From: Candidatus Latescibacterota bacterium | GTDB lineage: Bacteria; Latescibacterota; UBA2968; UBA8231 | Reading direction: 5' to 3' | DNA: 64,000 nucleotides | Assembly (NCBI GenBank): GCA_965208105.1 | Contig: OZ242318.1 | Coordinates: forward strand, 1,184,001 to 1,248,000 | Shown: positions 1 through 64,000 of the stretch, one piece after another | Numbering within the stretch: position 1 is the first letter of the stretch | Layout of the letters: each line of letters begins with the position of its first letter | Program-made: the position numbers and the translations under genes | Notes under the pieces: model-generated | Databases searched by the model: none | Seen by the model: only the letters and a program-made list of their open reading frames with translations | Told to the model about the DNA's origin: nothing

Positions 1-2
1 TC

Positions 3-677
<675 letters not shown>

Positions 678-686
678 GGGGGAACC

Positions 687-1046
687 ATGGCGCAGAAGCA
701 CAGCACGGTGCGCAATGGCAAACGGCTGGTGTGGCACACCGAAAAGCTGTGGGCCCTGTCCGCCCACCTCGTTCCATTCGAGATCGAGATCGCCGCAATC
801 GGGGAGCTTGACCGGGACTGCTGGTTCGGCGCGGGGAAGAAGCCCACCCTCAGGGAGGTGGCGCGCCATTGCCGCCAAATCAACGAAGCCTCCCTGGACC
901 AACCCATCATCCTCAACGCCGACGGCTCGCTCATGGACGGCGGCCACCGCCTGTGCAAAGCCTTGCTCGAGGGCAAAAAGACCATAAAGGCGGTGCAGTT
1001 TTCCACCATGCCCGAGCCGGACGAGATCCACCTTCTGGATTCCTGA
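687..1046 (+). CDS. Small ParB/Srx-like N-terminal domain protein
   Basis: 119 aa, GAGGGGG RBS; PIILNADGSLMDGGHRLCKA resembles the ParB-N/sulfiredoxin DGxHR motif. Confidence 0.6.
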   Translation: MAQKHSTVRNGKRLVWHTEKLWALSAHLVPFEIEIAAIGELDRDCWFGAGKKPTLREVARHCRQINEASLDQPIILNADGSLMDGGHRLCKALLEGKKTIKAVQFSTMPEPDEIHLLDS

Positions 1047-1057
1047 CCCGCGGGCTG

Positions 1058-3169
1058 CTAGGCCTGGATCAGCAGGTTGCCGAAGGGGTCCACCTCGGCG
1101 CGGTAGCCTGGGTGGACCAGGGTGGTGGAGTCCATCTCCTCGACGATGGCGGGACCATCGATGCGGCAGCCTGCACCCAGCTTGTAGCGGTCGAAAATGG
1201 GGCAGTCCACGTAGGATTCTTCCTCGGCAAAATAGACCTGGCGCAGCGATTTTCGCGCGCTCTGCGCATTGTCCCCCTGCTGCAGCCGCCGCAGCGCCGG
1301 CTTGGCGATATCGCCGACGGCGGCCAGGCGCAGGTTCACCGCTTCCACCGGCTCGTCGGCGGCGTTGAATCCGTACACCCGGGCGTGCTCGGCGTGGAAT
1401 GCGGCGGCGAGGCGCTCCAGCTCGCGCGCCGGGAACGCGGCGTCGCGCACCGCGATGGGCAGCTCGTAGCTCTGGCCGACGTAGCGCAGGTCCAGCATCC
1501 TCTCGAAGCGCATGGCCCCGGGGTCCACGCCCTCGTCCTCGAGGGCGCCGCGCCCCCGCTGCTCCAGGCGGCCGAAGGCGGCCACCAGGTGGTCCGGGTC
1601 CATGGCGTCGAGGCGCTGGATGGAGGTGGTGTTGTACTCGTGCTTGAGGTCGGTGGCCAAAAGCCCCATGGCGGAGAAGGTGCCCGGGCTGCGGGGGACG
1701 ATGACCAGCGGAATGTCGAGCTCGGCGGCCAGGCGGTTGGCGTGCAGCGGCCCGGCGCCGCCGAAGGCGACGAGGGCGAAGTCGCGGGGATCGAAGCCGC
1801 GCTGTATCGAGATCCGCCGCAGCGCCCCGGCCATAGCCGCGTTGGCGATCTCGACGATGCCGTGGGCCGCTTCCACCAGCTCCATGTTCAGCGACCGGGC
1901 GCAGCTTGCGGCGATGGCCTCCCGCGCGGCAGCCACGTCGAGGGCAATCTCACCGCCGAGGAAGTAGCCCGGGTCGATGCGCCCCAGGACCAGGTTGGCG
2001 TCGGTTATGGTGGGCTCGGTCCCTCCCGAGGCATAGCACACCGGGCCGGGATCCGCCCCGGCGCTGCGGGGACCGACGCGCAGCAGGCTGGCGCTATCCA
2101 CCCAGGCCACCGAGCCGCCGCCGGCGCCGATCTCCACCAGGTCGATGACCGGGGTCCTGAGCGGGTACCCTCCCCCCTTGCCGCCGTGGTCGCTGGGACT
2201 GGCGGCGCTGCCCACCTCGTACTCCTTGGTAATTTGGGGAACGCTCTCCTGGATCAGCCCGGTCTTCGCCGTGGTGCCCCCCATGTCGAAGGACAGGAGA
2301 TTCGGTTTGCCGAGCTCGGCGCCGAGGTAGCTGGCGGCGATGACCCCGGCGGCGGGCCCGGACTCCACCATGAACACGGGCCTCTCCGCCCCCGCCGCGA
2401 AGGTGTAGACGCCGCCGCTGCTCTGCATGAGGAGGAGGGAGGCGGACACTCCCTCCTGGCGCAGGCGCGACTCGATGCGCTGCAGGTAGCTGCCCACCAC
2501 GGGCCGGATGCCGGCGTTGATCACCGTGGTGCTGGCGCGGAAGTATTCGCGGAAGTCCGGGGCGATCTCGGAGGAGAGGGAAACGGCGTGAGAGGGAAAG
2601 ACCTCGCGAAGGATTTCTCCCACCCTTTCCTCGTGTTCCGGGTTGAGGTAGGAATGGAGGAGGCAGACGGCCACGGACTGCACCCCCTCCGCCTGCAATT
2701 CCTCCGCCGCCTGGCGCACCGCGGCTTCGTCCAGGGGCTCCACCACCCGGCCGCGCCCGTCGAGGCGCTCGGGAACGCCGCGGCACCGGTAGCGCGGAAC
2801 CAGGGGGGCCGGCTTGCGAAAGTGGACGTCGTAGAGGGAGGAGCGGATCTGGCGCTGGATCTCCAGCATGTCGCGGAATCCGGCGGTGGTGACGAAGCCG
2901 GTGGGGGCGAGCTTGCCCTCGATGATGGAGTTGGTCGCCACGGTGGTGGCGTGCACCACGTAGCTCAGGTCCACGGGTTCCACCCCGGCCTCGGCGAGGA
3001 TGCGGGTGGCGGCGCTCAAGAAGCCGCGCGAAGGGTCGTCGGGGGTGGAAGGGACCTTGGAGATGCGCACCTCGCCGCTGGATTCGTCGATCAGTATGGC
3101 GTCGGTGAAGGTCCCGCCGATGTCGACCCCCAGGCGGTGGGTCTTCTTTGTGCTCGCCGCTTCGCTCAG
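1058..3169 (-). CDS. Hydantoinase/oxoprolinase A subunit (ATP-binding)
   Basis: RLGVDIGGTFTD, HATTVATN, ESGPAAG, DMGGTT, GAGGGS, SAGADPGP, FGGAGPLH; start re-called to CTG at 3169 behind AAGGAGG. Confidence 0.93.
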   Translation of the reverse strand: MSEAASTKKTHRLGVDIGGTFTDAILIDESSGEVRISKVPSTPDDPSRGFLSAATRILAEAGVEPVDLSYVVHATTVATNSIIEGKLAPTGFVTTAGFRDMLEIQRQIRSSLYDVHFRKPAPLVPRYRCRGVPERLDGRGRVVEPLDEAAVRQAAEELQAEGVQSVAVCLLHSYLNPEHEERVGEILREVFPSHAVSLSSEIAPDFREYFRASTTVINAGIRPVVGSYLQRIESRLRQEGVSASLLLMQSSGGVYTFAAGAERPVFMVESGPAAGVIAASYLGAELGKPNLLSFDMGGTTAKTGLIQESVPQITKEYEVGSAASPSDHGGKGGGYPLRTPVIDLVEIGAGGGSVAWVDSASLLRVGPRSAGADPGPVCYASGGTEPTITDANLVLGRIDPGYFLGGEIALDVAAAREAIAASCARSLNMELVEAAHGIVEIANAAMAGALRRISIQRGFDPRDFALVAFGGAGPLHANRLAAELDIPLVIVPRSPGTFSAMGLLATDLKHEYNTTSIQRLDAMDPDHLVAAFGRLEQRGRGALEDEGVDPGAMRFERMLDLRYVGQSYELPIAVRDAAFPARELERLAAAFHAEHARVYGFNAADEPVEAVNLRLAAVGDIAKPALRRLQQGDNAQSARKSLRQVYFAEEESYVDCPIFDRYKLGAGCRIDGPAIVEEMDSTTLVHPGYRAEVDPFGNLLIQA

Positions 3170-3173
3170 ACCG

Positions 3174-4973
3174 TCAACCCTCCTTCGCCGCCTTCGTCCG
3201 GGCGGTCCCCTTCCCTGCAGCCGAGCTTCCCCGGGCCGCGGCGGCCTCCTCCGCCGCGCTGCGCAGCCTGGCGGTCTCCTCCGCGTCCACGCTCCAGGAC
3301 TCCGTGTCCACCGCCACCCGGTAGACCGAGCGCGCCCGCTCCAGGCTGACCTTGCCGTCGCGCACGTCCCTGAGCACGAGCCGCGGGTCCCTCTCCTCCG
3401 GTGGGCCGAAGCCGCCGCCGCCGCAGGTGCGGTAGCTGATGACCTCCCCCGGCTTGAGCTGCACCGTGACCTTTGACCCCAGCTCGCGCACGCCGTCGTC
3501 GTTCTCCAGCACGTAGGCGGCCCTGCGCCCGTCCCTTCCCTGGAAGAGGCCGCCGGGGCCCCAGCGGTCGCGGTCGGCGAGAATGGTGAAGCTGGTCTCG
3601 CCCCCCAGGAACTGGTAGTCGCGCCGCATTCCCAGGCCGCCGCGGTACTTGCCCGCCCCATCGCTGTCGTCCACCAGCTCGTAGCGCAGGATGCGCACCG
3701 GGTAGTTCATCTCGGTCTCCTCGATGGGAGCGTTCTCCGTGTTCTGCCCGTGGGCCTGCACCGCGTCGGGGCCGTCGCTGCTGCAGCGTCCCCCGTAGCC
3801 GCCGCCCAGGGTCTCCAGGAAGCAGTAGTACTCGCCGCTGGCCGGATCGATGCCGCCGAACCCGGAGTGGCAGATCATGCCCTTGGTGCCGGCTGGAACC
3901 CGCCGCGGAATGGCCTGGGAGAGGGCCCTGAACATGACCTCCACCAGGCGCATATGGGTCTCCCAGCCTCCCACCACCGGCGCCGGCGGGGTGCAGTGAA
4001 CCACGGTCCCCTCGGGGGCGACGAGGCGCACCGAGCGGTAGAACCCGGCGTTGATGGGCACGTCGGTGTCGATGGCGCAGCGCAGCGCGTAGGCGGCCGC
4101 GGCATAAGTCATTGAGTAGGTGGAGTTCACCGGCGCCGTGCGCTGCGGATCGCTCCCGGTGAAATCGAAGAGCATGCCGTCGCCGTCGATGACGATGCGC
4201 ACCGCGAGCCTGACCGGGTCGTCGGTGAAGCCGTCGTTGTCCACCCGTCCCTCGGCGGCGAACTCGCCGCGGGGAAGCTTGGCCACCTGGTCGCGGGTGA
4301 GGCGGTCGGAGTAGTCGATCAAACGGGAGACGTAGTCGTCGACGGTGGCGCTGCCGTAGCGTTCGAGCAGGTGGGTGAGACGGCGCCCCCCGGTGTTGTT
4401 GGCGGCGATCTGGGCGCGGAAGTCCCCGGCGGTCTCGCGCTTGGAACGAATCTGCCCGAGAATGAGGCGAAAGACGTCGTCGTTGATCTCCCCTCCCTCG
4501 GCGAGCTTCACCGGCGGGATGATGATGCCCTCCTGGTACACCTCGCGGAAGGCGCCCACACTGGCCGGCGCCCCACCGCCCACGTCAACGTGGTGGGCCA
4601 GGTTGGACACGTAGCCGAAGACCTCGCCCTCGAAGTAGACCGGGGAGATGACGAAGATGTCGTTGAGATGGACCCCTCCCAAGTAGGGGTCGTTCATGAC
4701 GATGGTGTCTCCCGGACCCAGGTTCTCGACGCCGTAGTCGCGCAGCGCCAGGGGCACCATGCGCACCATGGAGCCCAGGTGGTTGGCCTGGGCGAAGCAC
4801 TGGGCGAGGACGCGCATTTCGCGGTCGAAGATGGCGCATGAGTAGTCGCAGCGGGTCTTGATGTTGGTGGAGTAGGCGCTGCGGCGCAGAGCCGCGGACA
4901 TCTCCTCGGTGGTCTCCACCAAGGCGTTGCGGATGACCTCGAATTTTATCGGATCGTAGGCGGCGTCCTTCAT
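3174..4973 (-). CDS. Hydantoinase B/oxoprolinase family subunit
   Basis: DPIKFEVIRNAL, NDPYLGGVHLND, HHVDVGG, SDGAGKYRGGLG, TCGGGGFG; start re-called to ATG 4973. Confidence 0.93.
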   Translation of the reverse strand: MKDAAYDPIKFEVIRNALVETTEEMSAALRRSAYSTNIKTRCDYSCAIFDREMRVLAQCFAQANHLGSMVRMVPLALRDYGVENLGPGDTIVMNDPYLGGVHLNDIFVISPVYFEGEVFGYVSNLAHHVDVGGGAPASVGAFREVYQEGIIIPPVKLAEGGEINDDVFRLILGQIRSKRETAGDFRAQIAANNTGGRRLTHLLERYGSATVDDYVSRLIDYSDRLTRDQVAKLPRGEFAAEGRVDNDGFTDDPVRLAVRIVIDGDGMLFDFTGSDPQRTAPVNSTYSMTYAAAAYALRCAIDTDVPINAGFYRSVRLVAPEGTVVHCTPPAPVVGGWETHMRLVEVMFRALSQAIPRRVPAGTKGMICHSGFGGIDPASGEYYCFLETLGGGYGGRCSSDGPDAVQAHGQNTENAPIEETEMNYPVRILRYELVDDSDGAGKYRGGLGMRRDYQFLGGETSFTILADRDRWGPGGLFQGRDGRRAAYVLENDDGVRELGSKVTVQLKPGEVISYRTCGGGGFGPPEERDPRLVLRDVRDGKVSLERARSVYRVAVDTESWSVDAEETARLRSAAEEAAAARGSSAAGKGTARTKAAKEG

Positions 4974-4983
4974 CTCGCAGGGT

Positions 4984-5011
4984 AATATATCCTTTTGCCA
5001 GCCGGGCTCAA
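4984..5011 (-). promoter_or_regulatory. Putative sigma70 promoter for hydantoinase B-A
   Basis: TTGAGC-16 nt-TATATT, 10 nt before the ATG, no SD. Confidence 0.45.
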
Positions 5012-5308
5012 GGACGGGCGGGGCAAAATCAATATGGTATGGGGATTGACCGGGCAACGGAGCCAGAATCAGATTACAGATGCGGCTTTCAACAAATTCG
5101 TTGACAACGGATCTGTTGAATATCGGGGATGTTGGGCAGTCGCGCTCCAGGTCTCTCAGGCGCACTTCGCCCGCAGCCGATCAGGCGTAGTCGAATTGCG
5201 GTTGGGGATCTGGTTGCGCGGATGTGATGGCTGGCGCTCGCTCCTGCAAGCCCGGGCCGTGCAGACAGCAGTGGATCGAACTTGGGTCGATGAACCAAAA
5301 ATAAAGGC

Positions 5309-6856
5309 TCAATCCTCAAGCCAGTAAGAATAAAACGCACCGTTGCGCAGCGCAAAGCGCAGACTGACCATCTGCCCTTTCAATTCTCTCGGATTGCCCT
5401 TTTGCCATCGTACCTCACCATTCAGTAAATCGCCCTGTATCAGCGCCGATGTGGCCAAAACCTTGCCCTCTCCGTCTACCATCTCAACGCGCAACCCTCC
5501 CTCCTCCAGCTCCGCATTGACCATCAGCTTATTGCCCTGCAAGGTGAAAGGCTGCGTCTGCACAACACCCTCTTCCTCCCCGGCATCGAGCGAAACAAAG
5601 CCATCGCGCCGCAGCACCGCCAGGTGGAGCGCACAGTCGGAGTCGTCCAACCAGTCGGCCCGCTCGGCGTCGGACAGCGTAGAAGGATCGCGTGGACGGC
5701 CATCGGTAAAGTGGGCGTAAAAGCTCGCTCGCCGCTTCATGCCGTTGTAGTAGAAGCGCACCTCGTCGCCGTGAACCACACCCTGGTTGAAAAAGCCCAG
5801 CTGCAGGCGGTCGTAGTTCCCCACCAGGCCCTCGTCGAGGCGCGAGGTTTCCAAAAAGGGTTGCCGATCCCCCAACCGCTCCCATTGGTCCAGGTCGCGA
5901 CTGGCGGCCAGCTGAATGGTATTGAACCCGTCCGTATTGACGCGTTCAGGCAAATTCTGGCCTGTTGGATAGAAGACCGTGGTCAGCCCGAGATACACTC
6001 CTTCGTAGGGAAATACCCCGAAATTATAGCACTCTGCCTGCCAGGTAGCTATGTGGTTTTTGCCTTCCGGCGGCGTCCAGCCCACAGCCGGGTCCGGATC
6101 CACGAACATCGGCTTGGCCAGAGCGGGATTGGCCAGACGGCGCCGAATAATATCCAGAGCCATCTCCTGGTCGCGCCCCGTGTCCATGCCAAAGATGAAG
6201 CGCGGCTCCGACCAGTTCTCGAAATCCTCACTGACCGCCACGTCGTACGCACGTCCCACGGCGGCGGGATTGGCAATCGCACCGGGCCTTTTGAGCAGGG
6301 CGAGAAAACGCCTTTGCGGCCGGTCGTAGGTCATGGTGCCGGCGTCGCCCGAACGCAGGTTGAGGGGATCAAATTCCAGCTTGCGCCAGTGGGTGCAGTC
6401 GGGACTGACCACCGGAATGCGCCCCTTCGGCACGGTGATCAAGCCTTTATAGCGCCGCGACTCGTCGGCGTCGTCCGGATCGTAAACGACATGCCAGACC
6501 CGCTTCCTGTCGGGAGTTTCAAAGAGGTTGTTCTGCTTCGAGCCCTGGAAGTCGACGAGCCCCAACTCGGGCTTTTCCCATTGCAAGCCATTGGTAGAGA
6601 TTGCCAGAGCATACCTCTTTTCCTCCCCCGAACGCACCTCGTAAACCAGCTTGTAGACCTTCTCGTCCTCGATCCACATAGGCGCCGAGGCTGTATGCAC
6701 TCCATTTCCATCGGAGGGCTGATCGACTTTCAATACAACTCCGCGCTTTTCGGGCCGGTGCATGGTCGTGGTCAGGTTCTCCATCCGGGCGATGCCCACA
6801 TCATCCAGAAAGAGCTGTCGCTGCTCCGGCGCCACCTTAAACCCGACTGGCTTCAT
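5309..6856 (-). CDS. Uncharacterised GH32/GH43-like beta-propeller + beta-sandwich protein, paralogue 1
   Basis: RQLFLDD, WEKPELG, YNFGVFPYEGVYLGL, SRDL..W, LAVLRRDGFVSLDAG; paralogous to 9502-10986 and 17162-18610; no signal peptide. Confidence 0.7.
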   Translation of the reverse strand: MKPVGFKVAPEQRQLFLDDVGIARMENLTTTMHRPEKRGVVLKVDQPSDGNGVHTASAPMWIEDEKVYKLVYEVRSGEEKRYALAISTNGLQWEKPELGLVDFQGSKQNNLFETPDRKRVWHVVYDPDDADESRRYKGLITVPKGRIPVVSPDCTHWRKLEFDPLNLRSGDAGTMTYDRPQRRFLALLKRPGAIANPAAVGRAYDVAVSEDFENWSEPRFIFGMDTGRDQEMALDIIRRRLANPALAKPMFVDPDPAVGWTPPEGKNHIATWQAECYNFGVFPYEGVYLGLTTVFYPTGQNLPERVNTDGFNTIQLAASRDLDQWERLGDRQPFLETSRLDEGLVGNYDRLQLGFFNQGVVHGDEVRFYYNGMKRRASFYAHFTDGRPRDPSTLSDAERADWLDDSDCALHLAVLRRDGFVSLDAGEEEGVVQTQPFTLQGNKLMVNAELEEGGLRVEMVDGEGKVLATSALIQGDLLNGEVRWQKGNPRELKGQMVSLRFALRNGAFYSYWLED

Positions 6857-6936
6857 CTTTGACGATCTCCTTTGTATGATTGTATGAAGCAGCCCGCGAT
6901 CAATTCCAGCATTTCCGGCGAGAGCCGTGCCTTGAC

Positions 6937-6975
6937 GCACAGGGCATTGTCAAAGCAATCGCCGGCCGAGCCCAT
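6937..6975 (-). mobile_element. IS3-family transposase remnant (13 codons)
   Basis: Translates to MGSAGDCFDNALC, matching the IS3 integrase-core SMGxxGDCxDNA motif; no flanking transposase ORF. Confidence 0.55.
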
Positions 6976-7016
6976 CGCCGACTGAAGCCGGGTCACCGAA
7001 GAGAAAACGCACCTCA

Positions 7017-7907
7017 TCAGGCCGGATAGGAAAATCCCTCTCCGATCTTCCACACTCCCTTCTCGCGAAAAGCGGGAATGGTCTGGCGGCGGGCGGCGTT
7101 GGTGACCGCGGCGGCCGATAGCCCATGCTGCCTGATATAATCCGACAGCCTGACGATGGCCTCCCCCTGCAAATAGCTCAGCCTCTTGTGCAGAGACTCT
7201 GTGAGCGCCAGCGCCAGAATGCCTTCCATAATCCTCGTGTTTTTGCGGGCTTCATAGTCTCTGAACGCCTCGTAGTAACGCTCTTTCTCCGAATTTCGGA
7301 CGATGAGGCGCGGCAGCCCGAGTTGGAGAAGCTGAAAATTTATGATGACACGCCCGAGACGGCCGTTGCCGTCGCAAAAGGGATGGATGGTCTCGAAATC
7401 CAGGTGAAATCGGGCAATCTTGTCGAGGCAATATGACCCGAGGTCGCTGGAATACTCGAGGAGAATGTTGTCCATCATGCGCTCCACCTGCTCGGGTGCC
7501 GCTGCGATATGAGTACCCACCCGCACATACTCCCCATGCTGGCGATAGCGGCCGGCGATGGCATCATCAATGCCGCCGATGAGCATCTGATGCAAGAGGA
7601 GTATCAGCTCTTTGTTGAGCTCGCTGTCTTTGGCTCTGGCACGCTTGTATTCCATTAGGCGGGCCAGGTTTTTCGCCTCGAAGACTTCCCGCACAGAAAC
7701 ATCTCGGGACAGCGCCTGCTCCAAAAGGATTTTCTCCGTCTCATCAAGAGTGAGGGTTGAATTCTCGATCGCGTTCGAATTGTACACACTCTCGGATATC
7801 TCCACTTCATCGATCATTGACAGCAGCGCCTCCTTGCCGTGACGCAAGGTATCGTAGGCACGTTTAAGCCCCTGGATGCGGACTCTTATCGGCTGTGTAG
7901 TGGCCAT
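7017..7907 (-). CDS. Fic family protein with internal inhibitory helix and possible C-terminal HTH
   Basis: HPFCDGNGRLGR catalytic motif; SNAIEN fits the (S/T)xxxE(G/N) inhibitory motif; lower GC than flanks. Confidence 0.92.
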   Translation of the reverse strand: MATTQPIRVRIQGLKRAYDTLRHGKEALLSMIDEVEISESVYNSNAIENSTLTLDETEKILLEQALSRDVSVREVFEAKNLARLMEYKRARAKDSELNKELILLLHQMLIGGIDDAIAGRYRQHGEYVRVGTHIAAAPEQVERMMDNILLEYSSDLGSYCLDKIARFHLDFETIHPFCDGNGRLGRVIINFQLLQLGLPRLIVRNSEKERYYEAFRDYEARKNTRIMEGILALALTESLHKRLSYLQGEAIVRLSDYIRQHGLSAAAVTNAARRQTIPAFREKGVWKIGEGFSYPA

Positions 7908-7913
7908 GTCGTT

Positions 7914-7942
7914 ATAGTAATATATTCACTATATATTGTCAA
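7914..7942 (-). promoter_or_regulatory. Sigma70 promoter of fic (leaderless) with overlapping inverted repeat
   Basis: TTGACA-17 nt-TACTAT, 6 nt before ATG; AATATA-N7-TATATT at 7919-7937. Confidence 0.7.
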
Positions 7943-8226
7943 ATATTCGTGAATGATCCGCGAAAAATTGGTTCTATTCACTATTTTTTGGTAAATATAA
8001 ATGAAGACGATGAGGAGAGAGAACAGAGCTGGTAGGTAGATCGGCGGCTTCCTGTGCAGCCCCCTTTCCCCCGCAACCCATCTTGATCGGCGCTGTGCCC
8101 GGCCTTATTTTAGGGCCTTCGCCCGCTGCGTCAACCGGCCCCTGCGGACCTGGATTCACCCCAGCCGCAGCCGCGGGCAATCCATCCCGTTTACTCGCAA
8201 TTCCCACCACCGAACGGAGGAAATCC

Positions 8227-9477
8227 TTGGCGACCATCAAACCCCACACCGTGGCCATCGTCGGCGCCGGCATCGCCGGTCTCAGCTCCGCCTTCCACAT
8301 CCGGGAGAAAGGGGTGGAGCGCGTGGTCCTGCTGGACAAGGGCAAGGTGGGCAGCGGCTCCAGCAGCAAATCCGGAGCGGTGAACACCATGCTCATGCCC
8401 ACCGAAACCGGCACCCGGGCGCGCGCCATAACCATGGACATCTTCGAGCGCTTCAGCAGGATCCTCGACGGCTACTCCTTTCACCAGGTGGGCTGCATGT
8501 ACATCCAGAACGAGGAGCAGTACCGCAATGGAGAGCGCGAGCAGGAGATGCACCGGCGCGCCGGCGCCAGGTTCGAGGTCCTGCGCCGCGCCGAAGCGGA
8601 GAAGCGCTTTCCGGCATTGCGCATAAGGGACGACGAGTACTGCATCCTCGATCTGCGCGGGGGATGGAACGAGCCCGACACCTACATCGCCGCCCTGTCG
8701 GCCAGGGTGCGGGAGATGGGGGTGGAGGTGCGCGAGGACGACCCGGTGGAGGAGTTCGTCGTCGAGGACGGGAAGGTGAGCGGAGTGCGCAGCCGCGAGG
8801 GCGGGGAGTTGCGCGCCGACGCCGTGGTGTGCACCATGAACGCCTGGGCAAACTCCCTGCTGGCCGCGGTGGACCAGCGCGTCCCGGCCCACAACTACGT
8901 GCACGAGCGCTTCGTCACCCCGCCCTTCGCCGAGCCGCCCCGGGTCCCGGCCACCAACGACAACGCCCTCCACGTCTACTACCGGCCCACCGAGGACAAC
9001 CGCCTGCTCTTCGGGACCGGGGAATCCCACGAGCCGGTGCGCATCACCTCCCCGGGCATCGACTTCGACTACTCCCGCCTCGAGCTCCACCCCGCGCCCG
9101 GACCCTTCATCAAGGAGGCCATCCGCTCCCGCCTGCCGCAGATGGAGGGAGTGGACCTGGTGGACCACCGCGTCGGCCTGGTGAGCATGACGGTGGACAC
9201 CATGCCCACCATCGGGCCCGTGGCCGCCCTCCCCGGGCTCTTCCTCGCCTGCAACTTCAACTCCGGCGGCTTCGGCTACCACGCCGTCGCCGGCCTGCTG
9301 ATGTCGGAGTTCATCGTCGACGGACAGACCCGCATCGACGTGGCCGAATTTTCGCCGGACCGCTACAAGAGGGTGGATGTGGACGCATTCCTGGCCGCCG
9401 ACCTCAAGTACAAGGACGCCTGGGTCCAGTCCCCTGCCAACGAGGAGGGCCGGGACCCCGTCATCCGCCGCCATTGA
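8227..9477 (+). CDS. FAD-dependent oxidoreductase (DAO/sarcosine oxidase-like)
   Basis: VAIVGAGIAG Rossmann motif, GSGSSSKSGA, T.D..P.IG and GF..H..AG C-terminal motifs; TTG start after GGAGG. Confidence 0.88.
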   Translation: MATIKPHTVAIVGAGIAGLSSAFHIREKGVERVVLLDKGKVGSGSSSKSGAVNTMLMPTETGTRARAITMDIFERFSRILDGYSFHQVGCMYIQNEEQYRNGEREQEMHRRAGARFEVLRRAEAEKRFPALRIRDDEYCILDLRGGWNEPDTYIAALSARVREMGVEVREDDPVEEFVVEDGKVSGVRSREGGELRADAVVCTMNAWANSLLAAVDQRVPAHNYVHERFVTPPFAEPPRVPATNDNALHVYYRPTEDNRLLFGTGESHEPVRITSPGIDFDYSRLELHPAPGPFIKEAIRSRLPQMEGVDLVDHRVGLVSMTVDTMPTIGPVAALPGLFLACNFNSGGFGYHAVAGLLMSEFIVDGQTRIDVAEFSPDRYKRVDVDAFLAADLKYKDAWVQSPANEEGRDPVIRRH

Positions 9478-9501
9478 TGCGCTGCCGCGGCGGGGCTGCC
9501 T

Positions 9502-10986
9502 TCAGGAGTCCTCTCCGGCAAACCAGAAGGCGTAGAGCTCGGCCTGGCGCATGGAGAAGCGGATGCGCACGGTGCGCCCGCGCAGGGCGCCCAGGTCGCC
9601 CGCGCCCTTCCAGCGCACCGCCGCGTCGACCCGGTCCGCCTCCAGCGGGACACTTTCCTCCAGGCTGAAGCCCGGCAGCGGCCTGTCCTCCTCCGGGTCG
9701 ACGATCTCGGTCCTGACCTGGCCGCGCCACGAGTCGGCGTTGATGCGCAGCTCGCTCCCGGTGATTTCCACGGCTCTGGTCAGCAGCGAGCCCGGCTCCG
9801 CCCCGCCCTTGAGGGAGACGAAGCCGTCCAGGCGCAGCCGCGCCATGCAGATGGCCCCCTGGTCGAGGCCGGCGTGGTTCTGCTCCTCGGCCGGGGTGGC
9901 GCTGCGCGACCTGATCCCCGAGTAGTAGAACAACAACTGGTCACCCCGAACCAGGGGACCGTTGCTGGTGACGATCTGGCCGGTGTCGTAGACTCCCCCG
10001 TCCTCCAGGCCGGACAGCTCGAGGAAGGGGGCGCGGTTGGCGACCCGCTCCCAGTTGCGCAGGTCCCGGCTCGAGGTCAGCTCCACCGACTTGCGGCTGT
10101 CCACGTTCTCGTACAGGGGGGCGTGCTTGCCGGACCAGTGCTGCAGCACGGGCAATCCCAGGTAGATACCCTCGTAGGGAAACACGGGAAAGTTGTAGAC
10201 GTCGGTGCGCCATTCCTCGGGGCGGTTGTAGACCGGGGTGAGGTAGGCCGAGTCCTCGAAAAAGCGGCGCAGGCGGCGGTGCCCGTTCTCCTGGTCCACC
10301 TGGTCGGCGTGGAACACCAGCTCCTGCTCGCTCCAGTTGCGGAAGTCCTCGCTGGTGGTGAGGTACCAGGAGCGCCCGTAGGGCCCGCGGTGCTTGACCG
10401 TGGCGATGAAAAGCCCCTTCTCGGCGTCGAGGGTGAAGTGGGACTGGTCGGCGCTGGAACTGGGCGGATATCCCAGGTCCTCCCAGTGCACGTGGTCGGC
10501 GGAAGCCACCGGGTGCAGGGCGCGGTCGCGGTAGACCATGCCCTTGAACCTGCGCCCGGGGTCCTCCTCGTTGGGATCGAGCACCGCAAAGAGGGATGGG
10601 CATGGGTAGATGACGTTGTTCCTGGTGCCGATGCGCTTGCCGTCCCAGGTGAGGCCGGGGTAGTCGTGCATGCCCATCTCCGGCTTGTCCCAGTGGATGC
10701 CGTCATTCGAGGTGGCGTAGCACATCAGGGCGGTCTTGGGCATGGCCCCGGTGCGGTCCACCACCAGCTCCGGGTCCAGGGCCTCCCCCTTGCCGCAGTA
10801 GGCCATCTTGTAGCATCCCGCTTCCCCGTCCCACACCGGGGTGTTGCGCAGCTGGCAGGTCTGGTTCTCCCAGCGGTTCTCCGGGCGCACCACCGCGTAT
10901 CCGGCGAACTTCTCCGGCTGGTGCAGCTTGCGCGCCAGGTTGTCCAGGCGCTCCAGGTGAAAATCATCGATGAACAGGTATTTCAT
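9502..10986 (-). CDS. Uncharacterised GH32/GH43-like beta-propeller protein, paralogue 2
   Basis: YLFIDD, WDKPEMG, YNFPVFPYEGIYLGL, SRDLRNW, LRLDGFVSL; no signal peptide. Confidence 0.7.
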   Translation of the reverse strand: MKYLFIDDFHLERLDNLARKLHQPEKFAGYAVVRPENRWENQTCQLRNTPVWDGEAGCYKMAYCGKGEALDPELVVDRTGAMPKTALMCYATSNDGIHWDKPEMGMHDYPGLTWDGKRIGTRNNVIYPCPSLFAVLDPNEEDPGRRFKGMVYRDRALHPVASADHVHWEDLGYPPSSSADQSHFTLDAEKGLFIATVKHRGPYGRSWYLTTSEDFRNWSEQELVFHADQVDQENGHRRLRRFFEDSAYLTPVYNRPEEWRTDVYNFPVFPYEGIYLGLPVLQHWSGKHAPLYENVDSRKSVELTSSRDLRNWERVANRAPFLELSGLEDGGVYDTGQIVTSNGPLVRGDQLLFYYSGIRSRSATPAEEQNHAGLDQGAICMARLRLDGFVSLKGGAEPGSLLTRAVEITGSELRINADSWRGQVRTEIVDPEEDRPLPGFSLEESVPLEADRVDAAVRWKGAGDLGALRGRTVRIRFSMRQAELYAFWFAGEDS

Positions 10987-11141
10987 CCGCCCTTCCTTGT
11001 CGAAAGTGTCCATGCAGCCGACCGCGGCCGCCTCATAGAATACCCCATTTTTTATTTTGCGCTATATTAACAGCCCGCCGGCGGGGAATGGCTGACAGCA
11101 GCCCCGCCGTCGTTTCATTCATCCTCAATAAGGGAGGGAAC

Positions 11142-12035
11142 ATGAATTTCCAGCACCTGGAGCCCGGCGACGATAGCGCCACCATCCTCGTCGAGGGCCT
11201 CGAGCGCGACCTCCGACTCCTCCACCTCACCGACAGCCACATGGCCGAGGGCGACGCGCGCGACCCCGACGCCGCCGATCACGTGGAGCGCTACGGCGGG
11301 CTCTTCGGCGAGCTGACCCCCGGGGGAGCTCTGCCTCGGGAAGTCTTCCAGGCCATCCTGCGGGAGGCCGGCCGCCGGCAGGTCGACGCCGCCCTTCTGA
11401 CCGGCGACATCATCCACTTTCCCGCCTTCGCCGGAATCGAGGTCATCGAGGGGTCCATGGCCGATCTTGGCGTTCCCTTTCTCTACACCCTTGGCAACCA
11501 CGACTGGTACTTCCCCCATCTCGAGTGGACCGAGGCGACGCGGCGGGAGTACTATCCGCGCTTCCACGGGCTCACCGGAGGCAACCCCGCCTGCCAGGCC
11601 CTGGAAGTGGGTGGAGTCCGTATGGTCGCCCTGGACAACAGCAACTACCAGGTCGATGCCGGACAGGTTGACTTCCTGCGGCGGCAGCTCGAAAAGGGAC
11701 AGCCCACCCTTCTCTTCGTCCACATCCCGCTGGAGGAGGAGACCCTGTTCCAGCCAGTAATGGAGAAGTGGAAGGCGCCCATCATGATGGGGGCCGAGGA
11801 GGGATGGACTCCGGAGTCCCGGGAGAAATGGAATGTGGAAGGCAACGAGGCCAGCACCATGGAGTGCATGGAGCTGCTCAGGGGGGACCTCGGAGCCCAC
11901 CTTGCCGGCATCTTCTGCGGCCACGTCCACTTCTCCCACGCCGGGGCTTTCCGCAGGGACTGCCTGCAGTACGTGACCAACCCGGGGTTCGCCGGCCGTT
12001 ACCGCATCATCGAGCTCAAGAGGCTGCCTGGTTGA
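11142..12035 (+). CDS. Calcineurin-like metallophosphoesterase
   Basis: DSH, GD, GNHD, H, GHVH motifs; GGAGG RBS. Confidence 0.9.
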   Translation: MNFQHLEPGDDSATILVEGLERDLRLLHLTDSHMAEGDARDPDAADHVERYGGLFGELTPGGALPREVFQAILREAGRRQVDAALLTGDIIHFPAFAGIEVIEGSMADLGVPFLYTLGNHDWYFPHLEWTEATRREYYPRFHGLTGGNPACQALEVGGVRMVALDNSNYQVDAGQVDFLRRQLEKGQPTLLFVHIPLEEETLFQPVMEKWKAPIMMGAEEGWTPESREKWNVEGNEASTMECMELLRGDLGAHLAGIFCGHVHFSHAGAFRRDCLQYVTNPGFAGRYRIIELKRLPG

Positions 12036-12059
12036 CCCGCGGCCGCCAATGACCGAATC

Positions 12060-14990
12060 CTAGTAGAGACGCCCGTACTCGGTGAAGCCGATCAGGGTGC
12101 GCACGAAGAACGACCAGCTGTGGAACTCGTCGGCCTGCCGGAAGGGGTTGTCGAAATCCTTGCGGTTGCGCATGAGGCCGACGATGGTGAAGAGGTTGTA
12201 GCCGAAATAGCGCGAGCGGTTGGTCAGGCTGACGAAGGCGGTGCGCTGCTCGAAGCTGAGGCGCCGGCGGGCGCTGTCCTCGAGGCGGTAGGGCAAGGGC
12301 CCCATGCCCTGCAGCCCCATTCTCAGGTCAACCCGATCCATCAGGGGATACTCCAGGCGCAGGATGGGGATGGAGCGCCACTCGGAGCGCGTGGCGGTTG
12401 CGGCCTCCTGATCCAGCAGGCGCAGGAGCATGAACTTGTACTGCGGCGTCAGGCTCAGCCTGCCCAGGCTCCAGGTATACTGCGCCCGGCTGGACACGGT
12501 CCAGTAGTCCAGGCGGCGCCGGCGCTGGAAGATGCCCGGGCCCACCTCGCCGCCCTGCTGCCAGTTGAGCAGCAGGCGCACCTTCTGCACCAGGTGGAGG
12601 GATGACCAGGGGTTGAGGCTCCCCTCCAGGTAGGTCTCGTTGACCCAACTGTCGCGGTAGAGCAGAAGGTCCTCCCTCCTCTCCTTGTTGAAGAAGGAAA
12701 ACACGTTTATCTCCAGGCCCCCGTCCCCGGCTTTCACGCGGCCGCGGTTCGGCCTTTCCACCAGCGCCAGATACTCGTCGGCTATATCGTCCTGCACGCG
12801 GCGCAGGTGGTTCTCGAGGAAGAGACGCCGCAGCCGCCGCACACCCTCGCGTCTATAGCTCAGGATGGCATAGGTGGACCTGTTGCGCCCGGCGCCGGCA
12901 ACCTGGCCAACGGCGTAGCGTCCGGCGACCGCGGTCCAGCCCCGGGTCAGGTCCACCTGCCCGAACAGGTGCCCGCCGCGCTGGTCGGGGTCGTAGGGGA
13001 GGTCCGCATCCCAGTCGTCCTCGCGCTGGTCGGGCTCGCCGTTGTTGTTGCGGTCGAGGCCGTAGGTGTAGTCGTTGGGCTCCACGTCGAACATCAGGAA
13101 CGGCTCTTCGTAGTCGGGCAGGCTGTTGAAGTTGCGGTTGGTGTCGGGCCAGCCGTCGTTGTCCTCGTCCTGGCCCGGAAAGACCCCGGTGGGGTCCACC
13201 GAAACCGCATCCCTGCCGGCGCCGAGGATATGGCCAAGGGGCGCGTCGGGGTAGCGGTCGGCGTCCTCGTTGTCCTGCACCAGGCGCCAGTAGAGGGTGG
13301 CGTTGGTCAGGCCGGCCAGGTCGCCGTAATCGTACGTCAGCTCAGGTTTGAGATAGGTGCGCAGCTCGGTGCTGTAGTTCGGCTGCATGGAGAAGAACTC
13401 CGCGCCCACGCGCCCGCGCCCGAACCAGCGCAGGGCCTGCAGATAGAAGGCGTCGCCGCGGGCGGCGAACCGGGGCCCCTGCCCGAAGCGGCGCTCCCCT
13501 TCCTGGTGCGCCGGGTAGCGCGCGTAGACCGCCGAGCGCGCGTACTCGCCGTTGATCTCCAGGCCGGCGAGGCTGAAGTTGGCATCCGCGCCGTAGACGA
13601 AGAGAGCAGTGTTCTCCCCTACGTGGAAGCGTACCCGTTCCAGATTCGACAGGTCCCGGACATTGCCGGGGGCGCGCCGCACCGTGTGGTAATAGGTGCT
13701 GGTGAACTGGGAAGCAAAGTTGCGGCCGGTTGCATTCTTCTCCCACTGGACAGCCACGTCGATGCGGTAGTCGCTTCCGATCAGCGTCTCCACCTCCACC
13801 GAGCGCACCGCCGGTTCCTGCCTCAAGTCGAACATGTAGATCAGCACTTCATCGCCGTCGGCGCGGTGGACGGACCCCGGCGGTTCCACCACGTAGTTGG
13901 CCAGCAAGCCCTCCAGGTTGGTGGACGCGCTCACGTCCTGTCCGCTTTCGTGGGCCATCCGGTAGAGGTAGTCCGCATAGTGGGGAACTTCCCTGCCGCG
14001 GTAGTAGACGCCGCCGCCGAACGAGTAATATCCTATGGACGAGGGCCGGGTGTAGATGACGGGACGGAACTCGCCGGTGTTCCGGGAGACCGAGCCCACC
14101 TGGGTCGGCACGCCGCTGCGGTGGCGGATCACCTGGGGCGGGAGATCGGGCCTGGCCTCGCCGTCGAGGACGAGGCTGAGCTCCTGCACCACGGCGCCGT
14201 GGCCGTCGGCGGGCGAGTCGTCGGCGACGCGCACCATGATGAACTCGATGAGGGGATGGTCGGGCCGCACTCTCCCCTTGAGGCTGTTGCCCGGCCGGGT
14301 GCTCTGGTAGACGTGCAGGTTGACCCCGTTGAGGCCCAGCCGCAGGGCGCCGATGCGGGTCTGGGCGCGGCCCCCCAGAAGCAGGGTGTTGCTGTCGGAC
14401 ACGAAGGTGCCCTCGATGTTCCAGGGGGCGGAAATGCTGGTGGGGTTGGCGGGCTGGCGCTCCAGGCGCGAGGCCAGGGCCGTGATCTCGAGGCCCGGCG
14501 TGGCCAGATCCAGGCGCAGTCCGTTGAAGTCCACCTTCGACAGGGTGAGAGGGGTGAAGCGCGCGATCAGCCCGTCTCCCACGATTGCGCTCACGCCGCG
14601 GTCGCCCCAACTGTCGCGCGCCACCATCACGTGGTCGAACAGCGGGCGGAAGGCATTCAGGTCCTTGAACATGCGGCTGCCGAACTGCTGCCCCGGCAAA
14701 CGGGTCTCCGACCAGGTGTAGACCTCGTAGCCGGTGATGAGGTAGCTGCCCATGGAGCCGAAATAGGCCTGCGGCCGGCCCGCGAAGGGAAAGGAGTGGT
14801 CCGGCGGGTTGGTGAAGTTCCGCAAGGCATAGTTGCGATAGCCCGGTGGGTTGCGCTGCAGGAATGGCGAGGGCTCCACCACCTCGGGGACCTTGAGCTG
14901 GGCCTGACCCCTTTGCACCTGCGCCAACCCCCACCCCGGCGCGAGAGTCAGCAACAGGCTCCCGTACAGAAGAAATCTCAATGGTCTCAT
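12060..14990 (-). CDS. Large exported putative outer-membrane beta-barrel protein with Asp/Asn-rich repeats, paralogue 1
   Basis: Signal peptide MRPLRFLLYGSLLLTLAPGWGLA; amphipathic strands; QDEDNDGWPD/LDRNNNGEPD block; ends FFVRTLIGFTEYGRLY; three paralogues in the window. Confidence 0.65.
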   Translation of the reverse strand: MRPLRFLLYGSLLLTLAPGWGLAQVQRGQAQLKVPEVVEPSPFLQRNPPGYRNYALRNFTNPPDHSFPFAGRPQAYFGSMGSYLITGYEVYTWSETRLPGQQFGSRMFKDLNAFRPLFDHVMVARDSWGDRGVSAIVGDGLIARFTPLTLSKVDFNGLRLDLATPGLEITALASRLERQPANPTSISAPWNIEGTFVSDSNTLLLGGRAQTRIGALRLGLNGVNLHVYQSTRPGNSLKGRVRPDHPLIEFIMVRVADDSPADGHGAVVQELSLVLDGEARPDLPPQVIRHRSGVPTQVGSVSRNTGEFRPVIYTRPSSIGYYSFGGGVYYRGREVPHYADYLYRMAHESGQDVSASTNLEGLLANYVVEPPGSVHRADGDEVLIYMFDLRQEPAVRSVEVETLIGSDYRIDVAVQWEKNATGRNFASQFTSTYYHTVRRAPGNVRDLSNLERVRFHVGENTALFVYGADANFSLAGLEINGEYARSAVYARYPAHQEGERRFGQGPRFAARGDAFYLQALRWFGRGRVGAEFFSMQPNYSTELRTYLKPELTYDYGDLAGLTNATLYWRLVQDNEDADRYPDAPLGHILGAGRDAVSVDPTGVFPGQDEDNDGWPDTNRNFNSLPDYEEPFLMFDVEPNDYTYGLDRNNNGEPDQREDDWDADLPYDPDQRGGHLFGQVDLTRGWTAVAGRYAVGQVAGAGRNRSTYAILSYRREGVRRLRRLFLENHLRRVQDDIADEYLALVERPNRGRVKAGDGGLEINVFSFFNKERREDLLLYRDSWVNETYLEGSLNPWSSLHLVQKVRLLLNWQQGGEVGPGIFQRRRRLDYWTVSSRAQYTWSLGRLSLTPQYKFMLLRLLDQEAATATRSEWRSIPILRLEYPLMDRVDLRMGLQGMGPLPYRLEDSARRRLSFEQRTAFVSLTNRSRYFGYNLFTIVGLMRNRKDFDNPFRQADEFHSWSFFVRTLIGFTEYGRLY

Positions 14991-15078
14991 GGACCTGTCC
15001 TTCCCCGCCATCGATGCAGTCCCTCCGGCCCGCCCGGGTCGGTTCCCGGACCTGACGGCCCTCCTCGCCGGTGCGGAC

Positions 15079-16071
15079 TCAATGGCCGGCGCATTTGCGG
15101 CCTCCATCAGGGACCAGGGCCGGAGCCTCCCGCGCCGCGCCGTAGTCGCGCACCTCCAGGGGCGGGTGCCCCATGGGCCCGAAGCTGTCGAACTCGGCGC
15201 ACTGATCCGCCCCAGGGACGAATTCGACCTCGATTTCGGTGGAGCTCACCGTGCAACGCTGGAAGCCGAAGCGGGTATCGGCCTCGGTCCAGCGTTCGGC
15301 CAGCTGGGCGGTGTTGCCGGCGGGCTGGGTGCGGTAGAGGCGGATGCCGTCCACTACCTGGACCGGGCGCCCGGTGTGGACGTGGCCGCAGAACAGGATG
15401 TCCACCCCCGCCTCCTGCAGCAGGCCCCAGAGGCGCTGGCGGTGGGGCGGGTCGATGCTGAAGTACCAGTTGTCGTACTGGTCCGCGGCGGTGAGATCCC
15501 AGGCGGGCTCGTGCGGCTCCTCCATGAAGGGCCAGTAGTGCATCACGGCCACGTGATGGCGGGCGGGCGGCAGCCGGGGCAGGCGCTCGAGCAGGCGCCA
15601 GAGCCTTTCTTCGTGGGGCAGGCCCGACCCGGTCACGGCGGCGAAGAAGCCGGTGAAGCGCACCTGGCGGTAGAGGAAGGACCAGTGGACGGGACCGAAG
15701 TAGGAAGAGAAGAGGTCCAGCCGCTGCCCGGTCACGTTGAGGTCCGGATCGTACCATCCCAGCCCCTGCTCGTCCCACTTGCGCTTGAGACCCTGACACG
15801 GGGCGTGCTTGTTGCCCACGTCCATGTTGCCGGGAATGACGAAGGCGGGAAAGGGCAGGGAGTCCAGGTCCTCGCGCGCCTGCAGGTACTCGAACTCGTG
15901 GGTCTCGCCGTCGCGGGTCAGGTCGCCGCCGTGGAGGAGGAACTCGGCCCCGCTCGCCGCCATCTGTTCCTTGATGGCCGCCCAGCGCCGGTTGACCGCG
16001 GGGCGGAAGCGGTAGGAGCGCGGCGTGCCCATGTGGCTGTCGTTGACGTGCAGGAAGGTCCAGGTTTCCAT
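15079..16071 (-). CDS. Calcineurin-like metallophosphoesterase
   Basis: DSH, GGD, PGNMD, MH, GHVH. Confidence 0.88.
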   Translation of the reverse strand: METWTFLHVNDSHMGTPRSYRFRPAVNRRWAAIKEQMAASGAEFLLHGGDLTRDGETHEFEYLQAREDLDSLPFPAFVIPGNMDVGNKHAPCQGLKRKWDEQGLGWYDPDLNVTGQRLDLFSSYFGPVHWSFLYRQVRFTGFFAAVTGSGLPHEERLWRLLERLPRLPPARHHVAVMHYWPFMEEPHEPAWDLTAADQYDNWYFSIDPPHRQRLWGLLQEAGVDILFCGHVHTGRPVQVVDGIRLYRTQPAGNTAQLAERWTEADTRFGFQRCTVSSTEIEVEFVPGADQCAEFDSFGPMGHPPLEVRDYGAAREAPALVPDGGRKCAGH

Positions 16072-16077
16072 CCCCGA

Positions 16078-17160
16078 TTACTCCGAACTCGCCGCCGCCG
16101 GCAATCCCAGCTCGCGGCGCACCGTGCGCGCGGCCTGCACCAGCGAGCTGATCTTGGCGAAGGCCACCGGACGGGGCACGAACCACATGCCGCAGTCGGG
16201 GGCCAGGTGCAGGCGCTCCGGCCCCAGGACCTGCAAGGCCGCGCGGATGCGGTCCGCTATGTGGGAGGGCGATTCCACCTCCTCGGTGCCCAGGTCCAGC
16301 AACCCCAGAACCACGCCCTTGTCGCCGCAGTGGGCGAGCAGCTCCGGGCCATGTCCCGGCTGTTCGTACTCGATGCTGATCCGCTCGGTGCTCGAGGCGG
16401 CGATGGCCTCCAGGACCTCGGCGTAGTTGGGATCGGCGCGCTTGTCCCCGATGGTGGCGTAGCCGTAACAGACGTGGACCACCCTGGTAGCCCTGATCCC
16501 GTCGAAGGCCAGGTCCAGGGCCCTGCCGCCCCATTGCACCGCCATGTCGCGGCGGAAGTGGAAGTCGGGCTCGTCGAGCTGAACCACGTCCACCCCGGCC
16601 TCGTCCAGGGCGCGCAGCTCCCGGTTGATCGCCGCCGCCGCGGCCATGCCCAGGGCCTCCGGGTCGCGGTAGTGCTCGTCGGCCAGGCGCGCCGCCATGG
16701 TCAGCGGACCGATGACGGTCATCTTGGTGGGACGGCGGGTGTGGCGTTTGAGGAAGCCGAGGTCGTCCACCGTAATGGGGCCGGGCCAGGTGATCTCCCC
16801 CACCGCGCGCGGGGTCACCGCCGTCTGCAGGCGGGCTTCCACCTCGGGGTCCAGATCGACGAAGCTCATGTCGCGCTCGCTCATGGACCAGGGTCCCAGC
16901 TTCTCCCCGTCGATGCCGCCCATGTCGAAAAAGTAGGTGTCGAAGCGCTGCCGCCGCTGCTCGCCGTCGGTGATCAGGTCGAGCCCGGCGCGCTCCTGGT
17001 CGGCGATGGCCGCGATGGTCGCGTCGTCCTGGGCCTCGGCCAGGACCTCGGGGTCGGGGCGCCAGAAGCTGGAGCTGGGCGAGGTCACCCGCCGGTGCCT
17101 GATGAGCCAGTCGGGCTTGCTGTAGCTGCCCACCAGCTGGGTGCTCAGGAGCCCTGGCAT
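16078..17160 (-). CDS. Cobalamin-independent methionine synthase II-like (MetE C-terminal/core) Zn enzyme
   Basis: VGSY.KP, ITDGEQRR, GPLT, QLDEP, HVCYG, APDCG; only 360 aa. Confidence 0.88.
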   Translation of the reverse strand: MPGLLSTQLVGSYSKPDWLIRHRRVTSPSSSFWRPDPEVLAEAQDDATIAAIADQERAGLDLITDGEQRRQRFDTYFFDMGGIDGEKLGPWSMSERDMSFVDLDPEVEARLQTAVTPRAVGEITWPGPITVDDLGFLKRHTRRPTKMTVIGPLTMAARLADEHYRDPEALGMAAAAAINRELRALDEAGVDVVQLDEPDFHFRRDMAVQWGGRALDLAFDGIRATRVVHVCYGYATIGDKRADPNYAEVLEAIAASSTERISIEYEQPGHGPELLAHCGDKGVVLGLLDLGTEEVESPSHIADRIRAALQVLGPERLHLAPDCGMWFVPRPVAFAKISSLVQAARTVRRELGLPAAASSE

Positions 17161-17161
17161 C

Positions 17162-18610
17162 TCACTCGAACCAGTAGGAGTAGAAGCGCGCCCCCTTCAG
17201 GGTGAAGCGCAGGCGCACCGCCTTGCCGGCGTGCTCCGCCATTCCCCCCTCCCGCCAGGAGACCTGGACCCGCGGCCGGTCGGCGTCGATGGGGACCGAT
17301 GCCGCCAGCACCTCGCCGCCGTCTCCCAGGACCTCCGCCCGCAGGAACCCGGAAGCGCCGCCGGCCTTGCGCACGTCCACGTTGACCCACAGCTCCCCTC
17401 CGGGCGCGGTGAAGGGCTCGGTGAGCGCGCGGCCCTCCTCCCCCGCCGCATCCAGGGAGACGAAACCGTCGCGGCGCAGGACCGCCAGGCAGATGGCCCC
17501 GATGTCGGGGTCGGGGTCGGGATGGATCGAGGACTCCTTGCGGCCCGAGTAGTAGAACCAGAGCTCGTCGCCGCGCACCAGGGGATAGGAAGGGGGCAGA
17601 TTCTTGTTGAGGTCGTAGGCGCCGGAATGCATCGGCGACCAGGGGATGAATGTCCCCCGGTTCGCCGCCCGCGCCCAGTTGTGGAGGTCGCGGCTGCACC
17701 ACAACTGGATCAGGGTGAAGCGCAGGGTGTGGCTGCTCCAGCGCTCGCCGCGGGCGTGGTAGATGGCCGGCAGGGCCAGGAAGATGCCCTCGTAGCGGAA
17801 GACTCCGGCGTTGTAGATGTCCACGTTCTGCCACTGCCATTCCGGCGTGCCGGGAAAGGGCTTGAGGTAGTCGGCGTTGGCCGACCGCAGGAATTCCTCG
17901 ATGTGCAGGCGCCCCAGCTCCTGGTCCAGGTCGTCGGCCTGGATGGCGAGAACCGGCTCGCTCCAGTTCTCGAAGTCGGGGCTGGTGCTGATCATGTGGG
18001 AGCGCCCGTAGGTGCCGGTCTTCTTGAAGCTGAGGATGTACTGCGCGCCCAGGCCATCGTAGCTCAGGTTCCACTCGTCGAAGCTCGAGAGGCGGGCGTC
18101 CAGCCGGCTCCATTCGATCCCGTCGGAGGAGACCAGGAAGTCGAGGAAGCGCTCGAACCTCCTTCCCGGCCACGGCTTGCCCTCCGGGTCCACCCGCTCC
18201 GACGAATGCTGCACCCTGCGCCCCGTGTCCAGGTTGACCACGTGGGAGGTGATGCCCTTGAAGCGGCGCCCCTGGTCGGGGTCCGCCGGGTCGTAGAGGA
18301 CGTGGGCCTGGGGCACCATCTCCGCAGGCTGGAGGTCGGCGCCGGCCGGAGTCCAGTGCAGGCCGTCGACGCTCTCGTACCACCTTCCCTCCGCCACGAT
18401 CCTGAAGGCCTTCAGCTCCGGATTCCAGTGCGGGCCGCTGCGGGTCTGCACGTTGCGCTGGCCGCGGGTGAAGTCGGGCCGAATCACCGCCCCTTTCTTC
18501 GAGGGCTGGTGCAGGGTGCGGACCAGGTTCTCCACCTCGGCGAGGCCGTGATCGTCGACGAAGAGCTGCCGCTGTCCTGCCGGAACCTCGAACTTCTCGT
18601 CGTTACTCAT
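17162..18610 (-). CDS. Uncharacterised GH32/GH43-like beta-propeller protein, paralogue 3
   Basis: RQLFVDD, YNAGVFRYEG, SRDLHNW, LAVLRRDGFVSLDA; no signal peptide. Confidence 0.7.
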   Translation of the reverse strand: MSNDEKFEVPAGQRQLFVDDHGLAEVENLVRTLHQPSKKGAVIRPDFTRGQRNVQTRSGPHWNPELKAFRIVAEGRWYESVDGLHWTPAGADLQPAEMVPQAHVLYDPADPDQGRRFKGITSHVVNLDTGRRVQHSSERVDPEGKPWPGRRFERFLDFLVSSDGIEWSRLDARLSSFDEWNLSYDGLGAQYILSFKKTGTYGRSHMISTSPDFENWSEPVLAIQADDLDQELGRLHIEEFLRSANADYLKPFPGTPEWQWQNVDIYNAGVFRYEGIFLALPAIYHARGERWSSHTLRFTLIQLWCSRDLHNWARAANRGTFIPWSPMHSGAYDLNKNLPPSYPLVRGDELWFYYSGRKESSIHPDPDPDIGAICLAVLRRDGFVSLDAAGEEGRALTEPFTAPGGELWVNVDVRKAGGASGFLRAEVLGDGGEVLAASVPIDADRPRVQVSWREGGMAEHAGKAVRLRFTLKGARFYSYWFE

Positions 18611-18744
18611 CGATTTCTCCCGTGGGAAACCCTGCCTTCGGCAAGGAATGGCGGCCATGCTCCAAGCGAAGAATTTGGCACCCTGAAGCTGGTCCTGTCA
18701 AGAAAAAGTGGGTGAGCCGGAAAGTTCCGGAGCCTGCCCTCCCT

Positions 18745-20031
18745 CTACCACGAGTCGACGCCGGCGAGCTTGCGGCCCAGGGGGGTGAGCCTGGCCTCCT
18801 CCACGTCCAGCTCCAGGCCGAACTCGGCGTGCATGAGCTGCGCCACGTCCCATTCGTTCCAGATGCGGCGGTCGTCGCGGCCGTAGGCCTCCCCGCCGCT
18901 GATTGTATTCGGCCAGTGGTGCTCGTTCCAGACGCTGCGGTCGCCGAAGTCGAAGGCGGCCGGAGTGCGGAGCAGGAGCTCGGGCAGGCGGGCAAGCTGG
19001 GCTGGGCTCAGCCGCGGCTCGTGCTGCGGCGCCGGGATCCGCTGGATCGATGCGGCCAGGCCCTCCTCGATGCGCGCCACCACGGGAAGGCCTTCCTGGC
19101 GGGCGTAGGAGTGGTGAACCTCGACGGTGGTCTCGTCCACGAACTCGACCAGGGACTTTCTCAGGATGACCTCGCGGCCCTGCGAACGCACCCGCCAGCC
19201 CGGGTAGGTGGGATGCTCTCCCAGGTTGGCCTCGATGCGCGCGTGGGCCAGGTCGCTGCCGCGATGCCGCCGCAGCCAGCGCTCGACGCCGGCCTCCCGC
19301 ACTCCCAGGGCGTCGGCGATCACCGCCTGGTAGGTCCGCGCCAGCGGCAGGACCCCGCTGCCCGGACCGGCGCCGGCGGGGTGCATGAGAATGTACTGGG
19401 CCAGGCGCGGGCGCTTCGAGGTGTTGCGCCCATTGCCGTGCAGCAGGGCGCCGTGCCAGATGAGCAGGTCGCCGGCCTTGCCGGGAATGGGCACGATATC
19501 GAGCCCGGTGGCATCCGGAGTCTTCGGATGGCGGTCCGGCGGCTGGGTCTCGGCCCACTCCTCGAGCTTGCGGTGGAAGCCCGGAACGCACTGAAACCCG
19601 CCCTGGTCCGCCGCCGTGTCGGTCAGGTAGAGCACCCCCTGCACCCTGAGCGGAATGGGGCGAATGGTGGAATCCATGTCCCAGTGGATGAAGCCCTCGT
19701 ACTCCCACCGGGGACTTACGGGGGGACTCACCGCCACCCGGTCCCGGGAGACGATGAGCTCCTCGGTGCCCAGGAGCTCGGCGAAGGCGGCGTGAACCCG
19801 CGGCGCCTGGCGGTTATCCCAGAGGGCCTGATGGACCGTCAGGTTCACCAGCCCCGCACCGGAGAACTGCACCAGGTCGTAGCATTCCTCGGGGTTCGTG
19901 CAGTCCTTGCCGGTGAATGCCTGCACCGCCTCGAGGACGGCGTCGAGGTTTTCCGGGGGGACCGCATCGGGGATGACGACGTAGCCGTTCTCCTCCCAGA
20001 ACTCGCAGTCGCTGGAACTCAGCGCACCCAT
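18745..20031 (-). CDS. PhyH-family Fe(II)/2-oxoglutarate dioxygenase with ~200 aa C-terminal extension
   Basis: FWEENGYVVI, HWD, GGFQCVPGFH, KAGDLLIWH..LLHG. Confidence 0.85.
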   Translation of the reverse strand: MGALSSSDCEFWEENGYVVIPDAVPPENLDAVLEAVQAFTGKDCTNPEECYDLVQFSGAGLVNLTVHQALWDNRQAPRVHAAFAELLGTEELIVSRDRVAVSPPVSPRWEYEGFIHWDMDSTIRPIPLRVQGVLYLTDTAADQGGFQCVPGFHRKLEEWAETQPPDRHPKTPDATGLDIVPIPGKAGDLLIWHGALLHGNGRNTSKRPRLAQYILMHPAGAGPGSGVLPLARTYQAVIADALGVREAGVERWLRRHRGSDLAHARIEANLGEHPTYPGWRVRSQGREVILRKSLVEFVDETTVEVHHSYARQEGLPVVARIEEGLAASIQRIPAPQHEPRLSPAQLARLPELLLRTPAAFDFGDRSVWNEHHWPNTISGGEAYGRDDRRIWNEWDVAQLMHAEFGLELDVEEARLTPLGRKLAGVDSW

Positions 20032-20122
20032 TGTTCTCTCCTTCGGATTCGGAACGCCCTTGCGCGGCGGGGCGCCCCCTCAGTCGGACCTGTCGGCGGC
20101 GGACGCGGCATTCCGGTTTCTC

Positions 20123-20920
20123 CTATGTCCACCGTTCGCAGCCGCGGAAGGCCATGTGGTCGCCGGCCACGTAGCGCGGGCTGGGCTGGTAGAGGTGGGT
20201 GTTGATTCCCGCGGCCGCTTCGCCGCGAAACAGGAATGCGCTGGGCCAGTCTTCCTGGACGATCCGGGTTGTGGCGGGGATGTACTGTATGGTACCGCCC
20301 CGGCGCCAGGAAGCGCTGCGGTTGGGTTCGGACCCGTGCACAAGCAGAGGGTGATGCACCGAGACGTCTCCGGGTTCGAGCTCCAGGTCCACCGCCCTGC
20401 CCGCATCGAGGACGGCGGGGTCAACCGGGTTGAGCAGGGTGTCGGCGTCCCTCCGCGGGGAATGTTGCTGAAGGCCCAGACGGTGGGACCCGGGGATGAC
20501 CCGGACGCAGCCGTTTGCCCGCGTCGAATGCGACACCGCAAACCAGACGGTGATGACTTCCATGGGTTCCAGGGGCCAGTAGTGGCCGTCCTGGTGCCAG
20601 TGGATCCCCTTGCCGGACCGGGGCGGCTTGGCGATGTAGTCGGCGGCGAAGAAGGCGATGTGCGGACCGACCAGGACCTGGGCGAGGTCGAGCAGGCGGT
20701 CGTCGCTGAGAAAGCGAACCCAGAACGGATCCCGGGCGATGAGCCAGTGCCCCAGTCCCTCCGGTTCCAGCTCGGGATGGCGCTCCATGAGCCAGTCGAT
20801 GTGGCGGTCCACCTCCCGGACCAGGGCAGGGTCCAGGACCGAGCGGACGACGGCGCACCCGTCGCGCGCGTAGGCGTCCTTCAGGCCGTCGAGCCGGCCT
20901 CGGTGGAACTCCCCGATCAT
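20123..20920 (-). CDS. PhyH-family dioxygenase
   Basis: WHQD, NGCVRVIPGSH, PGDVSVHH...VHGS. Confidence 0.92.
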   Translation of the reverse strand: MIGEFHRGRLDGLKDAYARDGCAVVRSVLDPALVREVDRHIDWLMERHPELEPEGLGHWLIARDPFWVRFLSDDRLLDLAQVLVGPHIAFFAADYIAKPPRSGKGIHWHQDGHYWPLEPMEVITVWFAVSHSTRANGCVRVIPGSHRLGLQQHSPRRDADTLLNPVDPAVLDAGRAVDLELEPGDVSVHHPLLVHGSEPNRSASWRRGGTIQYIPATTRIVQEDWPSAFLFRGEAAAGINTHLYQPSPRYVAGDHMAFRGCERWT

Positions 20921-20945
20921 CCGCTCTCCTCCATTCCCCCGGCGT

Positions 20946-21791
20946 TCATCCCTCGCTGAACCCGCGGCTCAGGCCCGTGTGCCGCTTGACCAAGTCCTTG
21001 AGTTCTCCCTTCTCCTTCATCGAGGCGAGCTCGATGGTGTCCGCGTCCAGCTCCAGCCCCCTGGCGCGGGCGTCTTCGAGGACCTGGTCCATGGCATCGC
21101 AGCAGTAGAACTGGGGCCGGTAGGAGTAGAACAGCATCACCCGCTCGCGGTCCTTCGGGAGCCAGGGCAAGGCCGCGTGATTGAGCCGCAGGGGCATGAT
21201 GATCATGTCTCCGGCGTTTGCGCACACGTTGATGAAGCCCTCCTTCTGGCGCTCCTCCGGATCGACGGGATAGGCGCCCTTCTCGTAGAACAGCTCGGGC
21301 GGATAAAGGAAGCTCGCCCGGTGGGATCCGGGCACCACGAGAAGGCCGCCGTCTCCCAGCCTCACCTCGGTCAGGTAGATGAAAAAGGCGGCCCAGTCGA
21401 TGTAGATTCGGCGGTTCACCACGTCCGTGTGGAACCTCGGCGCGTCCTCGTGTATCTCGCTCTTGATATCCTTGCGCAGATGGAAGTTGTGAAAGTCCTG
21501 ATCGCAGTTCTGGGTCATGAGGGTGCCGTCGGTGAGGCGCGGCATATTGTTGGTGATGTGGCATACATAGTCCAGCACTTTCGGCGAACAGGCGATTCTC
21601 TCCAGCACCTTGTCGTAGATGAAGGCGTTCCTGTACTTGTAGCCGTAGCCGGAGTCCTGCCTTAGGTCTCCATGGTCCCTGGCGATGCGCTCCGCACTTT
21701 CCAGCGCAAGGCCCAGGGTTTCGCCGTCGATGGCGTTTTCGACCTTGAGATAGCCCAGGGTATCGAACATGTACAATTCCTCTTCGGTCAT
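20946..21791 (-). CDS. PhyH-family dioxygenase (divergent)
   Basis: YMFDTLGYL, GGLLVVPGSH, AGDMII...LNHAALPW; start re-called to ATG 21791. Confidence 0.82.
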   Translation of the reverse strand: MTEEELYMFDTLGYLKVENAIDGETLGLALESAERIARDHGDLRQDSGYGYKYRNAFIYDKVLERIACSPKVLDYVCHITNNMPRLTDGTLMTQNCDQDFHNFHLRKDIKSEIHEDAPRFHTDVVNRRIYIDWAAFFIYLTEVRLGDGGLLVVPGSHRASFLYPPELFYEKGAYPVDPEERQKEGFINVCANAGDMIIMPLRLNHAALPWLPKDRERVMLFYSYRPQFYCCDAMDQVLEDARARGLELDADTIELASMKEKGELKDLVKRHTGLSRGFSEG

Positions 21792-21911
21792 ATCCCACCT
21801 GCTTTCAATTGGGTTGTGGTTGATACGTCCGCTGCACTCCGGTCGGGTGAACCGTCGAAAATTCCCGGCTTCCACTGACGCCGGCGGGGATTTTACCCTG
21901 GCCTGCGGCGC

Positions 21912-22880
21912 TCATGGGACCTCGAGGACCACCTTGCCGAAGGTCCGGTCGCCGGCGATGAGCCGGTGGGCTTCCTCGGTGCGGTCCATGGGGACGACGG
22001 CCTCGATCACCGGCCTGATGGCGCCCGCGGTGATGCGGGGCCAGACGCGGCGGCGCAACTCCGCGAGGATCTCCCCTTTCCGGGCGACGCTGCGCGCCCG
22101 CAAGGTCGAACCCATCAGCTTCAGGCGCCTGGCCATCAGCACCCCGATCGAGAAGGAGGCCTGAGCCCCGCCCATGGCGCCGATGAGCACCAGGCGGCCT
22201 TCGAGACCAAGGCACTCCAGATTGTCCGCCAGGTAAGGACCCCCAACCGGATCGAGGATGACGTCGAAGCCCTCTCCCCCGGTCCACTCCACCGCCCTGT
22301 CGGCGAAGCGCTCGCGGTGGCGGTTGCTGCCGCCGCTGGCGCCCAGGTCCAGGCAGCGGGCGATCTTGTCGTCGCTGCCGGCGGTGACGTAGCAGGGATT
22401 GCCGAACTCCCGGCACAACTGGATGGCGGCGGTGCCGACGCCGCTGGCTCCGGCGTGCAGCAGCGCCTTCTCCCCCTCTCTCAAACCAGCTTCCATGTAA
22501 AGGTTCAGGTAGGCGGTGGCAAAGACCTCGGGCAGGGCCGCGGCTTCGACCATGGAGAGACCCTCAGGAACCGGGAGCACCTGCGGCGCCGGGGCCACCG
22601 CCTTCTCGGCGTAGCCGCCGCCGGCGAGCAGGGCGCACACTTGATCACCAGGCCGCAGCCCCGCGACATCTTCTCCGACGGCCTCCACCACCCCGGCGCA
22701 TTCCAGGCCCAGTACCGCGCTGGCCCCGGGCGGAGGCGGGTAGGCGCCACGGCGCTGCAGCAGGTCGGCGCGGTTCACCGCGCTCGCCCGCACCGCAATC
22801 CCCACCTCGCCGGGACCGGGCCCATGGATCTCGCAGTCGGACCAGGTGAGCCTGTCTCCGTCGATCTGTATGGCTTTCAT
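21912..22880 (-). CDS. NAD(P)H-quinone oxidoreductase (PIG3/MDR family)
   Basis: VNRADLLQRRGAYPPPPGAS, LLAGGGYAE, HAGASGVGTA, GSTLRARS. Confidence 0.93.
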   Translation of the reverse strand: MKAIQIDGDRLTWSDCEIHGPGPGEVGIAVRASAVNRADLLQRRGAYPPPPGASAVLGLECAGVVEAVGEDVAGLRPGDQVCALLAGGGYAEKAVAPAPQVLPVPEGLSMVEAAALPEVFATAYLNLYMEAGLREGEKALLHAGASGVGTAAIQLCREFGNPCYVTAGSDDKIARCLDLGASGGSNRHRERFADRAVEWTGGEGFDVILDPVGGPYLADNLECLGLEGRLVLIGAMGGAQASFSIGVLMARRLKLMGSTLRARSVARKGEILAELRRRVWPRITAGAIRPVIEAVVPMDRTEEAHRLIAGDRTFGKVVLEVP

Positions 22881-23024
22881 GGCAGGGGCGGGTTTGCAGC
22901 TTCAACGGGAATGAGATTGCCGGGCCCAGAAAGGATACGCGATCAGCCATCCATGGGCAAGCCTCCGATGGCCCGGTTCCAGGGCAGCCGCGGCCAGCGG
23001 CGCGGCCTGGCTGCGGTCCGCAAG

Positions 23025-23053
23025 TTGACGCCCGGATTCTCCCTGCCTATTAT
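23025..23053 (+). promoter_or_regulatory. Putative sigma70 promoter for PhyH gene 23141
   Basis: TTGACG-17 nt-TATTAT. Confidence 0.6.
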
Positions 23054-23140
23054 CACCGCCGTCGCCCGGAGCTGGCCGGACCCCCGCCCTCGAGGGGCCG
23101 GGGACGATGCCCGGAGACACGGGCGCAAGGAGGAAATCTC

Positions 23141-23959
23141 ATGGCCTCGCGTTTGACTGCCGAGCAGGTGGAATCCTACCAGGAGGAGGGCTACCTGATA
23201 TACGACCAGCCGGTGTTTTCCCACGCCAGGTTCACCGCCCTCAAGGAGCACTGCGAGGCGCGCATGGCGGCATGGGAAGATGCCCTGGGCCGTCCCCTGC
23301 AGACCATCGACCGCTCCCACTTCATCGATCCCAAGCTGAACCAGTGGCTCCTGGCCGACGAGGTGCTCGATCTCGTCGAGCCCATCATCGGCCCGGACAT
23401 CGCCCTCTTCGCCAGCTCCTTCATGACCAAGTCCGCGGAGGTGGTGAAGCGCGCTCCCTGGCACGAGGACGCCTCCTACTGGGGCAAGCTCGCCCACCCC
23501 GTCGAAGCCTGCTCCGTATGGCTGGCCATCGATCCCTCGGTGAGCGAAAACGGCTGCATGCGGGTCATTCCCCGCTCCCACCGCCAGCGCAACCGCGAGC
23601 ACGTCTATCTGAGCGACGCCAGCGGGTCGCTGCTGAGCCGCGAGGTGAGGGCGGACGCCTTCGATGAATCAGAAGCGGTGGACTGCATTCTGGATTCCAA
23701 CACCTGCTCGCTGCACGACGCCTACCTGCTCCACGGCTCCAACGCCAACAACGGCACCATGCGCCGCTGCGGATTCCAGATGCGCTACATGCCGACGACG
23801 GTCAAAGCCAAGAGCTACAAGGGGCACTGCATGTACCTCGCCCGCGGCAGGGACCGCGCCGGCAACGAATACGGCGACCCCGACAAGGTGAACGAGGAAT
23901 TTCTGGCGGCCAATCCCGGGCAGCGGCTCCTGGCGGACATAGCCCGGGAGCTCGGCTGA
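23141..23959 (+). CDS. PhyH-family dioxygenase
   Basis: YQEEGY, PWHED, NGCMRVIPRSH, LLHGS; AAGGAGG RBS. Confidence 0.92.
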   Translation: MASRLTAEQVESYQEEGYLIYDQPVFSHARFTALKEHCEARMAAWEDALGRPLQTIDRSHFIDPKLNQWLLADEVLDLVEPIIGPDIALFASSFMTKSAEVVKRAPWHEDASYWGKLAHPVEACSVWLAIDPSVSENGCMRVIPRSHRQRNREHVYLSDASGSLLSREVRADAFDESEAVDCILDSNTCSLHDAYLLHGSNANNGTMRRCGFQMRYMPTTVKAKSYKGHCMYLARGRDRAGNEYGDPDKVNEEFLAANPGQRLLADIARELG

Positions 23960-23986
23960 AGCGCGCAGACGCCGGCAAACCCCGGC

Positions 23987-25966
23987 TCACCAGCGGTGCA
24001 GCCAGTGCGACACCCCCGGAAACCAGACCCGGTCCACCCCCCGCGCCAGGATGATCCCCAGCACGTAGCCCACCACCATTCCGTAGAACAGGGGCTTCCC
24101 CGCCGCGTAGATGCGCACTCCCCCGAAGCGCAGCAGGCCGAACTTGGCCATCCACACCACGAGCAGACTGAACCAGTAGAGCCAGGCGCCGATGGTGTAC
24201 TGAAATGCCAGCCCCACCGGATGGAGGGGGAACCAGTGGAAGCGCATGCGCAGGTAGGCCACCCCGGCGGCCTCGAAGAAACCCGTGAGCCACACCACCC
24301 ACTTGCCCGCCGAGGCCACCGTGGGACTGTTGATCAGGCGCACCATGGCGTCGAGGGTGCGGTCGTTGCCGCTCAGGCCGTGGATCATCATGGAATAGGC
24401 CTCGTAGATGGTGGTTCCGGCGACGGAGAGAAAGCCGGCGGCAAAGGCGACCATGACCGCCGCGGTTACCCACCCCGGCTGGCGCTCTATGGAGAAGATG
24501 CGCAGGTGGTGCACGATGGCGGGCCACCCCGGTATGCGCCCGCCCGACCCGAAGAAGACATTGCTGGTGAACATCTGGAAGCCCACCACCGAGCGCGGCG
24601 ACAGGTGGGTGGTGCCCGCCAGGTGGAGCATGAAGGACTCGCCCTTGAGATTGGGATCGTTGGGGATGAGGTAGGCGAACCCGGTGGCCGCCAGCAGCTT
24701 GACGGTGACGAAGTGGACCAGGGTGAAGAGCAGCAGCAGAACGAGGGCGAATACCAGGTTCGCGCCCAGGGCCACGACCCAGGCGGTGACGTAGGCTCCG
24801 GAGGCCGCCAGGCCGAAGAGCGCCCAGCGGTAGCGCCGGGTTTGGCGGGGGTCTCCCTCTCCGCTCAGGGCCTGCCGCCAGATGGCCGCGAGGTGCCGCC
24901 GCGCCAGCCATATGGACCACAGCGCCACGAAGATCAGGGCGCCGTAGCTTTCCATGTAGAGAATCTCGTGCACGCTCAGGGGGTTGTCATCGGCGCCGAC
25001 GGAGACTCCTATGCGGTTCATCGCCCATTCCTTGGGCAGGGTGAGCCAGTAGAACACTATGAGGCTGGCGAGAATGTCCAGGGGGCAGAGATAGGCGACG
25101 GCGAGGACCAGGGGGAGCAGGCGGATCACCAGGCCGCGGGCGATGTTCTCTCCCAGGTCCACCTTGTACTGTTCGAAGAAGATCCCCACCATGGGGAGCC
25201 CGGGCACGAAATAGGTGACGACGTTGTAGGCCGCGGGCAGGAAAACCACCGCCGCCCCGGCCCAGAACAACCGGGATCTGAATACCCTGGGGACGCGTCC
25301 GGGGCCGTCGCATCCGGCGCTCAGGTCCAGCGGCATCTGGGCGAGGGGATAGGTCAGCTTTTCCCTTTCGACCCACTGGCGGTGGAAGAGTACGAAGATG
25401 CAGAAGCCGAAGACGAGCATCCCCATGGACACCCCGAACCACTGCCCGACGGCGCCTGCCCAGCCGCTCCAGGGTATGCCGGCGTCGCGCTCCAGGCCGT
25501 ACCAGAACCCGTCGATGACCCTCGGTTCGGTGCTGGTGAACACGTGCCAGGGCAGGATGTCGAACAGGAGTTCCGCCCACTGGTTCTCGGGGCTGGCGGC
25601 GTGGGTGGGCATGGCGGCGAGCTTGGCCAGGTCCCACATCCAGCCGTTGGCGGGAATGGTGCCCACCACCCATCCGGTGGTGAATATGGTGAGCAGCTCG
25701 CCTCTGCGCAGGGCCAGCCGCGGTGAGAGGGTGCGGAGCAGGGAGTTGGCGAAGAGCCAGAAGACGAAGGAGATGAGCACCATCAACGGCAGCTGGGAGC
25801 TCACCGAAAGGTGGAGCAGGTGCACCACCAGGGCGAAGGAAAAGACTCCCAGGATGACGGCGCGCAGGGTGATCGCAGGCCCCCCCGGCGGGGCGTCGCC
25901 GGAGGGCCCCAGAGGCGCTCCCCCTGCATCTGCTGACTGGCGGCTGAGTGGAGTGTCCTGGCTCAT
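23987..25966 (-). CDS. Polytopic membrane protein, DUF6785/DUF6784-like putative transporter, paralogue 1
   Basis: Many hydrophobic helices; RQW.E.EKLTYPLAQMP, RLFWAG, HWFPLHPVG, GKPLFYG. Confidence 0.8.
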   Translation of the reverse strand: MSQDTPLSRQSADAGGAPLGPSGDAPPGGPAITLRAVILGVFSFALVVHLLHLSVSSQLPLMVLISFVFWLFANSLLRTLSPRLALRRGELLTIFTTGWVVGTIPANGWMWDLAKLAAMPTHAASPENQWAELLFDILPWHVFTSTEPRVIDGFWYGLERDAGIPWSGWAGAVGQWFGVSMGMLVFGFCIFVLFHRQWVEREKLTYPLAQMPLDLSAGCDGPGRVPRVFRSRLFWAGAAVVFLPAAYNVVTYFVPGLPMVGIFFEQYKVDLGENIARGLVIRLLPLVLAVAYLCPLDILASLIVFYWLTLPKEWAMNRIGVSVGADDNPLSVHEILYMESYGALIFVALWSIWLARRHLAAIWRQALSGEGDPRQTRRYRWALFGLAASGAYVTAWVVALGANLVFALVLLLLFTLVHFVTVKLLAATGFAYLIPNDPNLKGESFMLHLAGTTHLSPRSVVGFQMFTSNVFFGSGGRIPGWPAIVHHLRIFSIERQPGWVTAAVMVAFAAGFLSVAGTTIYEAYSMMIHGLSGNDRTLDAMVRLINSPTVASAGKWVVWLTGFFEAAGVAYLRMRFHWFPLHPVGLAFQYTIGAWLYWFSLLVVWMAKFGLLRFGGVRIYAAGKPLFYGMVVGYVLGIILARGVDRVWFPGVSHWLHRW

Positions 25967-26115
25967 TCAGGATGCGGGCTGCAGAAGCCTTGCCGGAGCG
26001 GGCGGTGCCCGGCCGGTTGCGGCGGTGGCGGGTGCCCCGGTCCCGGACCTCCAGGCGATGGAAATGCCGCGGACCGGGGAATGGAGGGGGATTTCCGCGA
26101 AAAGGCTCCCGGTGG

Positions 26116-29079
26116 TCAGAGCACCCGGCCGAATTCGGTGAAGCCGATCAGGTTGCGCACGAAGAACGACCAACCGTCGAAGTTCCTGAAACTCTGGTAG
26201 CGGTCGTCCCAGTCCAGCTTTTCCCGCTGCAGGCCCACGATGGTCTGCATGTCGTAGCCGAAGTAGCGCGAGCTGTTGGTCAGGGTGATCACCGCGGTGC
26301 GCTGCTCCAGGCTGTTGCGCTTCTCGGTGCGGTCGTCGAGGCGGTAGGGCAGCGGACCCCAGCCCTGCACACCCACCTGCAGCGCGCTGCGGCTCATCAG
26401 CAGGTACCTCAGCTTGAGGATGGGGATAATCCGGGACTCCGAGCGCAGGACGCTTCCCGACCCCTGGTCCGCCAGCCGCAGAATCAGGAACTTGAGCTGC
26501 GGATTCAGGCTGAATTTCCCCCAGTGCAGGCCGTAGTCCACCTGGCTCACCCAGGTCCGGAAGTCCAGCCGCCGCTGGCGCTGAAAAAGCCCGTTTGCCA
26601 GCCGGCCGCCCTGCTGCCAGTTCAGCCGCAGCCGCAGCTTCTGCACCAGGTGCAGTCCCGCAAATGGCCGGAACCGGCCCTCCAGGTAGGTCTCGTTGAC
26701 GTAGCTGTCCTGGTAGCCGAGCAGGTCCGGGCGCACCCTCAGAATCCCCCCCAGGCGCCGCACGGCTCCCTCGAATTGCTGCGTATAGGCGTCTATTCCC
26801 TCGAACCCGCCCAGCACGTATTCGTTGAACTCGTCGGGGATGTCGTCCTCCACGCGGCGGAACTGGTTCTCGATGAAGAGCCGCCGCACCCGCATGACCC
26901 CTTCCCTCCTGTAGTTCACCAGGGCATAGGTGGAGCGGTTGCGCCCCCCGCCTGACATACCTGCCACGGCGTATCGGCCCAGGGCAAGGGAACCGTGGCG
27001 CCCCAGGTTCAGCTGCCCGAAAAGGTGGAAGCCGCGCTGGTCCGCGTCGTAGGGGTAGTCGGCCGCCCAATCGTCCTCGCGGTGGTCGGGCTCGTCGTTG
27101 TTGTTGCGGTCGAGGCCATAGGCGTAGTCGTTGGGCTCCACCGCATACATAAGGAAGGTCTCCTCGTAGTCGGGGATGCCGTTGAAGTTCTGGTCCGTGT
27201 CCACCTGGCCGTCGCGGTCCTCGTCCTGCCCCGGGAACACTCCATCCCCTTCCCGCCCCCTCACCTGCGGACTGCCGAGAACATTGCCCAGGAGAACGTC
27301 GGGCCAGCGGTCCCCGTCCTCGTTGTCCTGCACCAGGCGCCAGATGACCGACTCGTTGGCGAGGTTGGTCATCACCCCGTAGGCGCGGTCCGAGCGGTAG
27401 CCGTGATCCTTGGCAAGATAGGTCTCCATCTCGGTGGTGAAGTCCGGATTCATGGAGAAGAACTCCGCCCCCAGCCTGCCGCGCCCGAAGCGGTGCAGCG
27501 CATTGACGAAGTAGGCCGAGCCTCCATGGCCGAAGCGCGGACTGCGGTCGATCAGAGGCTGCTCTCCCGCGCGGGCGGGGAAGCGCCCGTAGATGGTCGA
27601 GCGCGCGTACTCACCGCTCACCTCCAGCCATGGCAGCAGGAGGTTCATGTCGGCGCTGTAGGTGAAGATCGCCGTATTCTCCCCCACCTCGAACCGCACC
27701 TTCCGCAGGTTCGAGCCGTCCTCGACCCGGCCCCTGGACCGCAGCGCCTGGCGGAAGAAGGTGCTGCGAAAGCGCTGCTCGAACTTGGGCGCTCCGGCGT
27801 TTCCGGGATACACGTAGACGCCCGCCCACTCCAACCGGTAGTCGTCGCCGACCAGGGCCTCCACTTCAACCGACTCGACGAGGGGTTCCTCCTGGAGATC
27901 GAAAAGGAAGATCAGCTGATCGGGACCGTCGGCGCGCAGAATGCCCTCGGAGGTCTCGAGGGCGAAATTGGCCACCAGCCCCTCCAGGTGGGTATCGCCG
28001 CTCACGTCCGCTCCGGCCTCGTGGGCGAGGCGGTAGAGATAGTCGGCGAAGAGGGGGATCTCCCGTCCCCGATAGTAGCCCGGGGGACCGGCGAGGCTGG
28101 TGTAGTAGACCGGAAGGAAATTACCCGAGCCCGAGAGGGTGCGCCCCACCTGGGAGGGAGCGCCGGCGCGGTGGCGGATAACCCGGGGCTGCAGGTCCGG
28201 GCGGGGATGGCCGTTGACCACCAGGCCAACCTCCTGGACGCTGGCGCCGCCGAGGCCGTCCTCCGGCGCGTCGTCCGAGACGCGCACGATGAGCCACTCG
28301 AAGAGCGGCTGGTCCAGCCGCAGCATGCCCCTGGCGCTGTTGCCGGGCTGGGTGCTGTTGTAGGCGTGCAGGTTCGCCCCGTTCACCCCCAGGCTGAGGC
28401 GGCCCAGGTCGACCTGGGCGCGGGCACCCACCAGCATGGTCGAATGGTCGACCTCGATCTGGCCCACATTCTCGGCGGGCTGGTAGGTCTCCCGGTTGGG
28501 GCGCGCGATGCGCGATCCCACCCCGGTGAACTTGACGTAGGGCGTCGACAGATCCAGGCGCAGGCCGTTCAGATCGGTCTTCGACAAGGTCAGCGGACTG
28601 AAGCGGGCCAGCAGACCGTCCCCCGTCAGGATACTGTAGCCCCACCCGCCATAGCCGTCCCGCGCCACCGCCACGTTCGAGAACACCAGGTGCCAGGCCG
28701 ACCAGTCCTTGAAGAGCTCGCTGCCCCAGCGCTGTTCCGGCTGGCGCCGCTCGATCCAGTAGTACAGGTCGTATGCCGTGCTGAGATAGTTCCCCATGGG
28801 ATCGTAGATGTCCCGCTGGCGGTCGATCCCGAGGGCCACGCCACCCCCCTGCTGCGATCCCACCGTGCGCACCGACCAGGTGTGATCCGGGTACTGCTGG
28901 AAAGGATCGTAGACGAAGTTCCTGTAAGCCGGACGCTCGTAGCGCAGAAAAGGCCGGGATGCCACCACCTCGGAAACGGCGGGATGCTCCCCATCCTCCG
29001 CATCTGCCGCCGACAGCGGCAGCAGCGCTGCGGCGAGCACCGCCAAGACCGGTTTTCTGTGACGAGTTCGCCAGTCCAT
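26116..29079 (-). CDS. Large exported putative outer-membrane beta-barrel protein, paralogue 2
   Basis: Signal peptide (..VLAVLAAALLPLSAADA); QDEDRDGQVD/LDRNNNDEPD block; ends FFVRNLIGFTEFGRVL; start may be 29091. Confidence 0.65.
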   Translation of the reverse strand: MDWRTRHRKPVLAVLAAALLPLSAADAEDGEHPAVSEVVASRPFLRYERPAYRNFVYDPFQQYPDHTWSVRTVGSQQGGGVALGIDRQRDIYDPMGNYLSTAYDLYYWIERRQPEQRWGSELFKDWSAWHLVFSNVAVARDGYGGWGYSILTGDGLLARFSPLTLSKTDLNGLRLDLSTPYVKFTGVGSRIARPNRETYQPAENVGQIEVDHSTMLVGARAQVDLGRLSLGVNGANLHAYNSTQPGNSARGMLRLDQPLFEWLIVRVSDDAPEDGLGGASVQEVGLVVNGHPRPDLQPRVIRHRAGAPSQVGRTLSGSGNFLPVYYTSLAGPPGYYRGREIPLFADYLYRLAHEAGADVSGDTHLEGLVANFALETSEGILRADGPDQLIFLFDLQEEPLVESVEVEALVGDDYRLEWAGVYVYPGNAGAPKFEQRFRSTFFRQALRSRGRVEDGSNLRKVRFEVGENTAIFTYSADMNLLLPWLEVSGEYARSTIYGRFPARAGEQPLIDRSPRFGHGGSAYFVNALHRFGRGRLGAEFFSMNPDFTTEMETYLAKDHGYRSDRAYGVMTNLANESVIWRLVQDNEDGDRWPDVLLGNVLGSPQVRGREGDGVFPGQDEDRDGQVDTDQNFNGIPDYEETFLMYAVEPNDYAYGLDRNNNDEPDHREDDWAADYPYDADQRGFHLFGQLNLGRHGSLALGRYAVAGMSGGGRNRSTYALVNYRREGVMRVRRLFIENQFRRVEDDIPDEFNEYVLGGFEGIDAYTQQFEGAVRRLGGILRVRPDLLGYQDSYVNETYLEGRFRPFAGLHLVQKLRLRLNWQQGGRLANGLFQRQRRLDFRTWVSQVDYGLHWGKFSLNPQLKFLILRLADQGSGSVLRSESRIIPILKLRYLLMSRSALQVGVQGWGPLPYRLDDRTEKRNSLEQRTAVITLTNSSRYFGYDMQTIVGLQREKLDWDDRYQSFRNFDGWSFFVRNLIGFTEFGRVL

Positions 29080-29269
29080 AGCTTTCACCAACCTGCAATC
29101 CTGTTCCTCAGTTCGGTATGGTTACTATAAGAAACCGGAACCCCCGGCACCAGTAGCTACACCCCCATCCGGCACCCCTCGGGCAGGGCGTCATTGGGGC
29201 ACTCGGCGCGGTCCGGAGAGCACCTTCAGGCCGCCGTTTCGCATCGCGTCGAGGCGATTGCGGTCCAAC

Positions 29270-29298
29270 TTGATCGCCTGCTCTCTCCTGCCTATAAT
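29270..29298 (+). promoter_or_regulatory. Putative sigma70 promoter for DUF6785 paralogue 2
   Basis: TTGATC-17 nt-TATAAT. Confidence 0.6.
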
Positions 29299-29432
29299 TT
29301 GGAGCCGAATCAGGACCCCCGGCGGCCGCCGCCCGGCCGCGCCCGTTTCGCTCCCCCGGACCGCAGCGGAAGTCTCGATCAGGCTTCCCGGCAACCGCCT
29401 CCACCATCCGTCCCCTCCCAGGCCAATTCAGC

Positions 29433-31427
29433 ATGGCGGCCAGCAGATTTCCCGCCGACCAACACGGATCGCAATCCGGCGCTTCGGGACCACCTCCGGA
29501 GATCACCCGCCGCGCCGTGATTCTGGGCCTGGCGACGACGGTGGGCATGATTCTCTACGTCATCTACATCGCCCAGCGCACCGGCGTCGGCTCCTTCGTG
29601 CACTCCCAGCTGCCCCTGCTGGCGCTGATGCCCTTCGTTCTCTGGCTCTTCGCCAACGTGGGCCTGGCGCGCATCTGGCCAGCCAAGGCTTTGAAGACAG
29701 GCGAGCTTCTGACCATCCTCGCCATGCTCTGGATCGTCGGCACCCTGCCCGGCTGGCTGGGGCGGTGGGCATCCATCGTCGCCTCACCCACCCACTTCGC
29801 CTCCAACGAAAATCAGTACGCGGAACATTTCTTCGACTACCTTCCCTGGCACGTCCTGACCCCCACCACCGCGCGGGTGCTGGACAGTTTCTGGCTGGGG
29901 CTGCCAGAGGGCGCCCCCATCCCCTGGGACGGATGGATCGGGGTGACGCTGCAGTGGCTGGGCGTGTCCCTGGCCATGGTGGTGTTCGGCCTCTGCATCT
30001 TCGTGCTCTTCCAGGCCCAATGGGAGGAACGGGAGAAATTGACCTTCCCCCTGGCCCAGCTGCCGCTCGACCTCGTGCGCGGAATGGACGGACCGCGCCG
30101 GCTCCCCGGGCTGTTTCGCCGCCGCCTGTTCTGGATCGGATTCGGGGTGGTGCTGCTGCCCATGCTCTTCAACATCGGCACCCATTTTTCACCCGGCCTT
30201 CTACCCCTAGCCTTCAACACCCAGATCTTCCGCCTGGAACTGAGCGAGTACCTCTACCGGGTCAACATCCGCTACATGCCCATGGTCATGGCGGTGACCT
30301 ACCTCTGCCCCGTCGACATCCTGGGCAGCCTGGTCCTTTTCCGCCTCATGAGCCTGGTCAAGGCCGGAATGCTGGTGCGCACAGGGCTCTCCTTCGGCGC
30401 CGAGGGCCAGCAGATCCAGGGGGAGCGGCTGCTTTTCATGGAAAATTACGGCGCATTGATGTTCATCGCCCTGTGGGCCATCTGGATCGCCCGGGGCCAC
30501 CTGCGCCGCACCTGGCGCCTGGCCAGGGACGGCAGCGGTCCCCCCTCAACCGTGGCGCGCTACCGCCTGGCGTGGATTGGACTGCTGCTCTCGGCCGCCT
30601 ACGTGGTGGGATGGGCGGTGAGCCTGGGAATGAGCCTGGGACTAGCCCTGGGTTCGTTCCTGCTCATGTCCCTGACCTTTTTCGTCACCGCCAAGCTGAT
30701 CGCGGCCACCGGCTTCGCCTACCTTGTGCCCTACCGGCCCTTTCTGAAAGGCGTGCCCTTCGTCGTCGACCTGGTGGGAACGGCGAGGCTTTCGGCCCGC
30801 GGCCTCACCGGGTTCCACCTGTTCACCAGCTATGCGTTCTTCGGTGGAGCCCTCATCCCCGCCTGGCCCGCGCTGACCCATCACCTGCGCCTGTTCTCCA
30901 TGAAAGTGCAGCCCCTGAGAGTGTGCGCCGCCGCCCTCCTCGCCTTCGCCGTGGCCTTTGCGGCGGCGGTGGTGGCCAACATCGAGATCGGCTACCGGGA
31001 CGGGGCCGCGGGCTTCACCTCCGAGTGGTGGATGACCGCGCGCTTCTTCGACCCGCTGGTCTATCTGCTGAACAACCGCACGGTGCTGGACTGGGAGAAG
31101 ATCGGAGTGTTCCTGTTCGGCGGAACGCAGGCGGCGGCCATGACCTATCTGCGCAGCCGCTACCACTGGTTCTCCCTGCATCCGGTCGGGCTGGCCTTCC
31201 AGGAGTCATTCTGGCTGGACCTGTACTGGTTCAACCTGGCCATCGTCTGGGCGGTCAAGGTGGCCCTGTTGCGCTACGGCGGAGCCCGTGCCTACATGGC
31301 AGGCAAACCCTTCTTCTACGGCATGGGCATCGGCTACGTGATCGGTGTCACCCTCTCCGCCGTGGTGGACCTGATCTGGTTCCCCGCCGACGGCCACATC
31401 GCCGCGGGTCCCCACGGCATCGGATAG
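29433..31427 (+). CDS. DUF6785/DUF6784-like membrane protein, paralogue 2
   Basis: QWEEREKLTFPLAQLP, RLFWIG, HWFSLHPVG, GKPFFYG. Confidence 0.8.
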   Translation: MAASRFPADQHGSQSGASGPPPEITRRAVILGLATTVGMILYVIYIAQRTGVGSFVHSQLPLLALMPFVLWLFANVGLARIWPAKALKTGELLTILAMLWIVGTLPGWLGRWASIVASPTHFASNENQYAEHFFDYLPWHVLTPTTARVLDSFWLGLPEGAPIPWDGWIGVTLQWLGVSLAMVVFGLCIFVLFQAQWEEREKLTFPLAQLPLDLVRGMDGPRRLPGLFRRRLFWIGFGVVLLPMLFNIGTHFSPGLLPLAFNTQIFRLELSEYLYRVNIRYMPMVMAVTYLCPVDILGSLVLFRLMSLVKAGMLVRTGLSFGAEGQQIQGERLLFMENYGALMFIALWAIWIARGHLRRTWRLARDGSGPPSTVARYRLAWIGLLLSAAYVVGWAVSLGMSLGLALGSFLLMSLTFFVTAKLIAATGFAYLVPYRPFLKGVPFVVDLVGTARLSARGLTGFHLFTSYAFFGGALIPAWPALTHHLRLFSMKVQPLRVCAAALLAFAVAFAAAVVANIEIGYRDGAAGFTSEWWMTARFFDPLVYLLNNRTVLDWEKIGVFLFGGTQAAAMTYLRSRYHWFSLHPVGLAFQESFWLDLYWFNLAIVWAVKVALLRYGGARAYMAGKPFFYGMGIGYVIGVTLSAVVDLIWFPADGHIAAGPHGIG

Positions 31428-31598
31428 TCTGCCACCGAGTCCCTTGCAGTAACCTGGAAGGATCGCCCAGGAATCGAGGCAGAGGAAAGAAGCCGCAATG
31501 GCCGTGTTGAGCGAACGGGACCGGGAGTTAAGGCGGTGCCTCGTTCCGGCAGCCGCGATAATCCGCTCCCAGGTGCCGGCAATCCCCCCTCCCGGGAC

Positions 31599-31671
31599 AA
31601 AAAAATCTGGCCGGCCTGCCAGCGGCGGCGCCTCCCGGAAGAGGACGCCCGGCATGACAGACCGGCCAGAT
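31599..31671 (-). terminator. Long hairpin + U-tract, probable intrinsic terminator of the FlgD-domain gene
   Basis: ATCTGGCCGG...CCGGCCAGAT stem with an inner GGCG-CCTC/GAGG-CGCC stem, followed by a T-run on the minus strand. Confidence 0.65.
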
Positions 31672-31723
31672 CCACATGGTGCTCGGAAGCGTCAACGACA
31701 GCTTCCGGGCGGATCCTTCCAGC

Positions 31724-33631
31724 TTACTTCAGCAAGGTCATGGACCGCGTCGCAGTGAAGCCGCCGGCTTCCATGCGATAGAAGTAGACCCCGCTTGAGA
31801 CCTTCCCGGCCCCCTTGTCGAGCCCGTTCCATACCGACTTGTAGGAACCGGCGCCCAGCTCCTCGTCCACCAGGGTGGCTACCAGCTGGCCGGCGGTGTT
31901 GAACACCTCGATGCGCACCTGACTGGCGAAGGGCACGCTGAACTCGATGGTGGTCTCGGGGTTGAACGGGTTTGGATAGGCGTCGCCCAGGACGTAGCTG
32001 TCGGGCGTGCTCGCCGGACCGAGCTCCTCGACCGCGGTCATGCTGCTCAACCTGCCGGTGAAGATCCCGTGGGGGATATAAATCAGCATCCCGCTGCCCT
32101 CACTGGTCCGTTCGGTCGGGGTGGCGATGTCGACACCGGTGGCGGGATACATGCCGTCGTACTTGCCGCTGCCGTCCCCGATCAGGCGGATGTGCTTGAG
32201 GGTGCTGCCGTAGTAGTAGGGACCCAGCTCCGGCTCGAAGGTGTGGAAGAACAGACCGGTGCCGTCGCGGCCGAAGGCCCCGAAGTTGTAGCCGATCTGG
32301 TTGTGCTGATCGATGGCTATGGACATCTTGCCCGTGGGATGGGCGTCCATGGACACGGTCACCGCGTTGCTGCCAGCGGCGTGCGAGGCGACCCCCAGCT
32401 CCTCGGCGGCCTCGGCGGAGAGCCAGTCCTTGATGCCGTCGCCGGTGGTGTTGCACCACTTGACGTTGCCGTCGTGGTCGGTGTGCACGAAGTGGTCGGT
32501 GGCGTGGTCGGTCATCCAGATCCCGTTGTCGTTCACCGCGAAGATCGAGATGCCCACTTGAGCGATGCTCTGATTGCCTTCGTCGTCCGTGTCGACGCGA
32601 TGGAACCAGTCGAGCATGTCGTTGAACCTGGTCATTTCTCCCGAGGTCTTGTCATAGACTTCGATGCCGATCAAGAGAGGGTCGCCGTTCCTGGTGCCGC
32701 TGTAGACGCTGTTCTGGTGCGGAATAACCCACCAGGTGCTGCCGCGGTCGGCGCCCTGGCCCTCGTCGCCGTAGGAGGTGTCGAGATCCAGGGTCTTGGC
32801 GGCGTCGTTGCGCTTCAGCTTGAGGATGCCGGTGGTGGTGCCCAGGTTTTCGTTGGCGCTGCTGCGGCTGCTCCATTGCACGCTCGGATCCATGTCGTCC
32901 GGGCGGTTGCCGCTTGCGTTGTTCTCCTCCTGGGGATCGAAAGCGGTGATGGTCCACTGCTCGTAGGCGGTGGGATTGGCGACGTAGTCGCGGTCCACGG
33001 TGCCGAAGTAGCAGACGTTGGGCGGCGTTTCCTGGTAGGGCGACCAGGTCTCCGGAGGATCGACGTTGGTGTCCACCGAGTGCTGGCCCCAGGCGCCGGA
33101 GTGGCCGGTGCCCACCAGGTTGGCCTCGAAGTCGTTGAAGGCGATGACGTCGTACTCGTAGTCTCCCGCCCCGGCCGCGCTGCCGTCCCAGGCGGTTCCG
33201 TCCCAGGTCCAGCTGTTGCTGCCGGCCTCGAGGTTCATCACCGGAGAGTGATTGACGTATTGCGGCTGCGGCGCCACCCTGATCCATGCGCCGTGGGGGC
33301 CGGTTTTGCCGGTATGGGTGGAGTTCATGTCGTAGATCACCACGGTGACGCGGGCGCGCTGGTTCAGCTCGAAGGGAATGGCCACCGAGCCCGAGCCGCC
33401 GTAGGCCACGTCGGGGGTGGTCACGACCATGCGGTTGAATACGCCGAGGCCGCTGCGGTCGGGGGCCTTCCAGGTGCCGCCCCCGTCGAGGAACAGGCCG
33501 CCGCGGGACTCCGCGTAGGTTCCCGCCGCTCCCCCTGGCAATCCGTACTGCCCGGTCCAGGTCTCGCCCCAGGCCGAGCCCGCCACCAGAAGCAGGCCGG
33601 CGCTGAGCATACTGGTCAAGATCTTCTGCAT
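31724..33631 (-). CDS. Secreted protein with N-terminal FlgD-Ig-like domain and C-terminal FlgD/T9SS type A-like domain, paralogue 1
   Basis: Signal peptide; WTWDG....GAGDYEY; AYPNPFNPETTIEF...SSGVYFYRMEAG...MTLLK. Confidence 0.82.
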   Translation of the reverse strand: MQKILTSMLSAGLLLVAGSAWGETWTGQYGLPGGAAGTYAESRGGLFLDGGGTWKAPDRSGLGVFNRMVVTTPDVAYGGSGSVAIPFELNQRARVTVVIYDMNSTHTGKTGPHGAWIRVAPQPQYVNHSPVMNLEAGSNSWTWDGTAWDGSAAGAGDYEYDVIAFNDFEANLVGTGHSGAWGQHSVDTNVDPPETWSPYQETPPNVCYFGTVDRDYVANPTAYEQWTITAFDPQEENNASGNRPDDMDPSVQWSSRSSANENLGTTTGILKLKRNDAAKTLDLDTSYGDEGQGADRGSTWWVIPHQNSVYSGTRNGDPLLIGIEVYDKTSGEMTRFNDMLDWFHRVDTDDEGNQSIAQVGISIFAVNDNGIWMTDHATDHFVHTDHDGNVKWCNTTGDGIKDWLSAEAAEELGVASHAAGSNAVTVSMDAHPTGKMSIAIDQHNQIGYNFGAFGRDGTGLFFHTFEPELGPYYYGSTLKHIRLIGDGSGKYDGMYPATGVDIATPTERTSEGSGMLIYIPHGIFTGRLSSMTAVEELGPASTPDSYVLGDAYPNPFNPETTIEFSVPFASQVRIEVFNTAGQLVATLVDEELGAGSYKSVWNGLDKGAGKVSSGVYFYRMEAGGFTATRSMTLLK

Positions 33632-33686
33632 TTCAATTCTCCTCTATGAAATGGATGAACGGAATTGCATCGACAAAGCGCGTCTC

Positions 33687-33730
33687 GACGTCTTCGCGGG
33701 GAACCTCACCTCCTTTGGCGAAAGAACGTC
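33687..33730 (-). promoter_or_regulatory. 5' UTR hairpin with orphan AAAGGAGGTG in a 20-nt loop
   Basis: GACGTTCTTTCGC-[CAAAGGAGGTGAGGTTCCCC]-GCGAAGACGTC; equivalent element at 53057-53098. Confidence 0.6.
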
Positions 33731-33825
33731 CGATGGGTGTTGGCGGAATTCCTCCATTATAAATAACCTCGTATAAAACAAGGAGTTAATCTCTCAATGA
33801 TGCCTCATTTTGCCGAGGGAAGGTT

Positions 33826-33855
33826 AATATATGAAAATAAGGCGCCGTAAGTCAA
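33826..33855 (-). promoter_or_regulatory. Putative sigma70 promoter for FlgD-domain gene 1
   Basis: TTGACT-18 nt-TATATT in an AT-rich intergenic region. Confidence 0.55.
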
Positions 33856-33896
33856 TCTTTAACCGGAAGCCGGAGCCAGGCCTATCCCGGCCGCCT

Positions 33897-35609
33897 TCAA
33901 TCCTCTGCCGCGGCGGCCCCGCTGCCCTGCCGCAGAGTGACCGTGCGGCCGCCCTCGAACGCACCGAAGCTCTCGCTGGGACCACCGGGCCAGCGCACCA
34001 CCACCTCGGAGGCCCCCCCTGCGGCGCCCAGCCCCACGTGAATGCGCGGATCGTTGGCGGCGAGGTAGCTGTAGGCCGTCCTGACTTCGCGGGTCTTTTG
34101 GGCATCCCCCACGGCAAAGGTGACGACCGCCCCCAGGGCGTCGCCGCCGCGCTCGTTGAGCACCCGGAAGGCAATCCACCCGCCCCTGGCGGGGGCCCGG
34201 TTGAGCAGTAGGTGGGCGGGCGCGTCGCGGTTGACCACCAGCACGTCGATGCCGCCGTCGTCGTCCACGTCGCCGAAGGCCGCCGCCCGGCTCGTCGCCA
34301 CCAGGAGCTCGGAGGTCCCACCCCGGGGGAAGACCTCCTCGAATCGTCCGTCCGGCATGCCCTTCAACAGCAGGTTGGGCTCGGCGAAGGGGTCCCCTGC
34401 CCCCACCTTGGAGCTGCCGCGATCGATGCGGCCGTTGGCGGCGTAGAGATCGAGCCGTCCATCGTTGTCGAAATCGAGGATCCCCACACCGAAGCGGGTG
34501 TAGAGATGGCTGCCCCAGGCCAGTCCAGCCGCCGCGGTGGCATCGGTGAAATAGGTCCCCTGGTTGCGGTAGAAGGAATCGGTCTCCGACTCCAGGTTGA
34601 CCACCAGGAGGTCGAGGGTTGCGTTGTCGTCCACGTCGACCGCGCTGACCCCCATTCCGGCCTTGGCTATGCCGCTTTCGTCCAGGGCGCACCCGCGCAG
34701 CAGCGCCTCGTCGGCGAGGGTGCCGTCGCCGCGGTTCATCCACAGCTGGTTCATCATGCTGTCGTTGGCCACGAAGATATCGGTGCGCCCGTCCCCGTCG
34801 AAATCGCCGCACACCACCCCCAGGCCGTTGCCGAATGCCGCATCCAGTCCGGCTGTTGCCGACACGTCGTCGAAGGTCCCGTCCCCGTTGTTGCGATAGA
34901 GGAGGTCGCGGGCCGGGGCGTTGTAGTCCCGGGGGCTGCAGTAATCCGGTCCACCGAGGGAGTTGGCGCACTCCTTCCTGCCTTCCAGGGTCCAGTCGAT
35001 GTAGTTGGCCGCGAACAGGTCCAGGTCCCCATCCCCGTCGTAGTCCAGGAAAGCCGCCCCCGCTCCCCAGCTCCGGTCCCCCACCCGCGCCGGCGCGGTG
35101 ACGTCGGTGAAGCTTCCCTGGCCGTCGTTTTGCAGCAGGGCGTCGGCGCCCAAGTTGGTGACGTACAGGTCGGTGTCGCCGTCGCCGTCGTAGTCACCCG
35201 AGGCCACCCCCATGCCATAGCCCCCGTCTCCGCTTCCGCTGCCGGCGGTCGCGTTCTCGAAGCGGCCGGACCCGTCGTTGCGATAGAGCTGGTTGAAGTG
35301 CCTGGGCGCGCCCTTCAGGCTTCCCCCCTGCACCAGGTAGGCGTCCAGGTCGCCGTCGCCGTCCATGTCGAAGAGGGCCGCGCCCCCCGCCATGATCTCC
35401 GGCATCAGGTAGTGTTCGCCGTGTCCCGACTCGTGGACGAAGTCTATGCCCCGCTCCATGGCGGCTTCCCGGAACCAGGGCTCGGTACCATCCCGGGGGG
35501 GAGCCGTTCCTGCGGAATCGGGACCGGGCTTCTCGCCGCCATTGCAGCCCATTGACAGCAGCCCGGCCGCCACCGCGGGCAACCATGGAACGACGGAGGC
35601 AATGGTCAT
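33897..35609 (-). CDS. CRTAC1-family (FG-GAP repeats + ASPIC/UnbV) probable lipoprotein
   Basis: Repeated DxDGDGDxDLYV / LYRNxGDG; C-terminal SYLAAND...HVGLG...VRWP; LSMGC lipobox-like. Confidence 0.9.
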   Translation of the reverse strand: MTIASVVPWLPAVAAGLLSMGCNGGEKPGPDSAGTAPPRDGTEPWFREAAMERGIDFVHESGHGEHYLMPEIMAGGAALFDMDGDGDLDAYLVQGGSLKGAPRHFNQLYRNDGSGRFENATAGSGSGDGGYGMGVASGDYDGDGDTDLYVTNLGADALLQNDGQGSFTDVTAPARVGDRSWGAGAAFLDYDGDGDLDLFAANYIDWTLEGRKECANSLGGPDYCSPRDYNAPARDLLYRNNGDGTFDDVSATAGLDAAFGNGLGVVCGDFDGDGRTDIFVANDSMMNQLWMNRGDGTLADEALLRGCALDESGIAKAGMGVSAVDVDDNATLDLLVVNLESETDSFYRNQGTYFTDATAAAGLAWGSHLYTRFGVGILDFDNDGRLDLYAANGRIDRGSSKVGAGDPFAEPNLLLKGMPDGRFEEVFPRGGTSELLVATSRAAAFGDVDDDGGIDVLVVNRDAPAHLLLNRAPARGGWIAFRVLNERGGDALGAVVTFAVGDAQKTREVRTAYSYLAANDPRIHVGLGAAGGASEVVVRWPGGPSESFGAFEGGRTVTLRQGSGAAAAED

Positions 35610-37006
35610 CGCTGCGCACCTTCCGGGGCCCGCGATTGCCGCGCCTCCTTCAGGAGGCCGGCGATTCGCGCCGATCCGGGGTCGAGAACAGCAGCCCGTT
35701 CCAGCGCCGCCACGGCTTCGTCCGAATCGCCAAGCTGCAGCGCCGCCTCTCCGATTCCCATCAGGGCGGGCGCAAGGTTCGAGTCGACCTCGGCCGCCCG
35801 ATGAAAGCTGGCCAGCGCATCCTCCCAGCTCCCGGCCCTGGATTGGCTCCGGCCCAGGCGCAGCAGCAGCGAGGAATTGCGCGGACCGTAGATCAGGCCC
35901 TGCTCGAATGCCTCGATGGCCTCCGGGTACCTTCCCATGGTGGCCAGGACGGCGCCCCTTCCCTCGTAGGCTCCCTGCCGCTCCGGATCCAGTTCCAGAA
36001 CGCGGTCCAGGTGCTCCAGCGCCCTCGCCGGATCTTCCAGCCCCGCGTAGAGAGACGCCACGGCGAGCTGCAGGTCAGCATCATCCGGACGTATCTGCGC
36101 CGCTGCCTTGAAGGCCTCCAGCGCCTTCTCGTGCAGCCGCTGCTTCTGGAAGACCACCCCCAGTTTCTTGAGCACCCCCGCATGGTCCGGGTATTGACGC
36201 CGCAGTTTTTGCAGCAGCACCCCGGCAGCATCCAGCCTTCCCGCATCGACCAGTCCGGCGGCCCTGGTGAACTCGGCCAGCAAGCCGGTGCGGTAGAATT
36301 GAACCTCCTCGTCCCATTCGTCCCTCAGTACGGGACCTCCCCCGTCGCCGCGCCGCAGCTCCGATTTAGCCTCTTCCCAGCGTCCCAGCCGGCGGTACGC
36401 CGTTCCCAGGAGCAGGTGGGTGTAGGCGTAGTCCGTTGGCTTGCCGGCAAGACCAGCCAGGACCCGGACAGCCTGACCGGGCCGATCCTGCTGCAGCAGC
36501 ACCCGCGCCAGCCCCCAGCTCCCGGCCGGGTCCCCGGGGTCCACGGCGATGGCCCGCTCGAAGGAGCGCCTCGCCGCGTCCAGCGCTCCCTGGTCCAGAT
36601 GCCAGAACCCCAGGCGCCAGTGCAGCGGGGCGTAGCCGGACTCCAGGTCGATGGCGCGACCCATGGCCGCCATGGCCGCGGTCCGGCCCCCCAGCCGCAT
36701 CTCGACCCGGGCCAGGCGGTACCACCACCGCGGCCGGTCGGGATCGATGGCCAGGGCCCTGCGGTAGCTGGCGAGAGCGAGGCTGTCCAGGTCGTTGGCC
36801 TCGTAGACGTAGCCCAGTCGCATCCAGCGCCCCGGGGCGCCAGGGTCGGCGGCGACCGCCTCGATATTCTTCTCTACCAGGGCGACGATGGCCGGGTCCC
36901 TGCCCTCCAGGCCGGCCGGCAGATCGAAGTCTCCGCTGCGGGAATGCCGGAGAAAAAAGAAGGCAGCGGCAATGGCCGCCGCCGCCAGCAACAAAATCAG
37001 GCGCAT
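35606..37006 (-). CDS. Tetratricopeptide repeat protein with N-terminal anchor
   Basis: Multiple TPR helices (A...Y.RA...DP); ATGA overlap with the CRTAC1 gene; start re-called. Confidence 0.88.
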   Translation of the reverse strand: MRLILLLAAAAIAAAFFFLRHSRSGDFDLPAGLEGRDPAIVALVEKNIEAVAADPGAPGRWMRLGYVYEANDLDSLALASYRRALAIDPDRPRWWYRLARVEMRLGGRTAAMAAMGRAIDLESGYAPLHWRLGFWHLDQGALDAARRSFERAIAVDPGDPAGSWGLARVLLQQDRPGQAVRVLAGLAGKPTDYAYTHLLLGTAYRRLGRWEEAKSELRRGDGGGPVLRDEWDEEVQFYRTGLLAEFTRAAGLVDAGRLDAAGVLLQKLRRQYPDHAGVLKKLGVVFQKQRLHEKALEAFKAAAQIRPDDADLQLAVASLYAGLEDPARALEHLDRVLELDPERQGAYEGRGAVLATMGRYPEAIEAFEQGLIYGPRNSSLLLRLGRSQSRAGSWEDALASFHRAAEVDSNLAPALMGIGEAALQLGDSDEAVAALERAAVLDPGSARIAGLLKEARQSRAPEGAQR

Positions 37007-37161
37007 GGCACCTGTCCTTCGCTCAGGGAATGGTATTTTCGCTGCCGCACGGGTCCATGGAGGGCTGAAGATAGCGGCTCCCCCATTACTTGACAACCGC
37101 TGCAGCCGCCCTACCTTCTGGCCCGGTATCAAGGGCAACTCACCTTCCGGATCCACCCCCG

Positions 37162-38937
37162 ATGAACCCGACCGGCACATATAGAAGCAGGGGCGCGCGA
37201 CCTTCAGCGCGGCACCTTCGCGGGGTGCTGGTGCTGGGGTTGCTGATCCCTTCCTTCGGCGCACCCGGCGCCGAACCGGCGCCGCGCTTCAACGACCTCA
37301 CCCACCAGGCCGGATTGGCCTTCCGCAACTGGTACGGGGACAGCAACGCCAAGACCATCCTGGAGACCACGGGCTCGGGGGCCGCCTTCTGCGATTTCGA
37401 CGGCGACGGCGACCTCGATCTCTACATCGTCAACGGGGCCGTGGGCTTCGATCACCCGCGCCTGCGCGACCTGCCCCACGACGTCAGGCCCCCCGCAGAC
37501 GGCAGCACCCCGCGCAACGCCCTCTTCCGCAACAATGGCGACGGCACCTTCGAAGACGCCACCGCGGAAGCCGGCGCCGGACACACGGGCTGGGGCGCCG
37601 GCTGCGTCTGCGGCGACTACGACAACGACGGCGACCGCGATCTCTACGTCACCTACTACGGCCCCAACCTCCTCTACCGCAACAACGGGGACGGCACCTT
37701 CGCAGAGGTCGGCGCCGGGGCGGGAGTGGACCACGGAGGTTACGGCCAGTCCGCCGCCTTCGGCGACTACGACGGCGACGGCCACCTCGACCTCTACGTG
37801 ACCAACTACCTGGAATTCGACCCGGGGACCGCCATCCTCCCCGGCGAGCGCCGCGGCGACTTCTTCGGCCACATGCGCGGCATCCCCACCATGGCCGCGC
37901 CTGAAGCCCACGATCCTTCCCCGGACATCCTCTACCGCAACAACGGCGACGGAACCTTCGAGGACGTCAGCGCCGGAGCGGGAATCAACCACCAGCTCGG
38001 CCGCGGCATGGGTGCGGTGTTCTGGGACTACGACGACGACGGCGACCAGGACATCTACGTGGCCAACGACGCCAGCGCCAATCTGCTCTACACCAACAAC
38101 GGCGACGGGACCTTCGAGGAGAACGGGGCCCGCATGGAGGTCGCCTTCGACGCCGACGGCAGCGCCGAGGGCAGCATGGGGCTGGCCTCCGGGGACTTCG
38201 ACAACGACGGACGCCAGGACATGGTGGTGACCAATTTCGAGGTGCAGACAACCACCCTGCACCGCAACGAGGTGAGCTACTTCGCCGATGTTTCCATCGA
38301 ATCCGGGGTCGGACTGTCCACCATTGCTCCCATGCAGTGGGGCGCCATCCTGTTCGACTACGACAACGACGGGGACCAGGACCTCTACCTCGCCAGCGGA
38401 CACCTCACCTCGGCCCTGGAGGACTACTACCCCCAGTCGAGCTTCGCCCAGAAGAACCAGCTCTTTCGCAACACCGGCGGGGGCAGCTTCGAGGAGGTTA
38501 CCAACCGGGCGGGAGACGGGCTCAAGGTCATCAAATCGAGCCGCGGCGTGGCCAGCGGCGACTACGACGGCGACGGGGACGAAGACCTCTTCGTGGTCAA
38601 CAAGAACGATTTCCCCACCCTGCTGCGCAACGACACCGAAAGCTCCAACCACTGGCTCATGCTGCGCACCCGGGGCGCTCGGAGCAACCGCGACGGCGTC
38701 GGCGCCAGGGTGCGGGTGGTCAGCGCCGGCCTGTCCCAGGTCAAGGAGGTCCGCGCCGGCTCCAGCTATCTGTCGCACAACAGCCTGTGGCTGGCCTTCG
38801 GCCTCGGCGCCGAGAGCCATGTGGATACGGTGGAGGTGCGCTGGCCCAGCGGCCTGGTGCAGAGGTTCACCGAGGTGCCGGGGAACCGCTATCTGCTGGT
38901 GGAGGAGGGGGAGGAGCCGGTGGAGGCGGGACCCTGA
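37162..38937 (+). CDS. CRTAC1-family (FG-GAP + ASPIC/UnbV) protein
   Basis: DFDGDGDLDLY repeats, SNRDGVGARV, GSSYLSHN...FGLG...VRWPSG; start uncertain. Confidence 0.9.
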   Translation: MNPTGTYRSRGARPSARHLRGVLVLGLLIPSFGAPGAEPAPRFNDLTHQAGLAFRNWYGDSNAKTILETTGSGAAFCDFDGDGDLDLYIVNGAVGFDHPRLRDLPHDVRPPADGSTPRNALFRNNGDGTFEDATAEAGAGHTGWGAGCVCGDYDNDGDRDLYVTYYGPNLLYRNNGDGTFAEVGAGAGVDHGGYGQSAAFGDYDGDGHLDLYVTNYLEFDPGTAILPGERRGDFFGHMRGIPTMAAPEAHDPSPDILYRNNGDGTFEDVSAGAGINHQLGRGMGAVFWDYDDDGDQDIYVANDASANLLYTNNGDGTFEENGARMEVAFDADGSAEGSMGLASGDFDNDGRQDMVVTNFEVQTTTLHRNEVSYFADVSIESGVGLSTIAPMQWGAILFDYDNDGDQDLYLASGHLTSALEDYYPQSSFAQKNQLFRNTGGGSFEEVTNRAGDGLKVIKSSRGVASGDYDGDGDEDLFVVNKNDFPTLLRNDTESSNHWLMLRTRGARSNRDGVGARVRVVSAGLSQVKEVRAGSSYLSHNSLWLAFGLGAESHVDTVEVRWPSGLVQRFTEVPGNRYLLVEEGEEPVEAGP

Positions 38938-40036
38938 GAGGGGCGCCCGGGGACTCCCCCATGGACTGCAGCATCTTGTAGGCCAAGCGCTGCAGGTAGT
39001 CGTCGTCGCCGGCGCGCACGATCTCGCGGAAATGTTCAACGGCTCCAGCCCTGTCTCCCTGCTCCATGAGCAGGGTGGCCAGGCCGAAGCGCGGTCCGGC
39101 GAAGTCGGGCTTTATGCTTATGGCCTGGCGGTACTGGCGCACCGCTCCTTCCACGTCACCCTGCTGGTAGAGGATGGCGGCCAGGTTGTTGCGGGCCCGG
39201 TAGTGGCCCGGGTCGATGCGAATTGTCTGGCGCAGCATTCCAACCGCGGCCTCCACCTTCCCCTGCTCTTTGAGCGCCAGGGCCAGGTTGTAGCGCGCGT
39301 TGGCATGGCCGGGGTTGAGTCGGACGGCAGTGCGGTAGTGCCCAACGGCTTCGTCCACCGCGCCCAGATCCCTCAGCAAGTGGGCCAGTAGATAGTGCGC
39401 CCGGCGGTGGTCCGGTTCCAACCGGAGGGCGTTGCGCAAGGCCTTCTCGGCCCCCTCCAGGTCTCCCTGGTCCCTGAGCACGTTGCCCAGGTTGCTGTGG
39501 GCGTCGGCATGTCCCGGAAGGAGACGGATGATCTCCCGGTACTGGAAAGCCGCGCTGTCCAGGTGTCCCTGCCCGAAGAGGACGAAGCCCAGATTGGTGC
39601 GCGCCTTGCTGTTGTCCGGGTCGAGGCCGAGGACCCGGCGGTAGGCCCGCTTCGCCCCCTCCGCGTCCCCCTTTCCATCCAGGGCCACTCCCAGGTTGTA
39701 CCAGGCGTCGACATAGCTCGAATCGAGGCCGATGGCCTGCCGGTAGGCCGCGATGGCGCGGTCCGCATCCCCCTCCCTGAAGAACAGGGCGCCGAGGCTG
39801 TAGTAGGCCGGAGCGTACTCGGGGTCGAGGCGGAGGGCGTGGCGCAGGGCCTGCAGGGCGCCGGTCTTGTCGCCCCGTTGGTAGAGAGCGATGCCGCGCT
39901 GGTGGTAGGACTCGGCGGTCTGCAGGTCGAAGCGAGGTCCCTCCGCCGGGCTGACCTTGCCGCCTCCACCGCGGTTGTCGGAACACCCCAGGCCGCCCAG
40001 CGTACTGACAAGGAGAACCAAGGTCAACAGGGTCAT
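38867..40036 (-). CDS. Tetratricopeptide repeat lipoprotein
   Basis: Lipobox GLGC; about nine TPRs (AWYNLG, ARTNLG, AHSNLG, ARYNLA). Confidence 0.88.
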   Translation of the reverse strand: MTLLTLVLLVSTLGGLGCSDNRGGGGKVSPAEGPRFDLQTAESYHQRGIALYQRGDKTGALQALRHALRLDPEYAPAYYSLGALFFREGDADRAIAAYRQAIGLDSSYVDAWYNLGVALDGKGDAEGAKRAYRRVLGLDPDNSKARTNLGFVLFGQGHLDSAAFQYREIIRLLPGHADAHSNLGNVLRDQGDLEGAEKALRNALRLEPDHRRAHYLLAHLLRDLGAVDEAVGHYRTAVRLNPGHANARYNLALALKEQGKVEAAVGMLRQTIRIDPGHYRARNNLAAILYQQGDVEGAVRQYRQAISIKPDFAGPRFGLATLLMEQGDRAGAVEHFREIVRAGDDDYLQRLAYKMLQSMGESPGAPLRVPPPPAPPPPPPADSGSPAPR

Positions 40037-40347
40037 CCAGTGTCCCTTCGCGGAGACAGGTCGACAAAATTGAGCCGCTGAGGCGCCCGGCCCACAAGGC
40101 GTCTCAGGGAGTCGTACCTGTGGTGTACGGCGAGTGAAGGCAACGCCGTGAGCCGGGATGGATCGGCGGAAGAATGGCGGCATATCTCTGCGACGGGACA
40201 CCAGATTACTATAGGGGGCAGGGAGCCAACTTGCAAGGAAGGCAGGAGCCGCGGCTCCCATCCCTGCCGGCTATGAGGTTGCCCTCCGGCGCCGTTGAGC
40301 GGATTCACAAGTCCCGGCCCCTCCATATCTTTCTGAAAGGATACCTC

Positions 40348-41289
40348 GTGGACCAGGCCCCATCGAACAAAGGCACCCAACCCGCCCCGACGCTGATCCT
40401 GGACTGCGACCCCGGAGTGGACGACGCCATGGCCATCCTCCTCGCCCTGGGAGCGCCAGGAGCCGAGGTGCTGGGCATATCCACCGTGTGCGGCAACGTG
40501 CCGGTGGAGCGGGCCACCCGCAACGCGTTGCAGGTGGTGGAGCTGGCCGGCCGTACGGAGGTGGGAGTCTACGAAGGTGCGCGAAAACCGCTGGGTCGCG
40601 ACCCCTTCCACGCCGAGCATTTCCACGGCGAGAGCGGTCTGGGGCGGGCGCGGCTGCCCGACCCGGGCACGGGTCCCCGGGGAGACGCGGTCGATTTCCT
40701 CGTCGATGCCCTGGGCGACCGGCCCGGTGCCGTGACCCTGGTTGCCCTCGGTCCCCTTACCAACCTTGCCCGGGCCGAACGGCGGCGTCCGGGGGTTTTG
40801 CGCCTGGCCCACAAGGTCGTGGTGATGGGCGGAGCCGTGAGGGTTCCCGGGAATGTGACCGCGGCGGCGGAGTTCAATTTCTACGCCGATCCGGCGGCCG
40901 CCCGCCAGGTTGTGCGCTCCGGCGCCCGGCTTGTGCTGGTGAGTCTGGACGCGACCGGCAAGGTGGCTCTGGAGCGCGGGGACATGGAAAATTGCCGCGG
41001 TCCCCTGGGCCGTTTCTGCCGCGCCGCCGCCGAGACCGGCTTCGCCTTCGCCGAGGCGGCCAGGGGCGCCGGAAGGTTTCACCTGCATGATCCGACCGCG
41101 GTGGCCCTGGCCCTGGCCCCTCGGCTGGGCCGAGGTGAGACCCTCGGCCTGGACGTGGAGTGCGATGACCCGGCCGCGGCCGGCCAGATCCTCGTGGACG
41201 AGGGCGGAGGGCACCCCGTGCTCTGTATCCTGGATGCGGACCGGGACGGGGTGGTGGAGCTTTTCAGCCGCCACGTCCTTTCCCGCTAG
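40348..41289 (+). CDS. Inosine/uridine-preferring nucleoside hydrolase
   Basis: DCDPGVDDA, FHGESGLG, LGPLTNLA, AEFNFYADP, LHDP; GTG start after GAAAGGA. Confidence 0.93.
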   Translation: MDQAPSNKGTQPAPTLILDCDPGVDDAMAILLALGAPGAEVLGISTVCGNVPVERATRNALQVVELAGRTEVGVYEGARKPLGRDPFHAEHFHGESGLGRARLPDPGTGPRGDAVDFLVDALGDRPGAVTLVALGPLTNLARAERRRPGVLRLAHKVVVMGGAVRVPGNVTAAAEFNFYADPAAARQVVRSGARLVLVSLDATGKVALERGDMENCRGPLGRFCRAAAETGFAFAEAARGAGRFHLHDPTAVALALAPRLGRGETLGLDVECDDPAAAGQILVDEGGGHPVLCILDADRDGVVELFSRHVLSR

Positions 41290-41370
41290 AAACCGGGGAT
41301 ACCTGCCTCCGGTCCGGGCGGCCTGCCCTGCCGGTGGCGCAGCGGCCGGGTAGCCAGGCGGCATATGGGG

Positions 41371-41410
41371 GGTGATCTCGCGCCCGTCTCACACGGGGCG
41401 GGAGATCACC
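41371..41410. terminator. Strong hairpin between convergent genes
   Basis: GGTGATCTC.CGCCC / GGGCG.GAGATCACC; no U-tract. Confidence 0.45.
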
Positions 41411-43379
41411 AGGTATGCACCGTATGCGGGTCCAGGGGAAACCAGATATAGTCCACCAGATCGGAGAGCATGGCACCGATCACGTAGCCGATGCCGAGCC
41501 CGTAGAAGAACAGCTTGCCCTTGTTGTAGGACCGCACCCCCCCGAAGCGCAGCAGGGTGAACTTTGCCAGCCATACCAGGGCCAGGGTGGCCCAGTAGCG
41601 CTGCGGCGAGGGGGTGTACTGGAAGGCAAGTCCGATGGGGTGCAGGGGGAACCAGTGAAAGTGGGCGCGCAGCAGGGCGAGGCCCATGGCCTCGAAGAAC
41701 CCCAGCAGCCACACCGCCCAGCGCTCGAGGTGAGGGATGCGCGGGTTTTCGATCAGCTCCACCATGTAGTCGAAGGCGGCGATGCCCGCTCCCACGCTGC
41801 GCAGCATGCCCCCGCCGTAGCCGTCGGTAAGGGCCGCAACCGCGGCCGCGAAGAAACCCACCACGAAGGCCAGGAGCACCGCCGCAGCCACCTTCCAGGG
41901 CTGCACCTTCATGGAGAAGATCTTCAGAATGTGGGGTATGGCCGGCCACGCCGAGACCCGGAAGTTGCCGAAGAAGGCGTGGCTGGCGACCACGCTGAAG
42001 GCCACCAGACTCTGGGAGGAGAGGCGGACCGTGCCCACCAGCTCGAGGAGGAAATCCTTGCCCTTCATGTGGTCCCAGTCGGGCAGCAGATAGGTGAAGC
42101 CGGTGGCGGCGACGAGCTTGGCGATGAGGAAGTAGATCAGCGCGGTCAGCAGGAACACCCCCGCGGCCAGGGGCAGACTCATTCCCAATGCGACCATCCA
42201 CCCCACCACGTAGATACCCGAAAGCACCAGGCCGGCCAGCACCAGCCGGTAGCGCCACACCTCGTCCCGGTCCCCCTCTCCCGTTCGCACCTGGCGCCAC
42301 ACCCTGCGCAGGTGCCCCCGCGCCAGCCAGAACGACCACGCCACCACGAAGAACATGGCCCCGTAGCTCTCCATCTGCAGGATCTTCTCCCACCCCATGG
42401 GGTGTCCCGCACTGCCCAGGGAGAACCCAACCCGGTGCATGGCCGCCCCCTTCATCACCGCGAAGAAGTAGAAGGCCACGAGGCTGCCCAGGATGTCCAG
42501 GGGACACAGGTACATCATGATCATGAGCAGGGGAAGAATCCGCACCCAGAGCACCGGGAAGGGGTCACCCAGCTCCAGGTCGTAGACCTTCCAGTAGAAC
42601 TCGAGGGGCGGCACGCCCGGAGTGAAGTAGGTGCAGATGCTGTAGAGGATGGGGAGGAAGGCGGCGGCGAACCCGACCCAGAACAGCCTGGTGCGAAAGA
42701 TTTCCGGCATGCGCCCCGGTCCGTCGACGCCGCGGGTCAGCTCCAGGGGCAACTGCGCCATGGGAAAGGCGAGGCGCTCCTGCTCCTCCCACTGGCGCTG
42801 GAAGAGCACGATGAGACAGAATCCGAATACCACCAGGGCCACGGACACGCTCAGCCACTGCATGGTCGCCCCCAGCCAGCCGTCCCAGGGCACGGGCGCT
42901 CCCTGGGGAAGCCCCAGCCAGAAGGCGTCGATCACGCGACCGGAGGTTTCGGGGAATACGTGCCAGGGAAGATAGTCGAAGAGAGTCTCGGCCCACTGGT
43001 TTTCGGCGGAGTCGAAGTAGGCCGGGGCGGCCAGGATGAGGGCCCAGTAGGCCATCCACCCCGACCCCGAGATGGTGCCCGCCACCCAGAGCATGCCGAA
43101 AATGGTGAGCAGTTCGCCGCGCCTGAGCGCAATGGCCGGGCACAGCCGCTTGAGCGCGACGTTGGCGAAGAGCCAGACCACGAATGCGCCGAGCACCACC
43201 AGGGGCAGCTGGGACTTAACCGCTATATCGATCCCGTAGAAGATGGCGGCAATGGTCAACGCCCCCAGCACCATGGCGCGCAGGGTGATTCGAGGCCCCC
43301 GTCTGCGCAGCTCCACCAGGGGGGAGGTCTCCTGGGAACCCCTATCTTCCGGCATGGGCGGTTGGGCGGTTGAGGCCAT
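41406..43379 (-). CDS. DUF6785/DUF6784-like membrane protein, paralogue 3
   Basis: RQWEEQERLAFPMAQLP, RLFWVG, HWFPLHPIG, GKLFFYG; GGAGG RBS. Confidence 0.8.
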   Translation of the reverse strand: MASTAQPPMPEDRGSQETSPLVELRRRGPRITLRAMVLGALTIAAIFYGIDIAVKSQLPLVVLGAFVVWLFANVALKRLCPAIALRRGELLTIFGMLWVAGTISGSGWMAYWALILAAPAYFDSAENQWAETLFDYLPWHVFPETSGRVIDAFWLGLPQGAPVPWDGWLGATMQWLSVSVALVVFGFCLIVLFQRQWEEQERLAFPMAQLPLELTRGVDGPGRMPEIFRTRLFWVGFAAAFLPILYSICTYFTPGVPPLEFYWKVYDLELGDPFPVLWVRILPLLMIMMYLCPLDILGSLVAFYFFAVMKGAAMHRVGFSLGSAGHPMGWEKILQMESYGAMFFVVAWSFWLARGHLRRVWRQVRTGEGDRDEVWRYRLVLAGLVLSGIYVVGWMVALGMSLPLAAGVFLLTALIYFLIAKLVAATGFTYLLPDWDHMKGKDFLLELVGTVRLSSQSLVAFSVVASHAFFGNFRVSAWPAIPHILKIFSMKVQPWKVAAAVLLAFVVGFFAAAVAALTDGYGGGMLRSVGAGIAAFDYMVELIENPRIPHLERWAVWLLGFFEAMGLALLRAHFHWFPLHPIGLAFQYTPSPQRYWATLALVWLAKFTLLRFGGVRSYNKGKLFFYGLGIGYVIGAMLSDLVDYIWFPLDPHTVHTW

Positions 43380-43483
43380 GTCCTCCAGGTGATATTCGCT
43401 TCAATGCGGGCAGGGTTCAGCGGGTGAAGTCGGGCCAATTCGGGCATCACAGTCCACCGGGGCCCTGCCGGTCGCAGGCGGGT

Positions 43484-44335
43484 TCAATCCCCTTCTCCCT
43501 CCCGCTCCCAGCGGCTCGGGTCCATCCCCGGGGCCGTCTGCGCCATGCCGGCCGGTTTGTTTGGCACCTCGAAGTCCCAGTAGCGGGTGTTGGGATCGGC
43601 GAACAGGGGACGGACATCAGGAGGCAAGCCGGCAAGGTCGGCTTCGTTCCACTGCTCCACCGGGCTGATGGGGCCGGCCCAGGCCGGCCGATAGGCCGCG
43701 GATATCATGGTACGCGAGCGGCTGCCCACATTGGGCAGGGTGCCGTGGAAGGTGCGGTGGTTGAGGAAGAGGGCAGACCCCGCCCTGCAGGGCACCACCA
43801 CCTCCTCGGGGTGGCGCTCGTAGCGTTTGTAGGGATTGGCGTCGGCGTGCATGCACAGGTGCGAACGCGGGACCACTCTGAAGGGCGACACGTCCATGGT
43901 CAGGTCATCCAGGTAGTAGAGCACGCGAATGGTGAAGGGACAACTCCCCTGGTATCCGAAGATGGTGGACCCGTAGGGTTGACCGTCGGTGTGCAGGCTG
44001 ATGCCCGGGGTGCCGGGCTCGGAGCGGTCGCAGCCGGCGCGGATGAACACGATCTCCGAGCCGAACACCTGGCGCAGGAAGGCCATGGTGGGGGGGTGGG
44101 CCAGAAGCTCGGTGACGGCCCCTCCCCTGAACTCGACGTTGGAAGTACTGCGCTGGTGTTCGCTGTAGTCCCTGGGATTGCTCTCCCAGGTCGCGGCCTG
44201 GGCTTTGAGACGGGCTACCTGCTCCGGAGAGAGTATATCGGGTATCATCAGATACCCTTCCAGCTCCACCTGCCTGATGCGCTCGCCCGGACTCAGGGCG
44301 GACCAGTCGCGGCTGTCGATCTTTCTGTCCTCCAT
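43484..44335 (-). CDS. PhyH-family dioxygenase
   Basis: VELEGYL, LHTD, RVVPRSH, AGSA...FHG; start re-called to ATG 44335. Confidence 0.88.
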   Translation of the reverse strand: MEDRKIDSRDWSALSPGERIRQVELEGYLMIPDILSPEQVARLKAQAATWESNPRDYSEHQRSTSNVEFRGGAVTELLAHPPTMAFLRQVFGSEIVFIRAGCDRSEPGTPGISLHTDGQPYGSTIFGYQGSCPFTIRVLYYLDDLTMDVSPFRVVPRSHLCMHADANPYKRYERHPEEVVVPCRAGSALFLNHRTFHGTLPNVGSRSRTMISAAYRPAWAGPISPVEQWNEADLAGLPPDVRPLFADPNTRYWDFEVPNKPAGMAQTAPGMDPSRWEREGEGD

Positions 44336-44516
44336 TGAAGTTGCTCCTGGGTTGGGACGGCGGCAGCGGCGGAATGGTGCAGGTCCTGCAGGGGCAGGCC
44401 TCATCCGGCCGCCGCCGCCAGCTCCGGTTGTTATTTTTCAGGAAGAATTCGACTCCCCGCTCCTGCCTCGAATGAGAAGGGTCATTCCCTTCCGAAGTAC
44501 CCTGCGGACCAGGGGC

Positions 44517-46727
44517 TCAACTCCGCGGTCTGCGCACGTAGACAGGACTGCTCCAGGCCCTCGCCCGGTCCACCTGCACCACCCTCACCCAGTAGGGCCA
44601 CTCTCCTTCAAGCGGCGACGTATCGCGGTACTCCAGCTCGATCCGCTGCGGTCCGTCCTCCGCGGGCGCCGGTCCCACCTCCACGAACTTGCCCTCCCCA
44701 CCAGCTTTCACCACCATGGGCGCCCGCAGCACCTGCTCCAGGCGGAAATCGAAGGAGCATTGCCGCGACTCGAAGCGGCCCGCCCCGGCTCCCTCCACCC
44801 TGCACACCAGGCCCATGTCGTTGCCCCCGGTAGCGGAGTTCCACCGGAGGGAATGGGGACCGTCCTGCCTGATGCGGTCGGCGCCGCTCTGCAACCCGAT
44901 CCCGCGCGCCTCCTCGATGAGTCCTTCCTCGAGGTGCACCGTGCCGTCCCAGACCACGAGCTGATCTCTCGCCGTTCCGCGCTTCTCGGCTCCCCCCCAG
45001 AGCACCCGCAGGGACCCGGCCTGCACCCGCCCGGTTCGCCAGCTGCACAGCACCTCGACCCCGCGCAGCAAGTCCACCCTCTCCACCGCCGCGGTGCCCT
45101 CCACCTGGATGCGCACCAGGGGCCGGCCGCCGGTTTCATATTCTTCGCCCATGGTCCGGCCATCCACGTCCACCCGCAGCAGAATGCGTTCCCCGCTGGT
45201 GGCATAGCAGCGCCTCGCCCTGAAAGCCCGCCAGAGCCCCTCCCGGGTCAGCTCTTCGGCAAGGACCGCGGTGAGCCCGTTGCGCACCGTGCGCGACATC
45301 CTCCGGCCCGGCTGGCAGGCTCCGGGACGTCCCATCACCCCGTCCGATCCCCCGGTTACCCCGACCTTGTAGCCCCGGCGCAGGGCGTCCTCCACGAACC
45401 ACTCCGAGGTAGCGTGAGTCGAGTGGATCTCGAAGAGGGGCTCGATGGCGGGCTCGTGATAGTCCAAGTTGGTGGGACGCCCGCCAACGTGCAGATTGAG
45501 GATCACCTCCTCGCCGCGCATGGCCGCCAGGAACTCCGGCGCCCGCGGCAGGTCGGGCTCAGGATCGGGCTCCTCCTCGCGGAAGAACCGTCCCGAGCGC
45601 CGCAGCCTCCTCTCGTCGCCGCGATAGATCACGTTGCGGTCGCCCCCGTCCTCGGTGGGGGGGCTCCACTCGCAGCCCAGATAACACGCGAACCGACCCG
45701 GGGCGTCGAAGTCCCGCGAAACCTGCCGCACGTGGTCCCAGACCTCGGCCCCGACGTAGTGGTCGTTGGCCTGCTGGCTGGCGAACTGCAGCCCGGCCAC
45801 GTCGCGGGCGTAGGCGAAATGGTCCTCCAGGGATCCGGCCCCGCAGCCGATGTCGGTCTGGCCCGAGTGCAGGTCGCCCCAGAAGAGCTTCAGCGCCGGC
45901 GGCGACCGATGGACGCGCACCGGGTTTCCCACCGCCTGCAGTCCGGTACCGGCGGCTTCGAACCTGGGGCGGAAGACTCCGGGGGTCCGCCAGCGCAGGG
46001 CATAGCGGTATACGCCCGCGGTGTCTCCACCCTCCCCCTTCCAGCTCATCCCCTCTTCCGGGAGCACCCGGGGGGCGGCGGCCAGCGGGATCGGGTTGCC
46101 CCACCTGTCTTCGGCGCGGACCGTCAAGGGAATCTCCTCCTGGACCACCCCCTCCGAAGGGGATACGGCCACCAGCCGCACCGGCGGTCCCGGCTGCAGG
46201 GGGAATGAAGGAGGATCGGGCAGCCGGATCCAGTCGTCGCCGCCCTCGGGATTGATCAGAAGGAGAAATCCCGCCGAGCGCGCCGCGAAGGTGGGCGCTC
46301 CCCAGCCGTCGCGCCCTCCGCACAGCAAATCGACCCGGTCGCCGCGGCGCAGTTTCCCCGCCTGCACCCGCAGCTCTATGTGATGATTCCAGGGATCGAG
46401 ATCCCCCCTGGGCTCGAAGACGGCATCGATTGCGGCGGCGGCCCTCACCTCCATGTCCTCCCTGCCCAGGACGGTCCAGTCGAAGGGCCAGCGCCAGGCG
46501 ATCCGCAGGCGGCCGCCCCTTCCTAGCTCCGTTGCCCCGATCTCGAAACCGAAGGAGACGCGCAGCCGCTCTCCAACCACCGGGTCTCCTGCGGGCTCGC
46601 ATGTAGCCGCTCCATGCCGCCGCCGGCGCTCGCCGGGGCTCAACCCCGCCATGTGCCAGACCTGGCCCCTGCCTGGAAAACCACTGACAGGCAAGGCCTC
46701 CTTCCCAGTATTGCAAGGCGTCTTCAT
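44517..46727 (-). CDS. DUF3604-like PHP-fold metallohydrolase
   Basis: LFWGDLHS, NDH, GCEWS, EIHSTH, GGSDG, CYATSGERI, AWSSP; ATGA overlap with purM stop. Confidence 0.75.
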   Translation of the reverse strand: MKTPCNTGKEALPVSGFPGRGQVWHMAGLSPGERRRRHGAATCEPAGDPVVGERLRVSFGFEIGATELGRGGRLRIAWRWPFDWTVLGREDMEVRAAAAIDAVFEPRGDLDPWNHHIELRVQAGKLRRGDRVDLLCGGRDGWGAPTFAARSAGFLLLINPEGGDDWIRLPDPPSFPLQPGPPVRLVAVSPSEGVVQEEIPLTVRAEDRWGNPIPLAAAPRVLPEEGMSWKGEGGDTAGVYRYALRWRTPGVFRPRFEAAGTGLQAVGNPVRVHRSPPALKLFWGDLHSGQTDIGCGAGSLEDHFAYARDVAGLQFASQQANDHYVGAEVWDHVRQVSRDFDAPGRFACYLGCEWSPPTEDGGDRNVIYRGDERRLRRSGRFFREEEPDPEPDLPRAPEFLAAMRGEEVILNLHVGGRPTNLDYHEPAIEPLFEIHSTHATSEWFVEDALRRGYKVGVTGGSDGVMGRPGACQPGRRMSRTVRNGLTAVLAEELTREGLWRAFRARRCYATSGERILLRVDVDGRTMGEEYETGGRPLVRIQVEGTAAVERVDLLRGVEVLCSWRTGRVQAGSLRVLWGGAEKRGTARDQLVVWDGTVHLEEGLIEEARGIGLQSGADRIRQDGPHSLRWNSATGGNDMGLVCRVEGAGAGRFESRQCSFDFRLEQVLRAPMVVKAGGEGKFVEVGPAPAEDGPQRIELEYRDTSPLEGEWPYWVRVVQVDRARAWSSPVYVRRPRS

Positions 46728-47764
46728 CGCCACTCCAGATCCCCGGCGAACCTGACCGCCTTCGAGCCCTCGGCGATTCTGCCGATGGCGAAACTGTCGC
46801 AACCCTTCCCCTGCAGGTGGGAGATGATCTCCTCCTGGGCCCCGGGGGACACGACGGCGGCCAGGCCCACTCCCATGTTGAAGGTCCTGAGCATCTCGGC
46901 GTCGGCGACGTTTCCCGTCCCGCGGATTACCTTGAAGACCTCCTGGGGCCTCAAACTGGCGAGATCCACCTGTGCGTCCAGGGAGGCGGGAAGGATGCGG
47001 TTGAGGTTGTCCTGAAGGCCGCCTCCGGTTATGTGCGCCAGTCCCTTCAGGCCGGGATGGGCGAACAAGTCCCTGACGGCCAGATAGTAGCATTCGTGGG
47101 GGCGCATGATGACCTTCAGAAAGGTCTCCCCCTCGACGTCGCGGTCTTCGAGCCCTGGCTCCATCTGCAGGAGCCGGCGGACCAGGGTATAGCCGTTGGT
47201 ATGCAGTCCGTTGGAGGCGACCGCCAGCACCGCGTCACCGGCTTCGATCCTCGATCCATCGATGATCCGGCTCCTCTCCACCACACCCACCAGGGCGGCG
47301 CTGAGCACGTACTCTCCCGCCGCGATCACTCCCGGCTGGACCGAGGTTTCCCCGCCGGTGAGCACGCATCCCTGGTCCCGGCAGGCAGCGGCCATGCCCT
47401 CGACAATGGCCTTCACCGTCTCCGCCTCCATCTCCCCGCAGATGATGCAGTCCTGGGCGTAGTAAGGTTCCGCACCCATGACGATGACGTCGTTTATCAG
47501 GTGGTTTATGAGATCGCGGCCGATGGAATCGGCCAGGCCGTGCTGAAAGGCCAGCTTCTGCTTGGAGCCCGGTTCCTCCATCTTGAGGACGAGAACGGGC
47601 TGGTCGTAGCCGGGGAAACTGGCGTCGACCAGGCTGCCGAACGCCCCCATGGTGTTGAGCAGGCGCGGGTCGCCGCGGTCTATGGAAGACTTCATCAGGC
47701 GCTTCACCGCGTCGGTCTCATCCAGGTCTACGCCGCTCCCGGCATAGGACAATCCATCGCTCAT
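46724..47764 (-). CDS. purM: Phosphoribosylformylglycinamidine cyclo-ligase (AIR synthetase)
   Basis: SYAGSGVD, GGETS..PG, SNGLHTNGYTLVR, AHITGGG, MLRTFNMGVG. Confidence 0.95.
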   Translation of the reverse strand: MSDGLSYAGSGVDLDETDAVKRLMKSSIDRGDPRLLNTMGAFGSLVDASFPGYDQPVLVLKMEEPGSKQKLAFQHGLADSIGRDLINHLINDVIVMGAEPYYAQDCIICGEMEAETVKAIVEGMAAACRDQGCVLTGGETSVQPGVIAAGEYVLSAALVGVVERSRIIDGSRIEAGDAVLAVASNGLHTNGYTLVRRLLQMEPGLEDRDVEGETFLKVIMRPHECYYLAVRDLFAHPGLKGLAHITGGGLQDNLNRILPASLDAQVDLASLRPQEVFKVIRGTGNVADAEMLRTFNMGVGLAAVVSPGAQEEIISHLQGKGCDSFAIGRIAEGSKAVRFAGDLEWR

Positions 47765-47800
47765 CCTGCCTCCTTCCTGCGCTTACCGGCGACGCTCCTT

Positions 47801-47835
47801 ACAATATTGACCCTGTCCCGTTTTAGCAATACATT
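47801..47835. promoter_or_regulatory. Overlapping divergent sigma70 promoters (purM / dehydrogenase)
   Basis: + strand TTGACC-17-TACATT (47807-47835); - strand TTGCTA-17-TATTGT (47829-47801). Confidence 0.6.
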
Positions 47836-47863
47836 ATCCGCCCCCGTCACCAGAAGGCGATAG

Positions 47864-48829
47864 ATGCCCGACACCAAGATCGTCGCCACCGGACCGCTCG
47901 CACAGGTCGCCGTCGACATTCTGCAGGAATCCGGCGAACTGGTCATCGCCCCCGACTTCAGCGAGGACAGCCTCATCCCGCTCCTCGGCGACGCCGCTGC
48001 TCTCGTGGTCCGCGGCGAAGGATCGGCCAGCGCCCGGGTCATCGCCGCCGCCCCGCGCCTGGCGGTCATCGGCCGCAGCGGAGTGGGCTACAACAACATC
48101 GACATCGCCGCCGCCAGCTCGCGCCGGATCCCCGTGGTATTCACTCCGGGCGCCGGCGCACGCGCCGTAGCCGAGGGCGCCATGGCCCTGTTACTCGCCC
48201 TGTGCAAGAACCTGTCCTACTGGGACGAGCAGCTCAAGGCCGGCAACTGGCACAGCCGCTTCGAGAGCTCTCCGGGAGACCTGGAGGGAGCTACTCTCGG
48301 CATCGTCGGATTCGGCCGCATAGGACAGGACCTCGCCCGGCTCGCATCCCCTTTCGACATGGCCATCATCGCCCACGATCCCTACGTGCCGGAGGAGGAT
48401 GCGGAAAAGCTCGGCGTTCGCCTGCTGCCCCTCCCCGATCTTTTCAGCACCTCCGATTTCATCAGCCTGCACGCCGCCGCAACGGCGGAGAACCGCGGCA
48501 TGATCGACGCGGGGCTGCTGCGCCGGGTCAGGAAAGGCGCCATCCTGGTGAACATGGCGCGCGGCGACCTGCTGCAGGACCTCGACGTGCTGCACCAGTG
48601 CCTGATGGACGGGCGCCTGGCCGGGGTGGGCCTGGACGTCTTCGCCCCGGAGCCTCCCGACGTGAGCCACCCCATCTTCAAGCTGCCCAACTGCCTAACC
48701 ACCCCCCATGCCCTCGGCACCTCGCGCCGCGCCACCGCCAAGATCTTCAGCTCCATGGCGCGGGACGTGGTCGCGGTTCTCGAGGGCCGGCGGCCCCGCT
48801 TCGTGGTCAATCCCGACACCCTTTCCTGA
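47864..48829 (+). CDS. D-isomer-specific 2-hydroxyacid dehydrogenase (SerA-like, no ACT domain)
   Basis: GVGYNNID, GIVGFGRIG, NMARG, LDVF..EP, TPH. Confidence 0.9.
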   Translation: MPDTKIVATGPLAQVAVDILQESGELVIAPDFSEDSLIPLLGDAAALVVRGEGSASARVIAAAPRLAVIGRSGVGYNNIDIAAASSRRIPVVFTPGAGARAVAEGAMALLLALCKNLSYWDEQLKAGNWHSRFESSPGDLEGATLGIVGFGRIGQDLARLASPFDMAIIAHDPYVPEEDAEKLGVRLLPLPDLFSTSDFISLHAAATAENRGMIDAGLLRRVRKGAILVNMARGDLLQDLDVLHQCLMDGRLAGVGLDVFAPEPPDVSHPIFKLPNCLTTPHALGTSRRATAKIFSSMARDVVAVLEGRRPRFVVNPDTLS

Positions 48830-48964
48830 GCAGGGGAGGCTCATGCCCCCGGCCGGATCGGGCGCCGCTCCAGCCCGGGTTTCGCCCGTCGGATACCAAC
48901 TGCCGGGCAAGGATGGCTCCGCCCGCTCGAGCCGCAATTCATCCCGGCCCGGCATGAACGGAAA

Positions 48965-50944
48965 CTACCACCCGTGCATGCGGTGTCCGCCGGCGGGGAA
49001 GAAGGCCAGGTCCACCAGTCCCGAGAGGGCCACCCCCAGGGCGTAGCCCACCGCCATGCCGTAGAAGAAGGGCTTGCCGCCCAGGTAGGCGCGCACCCCG
49101 CCGTAGCGCAGCAGCACCAGCTTGACCACCCACACCAGGAAGAGGCTGAACCAGTAGACCCACACCCCAATGGTGGCCTGGAAGGCCACCCCGACGGGAT
49201 GCAAGGGGAACCAGTGGAAGCGGGTGCGCAGAACGGCGATGATTGCCGCCTCCGACCACCCCGCCAGCCAGACGCACCACTTGCCCAGGGTCGGAGCGGC
49301 GGGATTGTTCATCAGACTGGCCATGTCGGTGAACAGGAAGCCGCCCAGGCCAGCCGAACTGCCCTGTTCGTAGGCAAGTCCTATGGTCGACCCCGCCGCC
49401 ACCACGAAACCCACCGGAAACACGATGAAGACCGCTGCCGCCATCCACCACGGCTGGCGCTGCAGCGAAAAGATGCGCAGGTGGTGGGCGATGGCCGGCC
49501 ACGCCGGAATGCGCGTGTCCCCGAAGAAGGCGCGGCTGGAAAACACCTTGAACCCCACCACCTGGCGCGGCTCCAGGCGCAGGGTGCCCACCAGCTCGAC
49601 GACGAAGGACTGGCCCTTGGCGTGGATCTCGTTGGGGAAGAGGTAGGGGAATCCGGTGGCGGCGATGAGCTTGACGATGACGAAATAGGTCAGGGCCATG
49701 GCCGCGAACGCCACCAGGGCGAGTGGCAGGCTCATTCCCAGGCCGACGCCCCAGGCGATGACGCAGGCCGCCGACAGCGCCAGGCCCAGCAAGGCCAGGC
49801 GGTAGCGACCCACCTCGCGGCGGTCCCCCTCGCCGCTGCGCGCCATTGCCCACACGCGGCACAGATGGCGACGCGCCAGCCATATGGACCACAGGGCCAC
49901 GAACATCAGGGCCCCGTAGCTCTCCATGAAGACGATCTGCAGGAACTCGGGAACGCTTCCGGTGGCCCCTACCCCGGAGAAGCCTTCCACCGAGAACCCG
50001 AAGCGGCGGATGAGCCCGACCTTGAGGACGTAGATCAGGTGAAAGACCACCAGGCTGCCGAGAATGTCCACGGGGCACAGATAGGTGACCGCCAGGACGA
50101 TGGGCAGGATGCGGAAGGTCAGGCCCGGGAAGTGTTCTCCGAAGTGGAAGGCGAAGCGCCTGGTCCAGATCTCAAGCGGCGGAAGCCCCGGCGCGAAGTA
50201 GGTGGCGATGTTGTAGGTCAGCACCGGAAAGACCGCGAGAAAGCCGGCCCAGAACAGCCGGGAGCGAAACAGCAGGGGCATGCGCCCGGGACCGTCGAAT
50301 CCCCTGGTCAGATCGAGCGGGAACTGGGCAAGGGGGAAGGTGAGCTTCTCCTCCTCCAGCCATTGCCTGTGAAAGAGAAGGAGGAGGCAATAGCCGAATG
50401 CCACCATGGCGCTGCACACCGCCAGCCATTGGACCAGCACCCCGATCCAGCCGTCCCAGGGCAGGGGCATGCCGGCGGGCAGGCCGAAGAGGAATGGATC
50501 CAGCACCCTCCCCGTGGCAGGAGCGAACACGTGCCAGGGCAGATAGTCGAAGAACAGCTCGGCCCACTGGTTCTCCGGACTTGCCAGCAGGGTGGGCGCC
50601 GCCATGATCGCGGTCCAGAAGCTGATCCAGCCGCGCTGAGGCATAACGCCCACCACCCAGGCCATGGTGAGGATGGTGAGCAGCTCCCCCCGGCTCAGGG
50701 CCCAGCGCGGCGACAGCCGCTTCAATCCGACGTTGACCAGGAGCCAGAGCACGAAGGGCATGATCGCGGACATGGGGAACTGGGAGTTGACGTAGCGCCC
50801 GGCGCCGATTCCCTGTCCCACCACGATCACGTAGTAGAGCATGCCCGCCGCGGTCAGAAGGCCGAGTACGACCCCGCGCAGGGTGATGAGCGGGGCTGCT
50901 CCGGATTCGCGCAGCGGTTTGCCGGTCTCTGGGGACATGTCCAT
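48965..50944 (-). CDS. DUF6785/DUF6784-like membrane protein, paralogue 4
   Basis: RQWLEEEKLTFPLAQFP, RLFWAG, HWFPLHPVG, GKPFFYG; start uncertain (50938-50983). Confidence 0.8.
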   Translation of the reverse strand: MDMSPETGKPLRESGAAPLITLRGVVLGLLTAAGMLYYVIVVGQGIGAGRYVNSQFPMSAIMPFVLWLLVNVGLKRLSPRWALSRGELLTILTMAWVVGVMPQRGWISFWTAIMAAPTLLASPENQWAELFFDYLPWHVFAPATGRVLDPFLFGLPAGMPLPWDGWIGVLVQWLAVCSAMVAFGYCLLLLFHRQWLEEEKLTFPLAQFPLDLTRGFDGPGRMPLLFRSRLFWAGFLAVFPVLTYNIATYFAPGLPPLEIWTRRFAFHFGEHFPGLTFRILPIVLAVTYLCPVDILGSLVVFHLIYVLKVGLIRRFGFSVEGFSGVGATGSVPEFLQIVFMESYGALMFVALWSIWLARRHLCRVWAMARSGEGDRREVGRYRLALLGLALSAACVIAWGVGLGMSLPLALVAFAAMALTYFVIVKLIAATGFPYLFPNEIHAKGQSFVVELVGTLRLEPRQVVGFKVFSSRAFFGDTRIPAWPAIAHHLRIFSLQRQPWWMAAAVFIVFPVGFVVAAGSTIGLAYEQGSSAGLGGFLFTDMASLMNNPAAPTLGKWCVWLAGWSEAAIIAVLRTRFHWFPLHPVGVAFQATIGVWVYWFSLFLVWVVKLVLLRYGGVRAYLGGKPFFYGMAVGYALGVALSGLVDLAFFPAGGHRMHGW

Positions 50945-51003
50945 CCTCGCCTGCCCGGTGTTTCGAGCCGGGTATCTCTGCAACTACATTCCGAACAGGC
51001 AAT

Positions 51004-51038
51004 AAAAAAGCAGGGGAGGAGCAAAGCTCCCCCCCTGC
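51004..51038 (-). terminator. Intrinsic terminator after FlgD-domain gene 2
   Basis: GCAGGGGGGGAGC-TTT-GCTCCTCCCCTGC-TTTTTT on the minus strand. Confidence 0.8.
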
Positions 51039-51061
51039 AAGGAATAACCGCAGGCTCGCGC

Positions 51062-52990
51062 CTACTTGAGCAGAGTCATTGAATGCGTCGCGGCGAAATC
51101 GCCGGCCTGCATGCGATAGAAGTAGACTCCGCTGGACACCTGCTTGCCGCTGAGGTCCACGGCATCCCAGGTTGTGCGGTAGGAACCCGCGCTCAACTCC
51201 TCGTCCACCAGGCTCACGACCAACTGACCGGCGGTGTTGAAGACCTCGATTTTGACGAAGCCGTCGCTGGGCACGTTGAAATCGATGGTGGTCTCGGGGT
51301 TGAAGGGGTTGGGATAGGCCGCGCCCAGGGCGTAGCTGTCGGGCGTGCCGGCGCCGTCAACTGCCTCGACGACGGTCCCGACGCCCTCGCCCAGCTTGGC
51401 GCTGGCCACGGTGTACGGGGTGTGCAGCAGCATGCCGGGGCCGTACTTGGCCTCCGACGGATAGACGCCGCGGCCGCCTTCATGGTCGATCAGCCTCAGC
51501 CCGCAGGTGCTGTAGAGACCGTCGTAGGCGCCGCCGCCGGGGCCGTTGCCTTCGCCCTCGTAGGTGGCGTTGAACCTGGTGCCGCCGGGACGAAAACGCC
51601 CCCAGGACACCGGGAAGCTGATGGCGAGGATACCGGAGCCGTCGCGGCCGACCACGCCGAAGGTGGTGGGGCCATTGACTCCGACCATGTTGAAGAAGGA
51701 GATATTTCCCCCGGTGCCCGGATCGATGGACGAGCCGGTGATGTTGATCGGGGGACTGGGGACGCCGCCGATCGCGGCCGCGGCCTCGATGCTGAGGCGG
51801 TCTCCGTAGCCGTCGCCATTCTCGTTCACCCAGAGGACCTCGCCGCTGTTGCGGTCCATCCCGACGATGGCCTGATGCCCCCAGGCCGAGGTCAGGATCA
51901 AGTCTCCCTGCACGTCGATCTGGCGCGGACCTCCGGACCTGACGGTCTCGTTGCCGTCGTCGTCGGTGCCGTAGACGTGGTAGAAATCGCCCAGGTCGAA
52001 GGCCTGCATGGTCTCGCCATTGGCCTTGTCCCTGACCTCCACCGCGCTGAAGGGCACTTCCTGGACCCCGTGCAGGGTCTGGTAGAGGACGCCATCCTTG
52101 GGAACCATCTCGAGGATGCGGTCGCCGTTGGTGTTGTGCGAACGGCCGTTGTCAGCCCAATCGGTGACCAGATCCCAGGACTTGGAGGGGCGGTTGATCC
52201 TGAGCTTGTAGATTCCCTGGTCGGGGTCCTTGTACTCGTTGGACCAGAAGACCTCAAGGTCTACGTCGTCCTGCTTGAGGCCGCTGAGGGTTCGCGCCCC
52301 TTCCCAGGGCATGGCGGCGCTGTAGGACCAGCGCTCGAAGGCGGTGGGATTGGCCAGATAGTCCGTGCCTATGGTGGCGCGGATCATGTCGCCGATAGTG
52401 TGGTAATCGGTGGAGCGCTCGTATTCCTGCACGAAGATCTCTACCGGATCCTGGGTGAGGTCGATGTTGGGGCGGGTGAAGCCAGAAGGACCGGTCCCCG
52501 GACCGACCAGGGTCAGGGGATCGAGATTGTTGACCACCACCACGTCGAACTCGTAGGTACCGGCGCCGGCGGCATTGCCATCGAAATCGTTGCCGTCCCA
52601 GGTGATGCTGTTGTCGCCGGCCTCGATCGGCTGCCCGCTGGGGGGCACGGTGGCGACGTAGAGGTCCTGCGCGACATAGCGCTGCCAGGCACCGCCCGGA
52701 CCCCGGTTGCCCGTGGCCGAGTTGCCTGTCTCGTAGATGACTACCCACGCGGTGCCGCGGCTGCTGGAATTGAACGGAATGGTCACCGATCCGCTGCCGT
52801 CCCAGCCCACGTCCTGGGTCGAAGCGCGGATGGGAGTAGGATTACCCGACTTATCGGTGAGGGTGAAGATATTTCTATCCTCGCCGTGGCCGTAATCATA
52901 GCCGGGAACGTAGGTGTCCTCGGCGGTGGCTGCACCGGCAATCATGGCTGCCATGGCCCCGGCCAGGAACGTGAGTTTGAAACTCCTCAT
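51062..52990 (-). CDS. Secreted protein with N-terminal FlgD-Ig-like and C-terminal FlgD/T9SS type A-like domains, paralogue 2
   Basis: Signal peptide; ITWDGNDFDGNAAGAGTYEF; AYPNPFNPETTIDF...SSGVYFYRMQAG...MTLLK. Confidence 0.82.
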   Translation of the reverse strand: MRSFKLTFLAGAMAAMIAGAATAEDTYVPGYDYGHGEDRNIFTLTDKSGNPTPIRASTQDVGWDGSGSVTIPFNSSSRGTAWVVIYETGNSATGNRGPGGAWQRYVAQDLYVATVPPSGQPIEAGDNSITWDGNDFDGNAAGAGTYEFDVVVVNNLDPLTLVGPGTGPSGFTRPNIDLTQDPVEIFVQEYERSTDYHTIGDMIRATIGTDYLANPTAFERWSYSAAMPWEGARTLSGLKQDDVDLEVFWSNEYKDPDQGIYKLRINRPSKSWDLVTDWADNGRSHNTNGDRILEMVPKDGVLYQTLHGVQEVPFSAVEVRDKANGETMQAFDLGDFYHVYGTDDDGNETVRSGGPRQIDVQGDLILTSAWGHQAIVGMDRNSGEVLWVNENGDGYGDRLSIEAAAAIGGVPSPPINITGSSIDPGTGGNISFFNMVGVNGPTTFGVVGRDGSGILAISFPVSWGRFRPGGTRFNATYEGEGNGPGGGAYDGLYSTCGLRLIDHEGGRGVYPSEAKYGPGMLLHTPYTVASAKLGEGVGTVVEAVDGAGTPDSYALGAAYPNPFNPETTIDFNVPSDGFVKIEVFNTAGQLVVSLVDEELSAGSYRTTWDAVDLSGKQVSSGVYFYRMQAGDFAATHSMTLLK

Positions 52991-53056
52991 TTTTCTCTCC
53001 TTGGAGTTAAGGTTGAATTGAAAATTGAGTTTGACTTGAAAATTTCATCAGCAAGA

Positions 53057-53098
53057 CAAAATCCCGCCCAGGACCACCTCCTTTCGTGCGGGGCTTTG
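53057..53098 (-). promoter_or_regulatory. 5' UTR hairpin with orphan AAAGGAGGTG in a 20-nt loop
   Basis: CAAAGCCCCGC-[ACGAAAGGAGGTGGTCCTGG]-GCGGGATTTTG. Confidence 0.6.
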
Positions 53099-53197
53099 AC
53101 TCAAGGATCGAACCAAGGCGGATTCCGAATTCCTTGAATCCTGTTTATAGCTCAAAATTCCAGACATCGAATGAGCCGATTGAAACTGGTGGAACCT

Positions 53198-53229
53198 ATT
53201 CTAATAATATGAACGCACTGGAATGTCAA
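53198..53229 (-). promoter_or_regulatory. Putative sigma70 promoter for FlgD-domain gene 2
   Basis: TTGACA followed by an AT-rich TATTATTAGAAT -10 region. Confidence 0.5.
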
Positions 53230-53306
53230 GTCTTTTCTCTCACCCCCATTCCCTTTCCCCTCCATTTCCGCACGGCAGCGAACCTTCCCACCAGCGGCCG
53301 CCGCCC

Positions 53307-53336
53307 TTGACGCGCTGGCGCAACCGCGCCTAGATT
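53307..53336 (+). promoter_or_regulatory. Putative sigma70 promoter for the aminotransferase
   Basis: TTGACG-18 nt-TAGATT. Confidence 0.45.
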
Positions 53337-53396
53337 AGCCCCTTCCGGGCGGACCGAAGGCGGAGGCGGCCCCAGCTTCACCAGGGAAAAGGAAAA

Positions 53397-54728
53397 ATGG
53401 AAAAATACCTGCGCTCCATCGAGGTCCTCGAGCGCAACCGGCAGTACATCCCCGGCGGAGTGCTCTCGGGAGCGCGCAAGGTCGAGCCGGTCATCAGCTT
53501 CTGCCGCGCCCGCGGGGCCTACCTGTGGGACCTGGACGGCAACCGCTACATCGACTACCACGCCGCCTTCGCCCCCCACCTCCTCGGCCACAACGACCAC
53601 CACGTCAACCAGGCCGTGCGCGAGATCCTCGACGGCGAGGCCAGCCTCTTCGGCTCCGGCCCCACGGTCCTGGAGGGCCGCCTGGCCGAGCTCATCTGCA
53701 CCCACGCCCCCGCCGCGGAGAGGATCGAGTTCCTCAACACCGGGTCCGAAGCCATGCTCGCCGCGCTGCGCCTGGCGCGCGCGGCCACCGGCCGAGACCA
53801 CGTCATCGTCATGCAGGGCGGCTTCAACGGCTCCCACAACGAGCTCGCCTGCAACGTCCTCACCCCCCTGGAACGCCTCGGGCCGCGGGTCTCTCCCGGC
53901 GAGTACCCCTACGTGCGCCTGGGGCCGGGGCTGCCCGCGGCCCAGGAGCGGCTCGTCCACGTGGTCAACTTCAACGACCTGGACTCGGTGCGCCACGTCT
54001 GCGAGCGCCACCCCGTGGCCGCCCTCGTCACCGAACCCGTCCTCCAGAACGTGGGCGTCCTCAAACCGCGGCCCGGATACCTGCAGGGCCTGCGCCGGCT
54101 GGCCGACCACCATGGCTTCGTCCTCGTATTCGACGAGGTCAAGACCGGCTTCCGCCACGGCCTCGGCGGTTACAGCCGGATCAGCGGGGTAATGCCCGAT
54201 CTGGTGGTATTTGCCAAGGCCATTGCCAACGGCTTTCCGCTGGCTGTCCTGGGGGGCAAAACCGGGCTCATGGACTACTTCGCCCATCCCGACCCGGCCC
54301 GGCGCCCCACCATGGGCGGCACCTACAACGGCCACCCTCTTTCCCTGGCCGCGGCCATCGCCACCATCGAGCGCCTGCTGGCCTCGGACGGGGCCGTCTA
54401 CCGCCACCTGGAAGACCTGGGAAGCCAGGCACAGACCGGCATCGAGACGCTGCTCCGGGCTCGCGGCATAGACGGGGTGGTTTCGCGGCTGGGCTCGGCC
54501 TTTTCCATCTACTTCATGGACCACGAGCCCCGGGACTGGCACGACCTGGCCTCCCACCACGACTTCGACCGCGACCTGGCCATGCGACGCGCCATGATCG
54601 GCGCTGGGGTCTACTTCTTCCCGGTGTCCACCAAGCAGTGCTCCATCTCGGCGGCTCACAGCGCCGGGGACATATCCCTCACCCTTGAAGCCCTGGACGG
54701 GGCCCTGGGAGCTGCCTTCGCAGACTGA
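53397..54728 (+). CDS. Class III aminotransferase, glutamate-1-semialdehyde aminomutase-like
   Basis: IPGGV.S..R, WDLDGNRYIDY, NTGSEA, FDEVKTGFR, FAKAIANGFP, GTYNGHP. Confidence 0.88.
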   Translation: MEKYLRSIEVLERNRQYIPGGVLSGARKVEPVISFCRARGAYLWDLDGNRYIDYHAAFAPHLLGHNDHHVNQAVREILDGEASLFGSGPTVLEGRLAELICTHAPAAERIEFLNTGSEAMLAALRLARAATGRDHVIVMQGGFNGSHNELACNVLTPLERLGPRVSPGEYPYVRLGPGLPAAQERLVHVVNFNDLDSVRHVCERHPVAALVTEPVLQNVGVLKPRPGYLQGLRRLADHHGFVLVFDEVKTGFRHGLGGYSRISGVMPDLVVFAKAIANGFPLAVLGGKTGLMDYFAHPDPARRPTMGGTYNGHPLSLAAAIATIERLLASDGAVYRHLEDLGSQAQTGIETLLRARGIDGVVSRLGSAFSIYFMDHEPRDWHDLASHHDFDRDLAMRRAMIGAGVYFFPVSTKQCSISAAHSAGDISLTLEALDGALGAAFAD

Positions 54729-54881
54729 GTCCGGGGATCGGGATCTATTCGGCTGGCTCAATAGTCCCCAGGTCAGGAGGCCACCTCGACGAGGAGCCGG
54801 GAGAACATGCGCGTCTCCTCCGCCCTCCCGGAGGCGGTCGAACCCGGCCCCGGCAATGGAGCTGACCGACGAAGGCAAATC

Positions 54882-55610
54882 ATGTGCGGAAGATTCGGAC
54901 TCTTCGAAGAGCTGGAAGCCCTTGCAAGGCACTTCCACATCGATCCGAGGGAACTGCTCGACATCTACCAGCTCCGTTGGAACATATCGCCGACGATGCC
55001 GGTGCTCACCATTGAAGGGAACGAGGACGCCTCCGCCAGCAACAGCGCCAGGCTCAGGCGATGGGGCTTGAGCGGGCACCACAGCCGCAGGAACAGGGGA
55101 GCCAACCGGCCCCTTATCAACGCCCGCGCGGAGACGGTCCACGAGCTGTGGTCCTTCAGGGAGGCATTCGAGTCCCGCCGCTGTCTCATACCCGCCAGCG
55201 GCTTCTACGAGTGGAGAAAGGAAGCCGCGGGAGGCAAAACGCCGATTTGGTTCCACCGAGAGGACCGCGGGCCTGTCGCCTTCGCCGGCATCTGGTCGAA
55301 GGAGGACAGTCCCCAAGGCCCGATCGAGGCCTGCGCGATCATCACCTGCGCCCCCAATACCATGGCCGCCCAGGTCCACCATCGAATGCCGGTCATCCTG
55401 CCGCCCGGCAGCTACTCGAGCTGGCTCAGCCCGGATTCGGATACCGATGCCCTTCAGGCCCTGCTGCAGCCGGTAGAATGGCCCGGCATGGGGTGGCACC
55501 CGGTAGCCCGAGAGGTCAACCGCGCTTCGAACGACCATCCCTCGCTGGTCGAGCGGGTGGAAGCCACATCGAAGGAGGATGGTGACAACCTCCTCCTGGA
55601 CTTCCCCTGA
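54882..55610 (+). CDS. SRAP (YedK/HMCES) abasic-site protecting protein
   Basis: MCGRF N-terminus (catalytic Cys2), INARAET, RCLIPASGFYEW, HHRMPVIL. Confidence 0.93.
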   Translation: MCGRFGLFEELEALARHFHIDPRELLDIYQLRWNISPTMPVLTIEGNEDASASNSARLRRWGLSGHHSRRNRGANRPLINARAETVHELWSFREAFESRRCLIPASGFYEWRKEAAGGKTPIWFHREDRGPVAFAGIWSKEDSPQGPIEACAIITCAPNTMAAQVHHRMPVILPPGSYSSWLSPDSDTDALQALLQPVEWPGMGWHPVAREVNRASNDHPSLVERVEATSKEDGDNLLLDFP

Positions 55611-55668
55611 TAGGGAGCAGGGTTAAGGGCGGAATCACCCCTCTTTCCCCAAAATTCCCGAGAAAGAA

Positions 55669-56718
55669 TCAACCCCTCAAGGCCTTTCCGTCGTACCGCA
55701 GTATGTGGTGCTGTGGGGGATGGTAGAAGCGGCTCACCTCCCTGACGATCTCGCGCCGGCGCCTCCCGCGTTCCCCTGCCGGCAGGGCCAGGACGATGTC
55801 CTCCACGTCGTGGGGGCCGATGCGCCAGTGGCCGCAGACTGCTCCGCGCAGCTCTCCGTCGATGAGCAGGCAGGCAATCACCTCCAGGCCTTCGAAGCGC
55901 GTCTTCAGCTCGGCCAGGTGGGGAACGACGAGGGGGTCTCCCAGGTGGAGCATGAACACCCCCGAGGGTCTCGGCGCCGGAGCCAGGCCGCGGTCTTCGA
56001 CGCAAGTCCATCCTTCTCCCATGTCCTTCACCTGCTCCAGGGCGAGTTCTTCCTTTTCCAGCAGGGCCAGTGCGGACTGCAGCCGGCGCGAGGTGAACCC
56101 CGACCAGCTCTTGAGCTCCTGAAATGTGGCGAACACGTGGCTCTGAAGAAAGCGTTTAATCACCGCCGCGGCCGCATCTTCCCGCGACAGCCGATCCGGG
56201 TCCACCTGCGGCAGGGCCGCATCCAGGGGGGACCAGAGGCGGTCCCAGCTAGCGTCGCTCTGGTCTTCGAAGACCAGGAAAGCTTCCTGCAGGCGGTGCA
56301 GCACCGGCATCAGCTTCTTGCTCCGGATGCCCAGCTCCAGGCGCAGCTGCCGCGGGGACAATCCGTCGTGATACCGCAAGGTCCGCAGGACTCCCTCCTG
56401 CAGGCTGTCGAGGCGCTCCAGGGGGCGGCGGAAGGCCGCGGCGTAGAGCTCAAAGTCGGCGGCCAGCACGTAGCCTATCCTGCCTTTCGAGAACCGGCCT
56501 TTGAGCAGCTCGCGGCGGCCGCGCAGGGTGTCGGCCAGGGCTTCGTCGTCCCCGGCGCAGCGGTGCATGAGCCGGGGAGGCGAGCCGGGCATGGCGCGGG
56601 CAACGGGAGCGACGGGCTGCAGTCTGCTGACGAGCTCGATGAACTCCCCCTCGTCGCGGTCGGGCGATTGCAGTCCGTGGCGCTTCAGGCGGTGGGCGAG
56701 GATGGTTTCCTTTTTCAT
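55669..56718 (-). CDS. AlkZ/YcaQ-like (HTH_42 winged-helix) DNA glycosylase-like protein
   Basis: RFLQSHVFATFQELKSWSG, ML...DPL, LLIDGE..G...W resemble HTH_42; catalytic QxQ/QxD not evident. Confidence 0.6.
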   Translation of the reverse strand: MKKETILAHRLKRHGLQSPDRDEGEFIELVSRLQPVAPVARAMPGSPPRLMHRCAGDDEALADTLRGRRELLKGRFSKGRIGYVLAADFELYAAAFRRPLERLDSLQEGVLRTLRYHDGLSPRQLRLELGIRSKKLMPVLHRLQEAFLVFEDQSDASWDRLWSPLDAALPQVDPDRLSREDAAAAVIKRFLQSHVFATFQELKSWSGFTSRRLQSALALLEKEELALEQVKDMGEGWTCVEDRGLAPAPRPSGVFMLHLGDPLVVPHLAELKTRFEGLEVIACLLIDGELRGAVCGHWRIGPHDVEDIVLALPAGERGRRRREIVREVSRFYHPPQHHILRYDGKALRG

Positions 56719-56734
56719 GGCCGGGCACCCCTGC

Positions 56735-59458
56735 TCAGAGCAGGCCTCCGTACTCGGTGAAGCCGATCAGGGTGCGCACGAAGAAGGTCCAGGCGTGGAA
56801 GTTCTCGTCCCTGCGGGACGGCGCGTCGAAGGCGATGGAGTCCCGGTCGAACCCGACGATGGTGTAGAGGTCGTAGCCGAAATAGCGCGAGGGATTGGTC
56901 AGAGTGGCGATGAAGGTGCGGCGCTCGTAGCTCTCCAGCCTGCGCGCCCGGTCCTTGTAGCGATAGGGCAGGGGACCCCAGCCCTCGAGGCCGAGGCGCA
57001 GCACGGTCCGGCTCATGAGCTCGTAGTTCAACAGCAGAATGGGAATCACGTCGTACTCCCGGCGCATGAAGCGCCCGGTGCGCTGATCCACGAAGCGCAT
57101 GAAAAGGAGCTTGAACCGGGGCTCCAGGCTCAGACGGCCGCGGCGCCAGGTCCAGTCCACCCGGCTGACCGCGGTCCAGTGGTCCAGGCGCCGGCGGCGC
57201 GCCGGATATCCCGCCGCCGACAGCCCACCCTGCTGCCAGTTGAGCCGCAGCCGCGCCTTCTGCACCAGGTTGAGCGCAGACCCCAGCCGCAGCCGCGCTT
57301 CGAAGTAGGTCTCGCCCACGTAGCTGTCCTTGTAGAACAGGGGATCCCGGGTCAGCTTGGGCAGCAGGGTGTGGACCCCCCAATAGGAGCCCGTGTGCAC
57401 CGAGCTGCGGCGGTAGACGTCCTCGAAGCGGCGCTCGCGGTCCACCACGGTATAGGGATCCGGAATATCGTCCTGCACCCGGCGCCAGTGGCTCTCGAAG
57501 AAAAACTCGTCGGCGCCGTCCTCTTTGCGGAAGGTCAGCAGGGCGTAGGTGGACTCGTTGCGTCCGGGACCGGCGATCTCCTGCACGTGGAAGCGCCCCG
57601 CCCCCAGCGACCAGTAGCGGGTCAGATCGATCTGCGCGAAGACGTGGAAGCCGCGCTGATCGCGGTCGTAGGGGTAGTCCGGATCCCAGTCGTCCTCGCG
57701 CGCGTCGGGCTCGTCGTTGTTGTTGCGGTCCAGGCCGTAGACGTAGTCGTTGGGTTCCACGTCGTACATCAGGAAGGGCTCCAGATAGTCGGGCAGGCGG
57801 TTGTCGTTGCGGTTGGTGTCGGCGAAGCCGTCGTTGTCCTCGTCGCCGCCCAGGTAGACCCCGTCCAGGTCCCCGGAGTCGGGTTTGCTGTCGCCGTCGT
57901 CGTTGTCCTGGACCAGCCCGTTGTAGAGGGTATCCACCGAGAAGAATTCACCCCCCAGGCGCCCACCGGAGAACCGGTGGACGGCGTTGACGAACCAGGC
58001 TGGTCCGCGATCGGCGAAGCGCGGACTGAGGTCGAAGGCGGGGCGGTGATCCAGGTGGGCAGGATAGCGGCGGTAGATGGACGAGCGCGCGTACTCTGCG
58101 TGGACCTCGAGGCCCGGAAGGACGAGGTTCAGGTCGGTGCTGTAGACGAAATGGGCGGTCCACTCCCCGACCTCGAAACGCACCCTCCTGAAGTTGGATC
58201 CGTCCCCAACGTTTCCCCTGGCGCGAAACACGGCTCTGTAATGACCGGCCTCGAAGCGCTGCAGGTAGGTTTTGGCCCCCGGCCTGATTTCCCGGAGGGT
58301 AGACCAGCTGACCCGGCAGTCGTTGGCCACCAGGGCCTCCGCCTCCACCGAGACGATGTCCGGCTCCCGCGAAAGGTCGAAAAGGAATATCAGCTCCTCG
58401 TCACGCCCGGCCTGGAGCACTCCTCCTGGGTCGGCCAGCGCGAAGCGGTTGAGCAGCCCCGGCAGGTTGGTGTTGGCGCTCACGTCCACTCCGAGCTCGT
58501 GGTCGATGCGGTAGAGGTAGTCGGCGTAGAGCGGGATGTTGCGCCCGCGGGTGTAGTGCTTGGGGCGGAATACGCCCTCGGCCTGGGAAATCTGCCCCAC
58601 CTGGGTCAGCGCGCCGCTGCGATGGCGGATCGCAAAGGGCCGCAGGTCCGGCCGCCTTTCTCCGTTGACGATCAACTCCAGCTCCTGGACGGTGGAGCCG
58701 CCGCGGCCGTCGTCCGGGGAGTCGTCCTCGATCTTCACCAGCAGCCACGAGGCCATGCGCCGGTCGGAGCGCAATCTTCCCTTTAGGCTGTTGCCCGCGC
58801 GGTCACTCCGATAGACGTGGCTGTTGGCCCAGTTCAGGCCCAGGCTCAGGGCACCCAGGTCGGCCTGAAAGCGCTGGGCCAGCATCATGGAGGAGTTGCC
58901 CAGGTGGTGGCCCGAGCGGCGGGCGTGGGAGGTGGATTTCAGGCGCGGGGTGGAGACGTCCAGGCGCAGCCCGCTGGTGCGCGCCAGGGACATGGTCAGG
59001 GGGGTCAGAAACAGGGTCCCCGACGAACCCACTATGGCGCTGTAGCCCCAGCCGCCGTACCCGTCGCGCGCCACCACCTGGCCGCCGATGCTCTCGATCG
59101 CGCTGCCGCACTGCCGGCTGTTGTCGACCTCGCAGCTCAAACCGGGCAGGCGCCACTCGCGCCAGTTGTAGAAGTAGTATCCCTTGATGAGGCGGTTGCC
59201 CAGGGGACCGTAATAGATCCGCGGCGCGTCCCCGTAGGGTTCCTGGTGGTTCGGGTACTGGGTGTAGGTGTGGATGGCGTAGTTGCGGTAGGCAGGATGA
59301 GGGCGCCTGAGCAGGAATCTCTGCGCCGCCACCTCGGGCAGGGCAAGGTGGGCATCCCTGTCCTCGGCGCCGCCGCTGGCGGGGTGAACCAGGGAAAGGG
59401 AAAGAAGGAGAAGCGGCCACAGGCCCGGAGCGGGTGATCTCGAGCCTTCGGCGTCCAT
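56735..59458 (-). CDS. Large exported putative outer-membrane beta-barrel protein, paralogue 3 (loop-reduced)
   Basis: Signal peptide; DEDNDGFAD/LDRNNNDEPD block; ends FFVRTLIGFTEYGGLL. Confidence 0.65.
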   Translation of the reverse strand: MDAEGSRSPAPGLWPLLLLSLSLVHPASGGAEDRDAHLALPEVAAQRFLLRRPHPAYRNYAIHTYTQYPNHQEPYGDAPRIYYGPLGNRLIKGYYFYNWREWRLPGLSCEVDNSRQCGSAIESIGGQVVARDGYGGWGYSAIVGSSGTLFLTPLTMSLARTSGLRLDVSTPRLKSTSHARRSGHHLGNSSMMLAQRFQADLGALSLGLNWANSHVYRSDRAGNSLKGRLRSDRRMASWLLVKIEDDSPDDGRGGSTVQELELIVNGERRPDLRPFAIRHRSGALTQVGQISQAEGVFRPKHYTRGRNIPLYADYLYRIDHELGVDVSANTNLPGLLNRFALADPGGVLQAGRDEELIFLFDLSREPDIVSVEAEALVANDCRVSWSTLREIRPGAKTYLQRFEAGHYRAVFRARGNVGDGSNFRRVRFEVGEWTAHFVYSTDLNLVLPGLEVHAEYARSSIYRRYPAHLDHRPAFDLSPRFADRGPAWFVNAVHRFSGGRLGGEFFSVDTLYNGLVQDNDDGDSKPDSGDLDGVYLGGDEDNDGFADTNRNDNRLPDYLEPFLMYDVEPNDYVYGLDRNNNDEPDAREDDWDPDYPYDRDQRGFHVFAQIDLTRYWSLGAGRFHVQEIAGPGRNESTYALLTFRKEDGADEFFFESHWRRVQDDIPDPYTVVDRERRFEDVYRRSSVHTGSYWGVHTLLPKLTRDPLFYKDSYVGETYFEARLRLGSALNLVQKARLRLNWQQGGLSAAGYPARRRRLDHWTAVSRVDWTWRRGRLSLEPRFKLLFMRFVDQRTGRFMRREYDVIPILLLNYELMSRTVLRLGLEGWGPLPYRYKDRARRLESYERRTFIATLTNPSRYFGYDLYTIVGFDRDSIAFDAPSRRDENFHAWTFFVRTLIGFTEYGGLL

Positions 59459-59462
59459 TGGT

Positions 59463-62417
59463 CTAGAACAAACGATCTCCGGCTCCGGGGAACCCGATCA
59501 GGGTGCGCACGAACAACGAAACCACGTCGAAGTTCTCGGCCTCGCGGAAGCGGGCGTCGAACTCCATGTCGTCCCTGTTGACCCCGACGATGGTATAGAG
59601 ATCGTAGCCGAAATAGCGCGAGTGATTGGTCACCGTGGCGGTGAGGGTGCGGCGATCGAAGCTTTCGAGCTTGCGCGCCTGGTCGCTGAAGCGGTAGGGA
59701 AGAGGTCCCCAGCCCTGGACCCCGAGGCGCAGCACCGTGCGGCTCATTAGGTCGTAGTTGACCTCGAGGATGGGAATCAGGTCGTACTCCAGGCGCATGA
59801 TGCGGTCGATGCCCTGGTCGACGTAGCGCAGCAGCATGAACTTGAACTTGGGCTGCACCCGCAGCCTGCCCAGGCGCCAGGTATAGTCCATCCGGCTCAC
59901 GGTGGACCAGTAGTCCAGCCGCCGGGTGCCGCTGGCAAGGCCCGGAGACAGGTGACGGCCTTGCTGCCAGTTGAGGCGGAGGCGCAGCTTCTGCACCAGA
60001 TTGAGGGTGGACCAGGGCCGCAGCCGGGTTTCCAGGTAGGCTTCCTCGACGTAGCTGTCCCGGTAGCGCAGCGGGTCGGCGCGCAGCCGGTTCTGAAAGG
60101 CCCGGTTGCCCCAGTAGCGGTGGTGCACGAAGTAATGGTAGATGCCGACGAAGCGGCGCTCCTGGGCGAGCACCGTGTACTCGTCCGGGATGTCGTCCTC
60201 CACCCGGCGGAAGTGGTTCTCGAAAAAGACGCGCCGCAGCCGGTCCACTCCCTCGCGGCGGTAGGTCAGCAGGGCGTAAGCCGATCTGTTCCGTCCCGAC
60301 CCGGCGATCTCCTCGACGTCGTAACGACCCGCCCCCAAGGACCAGTGGCGGCTCAAATCCACCTGGGCGAAGAGGTGGAAGCCGCGCTGGTCCTGGTCGT
60401 AGGGATAGTCCGGGTCGCGATCGTCCTCGCGCTGGTCCGGTTCGTCGTTGTTGTTGCGGTCCAGCCCGTAGACGAAGTCGTTGGGTTCCACGTCGTACAT
60501 CAGGAAAGGTTCGAGGTAGTCGGGCAGAGCGTCGCCGTCGCGGTTGACATCCGGGAAGCCGTCGTTGTTCTCGTCCTGGCCGAGGTGAACCCCGTCGGCA
60601 TCGGTGTCGGTGTCGTCCCGGTAGATGCTGCCGATGACGAAGCCGATGCGCTTGTCGGGGAATCCGTCCCCGTCCTCGTTGTCCTGTACCAGGTCCCAGT
60701 AGATGGTCTCGTTGGCCAGCCTGCTGATGTTGCTGCGGCGGACGCCAACGCCCGGATCCCAAAGTATGAAGTGGGACATGGTAGTGGTGAAACCGGGGTT
60801 CATGGCGAAGTACTCGGCGCCCAGGCGCATATGCCTCCACCAGCGCGTGGCATTGATGAAGTAGGCCGATCCCGCCTCCGCGAAGCGCGGGCTGCGGCCG
60901 AAGAGCGGCTCCTCGAGGGAGCGCGCCGGATAGCGCCTGTAGAGGGCGGAGCGGGCGTACTCCCCGTTGATCTCCACGCCGACCAGTTGCAGGTTGAGGT
61001 CTGCGCTGTAGGTGAAGATCGAGGTGCTCTCCCCCAGATCGACCCGCCTGCGCTCCAGGTTCGAAAGGTCCCGCACCTGCCCCGGTGCGCGCAGCACGGT
61101 GCGGTAGAAGCCGCTTCTGTACTTCACCTCATGGCCTTTGCCGCGCGGGTTGAAGTGCTCCAGGGTCGCCACCTCCACCCGGTAGTCGTTGCCCACCACC
61201 GCTTCCAGTTGCAAAGACTCCACGTAGGGTTCCTGCGCCACGTCGAAGATGTAGACCACCTGCTCTTCACCGTCGGCGTGCAGCGTCGCGTCGGGAGATT
61301 CCACCGCGATATTGGCCAGCAGTCCTTCCAGGATGGTATTCTTGCTCACGTCCACCCCGTCTTCGTGGTCGAGGCGGTAGAAATAGTCGGCGTAGAGGGG
61401 GATCTCGTTGCGCCCGCGGTAGAAGGGGAGGTTGACCGATCGCGGCGTCGTGTAGGGCCTGGGGATGAACCCGCCGGTGGCCTGGGAATAGGTCCCCACC
61501 TGGGGCCGGACCCCGGCCAGATGGCGCACCACTCTGGGCCGCAGGTCCGGGCGCGCCTCGCCGTTGACGATCAACTGCACCTCCTGCACCACCGCCCCCC
61601 CTCCATCCCCCGGCGAATCGTCGCTGAAGCGCACCAGAATCCGGTCCCACAGCGGCTGGTCCGAGCGCAGCACCCCTTTCATGCTGTTGCCGGGCTGGGT
61701 ACTCTGGTAGACGTGCATATTGGCGCCGTTCAAACCCAGGCGCAGGGCCCCCGCCTCACCCTGCAGGCGGCTGCCCAGGATCAGGGTGGAAGCATCGGCG
61801 AACTGTACGTTTTCGAAGTGCCACAGCGCATACACGTCATCTCCGGAATCCTTGATGTAGTAGGGACGCTCGATGCGCGATCCCAGGGCCGTGAATTTCA
61901 GATGGGGGGTAGCCACATCCAGGCGGATTCCGTTGAAATCCGTCCTCGACAGGGTCAGGGGCGAAAACCGCGCCACCAGACCGTCCCCCACCATGGCAGA
62001 GTAGTTCCAATTGCCGTAGCCGTCCTGTCCTATGGCGATATAGTTGAATACCTCGGTCCAGGTAGCTTCGTCCTTGCTGATGAAGCTGCCCCACTCCTGG
62101 CCCTCGCGGCGCTGCTCGCCCCAGTCGTAGAGCTTGAAACCGTTGAAAAGAAAGTTCCCCAAATCGTCGTAGAAGTAGACAGGTTTGTAGGAATCTCTCA
62201 GGGCTTCTGTCTGGGGGATGGTGTGGAACTTGTAGTTGTCGAAGTTGTCGAAGGCGAAATTGCGATAGGTGGGGTTTTCCCGGCGCAGGAAGGTGAGCCC
62301 GGGCATCACATCCGGAAGGGATACCCGATTTTCCTGCGCCGCCCCGCCGGCGGCCGTGCTCCACCCGGCGAGCAGGGCGATGAGGACCCTGAGGATGTGG
62401 GTGGGGGAAAAGCGCAT
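59463..62417 (-). CDS. Large exported putative outer-membrane beta-barrel protein, paralogue 4
   Basis: Signal peptide MRFSPTHILRVLIALLAGWSTA after AAGGAG; QDENNDGFPD/LDRNNNDEPD; ends LFVRTLIGFPGAGDRLF. Confidence 0.65.
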   Translation of the reverse strand: MRFSPTHILRVLIALLAGWSTAAGGAAQENRVSLPDVMPGLTFLRRENPTYRNFAFDNFDNYKFHTIPQTEALRDSYKPVYFYDDLGNFLFNGFKLYDWGEQRREGQEWGSFISKDEATWTEVFNYIAIGQDGYGNWNYSAMVGDGLVARFSPLTLSRTDFNGIRLDVATPHLKFTALGSRIERPYYIKDSGDDVYALWHFENVQFADASTLILGSRLQGEAGALRLGLNGANMHVYQSTQPGNSMKGVLRSDQPLWDRILVRFSDDSPGDGGGAVVQEVQLIVNGEARPDLRPRVVRHLAGVRPQVGTYSQATGGFIPRPYTTPRSVNLPFYRGRNEIPLYADYFYRLDHEDGVDVSKNTILEGLLANIAVESPDATLHADGEEQVVYIFDVAQEPYVESLQLEAVVGNDYRVEVATLEHFNPRGKGHEVKYRSGFYRTVLRAPGQVRDLSNLERRRVDLGESTSIFTYSADLNLQLVGVEINGEYARSALYRRYPARSLEEPLFGRSPRFAEAGSAYFINATRWWRHMRLGAEYFAMNPGFTTTMSHFILWDPGVGVRRSNISRLANETIYWDLVQDNEDGDGFPDKRIGFVIGSIYRDDTDTDADGVHLGQDENNDGFPDVNRDGDALPDYLEPFLMYDVEPNDFVYGLDRNNNDEPDQREDDRDPDYPYDQDQRGFHLFAQVDLSRHWSLGAGRYDVEEIAGSGRNRSAYALLTYRREGVDRLRRVFFENHFRRVEDDIPDEYTVLAQERRFVGIYHYFVHHRYWGNRAFQNRLRADPLRYRDSYVEEAYLETRLRPWSTLNLVQKLRLRLNWQQGRHLSPGLASGTRRLDYWSTVSRMDYTWRLGRLRVQPKFKFMLLRYVDQGIDRIMRLEYDLIPILEVNYDLMSRTVLRLGVQGWGPLPYRFSDQARKLESFDRRTLTATVTNHSRYFGYDLYTIVGVNRDDMEFDARFREAENFDVVSLFVRTLIGFPGAGDRLF

Positions 62418-62519
62418 GTTCCCGTCTCCTTGGGGGTTGGTCGACGGCGGCGGGCGACGACGGGAGCTTGCCGCGAGGCATTCAGGGCCAGGGTCCAGCG
62501 CCCTGGTTGTTTCAAGGTA

Positions 62520-62548
62520 ATTATACGAATCTACATGAGCTTCTCCAA
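62520..62548 (-). promoter_or_regulatory. Putative promoter for the tandem barrel genes
   Basis: TTGGAG-17 nt-TATAAT overlapping the upstream stop codon. Confidence 0.5.
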
Positions 62549-63349
62549 GCGCTCGAACATGGTCCTCGCCAGTTCCTCCACGGAAATTCCCTCCATCGCC
62601 GGCTGGTGGGTGGTGACGAACCCGTCGTAGCCGACCGCATGCAGGCCATCGAAGAAGCGCTCGAAGTCGATCCCCCCTTCCTCGCCGACCACCAGGCGGT
62701 CGTAGTGGACCCTGCCGTCGAGGGTCATGACGCTGCTGCTGCCGGTCTCCGACAGGCGCAGGTTCTGCAGGTAGACGTTGAAGATATGCGGCCCCAGCCG
62801 CTCGATGGCCTCGGGACCGTAGTCCTCGCCGCAGATGACCAGATTGCCCGGTTCGACGGTGATGCCGAAGTTGGGCCGATCGATGCGGCGCACCACGTCC
62901 AGGCACTGGTCGACGGTCTCGAAGAGGCTGTCGGAGTGGGTCTGATGCTGCACCCGGATCCCGCGCTCGGCGGCCTGGTCGCAGGCGCGCCGGGTCCAGG
63001 CCACGTCCTCCTCGTTCTTGATGGCGACGCGGATCAGGTCGGCGCCCAGCATCTCGGCGACGTCCACGTGGCGGCCGAAGTTCCTCTGCGGCTGTCCCGC
63101 TTCATCGGTGTTTGCCGCGATCACCGGATCGAGGGTCACCATGGAGGGCCGCAGGCCGTAGCGGTCGAGTATCTCGCGCATGGCGGCGATCTCCTCGTCG
63201 GGCGTTTTCACAGTCGCCTGGGAAGGCCGTATGCAAAGGCCTGCGTAGCCGATGGAGCTGGCCAGCCGGGCAAGCTCCTCGAAACTGATGGCGGTTCTGT
63301 CCTTGACGTGCTCCTCTTCGGCGATGCGGGCGGAAATCGACAGTTTCAT
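62531..63349 (-). CDS. Sugar phosphate isomerase/epimerase (AP endonuclease 2 TIM barrel)
   Basis: GYAGLCIR, NFGITVEPGN, VGEEGGIDF, GYDGFVT; start re-called to ATG 63349. Confidence 0.8.
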   Translation of the reverse strand: MKLSISARIAEEEHVKDRTAISFEELARLASSIGYAGLCIRPSQATVKTPDEEIAAMREILDRYGLRPSMVTLDPVIAANTDEAGQPQRNFGRHVDVAEMLGADLIRVAIKNEEDVAWTRRACDQAAERGIRVQHQTHSDSLFETVDQCLDVVRRIDRPNFGITVEPGNLVICGEDYGPEAIERLGPHIFNVYLQNLRLSETGSSSVMTLDGRVHYDRLVVGEEGGIDFERFFDGLHAVGYDGFVTTHQPAMEGISVEELARTMFERLEKLM

Positions 63350-63351
63350 GA

Positions 63352-63999
63352 TCAATCCTCGTACTTGAGTAAGACGCTCACGATTTCCTCGTGGCGGTCC
63401 AGCACCAGGTCGAAGGCGGCAGCTGCCTCCGCCACGGGAAAGGTGTGCGAGATCAGCGACTTGACGTCCAGTTTCTTCTGGGCTACCAGGAGGAGGAACT
63501 CCTCCATGTTGCGGTTGAGGGTCCAGCGCACGAAGTTGTAGGGATAGTCCAGCCCTTCCTCCTCGTAGACCGGATCGTGCCGTCCAGGTCCGTAGGCGCG
63601 CGAGACCAGAAACTCGGCTTCCTTGCGGTGCCACTGCAGGAACGGGATTTCCAGTTCCGCCAGGCCCACCACCACTATGCGCCCGTTCTTGCGCACCATC
63701 TCCAGGCACTGCTCCAGGGTACCGGCCCCCTGAGGCGCGGCGCACATCAGCACCACGTCGGCCCCCTGGCCGGCGGTGAAATCCAGCACCGCGTCCACCG
63801 CATTCTCGCGGTCGTTGAGCACCACCCTCTCGGCCCCCAGCCTGCCCGCCAGTTCCAGGCGCATTTCGTTGCGGTGCCCCACCACCATGACGTGCCCCCC
63901 GTTCAGGCGCGCCATCTGGGCGGCCATCTGTCCTATGAGGCCCGTCCCCAACACGACCACCCTGTCCCCCAGCCCGACCCTTCCCTGGCGCACCCCGTG
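63352..63999 (-). CDS. Zinc-binding alcohol dehydrogenase family protein (5' partial)
   Basis: HGVRQ, VLGTGLIGQ, GADVV, SRAYGPGRHDP.YEE.G.DYP. Confidence 0.85.
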   Translation of the reverse strand, partial: HGVRQGRVGLGDRVVVLGTGLIGQMAAQMARLNGGHVMVVGHRNEMRLELAGRLGAERVVLNDRENAVDAVLDFTAGQGADVVLMCAAPQGAGTLEQCLEMVRKNGRIVVVGLAELEIPFLQWHRKEAEFLVSRAYGPGRHDPVYEEEGLDYPYNFVRWTLNRNMEEFLLLVAQKKLDVKSLISHTFPVAEAAAAFDLVLDRHEEIVSVLLKYED

Positions 64000-64000
64000 C

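Follow-up and report, generated by a model that had tools for sequence, protein, structure and literature searches.

Analyses of sequence profiles, structure models, and gene neighborhoods suggested that the Latescibacterota chromosome is dense in facultative nutrient-uptake cassettes, which resemble utilization loci and are made of three protein families that were all unnamed in the sources we searched. These families are large exported paralogs (B), membrane paralogs carrying DUF6785 and DUF6784 (D, with copies P1 to P4), and secreted FlgD-Ig/Por_Secre_tail paralogs (F). We regard the case for and against this reading as evenly balanced.

Latescibacterota are uncultured and widespread, and we know of no account of how they take up their substrates. 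The B, F, and D families are testable candidates for an uptake route that is neither TonB nor ABC dependent, and they could serve as a marker set for reading Latescibacterota substrate preferences from genomes. What is new here is the model-based assignment of DUF6785/DUF6784 to the OPT/Yellow-Stripe fold, the delineation of an extensive family of very large predicted outer-membrane barrels, and the finding of a type IX-sorted protein family that co-diverges with these barrels.

Genes of the three families in the window

The stretch of DNA that was analyzed (the window) comprised 64,000 nt of Candidatus Latescibacterota bacterium contig OZ242318.1, positions 1,184,001 to 1,248,000 of the forward strand. 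All 10 of the ORFs assigned to B1 to B4, P1 to P4, and F1 and F2 were present at the coordinates given below. GC3 was 0.78 to 0.90 in the frames of the ten ORFs, and the codon-position GC pattern was that of genuine genes. The features were as follows.

12060..14990, minus strand: B1, exported beta-barrel-like protein; translation probably begins at the Met that precedes the signal peptide, and the longest ORF runs to 15107
18745..23959, no single strand given: four PhyH dioxygenase genes and one Zn-dependent alcohol dehydrogenase gene, adjoining P1
23987..25966, minus strand: P1, DUF6785 plus DUF6784, predicted OPT/YSL fold; 150 bp 3' of B2 on the same strand
26116..29091, minus strand: B2, the barrel paralog that was modeled; assigned from structure model, Pfam, and paralogy
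29433..31427, plus strand: P2, D family; divergent from B2 with a gap of 342 bp
31724..33631, minus strand: F1; signal peptide, N-terminal FlgD-Ig-like domain, body, and predicted C-terminal type IX secretion type A sorting domain
41406..43379, minus strand: P3, D family; situated between a nucleoside hydrolase gene and a PhyH gene, with no adjoining B or F
48965..50983, minus strand: P4, D family; immediately 3' of F2 with a gap of 78 bp
51010..51038, minus strand: strong terminator-like hairpin separating the stop of F2 from the start of P4 (13-bp stem with 10 G-C pairs, followed by a T run)
51062..52990, minus strand: F2, paralog of F1 (40% identity over full length)
56735..59458, minus strand: B3, barrel paralog; in tandem with B4 and immediately 3' of it
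59463..62417, minus strand: B4, barrel paralog; signal-peptide start at 62417, with the ORF open to 62906

The PhyH and alcohol dehydrogenase cluster presumably encodes cytoplasmic processing enzymes. An initial annotation of this DNA had counted four B, four D, and two F paralogs, and Pfam matches, paralogy, and coordinates agreed with that count; the profile searches that it had proposed (DUF6785, DUF6784, FlgD_ig, and Por_Secre_tail) all yielded matches. The gene order was also as described, with B2 and P1 co-oriented, B2 and P2 divergent, F1 and P2 convergent, and F2 located 5' of P4. The statement that the three families adjoin one another was correct for B2 with P1 and P2, F1 with P2, and F2 with P4, but B1, B3, and B4 had no adjoining partner, so that B2 alone among the barrels lay next to a permease, and P3 was the only one of the four window permeases without a partner. 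The absence of a recognizable TonB-dependent receptor, ABC ATPase, or TRAP component was borne out, as neither these nor a Plug domain had a match among the 49 distinct ORF translations scanned, several of which were wrong-frame. No RNA element was revealed when the window was scanned with Rfam and for tRNAs.

The B family is predicted to form large outer-membrane barrels

The four window copies of B shared 46 to 51% identity over their full length, and each carried a signal peptide. Their sole Pfam match was SlpA_C, a beta-barrel domain (PF21620), at 17.3 to 25.8 bits against a cut-off of 35. A precomputed PF21620 label was found on some B homologs, and weak matches below the cut-off were found in 2 of 30 family representatives. 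A PDB sequence-profile search with B yielded nothing useful. The family was large, with 795 representatives (50% clustering) at E <= 1e-3.

A structure model of B2 (pLDDT 75.9, pTM 0.75) contained about 26 long antiparallel strands of 10 to 18 residues, an inserted domain at about residues 295 to 462, and an Asp-rich insert at about residues 560 to 680. When the model was compared to the PDB with Foldseek, all 27 matches with E <= 1e-3 were outer-membrane barrels, including MtrB (1.3e-8), SlpA (2.1e-7), SprA (1.7e-4), TonB-dependent transporters, and LptD, at low TM-scores of 0.1 to 0.3. Thus, the large proteins appeared to be barrel-like, as the initial annotation had proposed, in that the B2 model matched no soluble enzymes. 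A conserved (P/S)(E/D)V motif was present at the mature N terminus of B, in a region modeled with pLDDT <50. Three tests for an alternating hydrophobic face in the B2 strands, all run without a positive control, did not set these strands apart from shuffled sequences; the values were 1.50 versus 1.49 for shuffled sequences, 1.46 versus 1.46, and 1.40 versus 1.28, with 530 of 2,000 shuffles reaching 1.40 in the last case. Based on the model, we predict that B, which is about 950 residues long, forms an outer-membrane beta-barrel with about 26 to 30 strands and a distant similarity to SlpA. The Asp-rich insert probably binds metal.

SlpA of Deinococcus radiodurans and OmpM are likewise very large single-chain outer-membrane barrels with Asp-bearing insertions; SlpA has 30 strands, and its insertions carry metal-binding Asp sites (PMC9388160). 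This likeness raised the question of whether B is a structural envelope protein, such as an outer-membrane-to-cell-wall tether or an S-layer anchor, instead of a transport channel. The SlpA barrel domain was the only Pfam similarity of B, SlpA was the second-best fold match (TM ~0.2), and the Asp-rich insert recalls the metal-binding insertions that fill the SlpA pore, for which the authors of that report argue that the protein may not conduct (PMC9388160). However, no SLH domain or coiled coil was detected in the four window copies or in the 30 representatives, and the B2 model contained no coiled-coil stalk or long helix after the signal peptide, which was its only long N-terminal helix. In addition, B occurred as many divergent paralogs per genome beside transporters, CTD proteins (those with the C-terminal sorting domain described below), and enzymes, which would not be expected of one abundant scaffold. 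We therefore consider a structural role for B very improbable and a role as a channel more probable.

The D family has a predicted OPT/Yellow-Stripe fold

The P1 to P4 proteins were 50 to 53% identical over their full length, and all four matched DUF6785 (E 5.7e-70 to 1.3e-82) and DUF6784 (E 3.6e-17 to 1.5e-18). These two were the only Pfam models listed; OPT had no match at E <= 10. A full-text literature search revealed no mention of DUF6785 or DUF6784. The model of P1 was of high quality (pLDDT 88.1, pTM 0.90), and its only two PDB matches with E <= 1e-3 in Foldseek were chains of barley Yellow Stripe 1 (HvYS1), 7wst_A and 7wsr_A. These matches had E values of 1.3e-6 to 1.8e-6, a probability of 1.00, and TM-scores of 0.61 to 0.68 over about 670 columns at 11 to 12% identity, and the next match had a TM-score of 0.10. 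Because YS1 was the only significant fold match in the PDB, D appears to be a very distant secondary transporter of the OPT/YSL fold.

D and the YS1/OPT proteins are alike in full-length fold, size, and polytopic helical architecture. They differ in sequence, as D had no OPT or YS1 sequence-profile match (a D profile of 44 sequences retrieved no YS1 chain from the PDB at E <= 10), and D is bacterial, with at least 17 copies on one chromosome. YS1 is described as a symporter that is driven by protons and works in an elevator-like manner (PMC9691689), and by analogy we propose that D may be an inner-membrane, proton-coupled, elevator-type importer. The modeled fold is in keeping with the initial view of the polytopic proteins as permeases. 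It does not fit the further suggestion that the system is built from unrelated parts, at least as regards the permease, since the OPT/YSL fold belongs to a characterized transporter superfamily.

The F family is predicted to be type IX secretion cargo

In both F proteins, FlgD_ig matched two stretches, and Por_Secre_tail was detected at 28.2 and 33 bits (cut-off 27). The NCBIfam model TIGR04183 was passed by F1 and F2 with 37.9 and 37.8 bits, respectively (cut-off 23). Signal peptides were present, and no lipobox was found. F therefore shares with type A cargo of the type IX system both an N-terminal signal peptide and the C-terminal TIGR04183/Por_Secre_tail domain (CTD), and we predict from these signals that it is exported as such cargo.

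The body of F differed from known cargo in that it appeared to belong to no described family. Pfam detected no SusD domain in F, a PDB profile search with F returned only weak FlgD-Ig matches (E 0.006 to 0.07), and hhalign found no internal repeats in the body (best probability 2.8%). In a protein atlas search with F, the only leads were Por_Secre_tail clusters with beta-propeller bodies.

The initial annotation had cast F as a surface or periplasmic binding protein. Export of F was supported, and a periplasmic binding role is unlikely because F carries a type IX sorting domain; at the surface, F may have a binding role. A literature search for type IX secretion in Latescibacteria found nothing, and there were no ORFs of 1,300 aa or longer in the window and the locus flanks of 22 kb or less.

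F and B genes are tightly paired, with D more loosely attached

Linkage of the three families was examined in loci chosen through D, namely, 72 D-centered loci that formed 32 D clusters (>=80% identity) and were almost all from Latescibacterota. B was present in 39 of the 72 loci, F in 30, and both in 22. At the level of clusters, B was present in 16, F in 13, and both in 11, and 14 clusters had neither within 10 kb. Given D, B and F co-occurred (Fisher p = 0.003, 32 D clusters). On one 5.9-Mb chromosome, 14 loci that made up 5.2% of the sequence held at least 17 D genes and nine barrels; the number of barrels had P = 8e-8 if the chromosome carries 14 of them and would be unremarkable only at about 100. 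Five of the six barrel clusters apparently belonging to chromosome OZ244619.1 fell outside D-centered loci. Thus, the idea of a three-part module was upheld in that linkage in related genomes was far beyond chance, but the 14 D clusters without B or F show that B-F-D cassettes are facultative and not an obligatory triad.

The closest association was between F and B. A CTD protein lay directly 5' of the barrel on the same strand in 7 of 24 barrel clusters, compared to a background of about 5% (p = 1e-4), and same-strand gaps of 4 to 140 bp from F to B and from F to D recurred in several independent clusters. Pairwise identities of F and B were correlated with r = 0.73 (Mantel p = 1e-4, 10 modules), and the correlations for F-D (0.29) and B-D (0.31) were weaker. 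Two loci located 36 kb apart on one chromosome (L007 and L036) were mutual nearest paralogs in all three families, which indicates duplication of the whole cassette. Taken together, F, located directly 5' of B and co-diverging with it, forms the tight pair, and D is attached more loosely.

These data bear on the possibility that no functional module exists and that B, F, and D are expanded families that gather in catabolic islands and act singly, B as a general porin, F as a secreted protein, and D as a permease. Many copies were present per genome (for the chromosome with at least 17 D genes, apparently five further barrel clusters besides the nine barrels in its D loci), and the 14 solitary D clusters fit such a view. 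So do the terminator-like hairpins that part F from the following gene (7 of 15 junctions) and the unrelated U family of cytoplasmic proteins, which was found near D in 12 of the 32 clusters and implies that the clustering may in part be a general property of catabolic islands. On the other hand, independent action would not account for the recurrent short F-B and F-D gaps, the co-occurrence of B and F given D, the F-B co-divergence, or the duplicated cassette, and the same arrangement was seen in a divergent class of 12 loci (L030). We consider this explanation unlikely.

The L030 class also bears on a second possibility, namely, that B serves specifically to translocate CTD proteins of the PNPFNP type across the outer membrane or to anchor them there, with F the commonest of these proteins and D a mere neighbor. 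Export of the PNPFNP-CTD proteins by the barrels had been the alternative put forward in the initial annotation. In the L030 loci, the gene ahead of two divergent barrels encodes a 740-aa CTD protein with a body unrelated to that of F, and in another class (L014), a CTD-ending ORF stops 44 to 47 bp 5' of B. It is the CTD, and not the F body, that is common to the proteins directly 5' of barrels. The F-B co-divergence would also fit a translocator and its cargo, and SprA, the type IX component, was among the fold matches of B. However, the CTD passes the curated type IX type A model, which points to the standard SprA route, and no POTRA, ShlB, or secretin domain was detected by Pfam in the four window B proteins (nor POTRA in the 30 representatives). 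Two-partner secretion and Omp85 proteins have a 16-strand Omp85/ShlB barrel with POTRA domains, whereas B has about 26 predicted strands. Furthermore, 38 of the 71 CTD ORFs in the window and loci were not F, yet such a protein lay directly 5' of barrels in only two clusters. Half of the barrel clusters had no CTD neighbor (12 of 24 had no adjoining CTD protein, D, or barrel), and the loci were crowded with catabolic enzymes and importers. We judge a secretion or anchoring pair to be somewhat less probable still than independent action of the three families. In the barrel tree, CTD- or F-linked barrels were scattered and formed no clade.

A proposed utilization locus-like model

The analyses yielded modeled folds for B and D, sorting signals, linkage among the genes, and co-divergence of F with B, and from these results we infer the localization of the proteins, the direction of transport, a contact between F and B, and the substrates along the following lines. 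B would be a Sec-exported outer-membrane barrel that acts as a substrate channel. F would be sent to the cell surface via the type IX secretion pathway, where, together with B, it would capture the substrate, serve as a lid, or catalyze the first step. D would be an inner-membrane secondary transporter that carries the substrate into the cytoplasm, and the variable neighboring enzymes would then process it. The interpretation in the initial annotation thus stands in part: barrel, permease, export, and linkage were supported, but the obligatory triad was not.

The neighbors differed from locus to locus and included PhyH dioxygenases, amidohydrolases, aminotransferases, sugar-acid enzymes, and glycosidase-like enzymes. 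Such variety suggests that the substrates of D are diverse, and the change in flanking enzymes agrees with the likeness to a utilization locus that had been proposed for the window.

The SusC/SusD loci of Bacteroidota follow a similar logic, in which a barrel gene is paired with a surface-protein gene, the copies co-diverge, and each pair lies beside differing degradative enzymes and an inner-membrane importer. Adjacency, joint duplication, and variable enzymes of the SusC/SusD type were also found here (CTD-B adjacency in 7 of 24 clusters, r = 0.73). In contrast to SusC and SusD, B and F lacked Plug, TonB_dep_Rec, and SusD domains in Pfam scans (Plug and TonB_dep_Rec being absent from the four window B proteins and the 30 representatives, as was SLH), F is predicted to reach the surface by means of a type IX CTD instead of lipidation, the surface-protein gene comes first, and the inner-membrane partner has a predicted OPT fold. 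A bolder version of the uptake model, which we advance only tentatively, is that F and B constitute a new class of gated outer-membrane importer, in which a 26- to 30-strand SlpA-like barrel and a co-evolving lid that is secreted by the type IX system instead of being lipidated would feed an elevator symporter of the OPT fold. In Latescibacterota, the F-B-D cassettes would then correspond to polysaccharide utilization loci and would be the main route of organic-matter uptake in the phylum.

The OprD/Occ family of Pseudomonas also comprises many paralogous outer-membrane channels per genome, often encoded beside catabolic or uptake genes. The Occ barrels are small, with 18 strands, and we know of no secreted protein that is partnered with them. 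Judged by this general description alone, the likeness between OprD/Occ and B lies in copy number and gene setting.

Three gene families in the window

Genes in the window were chosen by codon-position G+C plus Pfam and NCBIfam matches. The initial annotation had proposed a repeated envelope module of large exported barrel-like proteins (B), DUF6785/DUF6784 membrane proteins (D; window copies P1 to P4), and secreted FlgD-Ig/Por_Secre_tail proteins (F). All ten genes assigned to these families proved to be real, and their coordinates and order were as proposed. The paralogy within each family was full-length by BLASTP, with identities of 46-51% for B, 50-53% for the permeases, and 40% for F.

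B, D, and F genes of the window
12060-14990, minus strand: B1, barrel paralogue
23987-25966, minus strand: P1, D-family permease
26116-29091, minus strand: B2, barrel paralogue
29433-31427, plus strand: P2, D-family permease
31724-33631, minus strand: F1, F protein
41406-43379, minus strand: P3, D-family permease
48965-50983, minus strand: P4, D-family permease
51062-52990, minus strand: F2, F protein
56735-59458, minus strand: B3, barrel paralogue
59463-62417, minus strand: B4, barrel paralogue

The genes between them were enzyme genes. Specifically, the intervening genes included five PhyH dioxygenases, two metallophosphoesterases, hydantoinase/oxoprolinase A and B, two class III aminotransferases, a DAO-type flavoprotein, a nucleoside hydrolase, dehydrogenases, a DUF3604/CehA-like protein, an AIR-synthase-like protein, a cobalamin-independent methionine-synthase-like protein, and three copies of an unnamed 500-aa family, U. 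F1 was adjoined by two FG-GAP/UnbV_ASPIC and TPR gene pairs. As had been noted from the sequence, no TonB-dependent receptor, ABC ATPase, or TRAP component was matched among 49 distinct ORF translations scanned from the window. The G+C content was 0.64-0.70 across 4-kb windows, except for 0.59 in the 4-8 kb segment. This segment (4001-8000), which contained a Fic/DOC-domain gene (7017-7907, minus strand) and one U paralogue, may be a separate acquisition.

D resembles the OPT/YSL transporters in fold

All four permeases gave strong Pfam matches to both DUF6785 and DUF6784, as initially assigned. The P1 model, built from a 44-sequence alignment, was all-helical (pLDDT 88.1, pTM 0.90). When it was compared with the PDB using Foldseek, only two matches had E<=1e-3, and both were the barley Yellow Stripe 1 (YS1) transporter. 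The alignment with YS1 spanned the whole length at a TM of 0.61-0.68, and the next PDB match had a TM of 0.10. YS1 belongs to the OPT group and is described by its authors as a symporter driven by protons, which is built of core and scaffold domains and has an elevator-like mechanism (PMC9691689). D had no match to Pfam OPT at E<=10, and no YS1 chains were found with D in a PDB profile search. Because the fold matched YS1 without a sequence-level link, we read DUF6785 and DUF6784 as one predicted OPT/YSL-fold transporter, which would work like that superfamily without being a sequence-level member of it. Our confidence that D is a transporter of this fold is high. Full-text literature searches for DUF6785 and DUF6784 returned no papers, and the D homologues found (at least 196) were all unnamed or "hypothetical."

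In four loci of related genomes (L011, 10022-20213; L048, 6049-11971; L055; and L058), three or four D genes stood in tandem with no B or F, which indicated that D expanded by tandem duplication. Large NHL-repeat beta-propeller proteins, which may be another kind of D partner, adjoined D genes without B and F in L066 (7390-9771) and L067 (5675-9824).

B is a candidate outer-membrane barrel and F a candidate type IX substrate

The four window copies of B had Sec-type signal peptides, and their sole Pfam match was to SlpA_C, under its cut-off. A B profile search of 1.84 billion representatives identified 795 proteins at E<=1e-3, of which 248 reached E<=1e-30; when 30 full-length representatives were scanned with Pfam, 27 matched no family, two matched SlpA_C weakly, and one had an unrelated N-terminal domain. 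The B2 model (47-sequence alignment; pLDDT 75.9, pTM 0.75) contained about 26 antiparallel strands of 10-18 residues each. An inserted domain at about residues 295-462 was modelled confidently, an Asp-rich insert at about residues 560-680 was modelled poorly, and the conserved first 140 residues had a pLDDT below 50.

All 27 Foldseek matches of B2 to the PDB at E<=1e-3 were outer-membrane barrels, with low TM values of 0.1-0.3. They were MtrB, LptD, SlpA and its complex, SprA of the type IX translocon, and TonB-dependent transporters, among them SusC. SlpA is described as a 30-strand barrel that has insertions with Asp metal sites in the pore and is connected to an SLH domain and a coiled coil (PMC9388160); B had neither of these two attachments. 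The predicted strands were tested in three ways for alternation of a hydrophobic face, with no known barrel for calibration; the values were not above those of shuffles, and this lowered our confidence in the barrel reading a little. Confidence that B is an outer-membrane barrel is still fairly high.

Residues about 30-140 of B1-B4 (28670-29000 of the window in B2) were conserved and aromatic-rich. Just past the signal peptide, where model confidence was low, all four copies had (P/S)(E/D)V at the position expected of a TonB box. No Plug domain was detected in the N-terminal region of B1-B4. In L004 (5427-9863), overlapping barrel gene fragments beside a DDE transposase gene were probably a disrupted copy.

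The domain assignment of F was borne out in both copies, which matched FlgD_ig twice and Por_Secre_tail just above its cut-off in Pfam. The copies also exceeded the cut-off of 23 bits of the NCBIfam model for the type IX secretion type A sorting domain, TIGR04183, with scores of 37.9 and 37.8. F had a signal peptide without a lipobox, a FlgD-Ig-like domain at the N-terminus, and a body of about 380 residues that matched no Pfam family. The C-terminal sorting domain (CTD) was very conserved; body-level homology was found in only 15 homologue clusters, and the other 23 matches were confined to the CTD. Latescibacterota are members of the FCB superphylum. According to a review abstract, type IX secretion is specific to that superphylum.

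B, F, and D are linked in related genomes

A scan with the D alignment, using one genome per species, yielded 178 pattern matches, of which 163 were confirmed; the best 80 gave 72 D-centred loci (L001-L072). Their records were mostly titled Candidatus Latescibacterota, with eight titled Gemmatimonadetes or Gemmatimonadaceae and three titled uncultured bacterium. L001 and L029, on chromosome OZ244619.1, shared synteny with the window, and their proteins were 87-91% identical to those of the window.

HMMs built from the three families of the window were run against every six-frame ORF in these 72 loci. A barrel lay within 10 kb of the central D in 39 loci, an F-body protein in 30, both in 22, and neither in 25. 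When the central D proteins were collapsed at >=80% identity into 32 clusters, the corresponding numbers were 16, 13, 11, and 14, and B and F co-occurred above independence (Fisher p = 0.003).

A main rival explanation is that B, F, and D are expanded families that are merely co-located. In 12 of the 32 clusters, U lay no more than 10 kb from D; thus, part of the clustering seemed to be a general property of catabolic islands. On OZ244619.1, the 14 loci of the set made up 5.2% of the DNA and contained at least 17 D genes and nine barrels, and only a genome with about 100 barrels would make this barrel density unremarkable.

Recurrent arrangements in the loci
F immediately upstream of B, 4-136 bp apart: L003/L048, L004/L005, L007, L036, L065
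F immediately upstream of D, 34-137 bp apart: L008/L071, L017/L042/L044, L029 and the window, L064
Single arrangement of B, U-like gene, F, FG-GAP/ASPIC, TPR, and D: L014 cluster, 13 loci (B, F, and D in 11)
Divergent class, with two CTD proteins, two barrels, and an amidohydrolase in that order, adjoining two or three D genes: 12 loci

Among 24 barrel clusters with a visible N-terminus, seven were immediately preceded by a co-oriented gene for a CTD protein (five F and two other; p = 1e-4 against an approximate background of about 5% CTD genes). Two followed another barrel, three were divergent from D, and 12 had none of these neighbors. The other main rival explanation is a role of B in secreting or anchoring CTD proteins.

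Co-divergence and the favored reading

Pairwise identities were compared across 10 non-redundant modules using Mantel tests. The F-B correlation was 0.73 (p = 1e-4), compared to 0.29 for F-D (p = 0.04) and 0.31 for B-D (p = 0.045). Because some modules came from different genomes, these values were inflated by shared ancestry, and the informative part is the contrast of F-B with the pairs that include D. L007 and L036, 36 kb apart on one chromosome, were each other's nearest paralogues for F (61%), B (71%), and D (80%) alike, which indicated whole-cassette duplication.

We favor the reading that the loci are facultative uptake cassettes, in which surface-located F and outer-membrane B would form a co-evolving core, D would be an OPT-fold importer in the inner membrane, and variable cytoplasmic enzymes would lie downstream. 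We have moderate confidence that F works with B and, likewise, that B, F, and D serve one pathway. The analogy to a SusC/SusD utilisation locus that had been drawn for the window held for the logic of the system but not for the defining features of SusC/SusD, which are the plug, TonB box, SusD fold, and lipoprotein.

Hairpins after F

A strong, 13-bp G+C-rich terminator-like hairpin followed by a T run separated the stop codon of F2 from the start of P4 (51010-51038, minus strand). Hairpins of this kind, with a dG of -12 kcal/mol or below, followed F in 7 of 15 junctions with B or D next, and in L004, L005, L017, L029, L042, and L044 the hairpin was directly 3' of the F stop, before D or B. 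The hairpin weakens a simple one-operon reading and would be consistent with more F being produced than its membrane partners.

Neighboring genes

The neighboring genes varied between loci, and D genes without B or F had the same kind of surroundings. Among the products of the neighboring genes were GHL6/GH42-like, GH116, GH32, and heparinase-like proteins; the sugar-acid enzymes UxuA, MR_MLE, DHDPS, and GFO_IDH_MocA; M19 dipeptidase, CN hydrolase, amidohydrolases, and creatininase; a phosphotriesterase-family protein, racemases, aminotransferases, DAO flavoproteins, and a sulfatase; and, very often, PhyH dioxygenases. PhyH-family genes were the commonest D neighbors, with the five in the window at 18745-23959 and 43484-44404 and further copies beside D in L004, L012, L014, L033, L036, L045, L057, L063, and L068.

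The window paralogues of U (5309-6940, 9502-11013, and 17162-18658, all on the minus strand) were about 500 aa long and 31-33% identical, and the three lacked a signal peptide and matched nothing in Pfam or NCBIfam. The atlas neighbors of U were unnamed Planctomycetota clusters, and the nearest named ones were BNR/sialidase-like. At times U was directly upstream of D, as in L069 (4-bp gap) and L072. FG-GAP/UnbV_ASPIC proteins recurred near F and D in the window (33897-40261), L014 (7277-9924), L017 (15173-17626), and L066 (15188-17470). Their partners in the window and L014 were TPR proteins, and in the L014 class, which was present in many genomes, the pair lay between F and D.

What the first reader, a model, noticed from the sequence alone, without database searches (positions are those of the whole stretch)
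12060..14990. Unrecognised ~950 aa barrel-like family with a large inserted domain and a non-terminal beta-signal
Seen in all four copies: signal peptide; amphipathic strands (GLRLD..TP.LKFT, L.LG.NG.N.H.Y); a ~250 aa insert (VR..DDSP.DG.GG..VQE..L.VNG..RPDL...P.YADY.YR..HE.G.DVS); more strands (YSAD.NL...E..GEYARS); an acidic repeat block; then a long strand run ending FFVRTLIGF plus a 7-8 aa tail. Inference: an outer-membrane barrel carrying a soluble domain inserted mid-barrel rather than an N-terminal plug, with the final-strand Phe followed by a short tail instead of being C-terminal.
Basis: partly seen in the sequence, partly recalled or inferred. Interest (0 to 1): 0.72.

Follow-up and report, generated by a model that had tools for sequence, protein, structure and literature searches.

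The report
Giant outer-membrane barrel with inserted domains
This gene and its three copies in the window encode a very large, uncharacterised outer-membrane barrel protein that carries an inserted domain of unknown fold and a block of calcium-binding-like loops, and it probably lets nutrients into the cell.

Summary
Window 12060-14990 (-) encodes a 976-aa secreted protein with three paralogues in the window (51-53% identity).

- **Fold.** AlphaFold2 gives a confident model (pLDDT 86.6, pTM 0.87) made mostly of long antiparallel strands. Foldseek finds only outer-membrane barrels (36 hits at E<=1e-3). Deinococcus SlpA and an Mtr-complex chain come first, all at low TM-score.
- **Not a standard TonB receptor or porin.** There is no Plug, SLH or coiled coil.
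- **Insertions.** Residues 230-450 fold on their own (pLDDT 91.6) and match no solved structure. Residues 536-669 hold four nearly invariant DxDxDG-like acidic loops.
- **C-terminus.** The last strand is a canonical beta-signal. It is C-terminal in 15 of 95 relatives and followed by a 7-8 aa tail in this subfamily.
- **Distribution.** The family has 681 representatives. At least 23 copies occur in one Candidatus Latescibacterota genome.
- **Context.** Copies sit among T9SS-sorted surface proteins, DUF6785 membrane proteins and catabolic enzymes.

Best reading: a substrate-specific uptake channel of PUL-like loci. The barrel is well supported; the function is inferred from gene context.

The parts
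12060..14990 (-). Target gene: 976-aa precursor of the barrel protein (stop codon 12060-12062)
   Evidence: GC3 0.89; AF2 model
14922..14990 (-). Signal peptide, residues 1-23 (cleavage after GLA, read by eye; no lipobox Cys)
   Evidence: Sequence; pLDDT <50 for residues 1-32. No signal-peptide predictor was available.
14631..14894 (-). Conserved N-terminal segment, residues 33-120 (short strands 74-77, 83-87, 91-95, 105-109; helix 111-118). Its position relative to the barrel lumen is unknown.
   Evidence: block pLDDT 44-84; nearly invariant N53, G81, G87; no Pfam match at E<=10
14304..14630 (-). Barrel wall, first block: six long strands (121-128, 131-146, 150-164, 167-175, 200-213, 216-229)
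   Evidence: DSSP of the AF2 model; alternating hydrophobic pattern
13641..14303 (-). Inserted alpha/beta domain, residues 230-450, with the nearly invariant DDSP.DG turn (257-263). It is in an extracellular loop by strand parity (inferred).
   Evidence: Folds alone with pLDDT 91.6 and pTM 0.87. Foldseek against PDB gives 0 hits at E<=1e-3, best E 0.037. No Pfam match at E<=10. Only 4 short unnamed relatives of 121-387 aa.
13386..13640 (-). Barrel wall, second block: strands 451-474, 477-491, 507-523, 526-535. This is the stretch that matches Pfam SlpA_C locally.
   Evidence: Pfam match at residues 429-540, E 4.1e-6, 25.9 bits, below the cut-off of 35
12984..13385 (-). Second loop insertion, residues 536-669, with four DxDxDG-like acidic loops: 573-582 DN.D.D...D; 608-616 D.D.DG..D; 618-629 N.N.N...D..E; 646-659 D.N.N...D..E.D. 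These are putative Ca2+ sites.
   Evidence: Column counts of 88-95 of 95 sequences for the D/N/E positions; nearly invariant list; mostly coil, block pLDDT 54-95
12087..12983 (-). Barrel wall, third block: long strands 670-680, 685-696, 702-717, 720-734, 780-792, 798-817, 820-838, 845-860, 865-882, 887-894, 913-928, 931-946, 956-968. The variable loop 735-779 is included.
   Evidence: low alignment occupancy and pLDDT <50 at 751-765
12084..12113 (-). Beta-signal, residues 960-969 (SFFVRTLIGF)
   Evidence: the same motif is the very C-terminus (G[FYW]-COOH) in 15 of 95 relatives
12063..12083 (-). Seven-residue tail TEYGRLY after the beta-signal
   Evidence: pLDDT <50 at 970-976
26116..29079 (-). 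Paralogue 2 (987 aa), followed 150 bp downstream on the same strand by a DUF6785/DUF6784 gene
   Evidence: 88% ortholog in L028
56735..59458 (-). Paralogue 3 (907 aa). It lacks about 45 residues around the start of the acidic loop and has 3 Cys.
   Evidence: 84% ortholog in L063
59463..62417 (-). Paralogue 4 (984 aa, start MRFSPTHIL), in tandem with paralogue 3
   Evidence: 89% ortholog in L063
23987..25966 (-). DUF6785+DUF6784 polytopic membrane protein (about 9 hydrophobic helices). Further copies lie at 29433-31427 (+), 41406-43379 (-) and 48965-50983 (-). Proposed inner-membrane partner.
   Evidence: (E 1e-70 to 1e-83)
31724..33631 (-). Secreted protein with a T9SS C-terminal sorting domain and an N-terminal part of no known family. 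A second copy lies at 51062-52990 (-), 40% identical.
15079..20031 (-). Genes upstream of the target on the same strand, probably one operon: metallophosphoesterase 15079-16071, MetE-like 16078-17160, 498-aa 'prop500' protein 17162-18658, PhyH dioxygenase 18745-20031
   Evidence: gaps of 0-90 bp between the genes

Best explanation
The gene encodes a BAM-inserted outer-membrane beta-barrel of a large uncharacterised family found in Candidatus Latescibacterota and Gemmatimonadota. A Sec signal peptide takes it to the periplasm. The C-terminal strand (..FFVR.LIGF) serves as the beta-signal. At least 22 long strands form a wide barrel.

By strand parity counted from the C-terminus, all tight 2-6 residue turns face the periplasm. 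The long loops face outward or fold back into the lumen. Two of these loops are very large:
- a 220-aa autonomous alpha/beta domain (230-450) with no solved counterpart;
- a 134-aa loop (536-669) with four nearly invariant DxDxDG-type acidic loops that most likely bind Ca2+.

I propose that these insertions, possibly with the conserved N-terminal segment, constrict the wide pore and give it its selectivity.

I propose that the protein is a substrate-specific, TonB-independent uptake channel. Each paralogue would serve a different catabolic locus. It would pass small organic or glycan-derived substrates to the periplasm, where a DUF6785/DUF6784 polytopic membrane protein takes them into the cytoplasm. 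Co-encoded enzymes would then act on them (PhyH dioxygenases, a propeller-like 500-aa family, xylose-isomerase-like TIM barrels). T9SS-sorted surface proteins, some with discoidin domains, may capture substrate at the surface.

Shown: the gene family, the signal peptide, the beta-signal, the predicted barrel fold, the autonomous insert, the conserved acidic loops, the paralogue expansion and the gene neighbourhood. Inferred: the topology of the loops, Ca2+ binding, the direction of transport, the substrates and the partners. My confidence is about 0.9 for an outer-membrane barrel and about 0.5-0.55 for an uptake channel.
For: **Fold**
- The AF2 model has mean pLDDT 86.6 and pTM 0.87, with 626 of 976 residues at pLDDT >=90.
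- Foldseek against PDB gives 36 hits at E<=1e-3, and every one listed is an outer-membrane barrel entry. [quoted passage not shown] TonB receptors, OmpG, LptD, FimD and SusC follow.
- Pfam SlpA_C matches locally in 4 of 4 window copies and in 11 of 50 distant representatives. All these matches are sub-threshold, and the target's match lies on barrel strands of the model.
- Hydrophobic/polar alternation across 95 sequences coincides with the predicted strands.

**Targeting**
- All 4 copies have a signal peptide.
- 15 of 95 relatives end in G[FYW]-COOH. A looser beta-signal pattern lies within 8 residues of the C-terminus in 65 of 95.

**Insertions**
- The insert folds alone at pLDDT 91.6.
- The acidic D/N/E positions are kept in 88-95 of 95 sequences. 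A strict DxDxDG..D-like motif occurs at least twice in 77 of 95.
- The SlpA paper describes pore-lining insertions held by metal sites in that barrel (PMC9388160, passages read).

**Function**
- The family has 681 representatives at E<=1e-3.
- At least 23, 20 and 18 distinct long copies occur in three Latescibacterota MAGs.
- Each window paralogue has its own 84-89% ortholog in one MAG, with support 100, so the paralogues are old and retained.
- Within +-10 kb of 74 loci, prop500 occurs in 41, PhyH in 34, the T9SS-CTD family in 34, DUF6785 in 28 and FG-GAP/ASPIC in 21. At least one occurs in 65, and a second barrel in 25.
- Same-strand neighbours within 400 bp occur in 60 dereplicated loci as follows: prop500 in 10, T9SS-CTD in 5, DUF6785 in 4.
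- Same-strand counts are DUF6785 18:4 and prop500 46:15.
- Locus L032 reads: CTD/discoidin, barrel, barrel, CTD/discoidin, barrel, prop500, CTD protein, FG-GAP/ASPIC, TPR, DUF6785/6784, TIM barrel. About ten orthologous loci share the core arrangement barrel, barrel, barrel, prop500, CTD protein, FG-GAP, DUF6785.
- In the window, paralogue 2 is followed directly by a DUF6785 gene.
Against: - No coordinates were available to me. Barrel closure, strand number, pore size and the position of the insertions (lumen or outside) are not measured.
- Foldseek TM-scores are low (0.10-0.37), so there is no close solved homologue to lean on.
- Strand parity leaves a problem at the N-terminus. The first long strand (121-128) would run outside-to-periplasm. 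So either a short strand was missed or the N-terminal segment crosses the lumen.
- The context statistics have no random-region control. The partner families are themselves highly expanded in these genomes. Against a 0.65 same-strand baseline the strand biases are not significant (p 0.055-0.25). PhyH and FG-GAP show no strand bias.
- The target copy itself has no adjacent DUF6785 or T9SS-CTD gene. It ends an operon of cytoplasmic enzymes.
- Nothing identifies a substrate, an energy source or the direction of transport.
- Ca2+ binding is inferred from a motif recalled from the literature. Pfam finds no TSP_3 or EF-hand match.
Confidence: 0.55

Rival explanations
1. The barrel is a surface-display or secretion platform linked to the type IX secretion system. 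It would anchor or help release the co-encoded proteins that carry T9SS C-terminal sorting domains, rather than importing solutes.
For: A T9SS-CTD family gene lies within 10 kb in 34 of 74 loci. It lies directly upstream or downstream on the same strand in 5 of 60 dereplicated loci. L032 alternates CTD/discoidin genes with barrel genes. SprA appears among the Foldseek hits, though only at rank 50 with E 1.7e-3.
Against: Forty of 74 loci show no such gene with my HMM, the target's own operon included. SprA and PorV are not among the better structural matches. At least 23 paralogues per genome, set inside catabolic operons, fit uptake better than a shared secretion machine.
Confidence: 0.12
2. 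It is a structural outer-membrane scaffold in the manner of Deinococcus SlpA or OmpM. It would be abundant and stabilise the envelope, with a pore that is filled and not used for transport.
For: SlpA is the best structural hit and the only Pfam lead. The SlpA barrel also carries metal-stabilised insertions in the pore, and its authors doubt a pore role (PMC9388160, passages read).
Against: There is no SLH domain in 4 of 4 window copies or in 50 of 50 representatives. There is no coiled coil; the longest helix is 11 residues. No longer fused relatives were found, which is weak evidence. Dozens of diverged paralogues per genome inside catabolic loci are not expected of a scaffold.
Confidence: 0.08
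3. It is an export conduit or sheath: either an MtrB-like barrel around a periplasmic partner protein, or a polymer export pore.
For: Chain B of the Mtr complex is the second Foldseek hit (E 1.6e-7, TMt 0.31). That this chain is the MtrB barrel is my recollection. The barrel is wide and has no Plug domain.
Against: There are 0 CxxCH motifs in 40 window genes. No polysaccharide-export or cytochrome families appear in the Pfam scans of the neighbours. The neighbours are catabolic enzymes and a polytopic membrane protein.
Confidence: 0.05
4. It is not a membrane barrel at all, and the AF2 model and the Foldseek hits mislead.
For: TM-scores to all solved barrels are low. The protein is unusually Arg-rich (10.5%). 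A Kyte-Doolittle amphipathicity scan gave only weak signal.
Against: The model has pTM 0.87, and all five models have mean pLDDT 81-87. All significant Foldseek hits are outer-membrane barrels. A signal peptide and a canonical terminal beta-signal are present in relatives. Alternation is clear with a hydrophobic-fraction scale.
Confidence: 0.03

Closest known systems
SlpA of Deinococcus radiodurans / Thermus (Pfam SlpA_C PF21620; PDB 8ae1, 7zgx, 8agd)
   Same: It is a very large single-chain outer-membrane barrel. It is the best Foldseek hit (E 9.7e-8) and the only Pfam lead. SlpA also has long loop insertions with acidic metal-binding sites that line the pore (PMC9388160).
   Different: There is no SLH domain and no coiled-coil stalk. 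The Pfam score is below the cut-off and covers only about 75-110 of 656 profile positions. TM-score is 0.20. The 220-aa insert and the four-loop acidic block have no counterpart that I could detect. Copy number is dozens per genome, against the one or two reported for SlpA. The setting is catabolic operons of the FCB-group phyla, not Deinococcota.
MtrB-type porin of the Shewanella Mtr complex (PDB 6r2q chain B)
   Same: It is the second Foldseek hit, with the best TM-score normalised to the target among the large barrels (0.31). It is a wide plug-less barrel.
   Different: No multihaem cytochrome partner is present (0 CxxCH in 40 window genes). There is no sequence similarity.
TonB-dependent transporters, including SusC of Bacteroidota polysaccharide utilisation loci
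   Same: The proposed working analogy rests on many diverged paralogues per genome, each embedded in a catabolic locus with surface proteins and an inner-membrane protein. These transporters are weak Foldseek hits (E 3e-5 to 1e-3).
   Different: There is no Plug domain and no TonB_dep_Rec Pfam match. No SusD-like neighbour was found in the Pfam scans. Pore-filling mass would come from loop insertions rather than from an N-terminal plug, which is an inference.
LptD (26-strand barrel with its lumen filled by LptE)
   Same: It is a large barrel that needs a lumen-filling element. It is a Foldseek hit at E 8e-5 to 1e-3.
   Different: There is no LptD N-terminal jellyroll and no Pfam match. It is multi-copy, and no LptE-like neighbour was seen.

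Membership tests
Bacterial outer-membrane beta-barrel proteins (BAM substrates) | N-terminal Sec signal peptide | tested here: met
   All four copies start with a basic n-region, a hydrophobic h-region and an A-x-A-like site. This was read by eye; no predictor was available.
Bacterial outer-membrane beta-barrel proteins (BAM substrates) | C-terminal beta-signal (alternating hydrophobic residues ending in an aromatic residue) | tested here: met
   The motif ..FFVR.LIGF is present. 15 of 95 relatives end at G[FYW]-COOH. The window copies add a 7-8 aa tail.
Bacterial outer-membrane beta-barrel proteins (BAM substrates) | Closed antiparallel transmembrane barrel | tested here: inconclusive
   AF2 gives at least 22 long antiparallel strands at high confidence, and all 36 significant Foldseek hits are outer-membrane barrels. 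Closure and strand count could not be measured without coordinates.
SlpA/OmpM-type OM-peptidoglycan connectors | N-terminal SLH domain | tested here: not met
   No SLH Pfam match at E<=1 in 4 of 4 window copies, nor at E<=0.01 in 50 of 50 representatives.
SlpA/OmpM-type OM-peptidoglycan connectors | Long trimeric coiled-coil stalk | tested here: not met
   The longest helix in the AF2 model is 11 residues (338-348).
SlpA/OmpM-type OM-peptidoglycan connectors | SlpA_C barrel (Pfam PF21620) at or above the gathering score | tested here: not met
   Scores of 17.3-25.9 bits against a cut-off of 35 in the four copies, and 16.5-30.2 bits in 11 of 50 representatives. A precomputed PF21620.6 label sits on 48 of 120 listed close relatives. 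So remote homology of the barrel is plausible but not established.
SlpA/OmpM-type OM-peptidoglycan connectors | Homotrimer | not testable with these tools
   Three copies exceed the 1000-residue limit of complex prediction.
TonB-dependent transporters / SusC | N-terminal Plug domain (PF07715) and TonB_dep_Rec barrel (PF00593) | tested here: not met
   No such Pfam match in the 4 copies, in the 50 representatives, or in the N-terminal piece alone at E<=10.
TonB-dependent transporters / SusC | SusD-like lipoprotein encoded next to the barrel | tested here: not met
   No SusD-family Pfam match among 38 window ORFs or 11 L032 ORFs.
MtrB-type cytochrome sheath | Co-encoded multihaem cytochromes | tested here: not met
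   0 CxxCH motifs in 40 window genes.
DxDxDG-type calcium-binding loops (thrombospondin type 3-like) | Repeated D/N-x-D/N-x-D/N-G-x-x-D motif; metal bound | tested here: inconclusive
   The motif is met: four loops with 88-95 of 95 conservation. There is no Pfam TSP_3 or EF-hand match. Metal binding is not testable here. The motif definition is recalled, not taken from a call.

The most novel reading that the evidence does not exclude
Latescibacterota and related Gemmatimonadota run a previously undescribed, TonB-independent counterpart of the Bacteroidota SusC/SusD system. Dozens of diverged giant barrels would be gated by a Ca2+-stabilised loop block and capped by a domain of new fold. Each would be paired with T9SS-delivered surface binding proteins and with DUF6785/DUF6784 inner-membrane permeases, feeding dedicated dioxygenase and propeller-enzyme pathways.
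Probability: 0.3. Interest if true: 0.8.

Novelty: new variant of a known kind. Interest (0 to 1): 0.62.

Why it matters
Outer-membrane uptake is understood mainly from porins and TonB-dependent transporters of Proteobacteria and Bacteroidota. This family has 681 sequence clusters and dozens of copies in each genome of an uncultured phylum. It appears to solve the same problem with a different architecture: a very wide barrel whose extra mass comes from loop insertions, one of them a domain with no solved counterpart. If the uptake reading is right, three things follow:
- it gives a handle for predicting what these largely uncultured bacteria feed on, by reading each barrel's locus;
- it assigns a first role to DUF6785/DUF6784;
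- it adds a new class of large gated barrels of interest for structural biology and nanopore work.

If it is only a structural protein, it still extends SlpA-like barrels well outside Deinococcota.

Tried and rejected
**Searches that found nothing**
- Sequence searches of the PDB with profiles A1 and A2 gave nothing significant (best E 0.03-0.66, unrelated proteins).
- NCBIfam found no family.
- Pfam on the insert, the acidic block and the N-terminal piece alone at E<=10 found none.
- The ESM Atlas holds no model. The nearest named cluster is a DUF6029 TonB-receptor-like barrel at 0.89, a lead only.
- A search for longer fused relatives (1709-4880 aa) found none, which is weak evidence.
- A search for stand-alone relatives of the insert (121-387 aa) found 4 unnamed hits at 47-56% identity. 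They are probably fragments of barrel genes.
- PDB sequence searches for a DUF6785 copy and for one prop500 protein (P0207) found none.

**Analyses that gave little**
- The Kyte-Doolittle period-2 scan on A2 gave weak signal. A hydrophobic-fraction scale worked better.
- My own mean-field covariation analysis (355 sequences, Meff 182, reduced alphabet) was dominated by gap artefacts and is discarded.
- The tandem-repeat scan of the gene found nothing relevant.
- The promoter and terminator scan of 11000-21000 found nothing above the shuffles.
- Rfam at gathering thresholds found no match in the window, so there is no riboswitch clue to a substrate.

**Literature**
- 'DUF6785' found 0 papers and 'PF21620' found 0 papers.
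- Searches on Latescibacterota plus outer membrane, on Latescibacteria plus sponge plus PhyH, and on Latescibacteria plus T9SS/PUL found no description of this family in the listings.
- PMC12993501 and PMC4454575 (passages read) and PMC10629564 (passages read) do not mention it.

**Not done or not available**
- Complex prediction was not used. A trimer or a barrel-plus-partner pair exceeds the size limit, and neighbourhood alone is not reason enough for a cut-down pair.
- No AlphaFold DB fold library was on hand, so 'no solved counterpart' for the insert refers to the PDB only.
- Model coordinates could not be read.

Full report
**What is in the sequence**

The window is about 67% G+C. The frame 12060-15107 on the minus strand is open and has the codon-position G+C bias of a real gene (GC3 0.89). 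The start at 14990 gives a 976-aa protein that begins with a Sec-type signal peptide (MRPLRFLLYGSLLLTLAPGWGLA|Q, read by eye).

Three further copies lie at 26116-29079, 56735-59458 and 59463-62417, all on the minus strand. They are 53, 51 and 53% identical to the target along the whole length (alignment A1).

**Database recognition**

- NCBIfam has no model for the four proteins.
- Pfam gives one lead, a local match to SlpA_C (PF21620), the barrel of the Deinococcus S-layer protein SlpA. E-values are 4e-6 to 1.6e-3 and scores are 17-26 bits, under the 35-bit cut-off. The match covers only residues ~430-540 of the target.
- The same local, sub-threshold match recurs in 11 of 50 distant family representatives. 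No other family recurs.
- Profile searches of PDB sequences find nothing.
- Public records that carry a name call relatives 'hypothetical protein' of Gemmatimonadota.
- 48 of the 120 listed close relatives carry a precomputed PF21620.6 label.

**Size and range of the family**

A word-indexed search found 299 relatives among 8000 scored candidates. All but one of the 120 listed are 915-1030 aa long. A full HMMER scan of 1.84 billion cluster representatives with the profile of the four copies found 681 at E<=1e-3 and 199 at E<=1e-30. Full-length members are 850-1060 aa.

In the species-representative genome collection, 194 stretches encode a relative, and 74 loci were kept. Nearly all are from Candidatus Latescibacterota MAGs, with a few labelled Gemmatimonadota. 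Three MAGs hold at least 23, 20 and 18 distinct long copies, which are lower bounds.

In a FastTree of 105 long copies, each window paralogue pairs with its own 84-89% ortholog in one Latescibacterota MAG (support 100). The local gene order is the same. The paralogues are therefore old and retained, and the window most likely comes from a close relative of that MAG.

**Structure**

AlphaFold2 with a 95-sequence alignment (25-72% identity, A2) gives mean pLDDT 86.6 and pTM 0.87. The only low-confidence stretches are 1-32, 60-71, 751-765 and 970-976.

The model is dominated by long antiparallel strands, grouped as follows:
- 121-229: six strands;
- 451-535: four strands;
- 670-734: four strands;
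- 780-968: nine long strands.

Tight turns of 2-6 residues (129-130, 165-166, 214-215, 475-476, 524-525, 681-684, 718-719, 793-797, 839-844, 883-886, 929-930) alternate with loops. Some loops are short. Seven are long: 176-199, 230-450, 492-506, 536-669, 735-779, 895-912 and 947-955. I counted back from the C-terminus, which is periplasmic in bacterial outer-membrane proteins (established knowledge). On that count the tight turns are periplasmic and the long loops extracellular. This is an inference.

Foldseek against the PDB returns 36 hits at E<=1e-3, and all of those listed are outer-membrane barrels:
- SlpA 8ae1_A first (E 9.7e-8);
- chain B of the Mtr complex (E 1.6e-7);
- two more entries of the SlpA-containing S-layer deinoxanthin-binding complex (8agd_A, 7zgx_A);
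- then TonB-dependent receptors, OmpG, LptD, FimD and SusC;
- SprA only at rank 50, above that threshold (E 1.7e-3).

TM-scores are low throughout (0.10-0.37), as expected when strand numbers differ and no close homologue is solved. I could not read the coordinates. The exact strand number (22 from the long strands, possibly more), barrel closure and the place of the insertions remain unmeasured.

One inconsistency is open. By parity the first long strand would run from outside to periplasm. So either a short strand (for example 105-109) is part of the wall, or the conserved N-terminal segment 33-120 passes through the lumen.

**The insertions**

Residues 230-450, predicted alone with the same alignment, give the same secondary structure with pLDDT 91.6 and pTM 0.87. 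This is therefore an autonomous alpha/beta domain and not part of the barrel wall.
- Foldseek finds no PDB match at E<=1e-3. The best has E 0.037, probability 0.05 and TM 0.11.
- Pfam finds nothing at E<=10.
- A search for proteins of 121-387 aa finds only four unnamed relatives at 47-56% identity, probably gene fragments.

The second insertion, 536-669, is mostly coil in the model but is the most conserved part of the family. It has four loops of the form D/N-x-D/N-x-D/N-G-x-x-D(-x-x-E), at 573-582, 608-616, 618-629 and 646-659. Their acidic positions are kept in 88-95 of 95 sequences. I recall this pattern as the DxDxDG calcium-binding motif of thrombospondin type 3-like repeats; no tool confirmed that. 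The SlpA paper reports that insertions lining that barrel's pore are stabilised by acidic metal sites (PMC9388160, passages read), which is a suggestive parallel.

**The C-terminus**

The last strand (956-968) carries ..FFVRTLIG, with F969 following it, and the 7-aa tail is disordered. In 15 of 95 relatives the protein ends exactly at G[FYW]. A looser version of the motif lies 0-8 residues from the end in 65 of 95. The beta-signal is thus canonical, and the tail is a feature of this subfamily.

**Gene neighbourhood**

The window also holds the following:
- four DUF6785+DUF6784 proteins, each with about 9-10 hydrophobic helices;
- two secreted proteins with T9SS sorting domains;
- two FG-GAP/ASPIC proteins, each with a TPR neighbour;
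- at least six PhyH dioxygenases;
- three members of an unnamed 500-aa cytoplasmic family ('prop500'), whose nearest named Atlas clusters are BNR/sialidase-like propellers at 0.92, a lead only;
- metallophosphoesterases;
- a xylose-isomerase-like TIM barrel directly upstream of paralogue 4.

The target ends an operon-like run of metallophosphoesterase, MetE-like, prop500 and PhyH genes. Paralogue 2 is followed 150 bp downstream by a DUF6785 gene.

I built HMMs from the window copies and searched the 74 loci with them. The results are:

| Family | Loci with a hit within +-10 kb (of 74) | Loci with a same-strand neighbour within 400 bp (of 60 dereplicated) |
|---|---|---|
| prop500 | 41 | 10 |
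| PhyH | 34 | 3 |
| T9SS-CTD family | 34 | 5 |
| DUF6785 | 28 | 4 |
| FG-GAP/ASPIC | 21 | 2 |

At least one of these families, or a metallophosphoesterase, occurs in 65 of 74 loci, and 25 hold a second long barrel gene. The 60 dereplicated loci remain after dropping 14 loci, most of them near-duplicate orthologous loci and two short contigs.

Locus L032 reads: CTD/discoidin protein, barrel, barrel, CTD/discoidin protein, barrel, prop500, CTD protein, FG-GAP/ASPIC, TPR, DUF6785/6784, TIM barrel. About ten orthologous loci share the core arrangement barrel, barrel, barrel, prop500, CTD protein, FG-GAP, DUF6785.

There are caveats. There is no random-region control. The partner families are themselves expanded. 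Strand co-orientation (DUF6785 18:4, prop500 46:15, T9SS-CTD 17:6) is significant against 0.5 but not against a 0.65 baseline.

**Interpretation**

The protein is, with high confidence, a BAM-dependent outer-membrane barrel of unusual size and build. The paralogue expansion, the retention of old paralogues and the setting in catabolic loci fit a substrate-specific uptake channel best. So do the surface-sorted proteins, some with carbohydrate-binding discoidin domains, and the polytopic inner-membrane protein in these loci. In this it works like SusC-type transporters in polysaccharide utilisation loci. It is not a member of that family: it has no Plug domain, no TonB-receptor Pfam match and no SusD neighbour.

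It is also not an SlpA/OmpM-type tether. It has no SLH domain, no coiled coil and many copies per genome. Its barrel may still be remotely homologous to SlpA_C.

Rivals remain possible at low probability:
- a T9SS-linked display platform;
- a structural scaffold;
- an export sheath, which is weakened by 0 CxxCH motifs in 40 window genes.

**Novelty**

Seven literature searches found no description of this family or of DUF6785 in the listings. Three papers read in passages do not mention it. I rate it a new variant of a known kind. It is an outer-membrane barrel, probably SlpA-related, with a new inserted domain, a conserved calcium-loop block and a PUL-like genomic role.

**Limits**

- Model coordinates could not be read.
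- No AlphaFold DB fold library was available.
- Function rests on gene context without a genome-wide control.

Noticed in passing
window 23987-25966 (-), 29433-31427 (+), 41406-43379 (-), 48965-50983 (-): There are four paralogous DUF6785+DUF6784 proteins (about 660 aa, 8-10 hydrophobic helices each). The family is uncharacterised: no paper mentions it and it has no PDB relative. It recurs next to barrel genes in other genomes and is a candidate inner-membrane permease.
   Followed up: partly
window 5309-6940 (-), 9502-11013 (-), 17162-18658 (-): These are three paralogues of an unnamed 500-540 aa cytoplasmic family ('prop500') with no Pfam or NCBIfam model. The nearest Atlas clusters are unnamed and commonest in Planctomycetota. 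The nearest named clusters are BNR/sialidase-like propellers (0.92, lead only). It is the family most often found beside the barrels (41 of 74 loci).
   Followed up: partly
window 18745-23959 and 43484-44404: There is a cluster of PhyH-type Fe(II)/2-oxoglutarate dioxygenases: four in a row on the minus strand and one on the plus strand, plus a sixth at 43484. This suggests oxidative catabolism of an unidentified substrate class.
   Followed up: no
window 31724-33631 (-), 51062-52990 (-): Two 40%-identical secreted proteins have a FlgD_ig/Por_Secre_tail T9SS sorting domain and a 550-aa N-terminal part of no known family. Related loci have T9SS-CTD proteins with discoidin domains directly beside barrel genes.
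   Followed up: partly
window 33897-40261: FG-GAP/ASPIC (UnbV) proteins alternate with TPR proteins: 33897-35609 (-), TPR 35606-37264 (-), 37090-38937 (+), TPR 38867-40261 (-). The same FG-GAP plus TPR pairing is seen in L032.
   Followed up: no
window ~4000-8000: G+C drops to 0.56-0.62 here, against about 0.67 elsewhere. The stretch holds a prop500 paralogue (5309-6940) and a Fic/DOC protein (7017-7907). It may be a more recent acquisition.
   Followed up: no
window 56735-59458 (-): Paralogue 3 lacks about 45 residues around the start of the acidic loop, namely ~32 residues before it and ~15 within it (alignment columns ~567-598 and ~617-631 of A1). It lacks part of the variable stretch of the insert. 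It is the only copy with cysteines (3).
   Followed up: no
window 62531-63340 (-): A xylose-isomerase-like TIM barrel (AP_endonuc_2, E 2e-22) lies directly upstream of paralogue 4. The listed ORF (62531-63745) starts too early and overlaps the next gene. The same family closes the L032 operon.
   Followed up: partly
window 44517-47093 (-): This 858-aa ORF has a weak DUF3604 / CehA-McbA metallohydrolase match only at residues ~570-680. Its first ~120 residues are Arg/Gly-rich and look non-coding, and the ORF overlaps the AIR-synthase-related gene at 46724-47764. The true start is probably further in.
   Followed up: no
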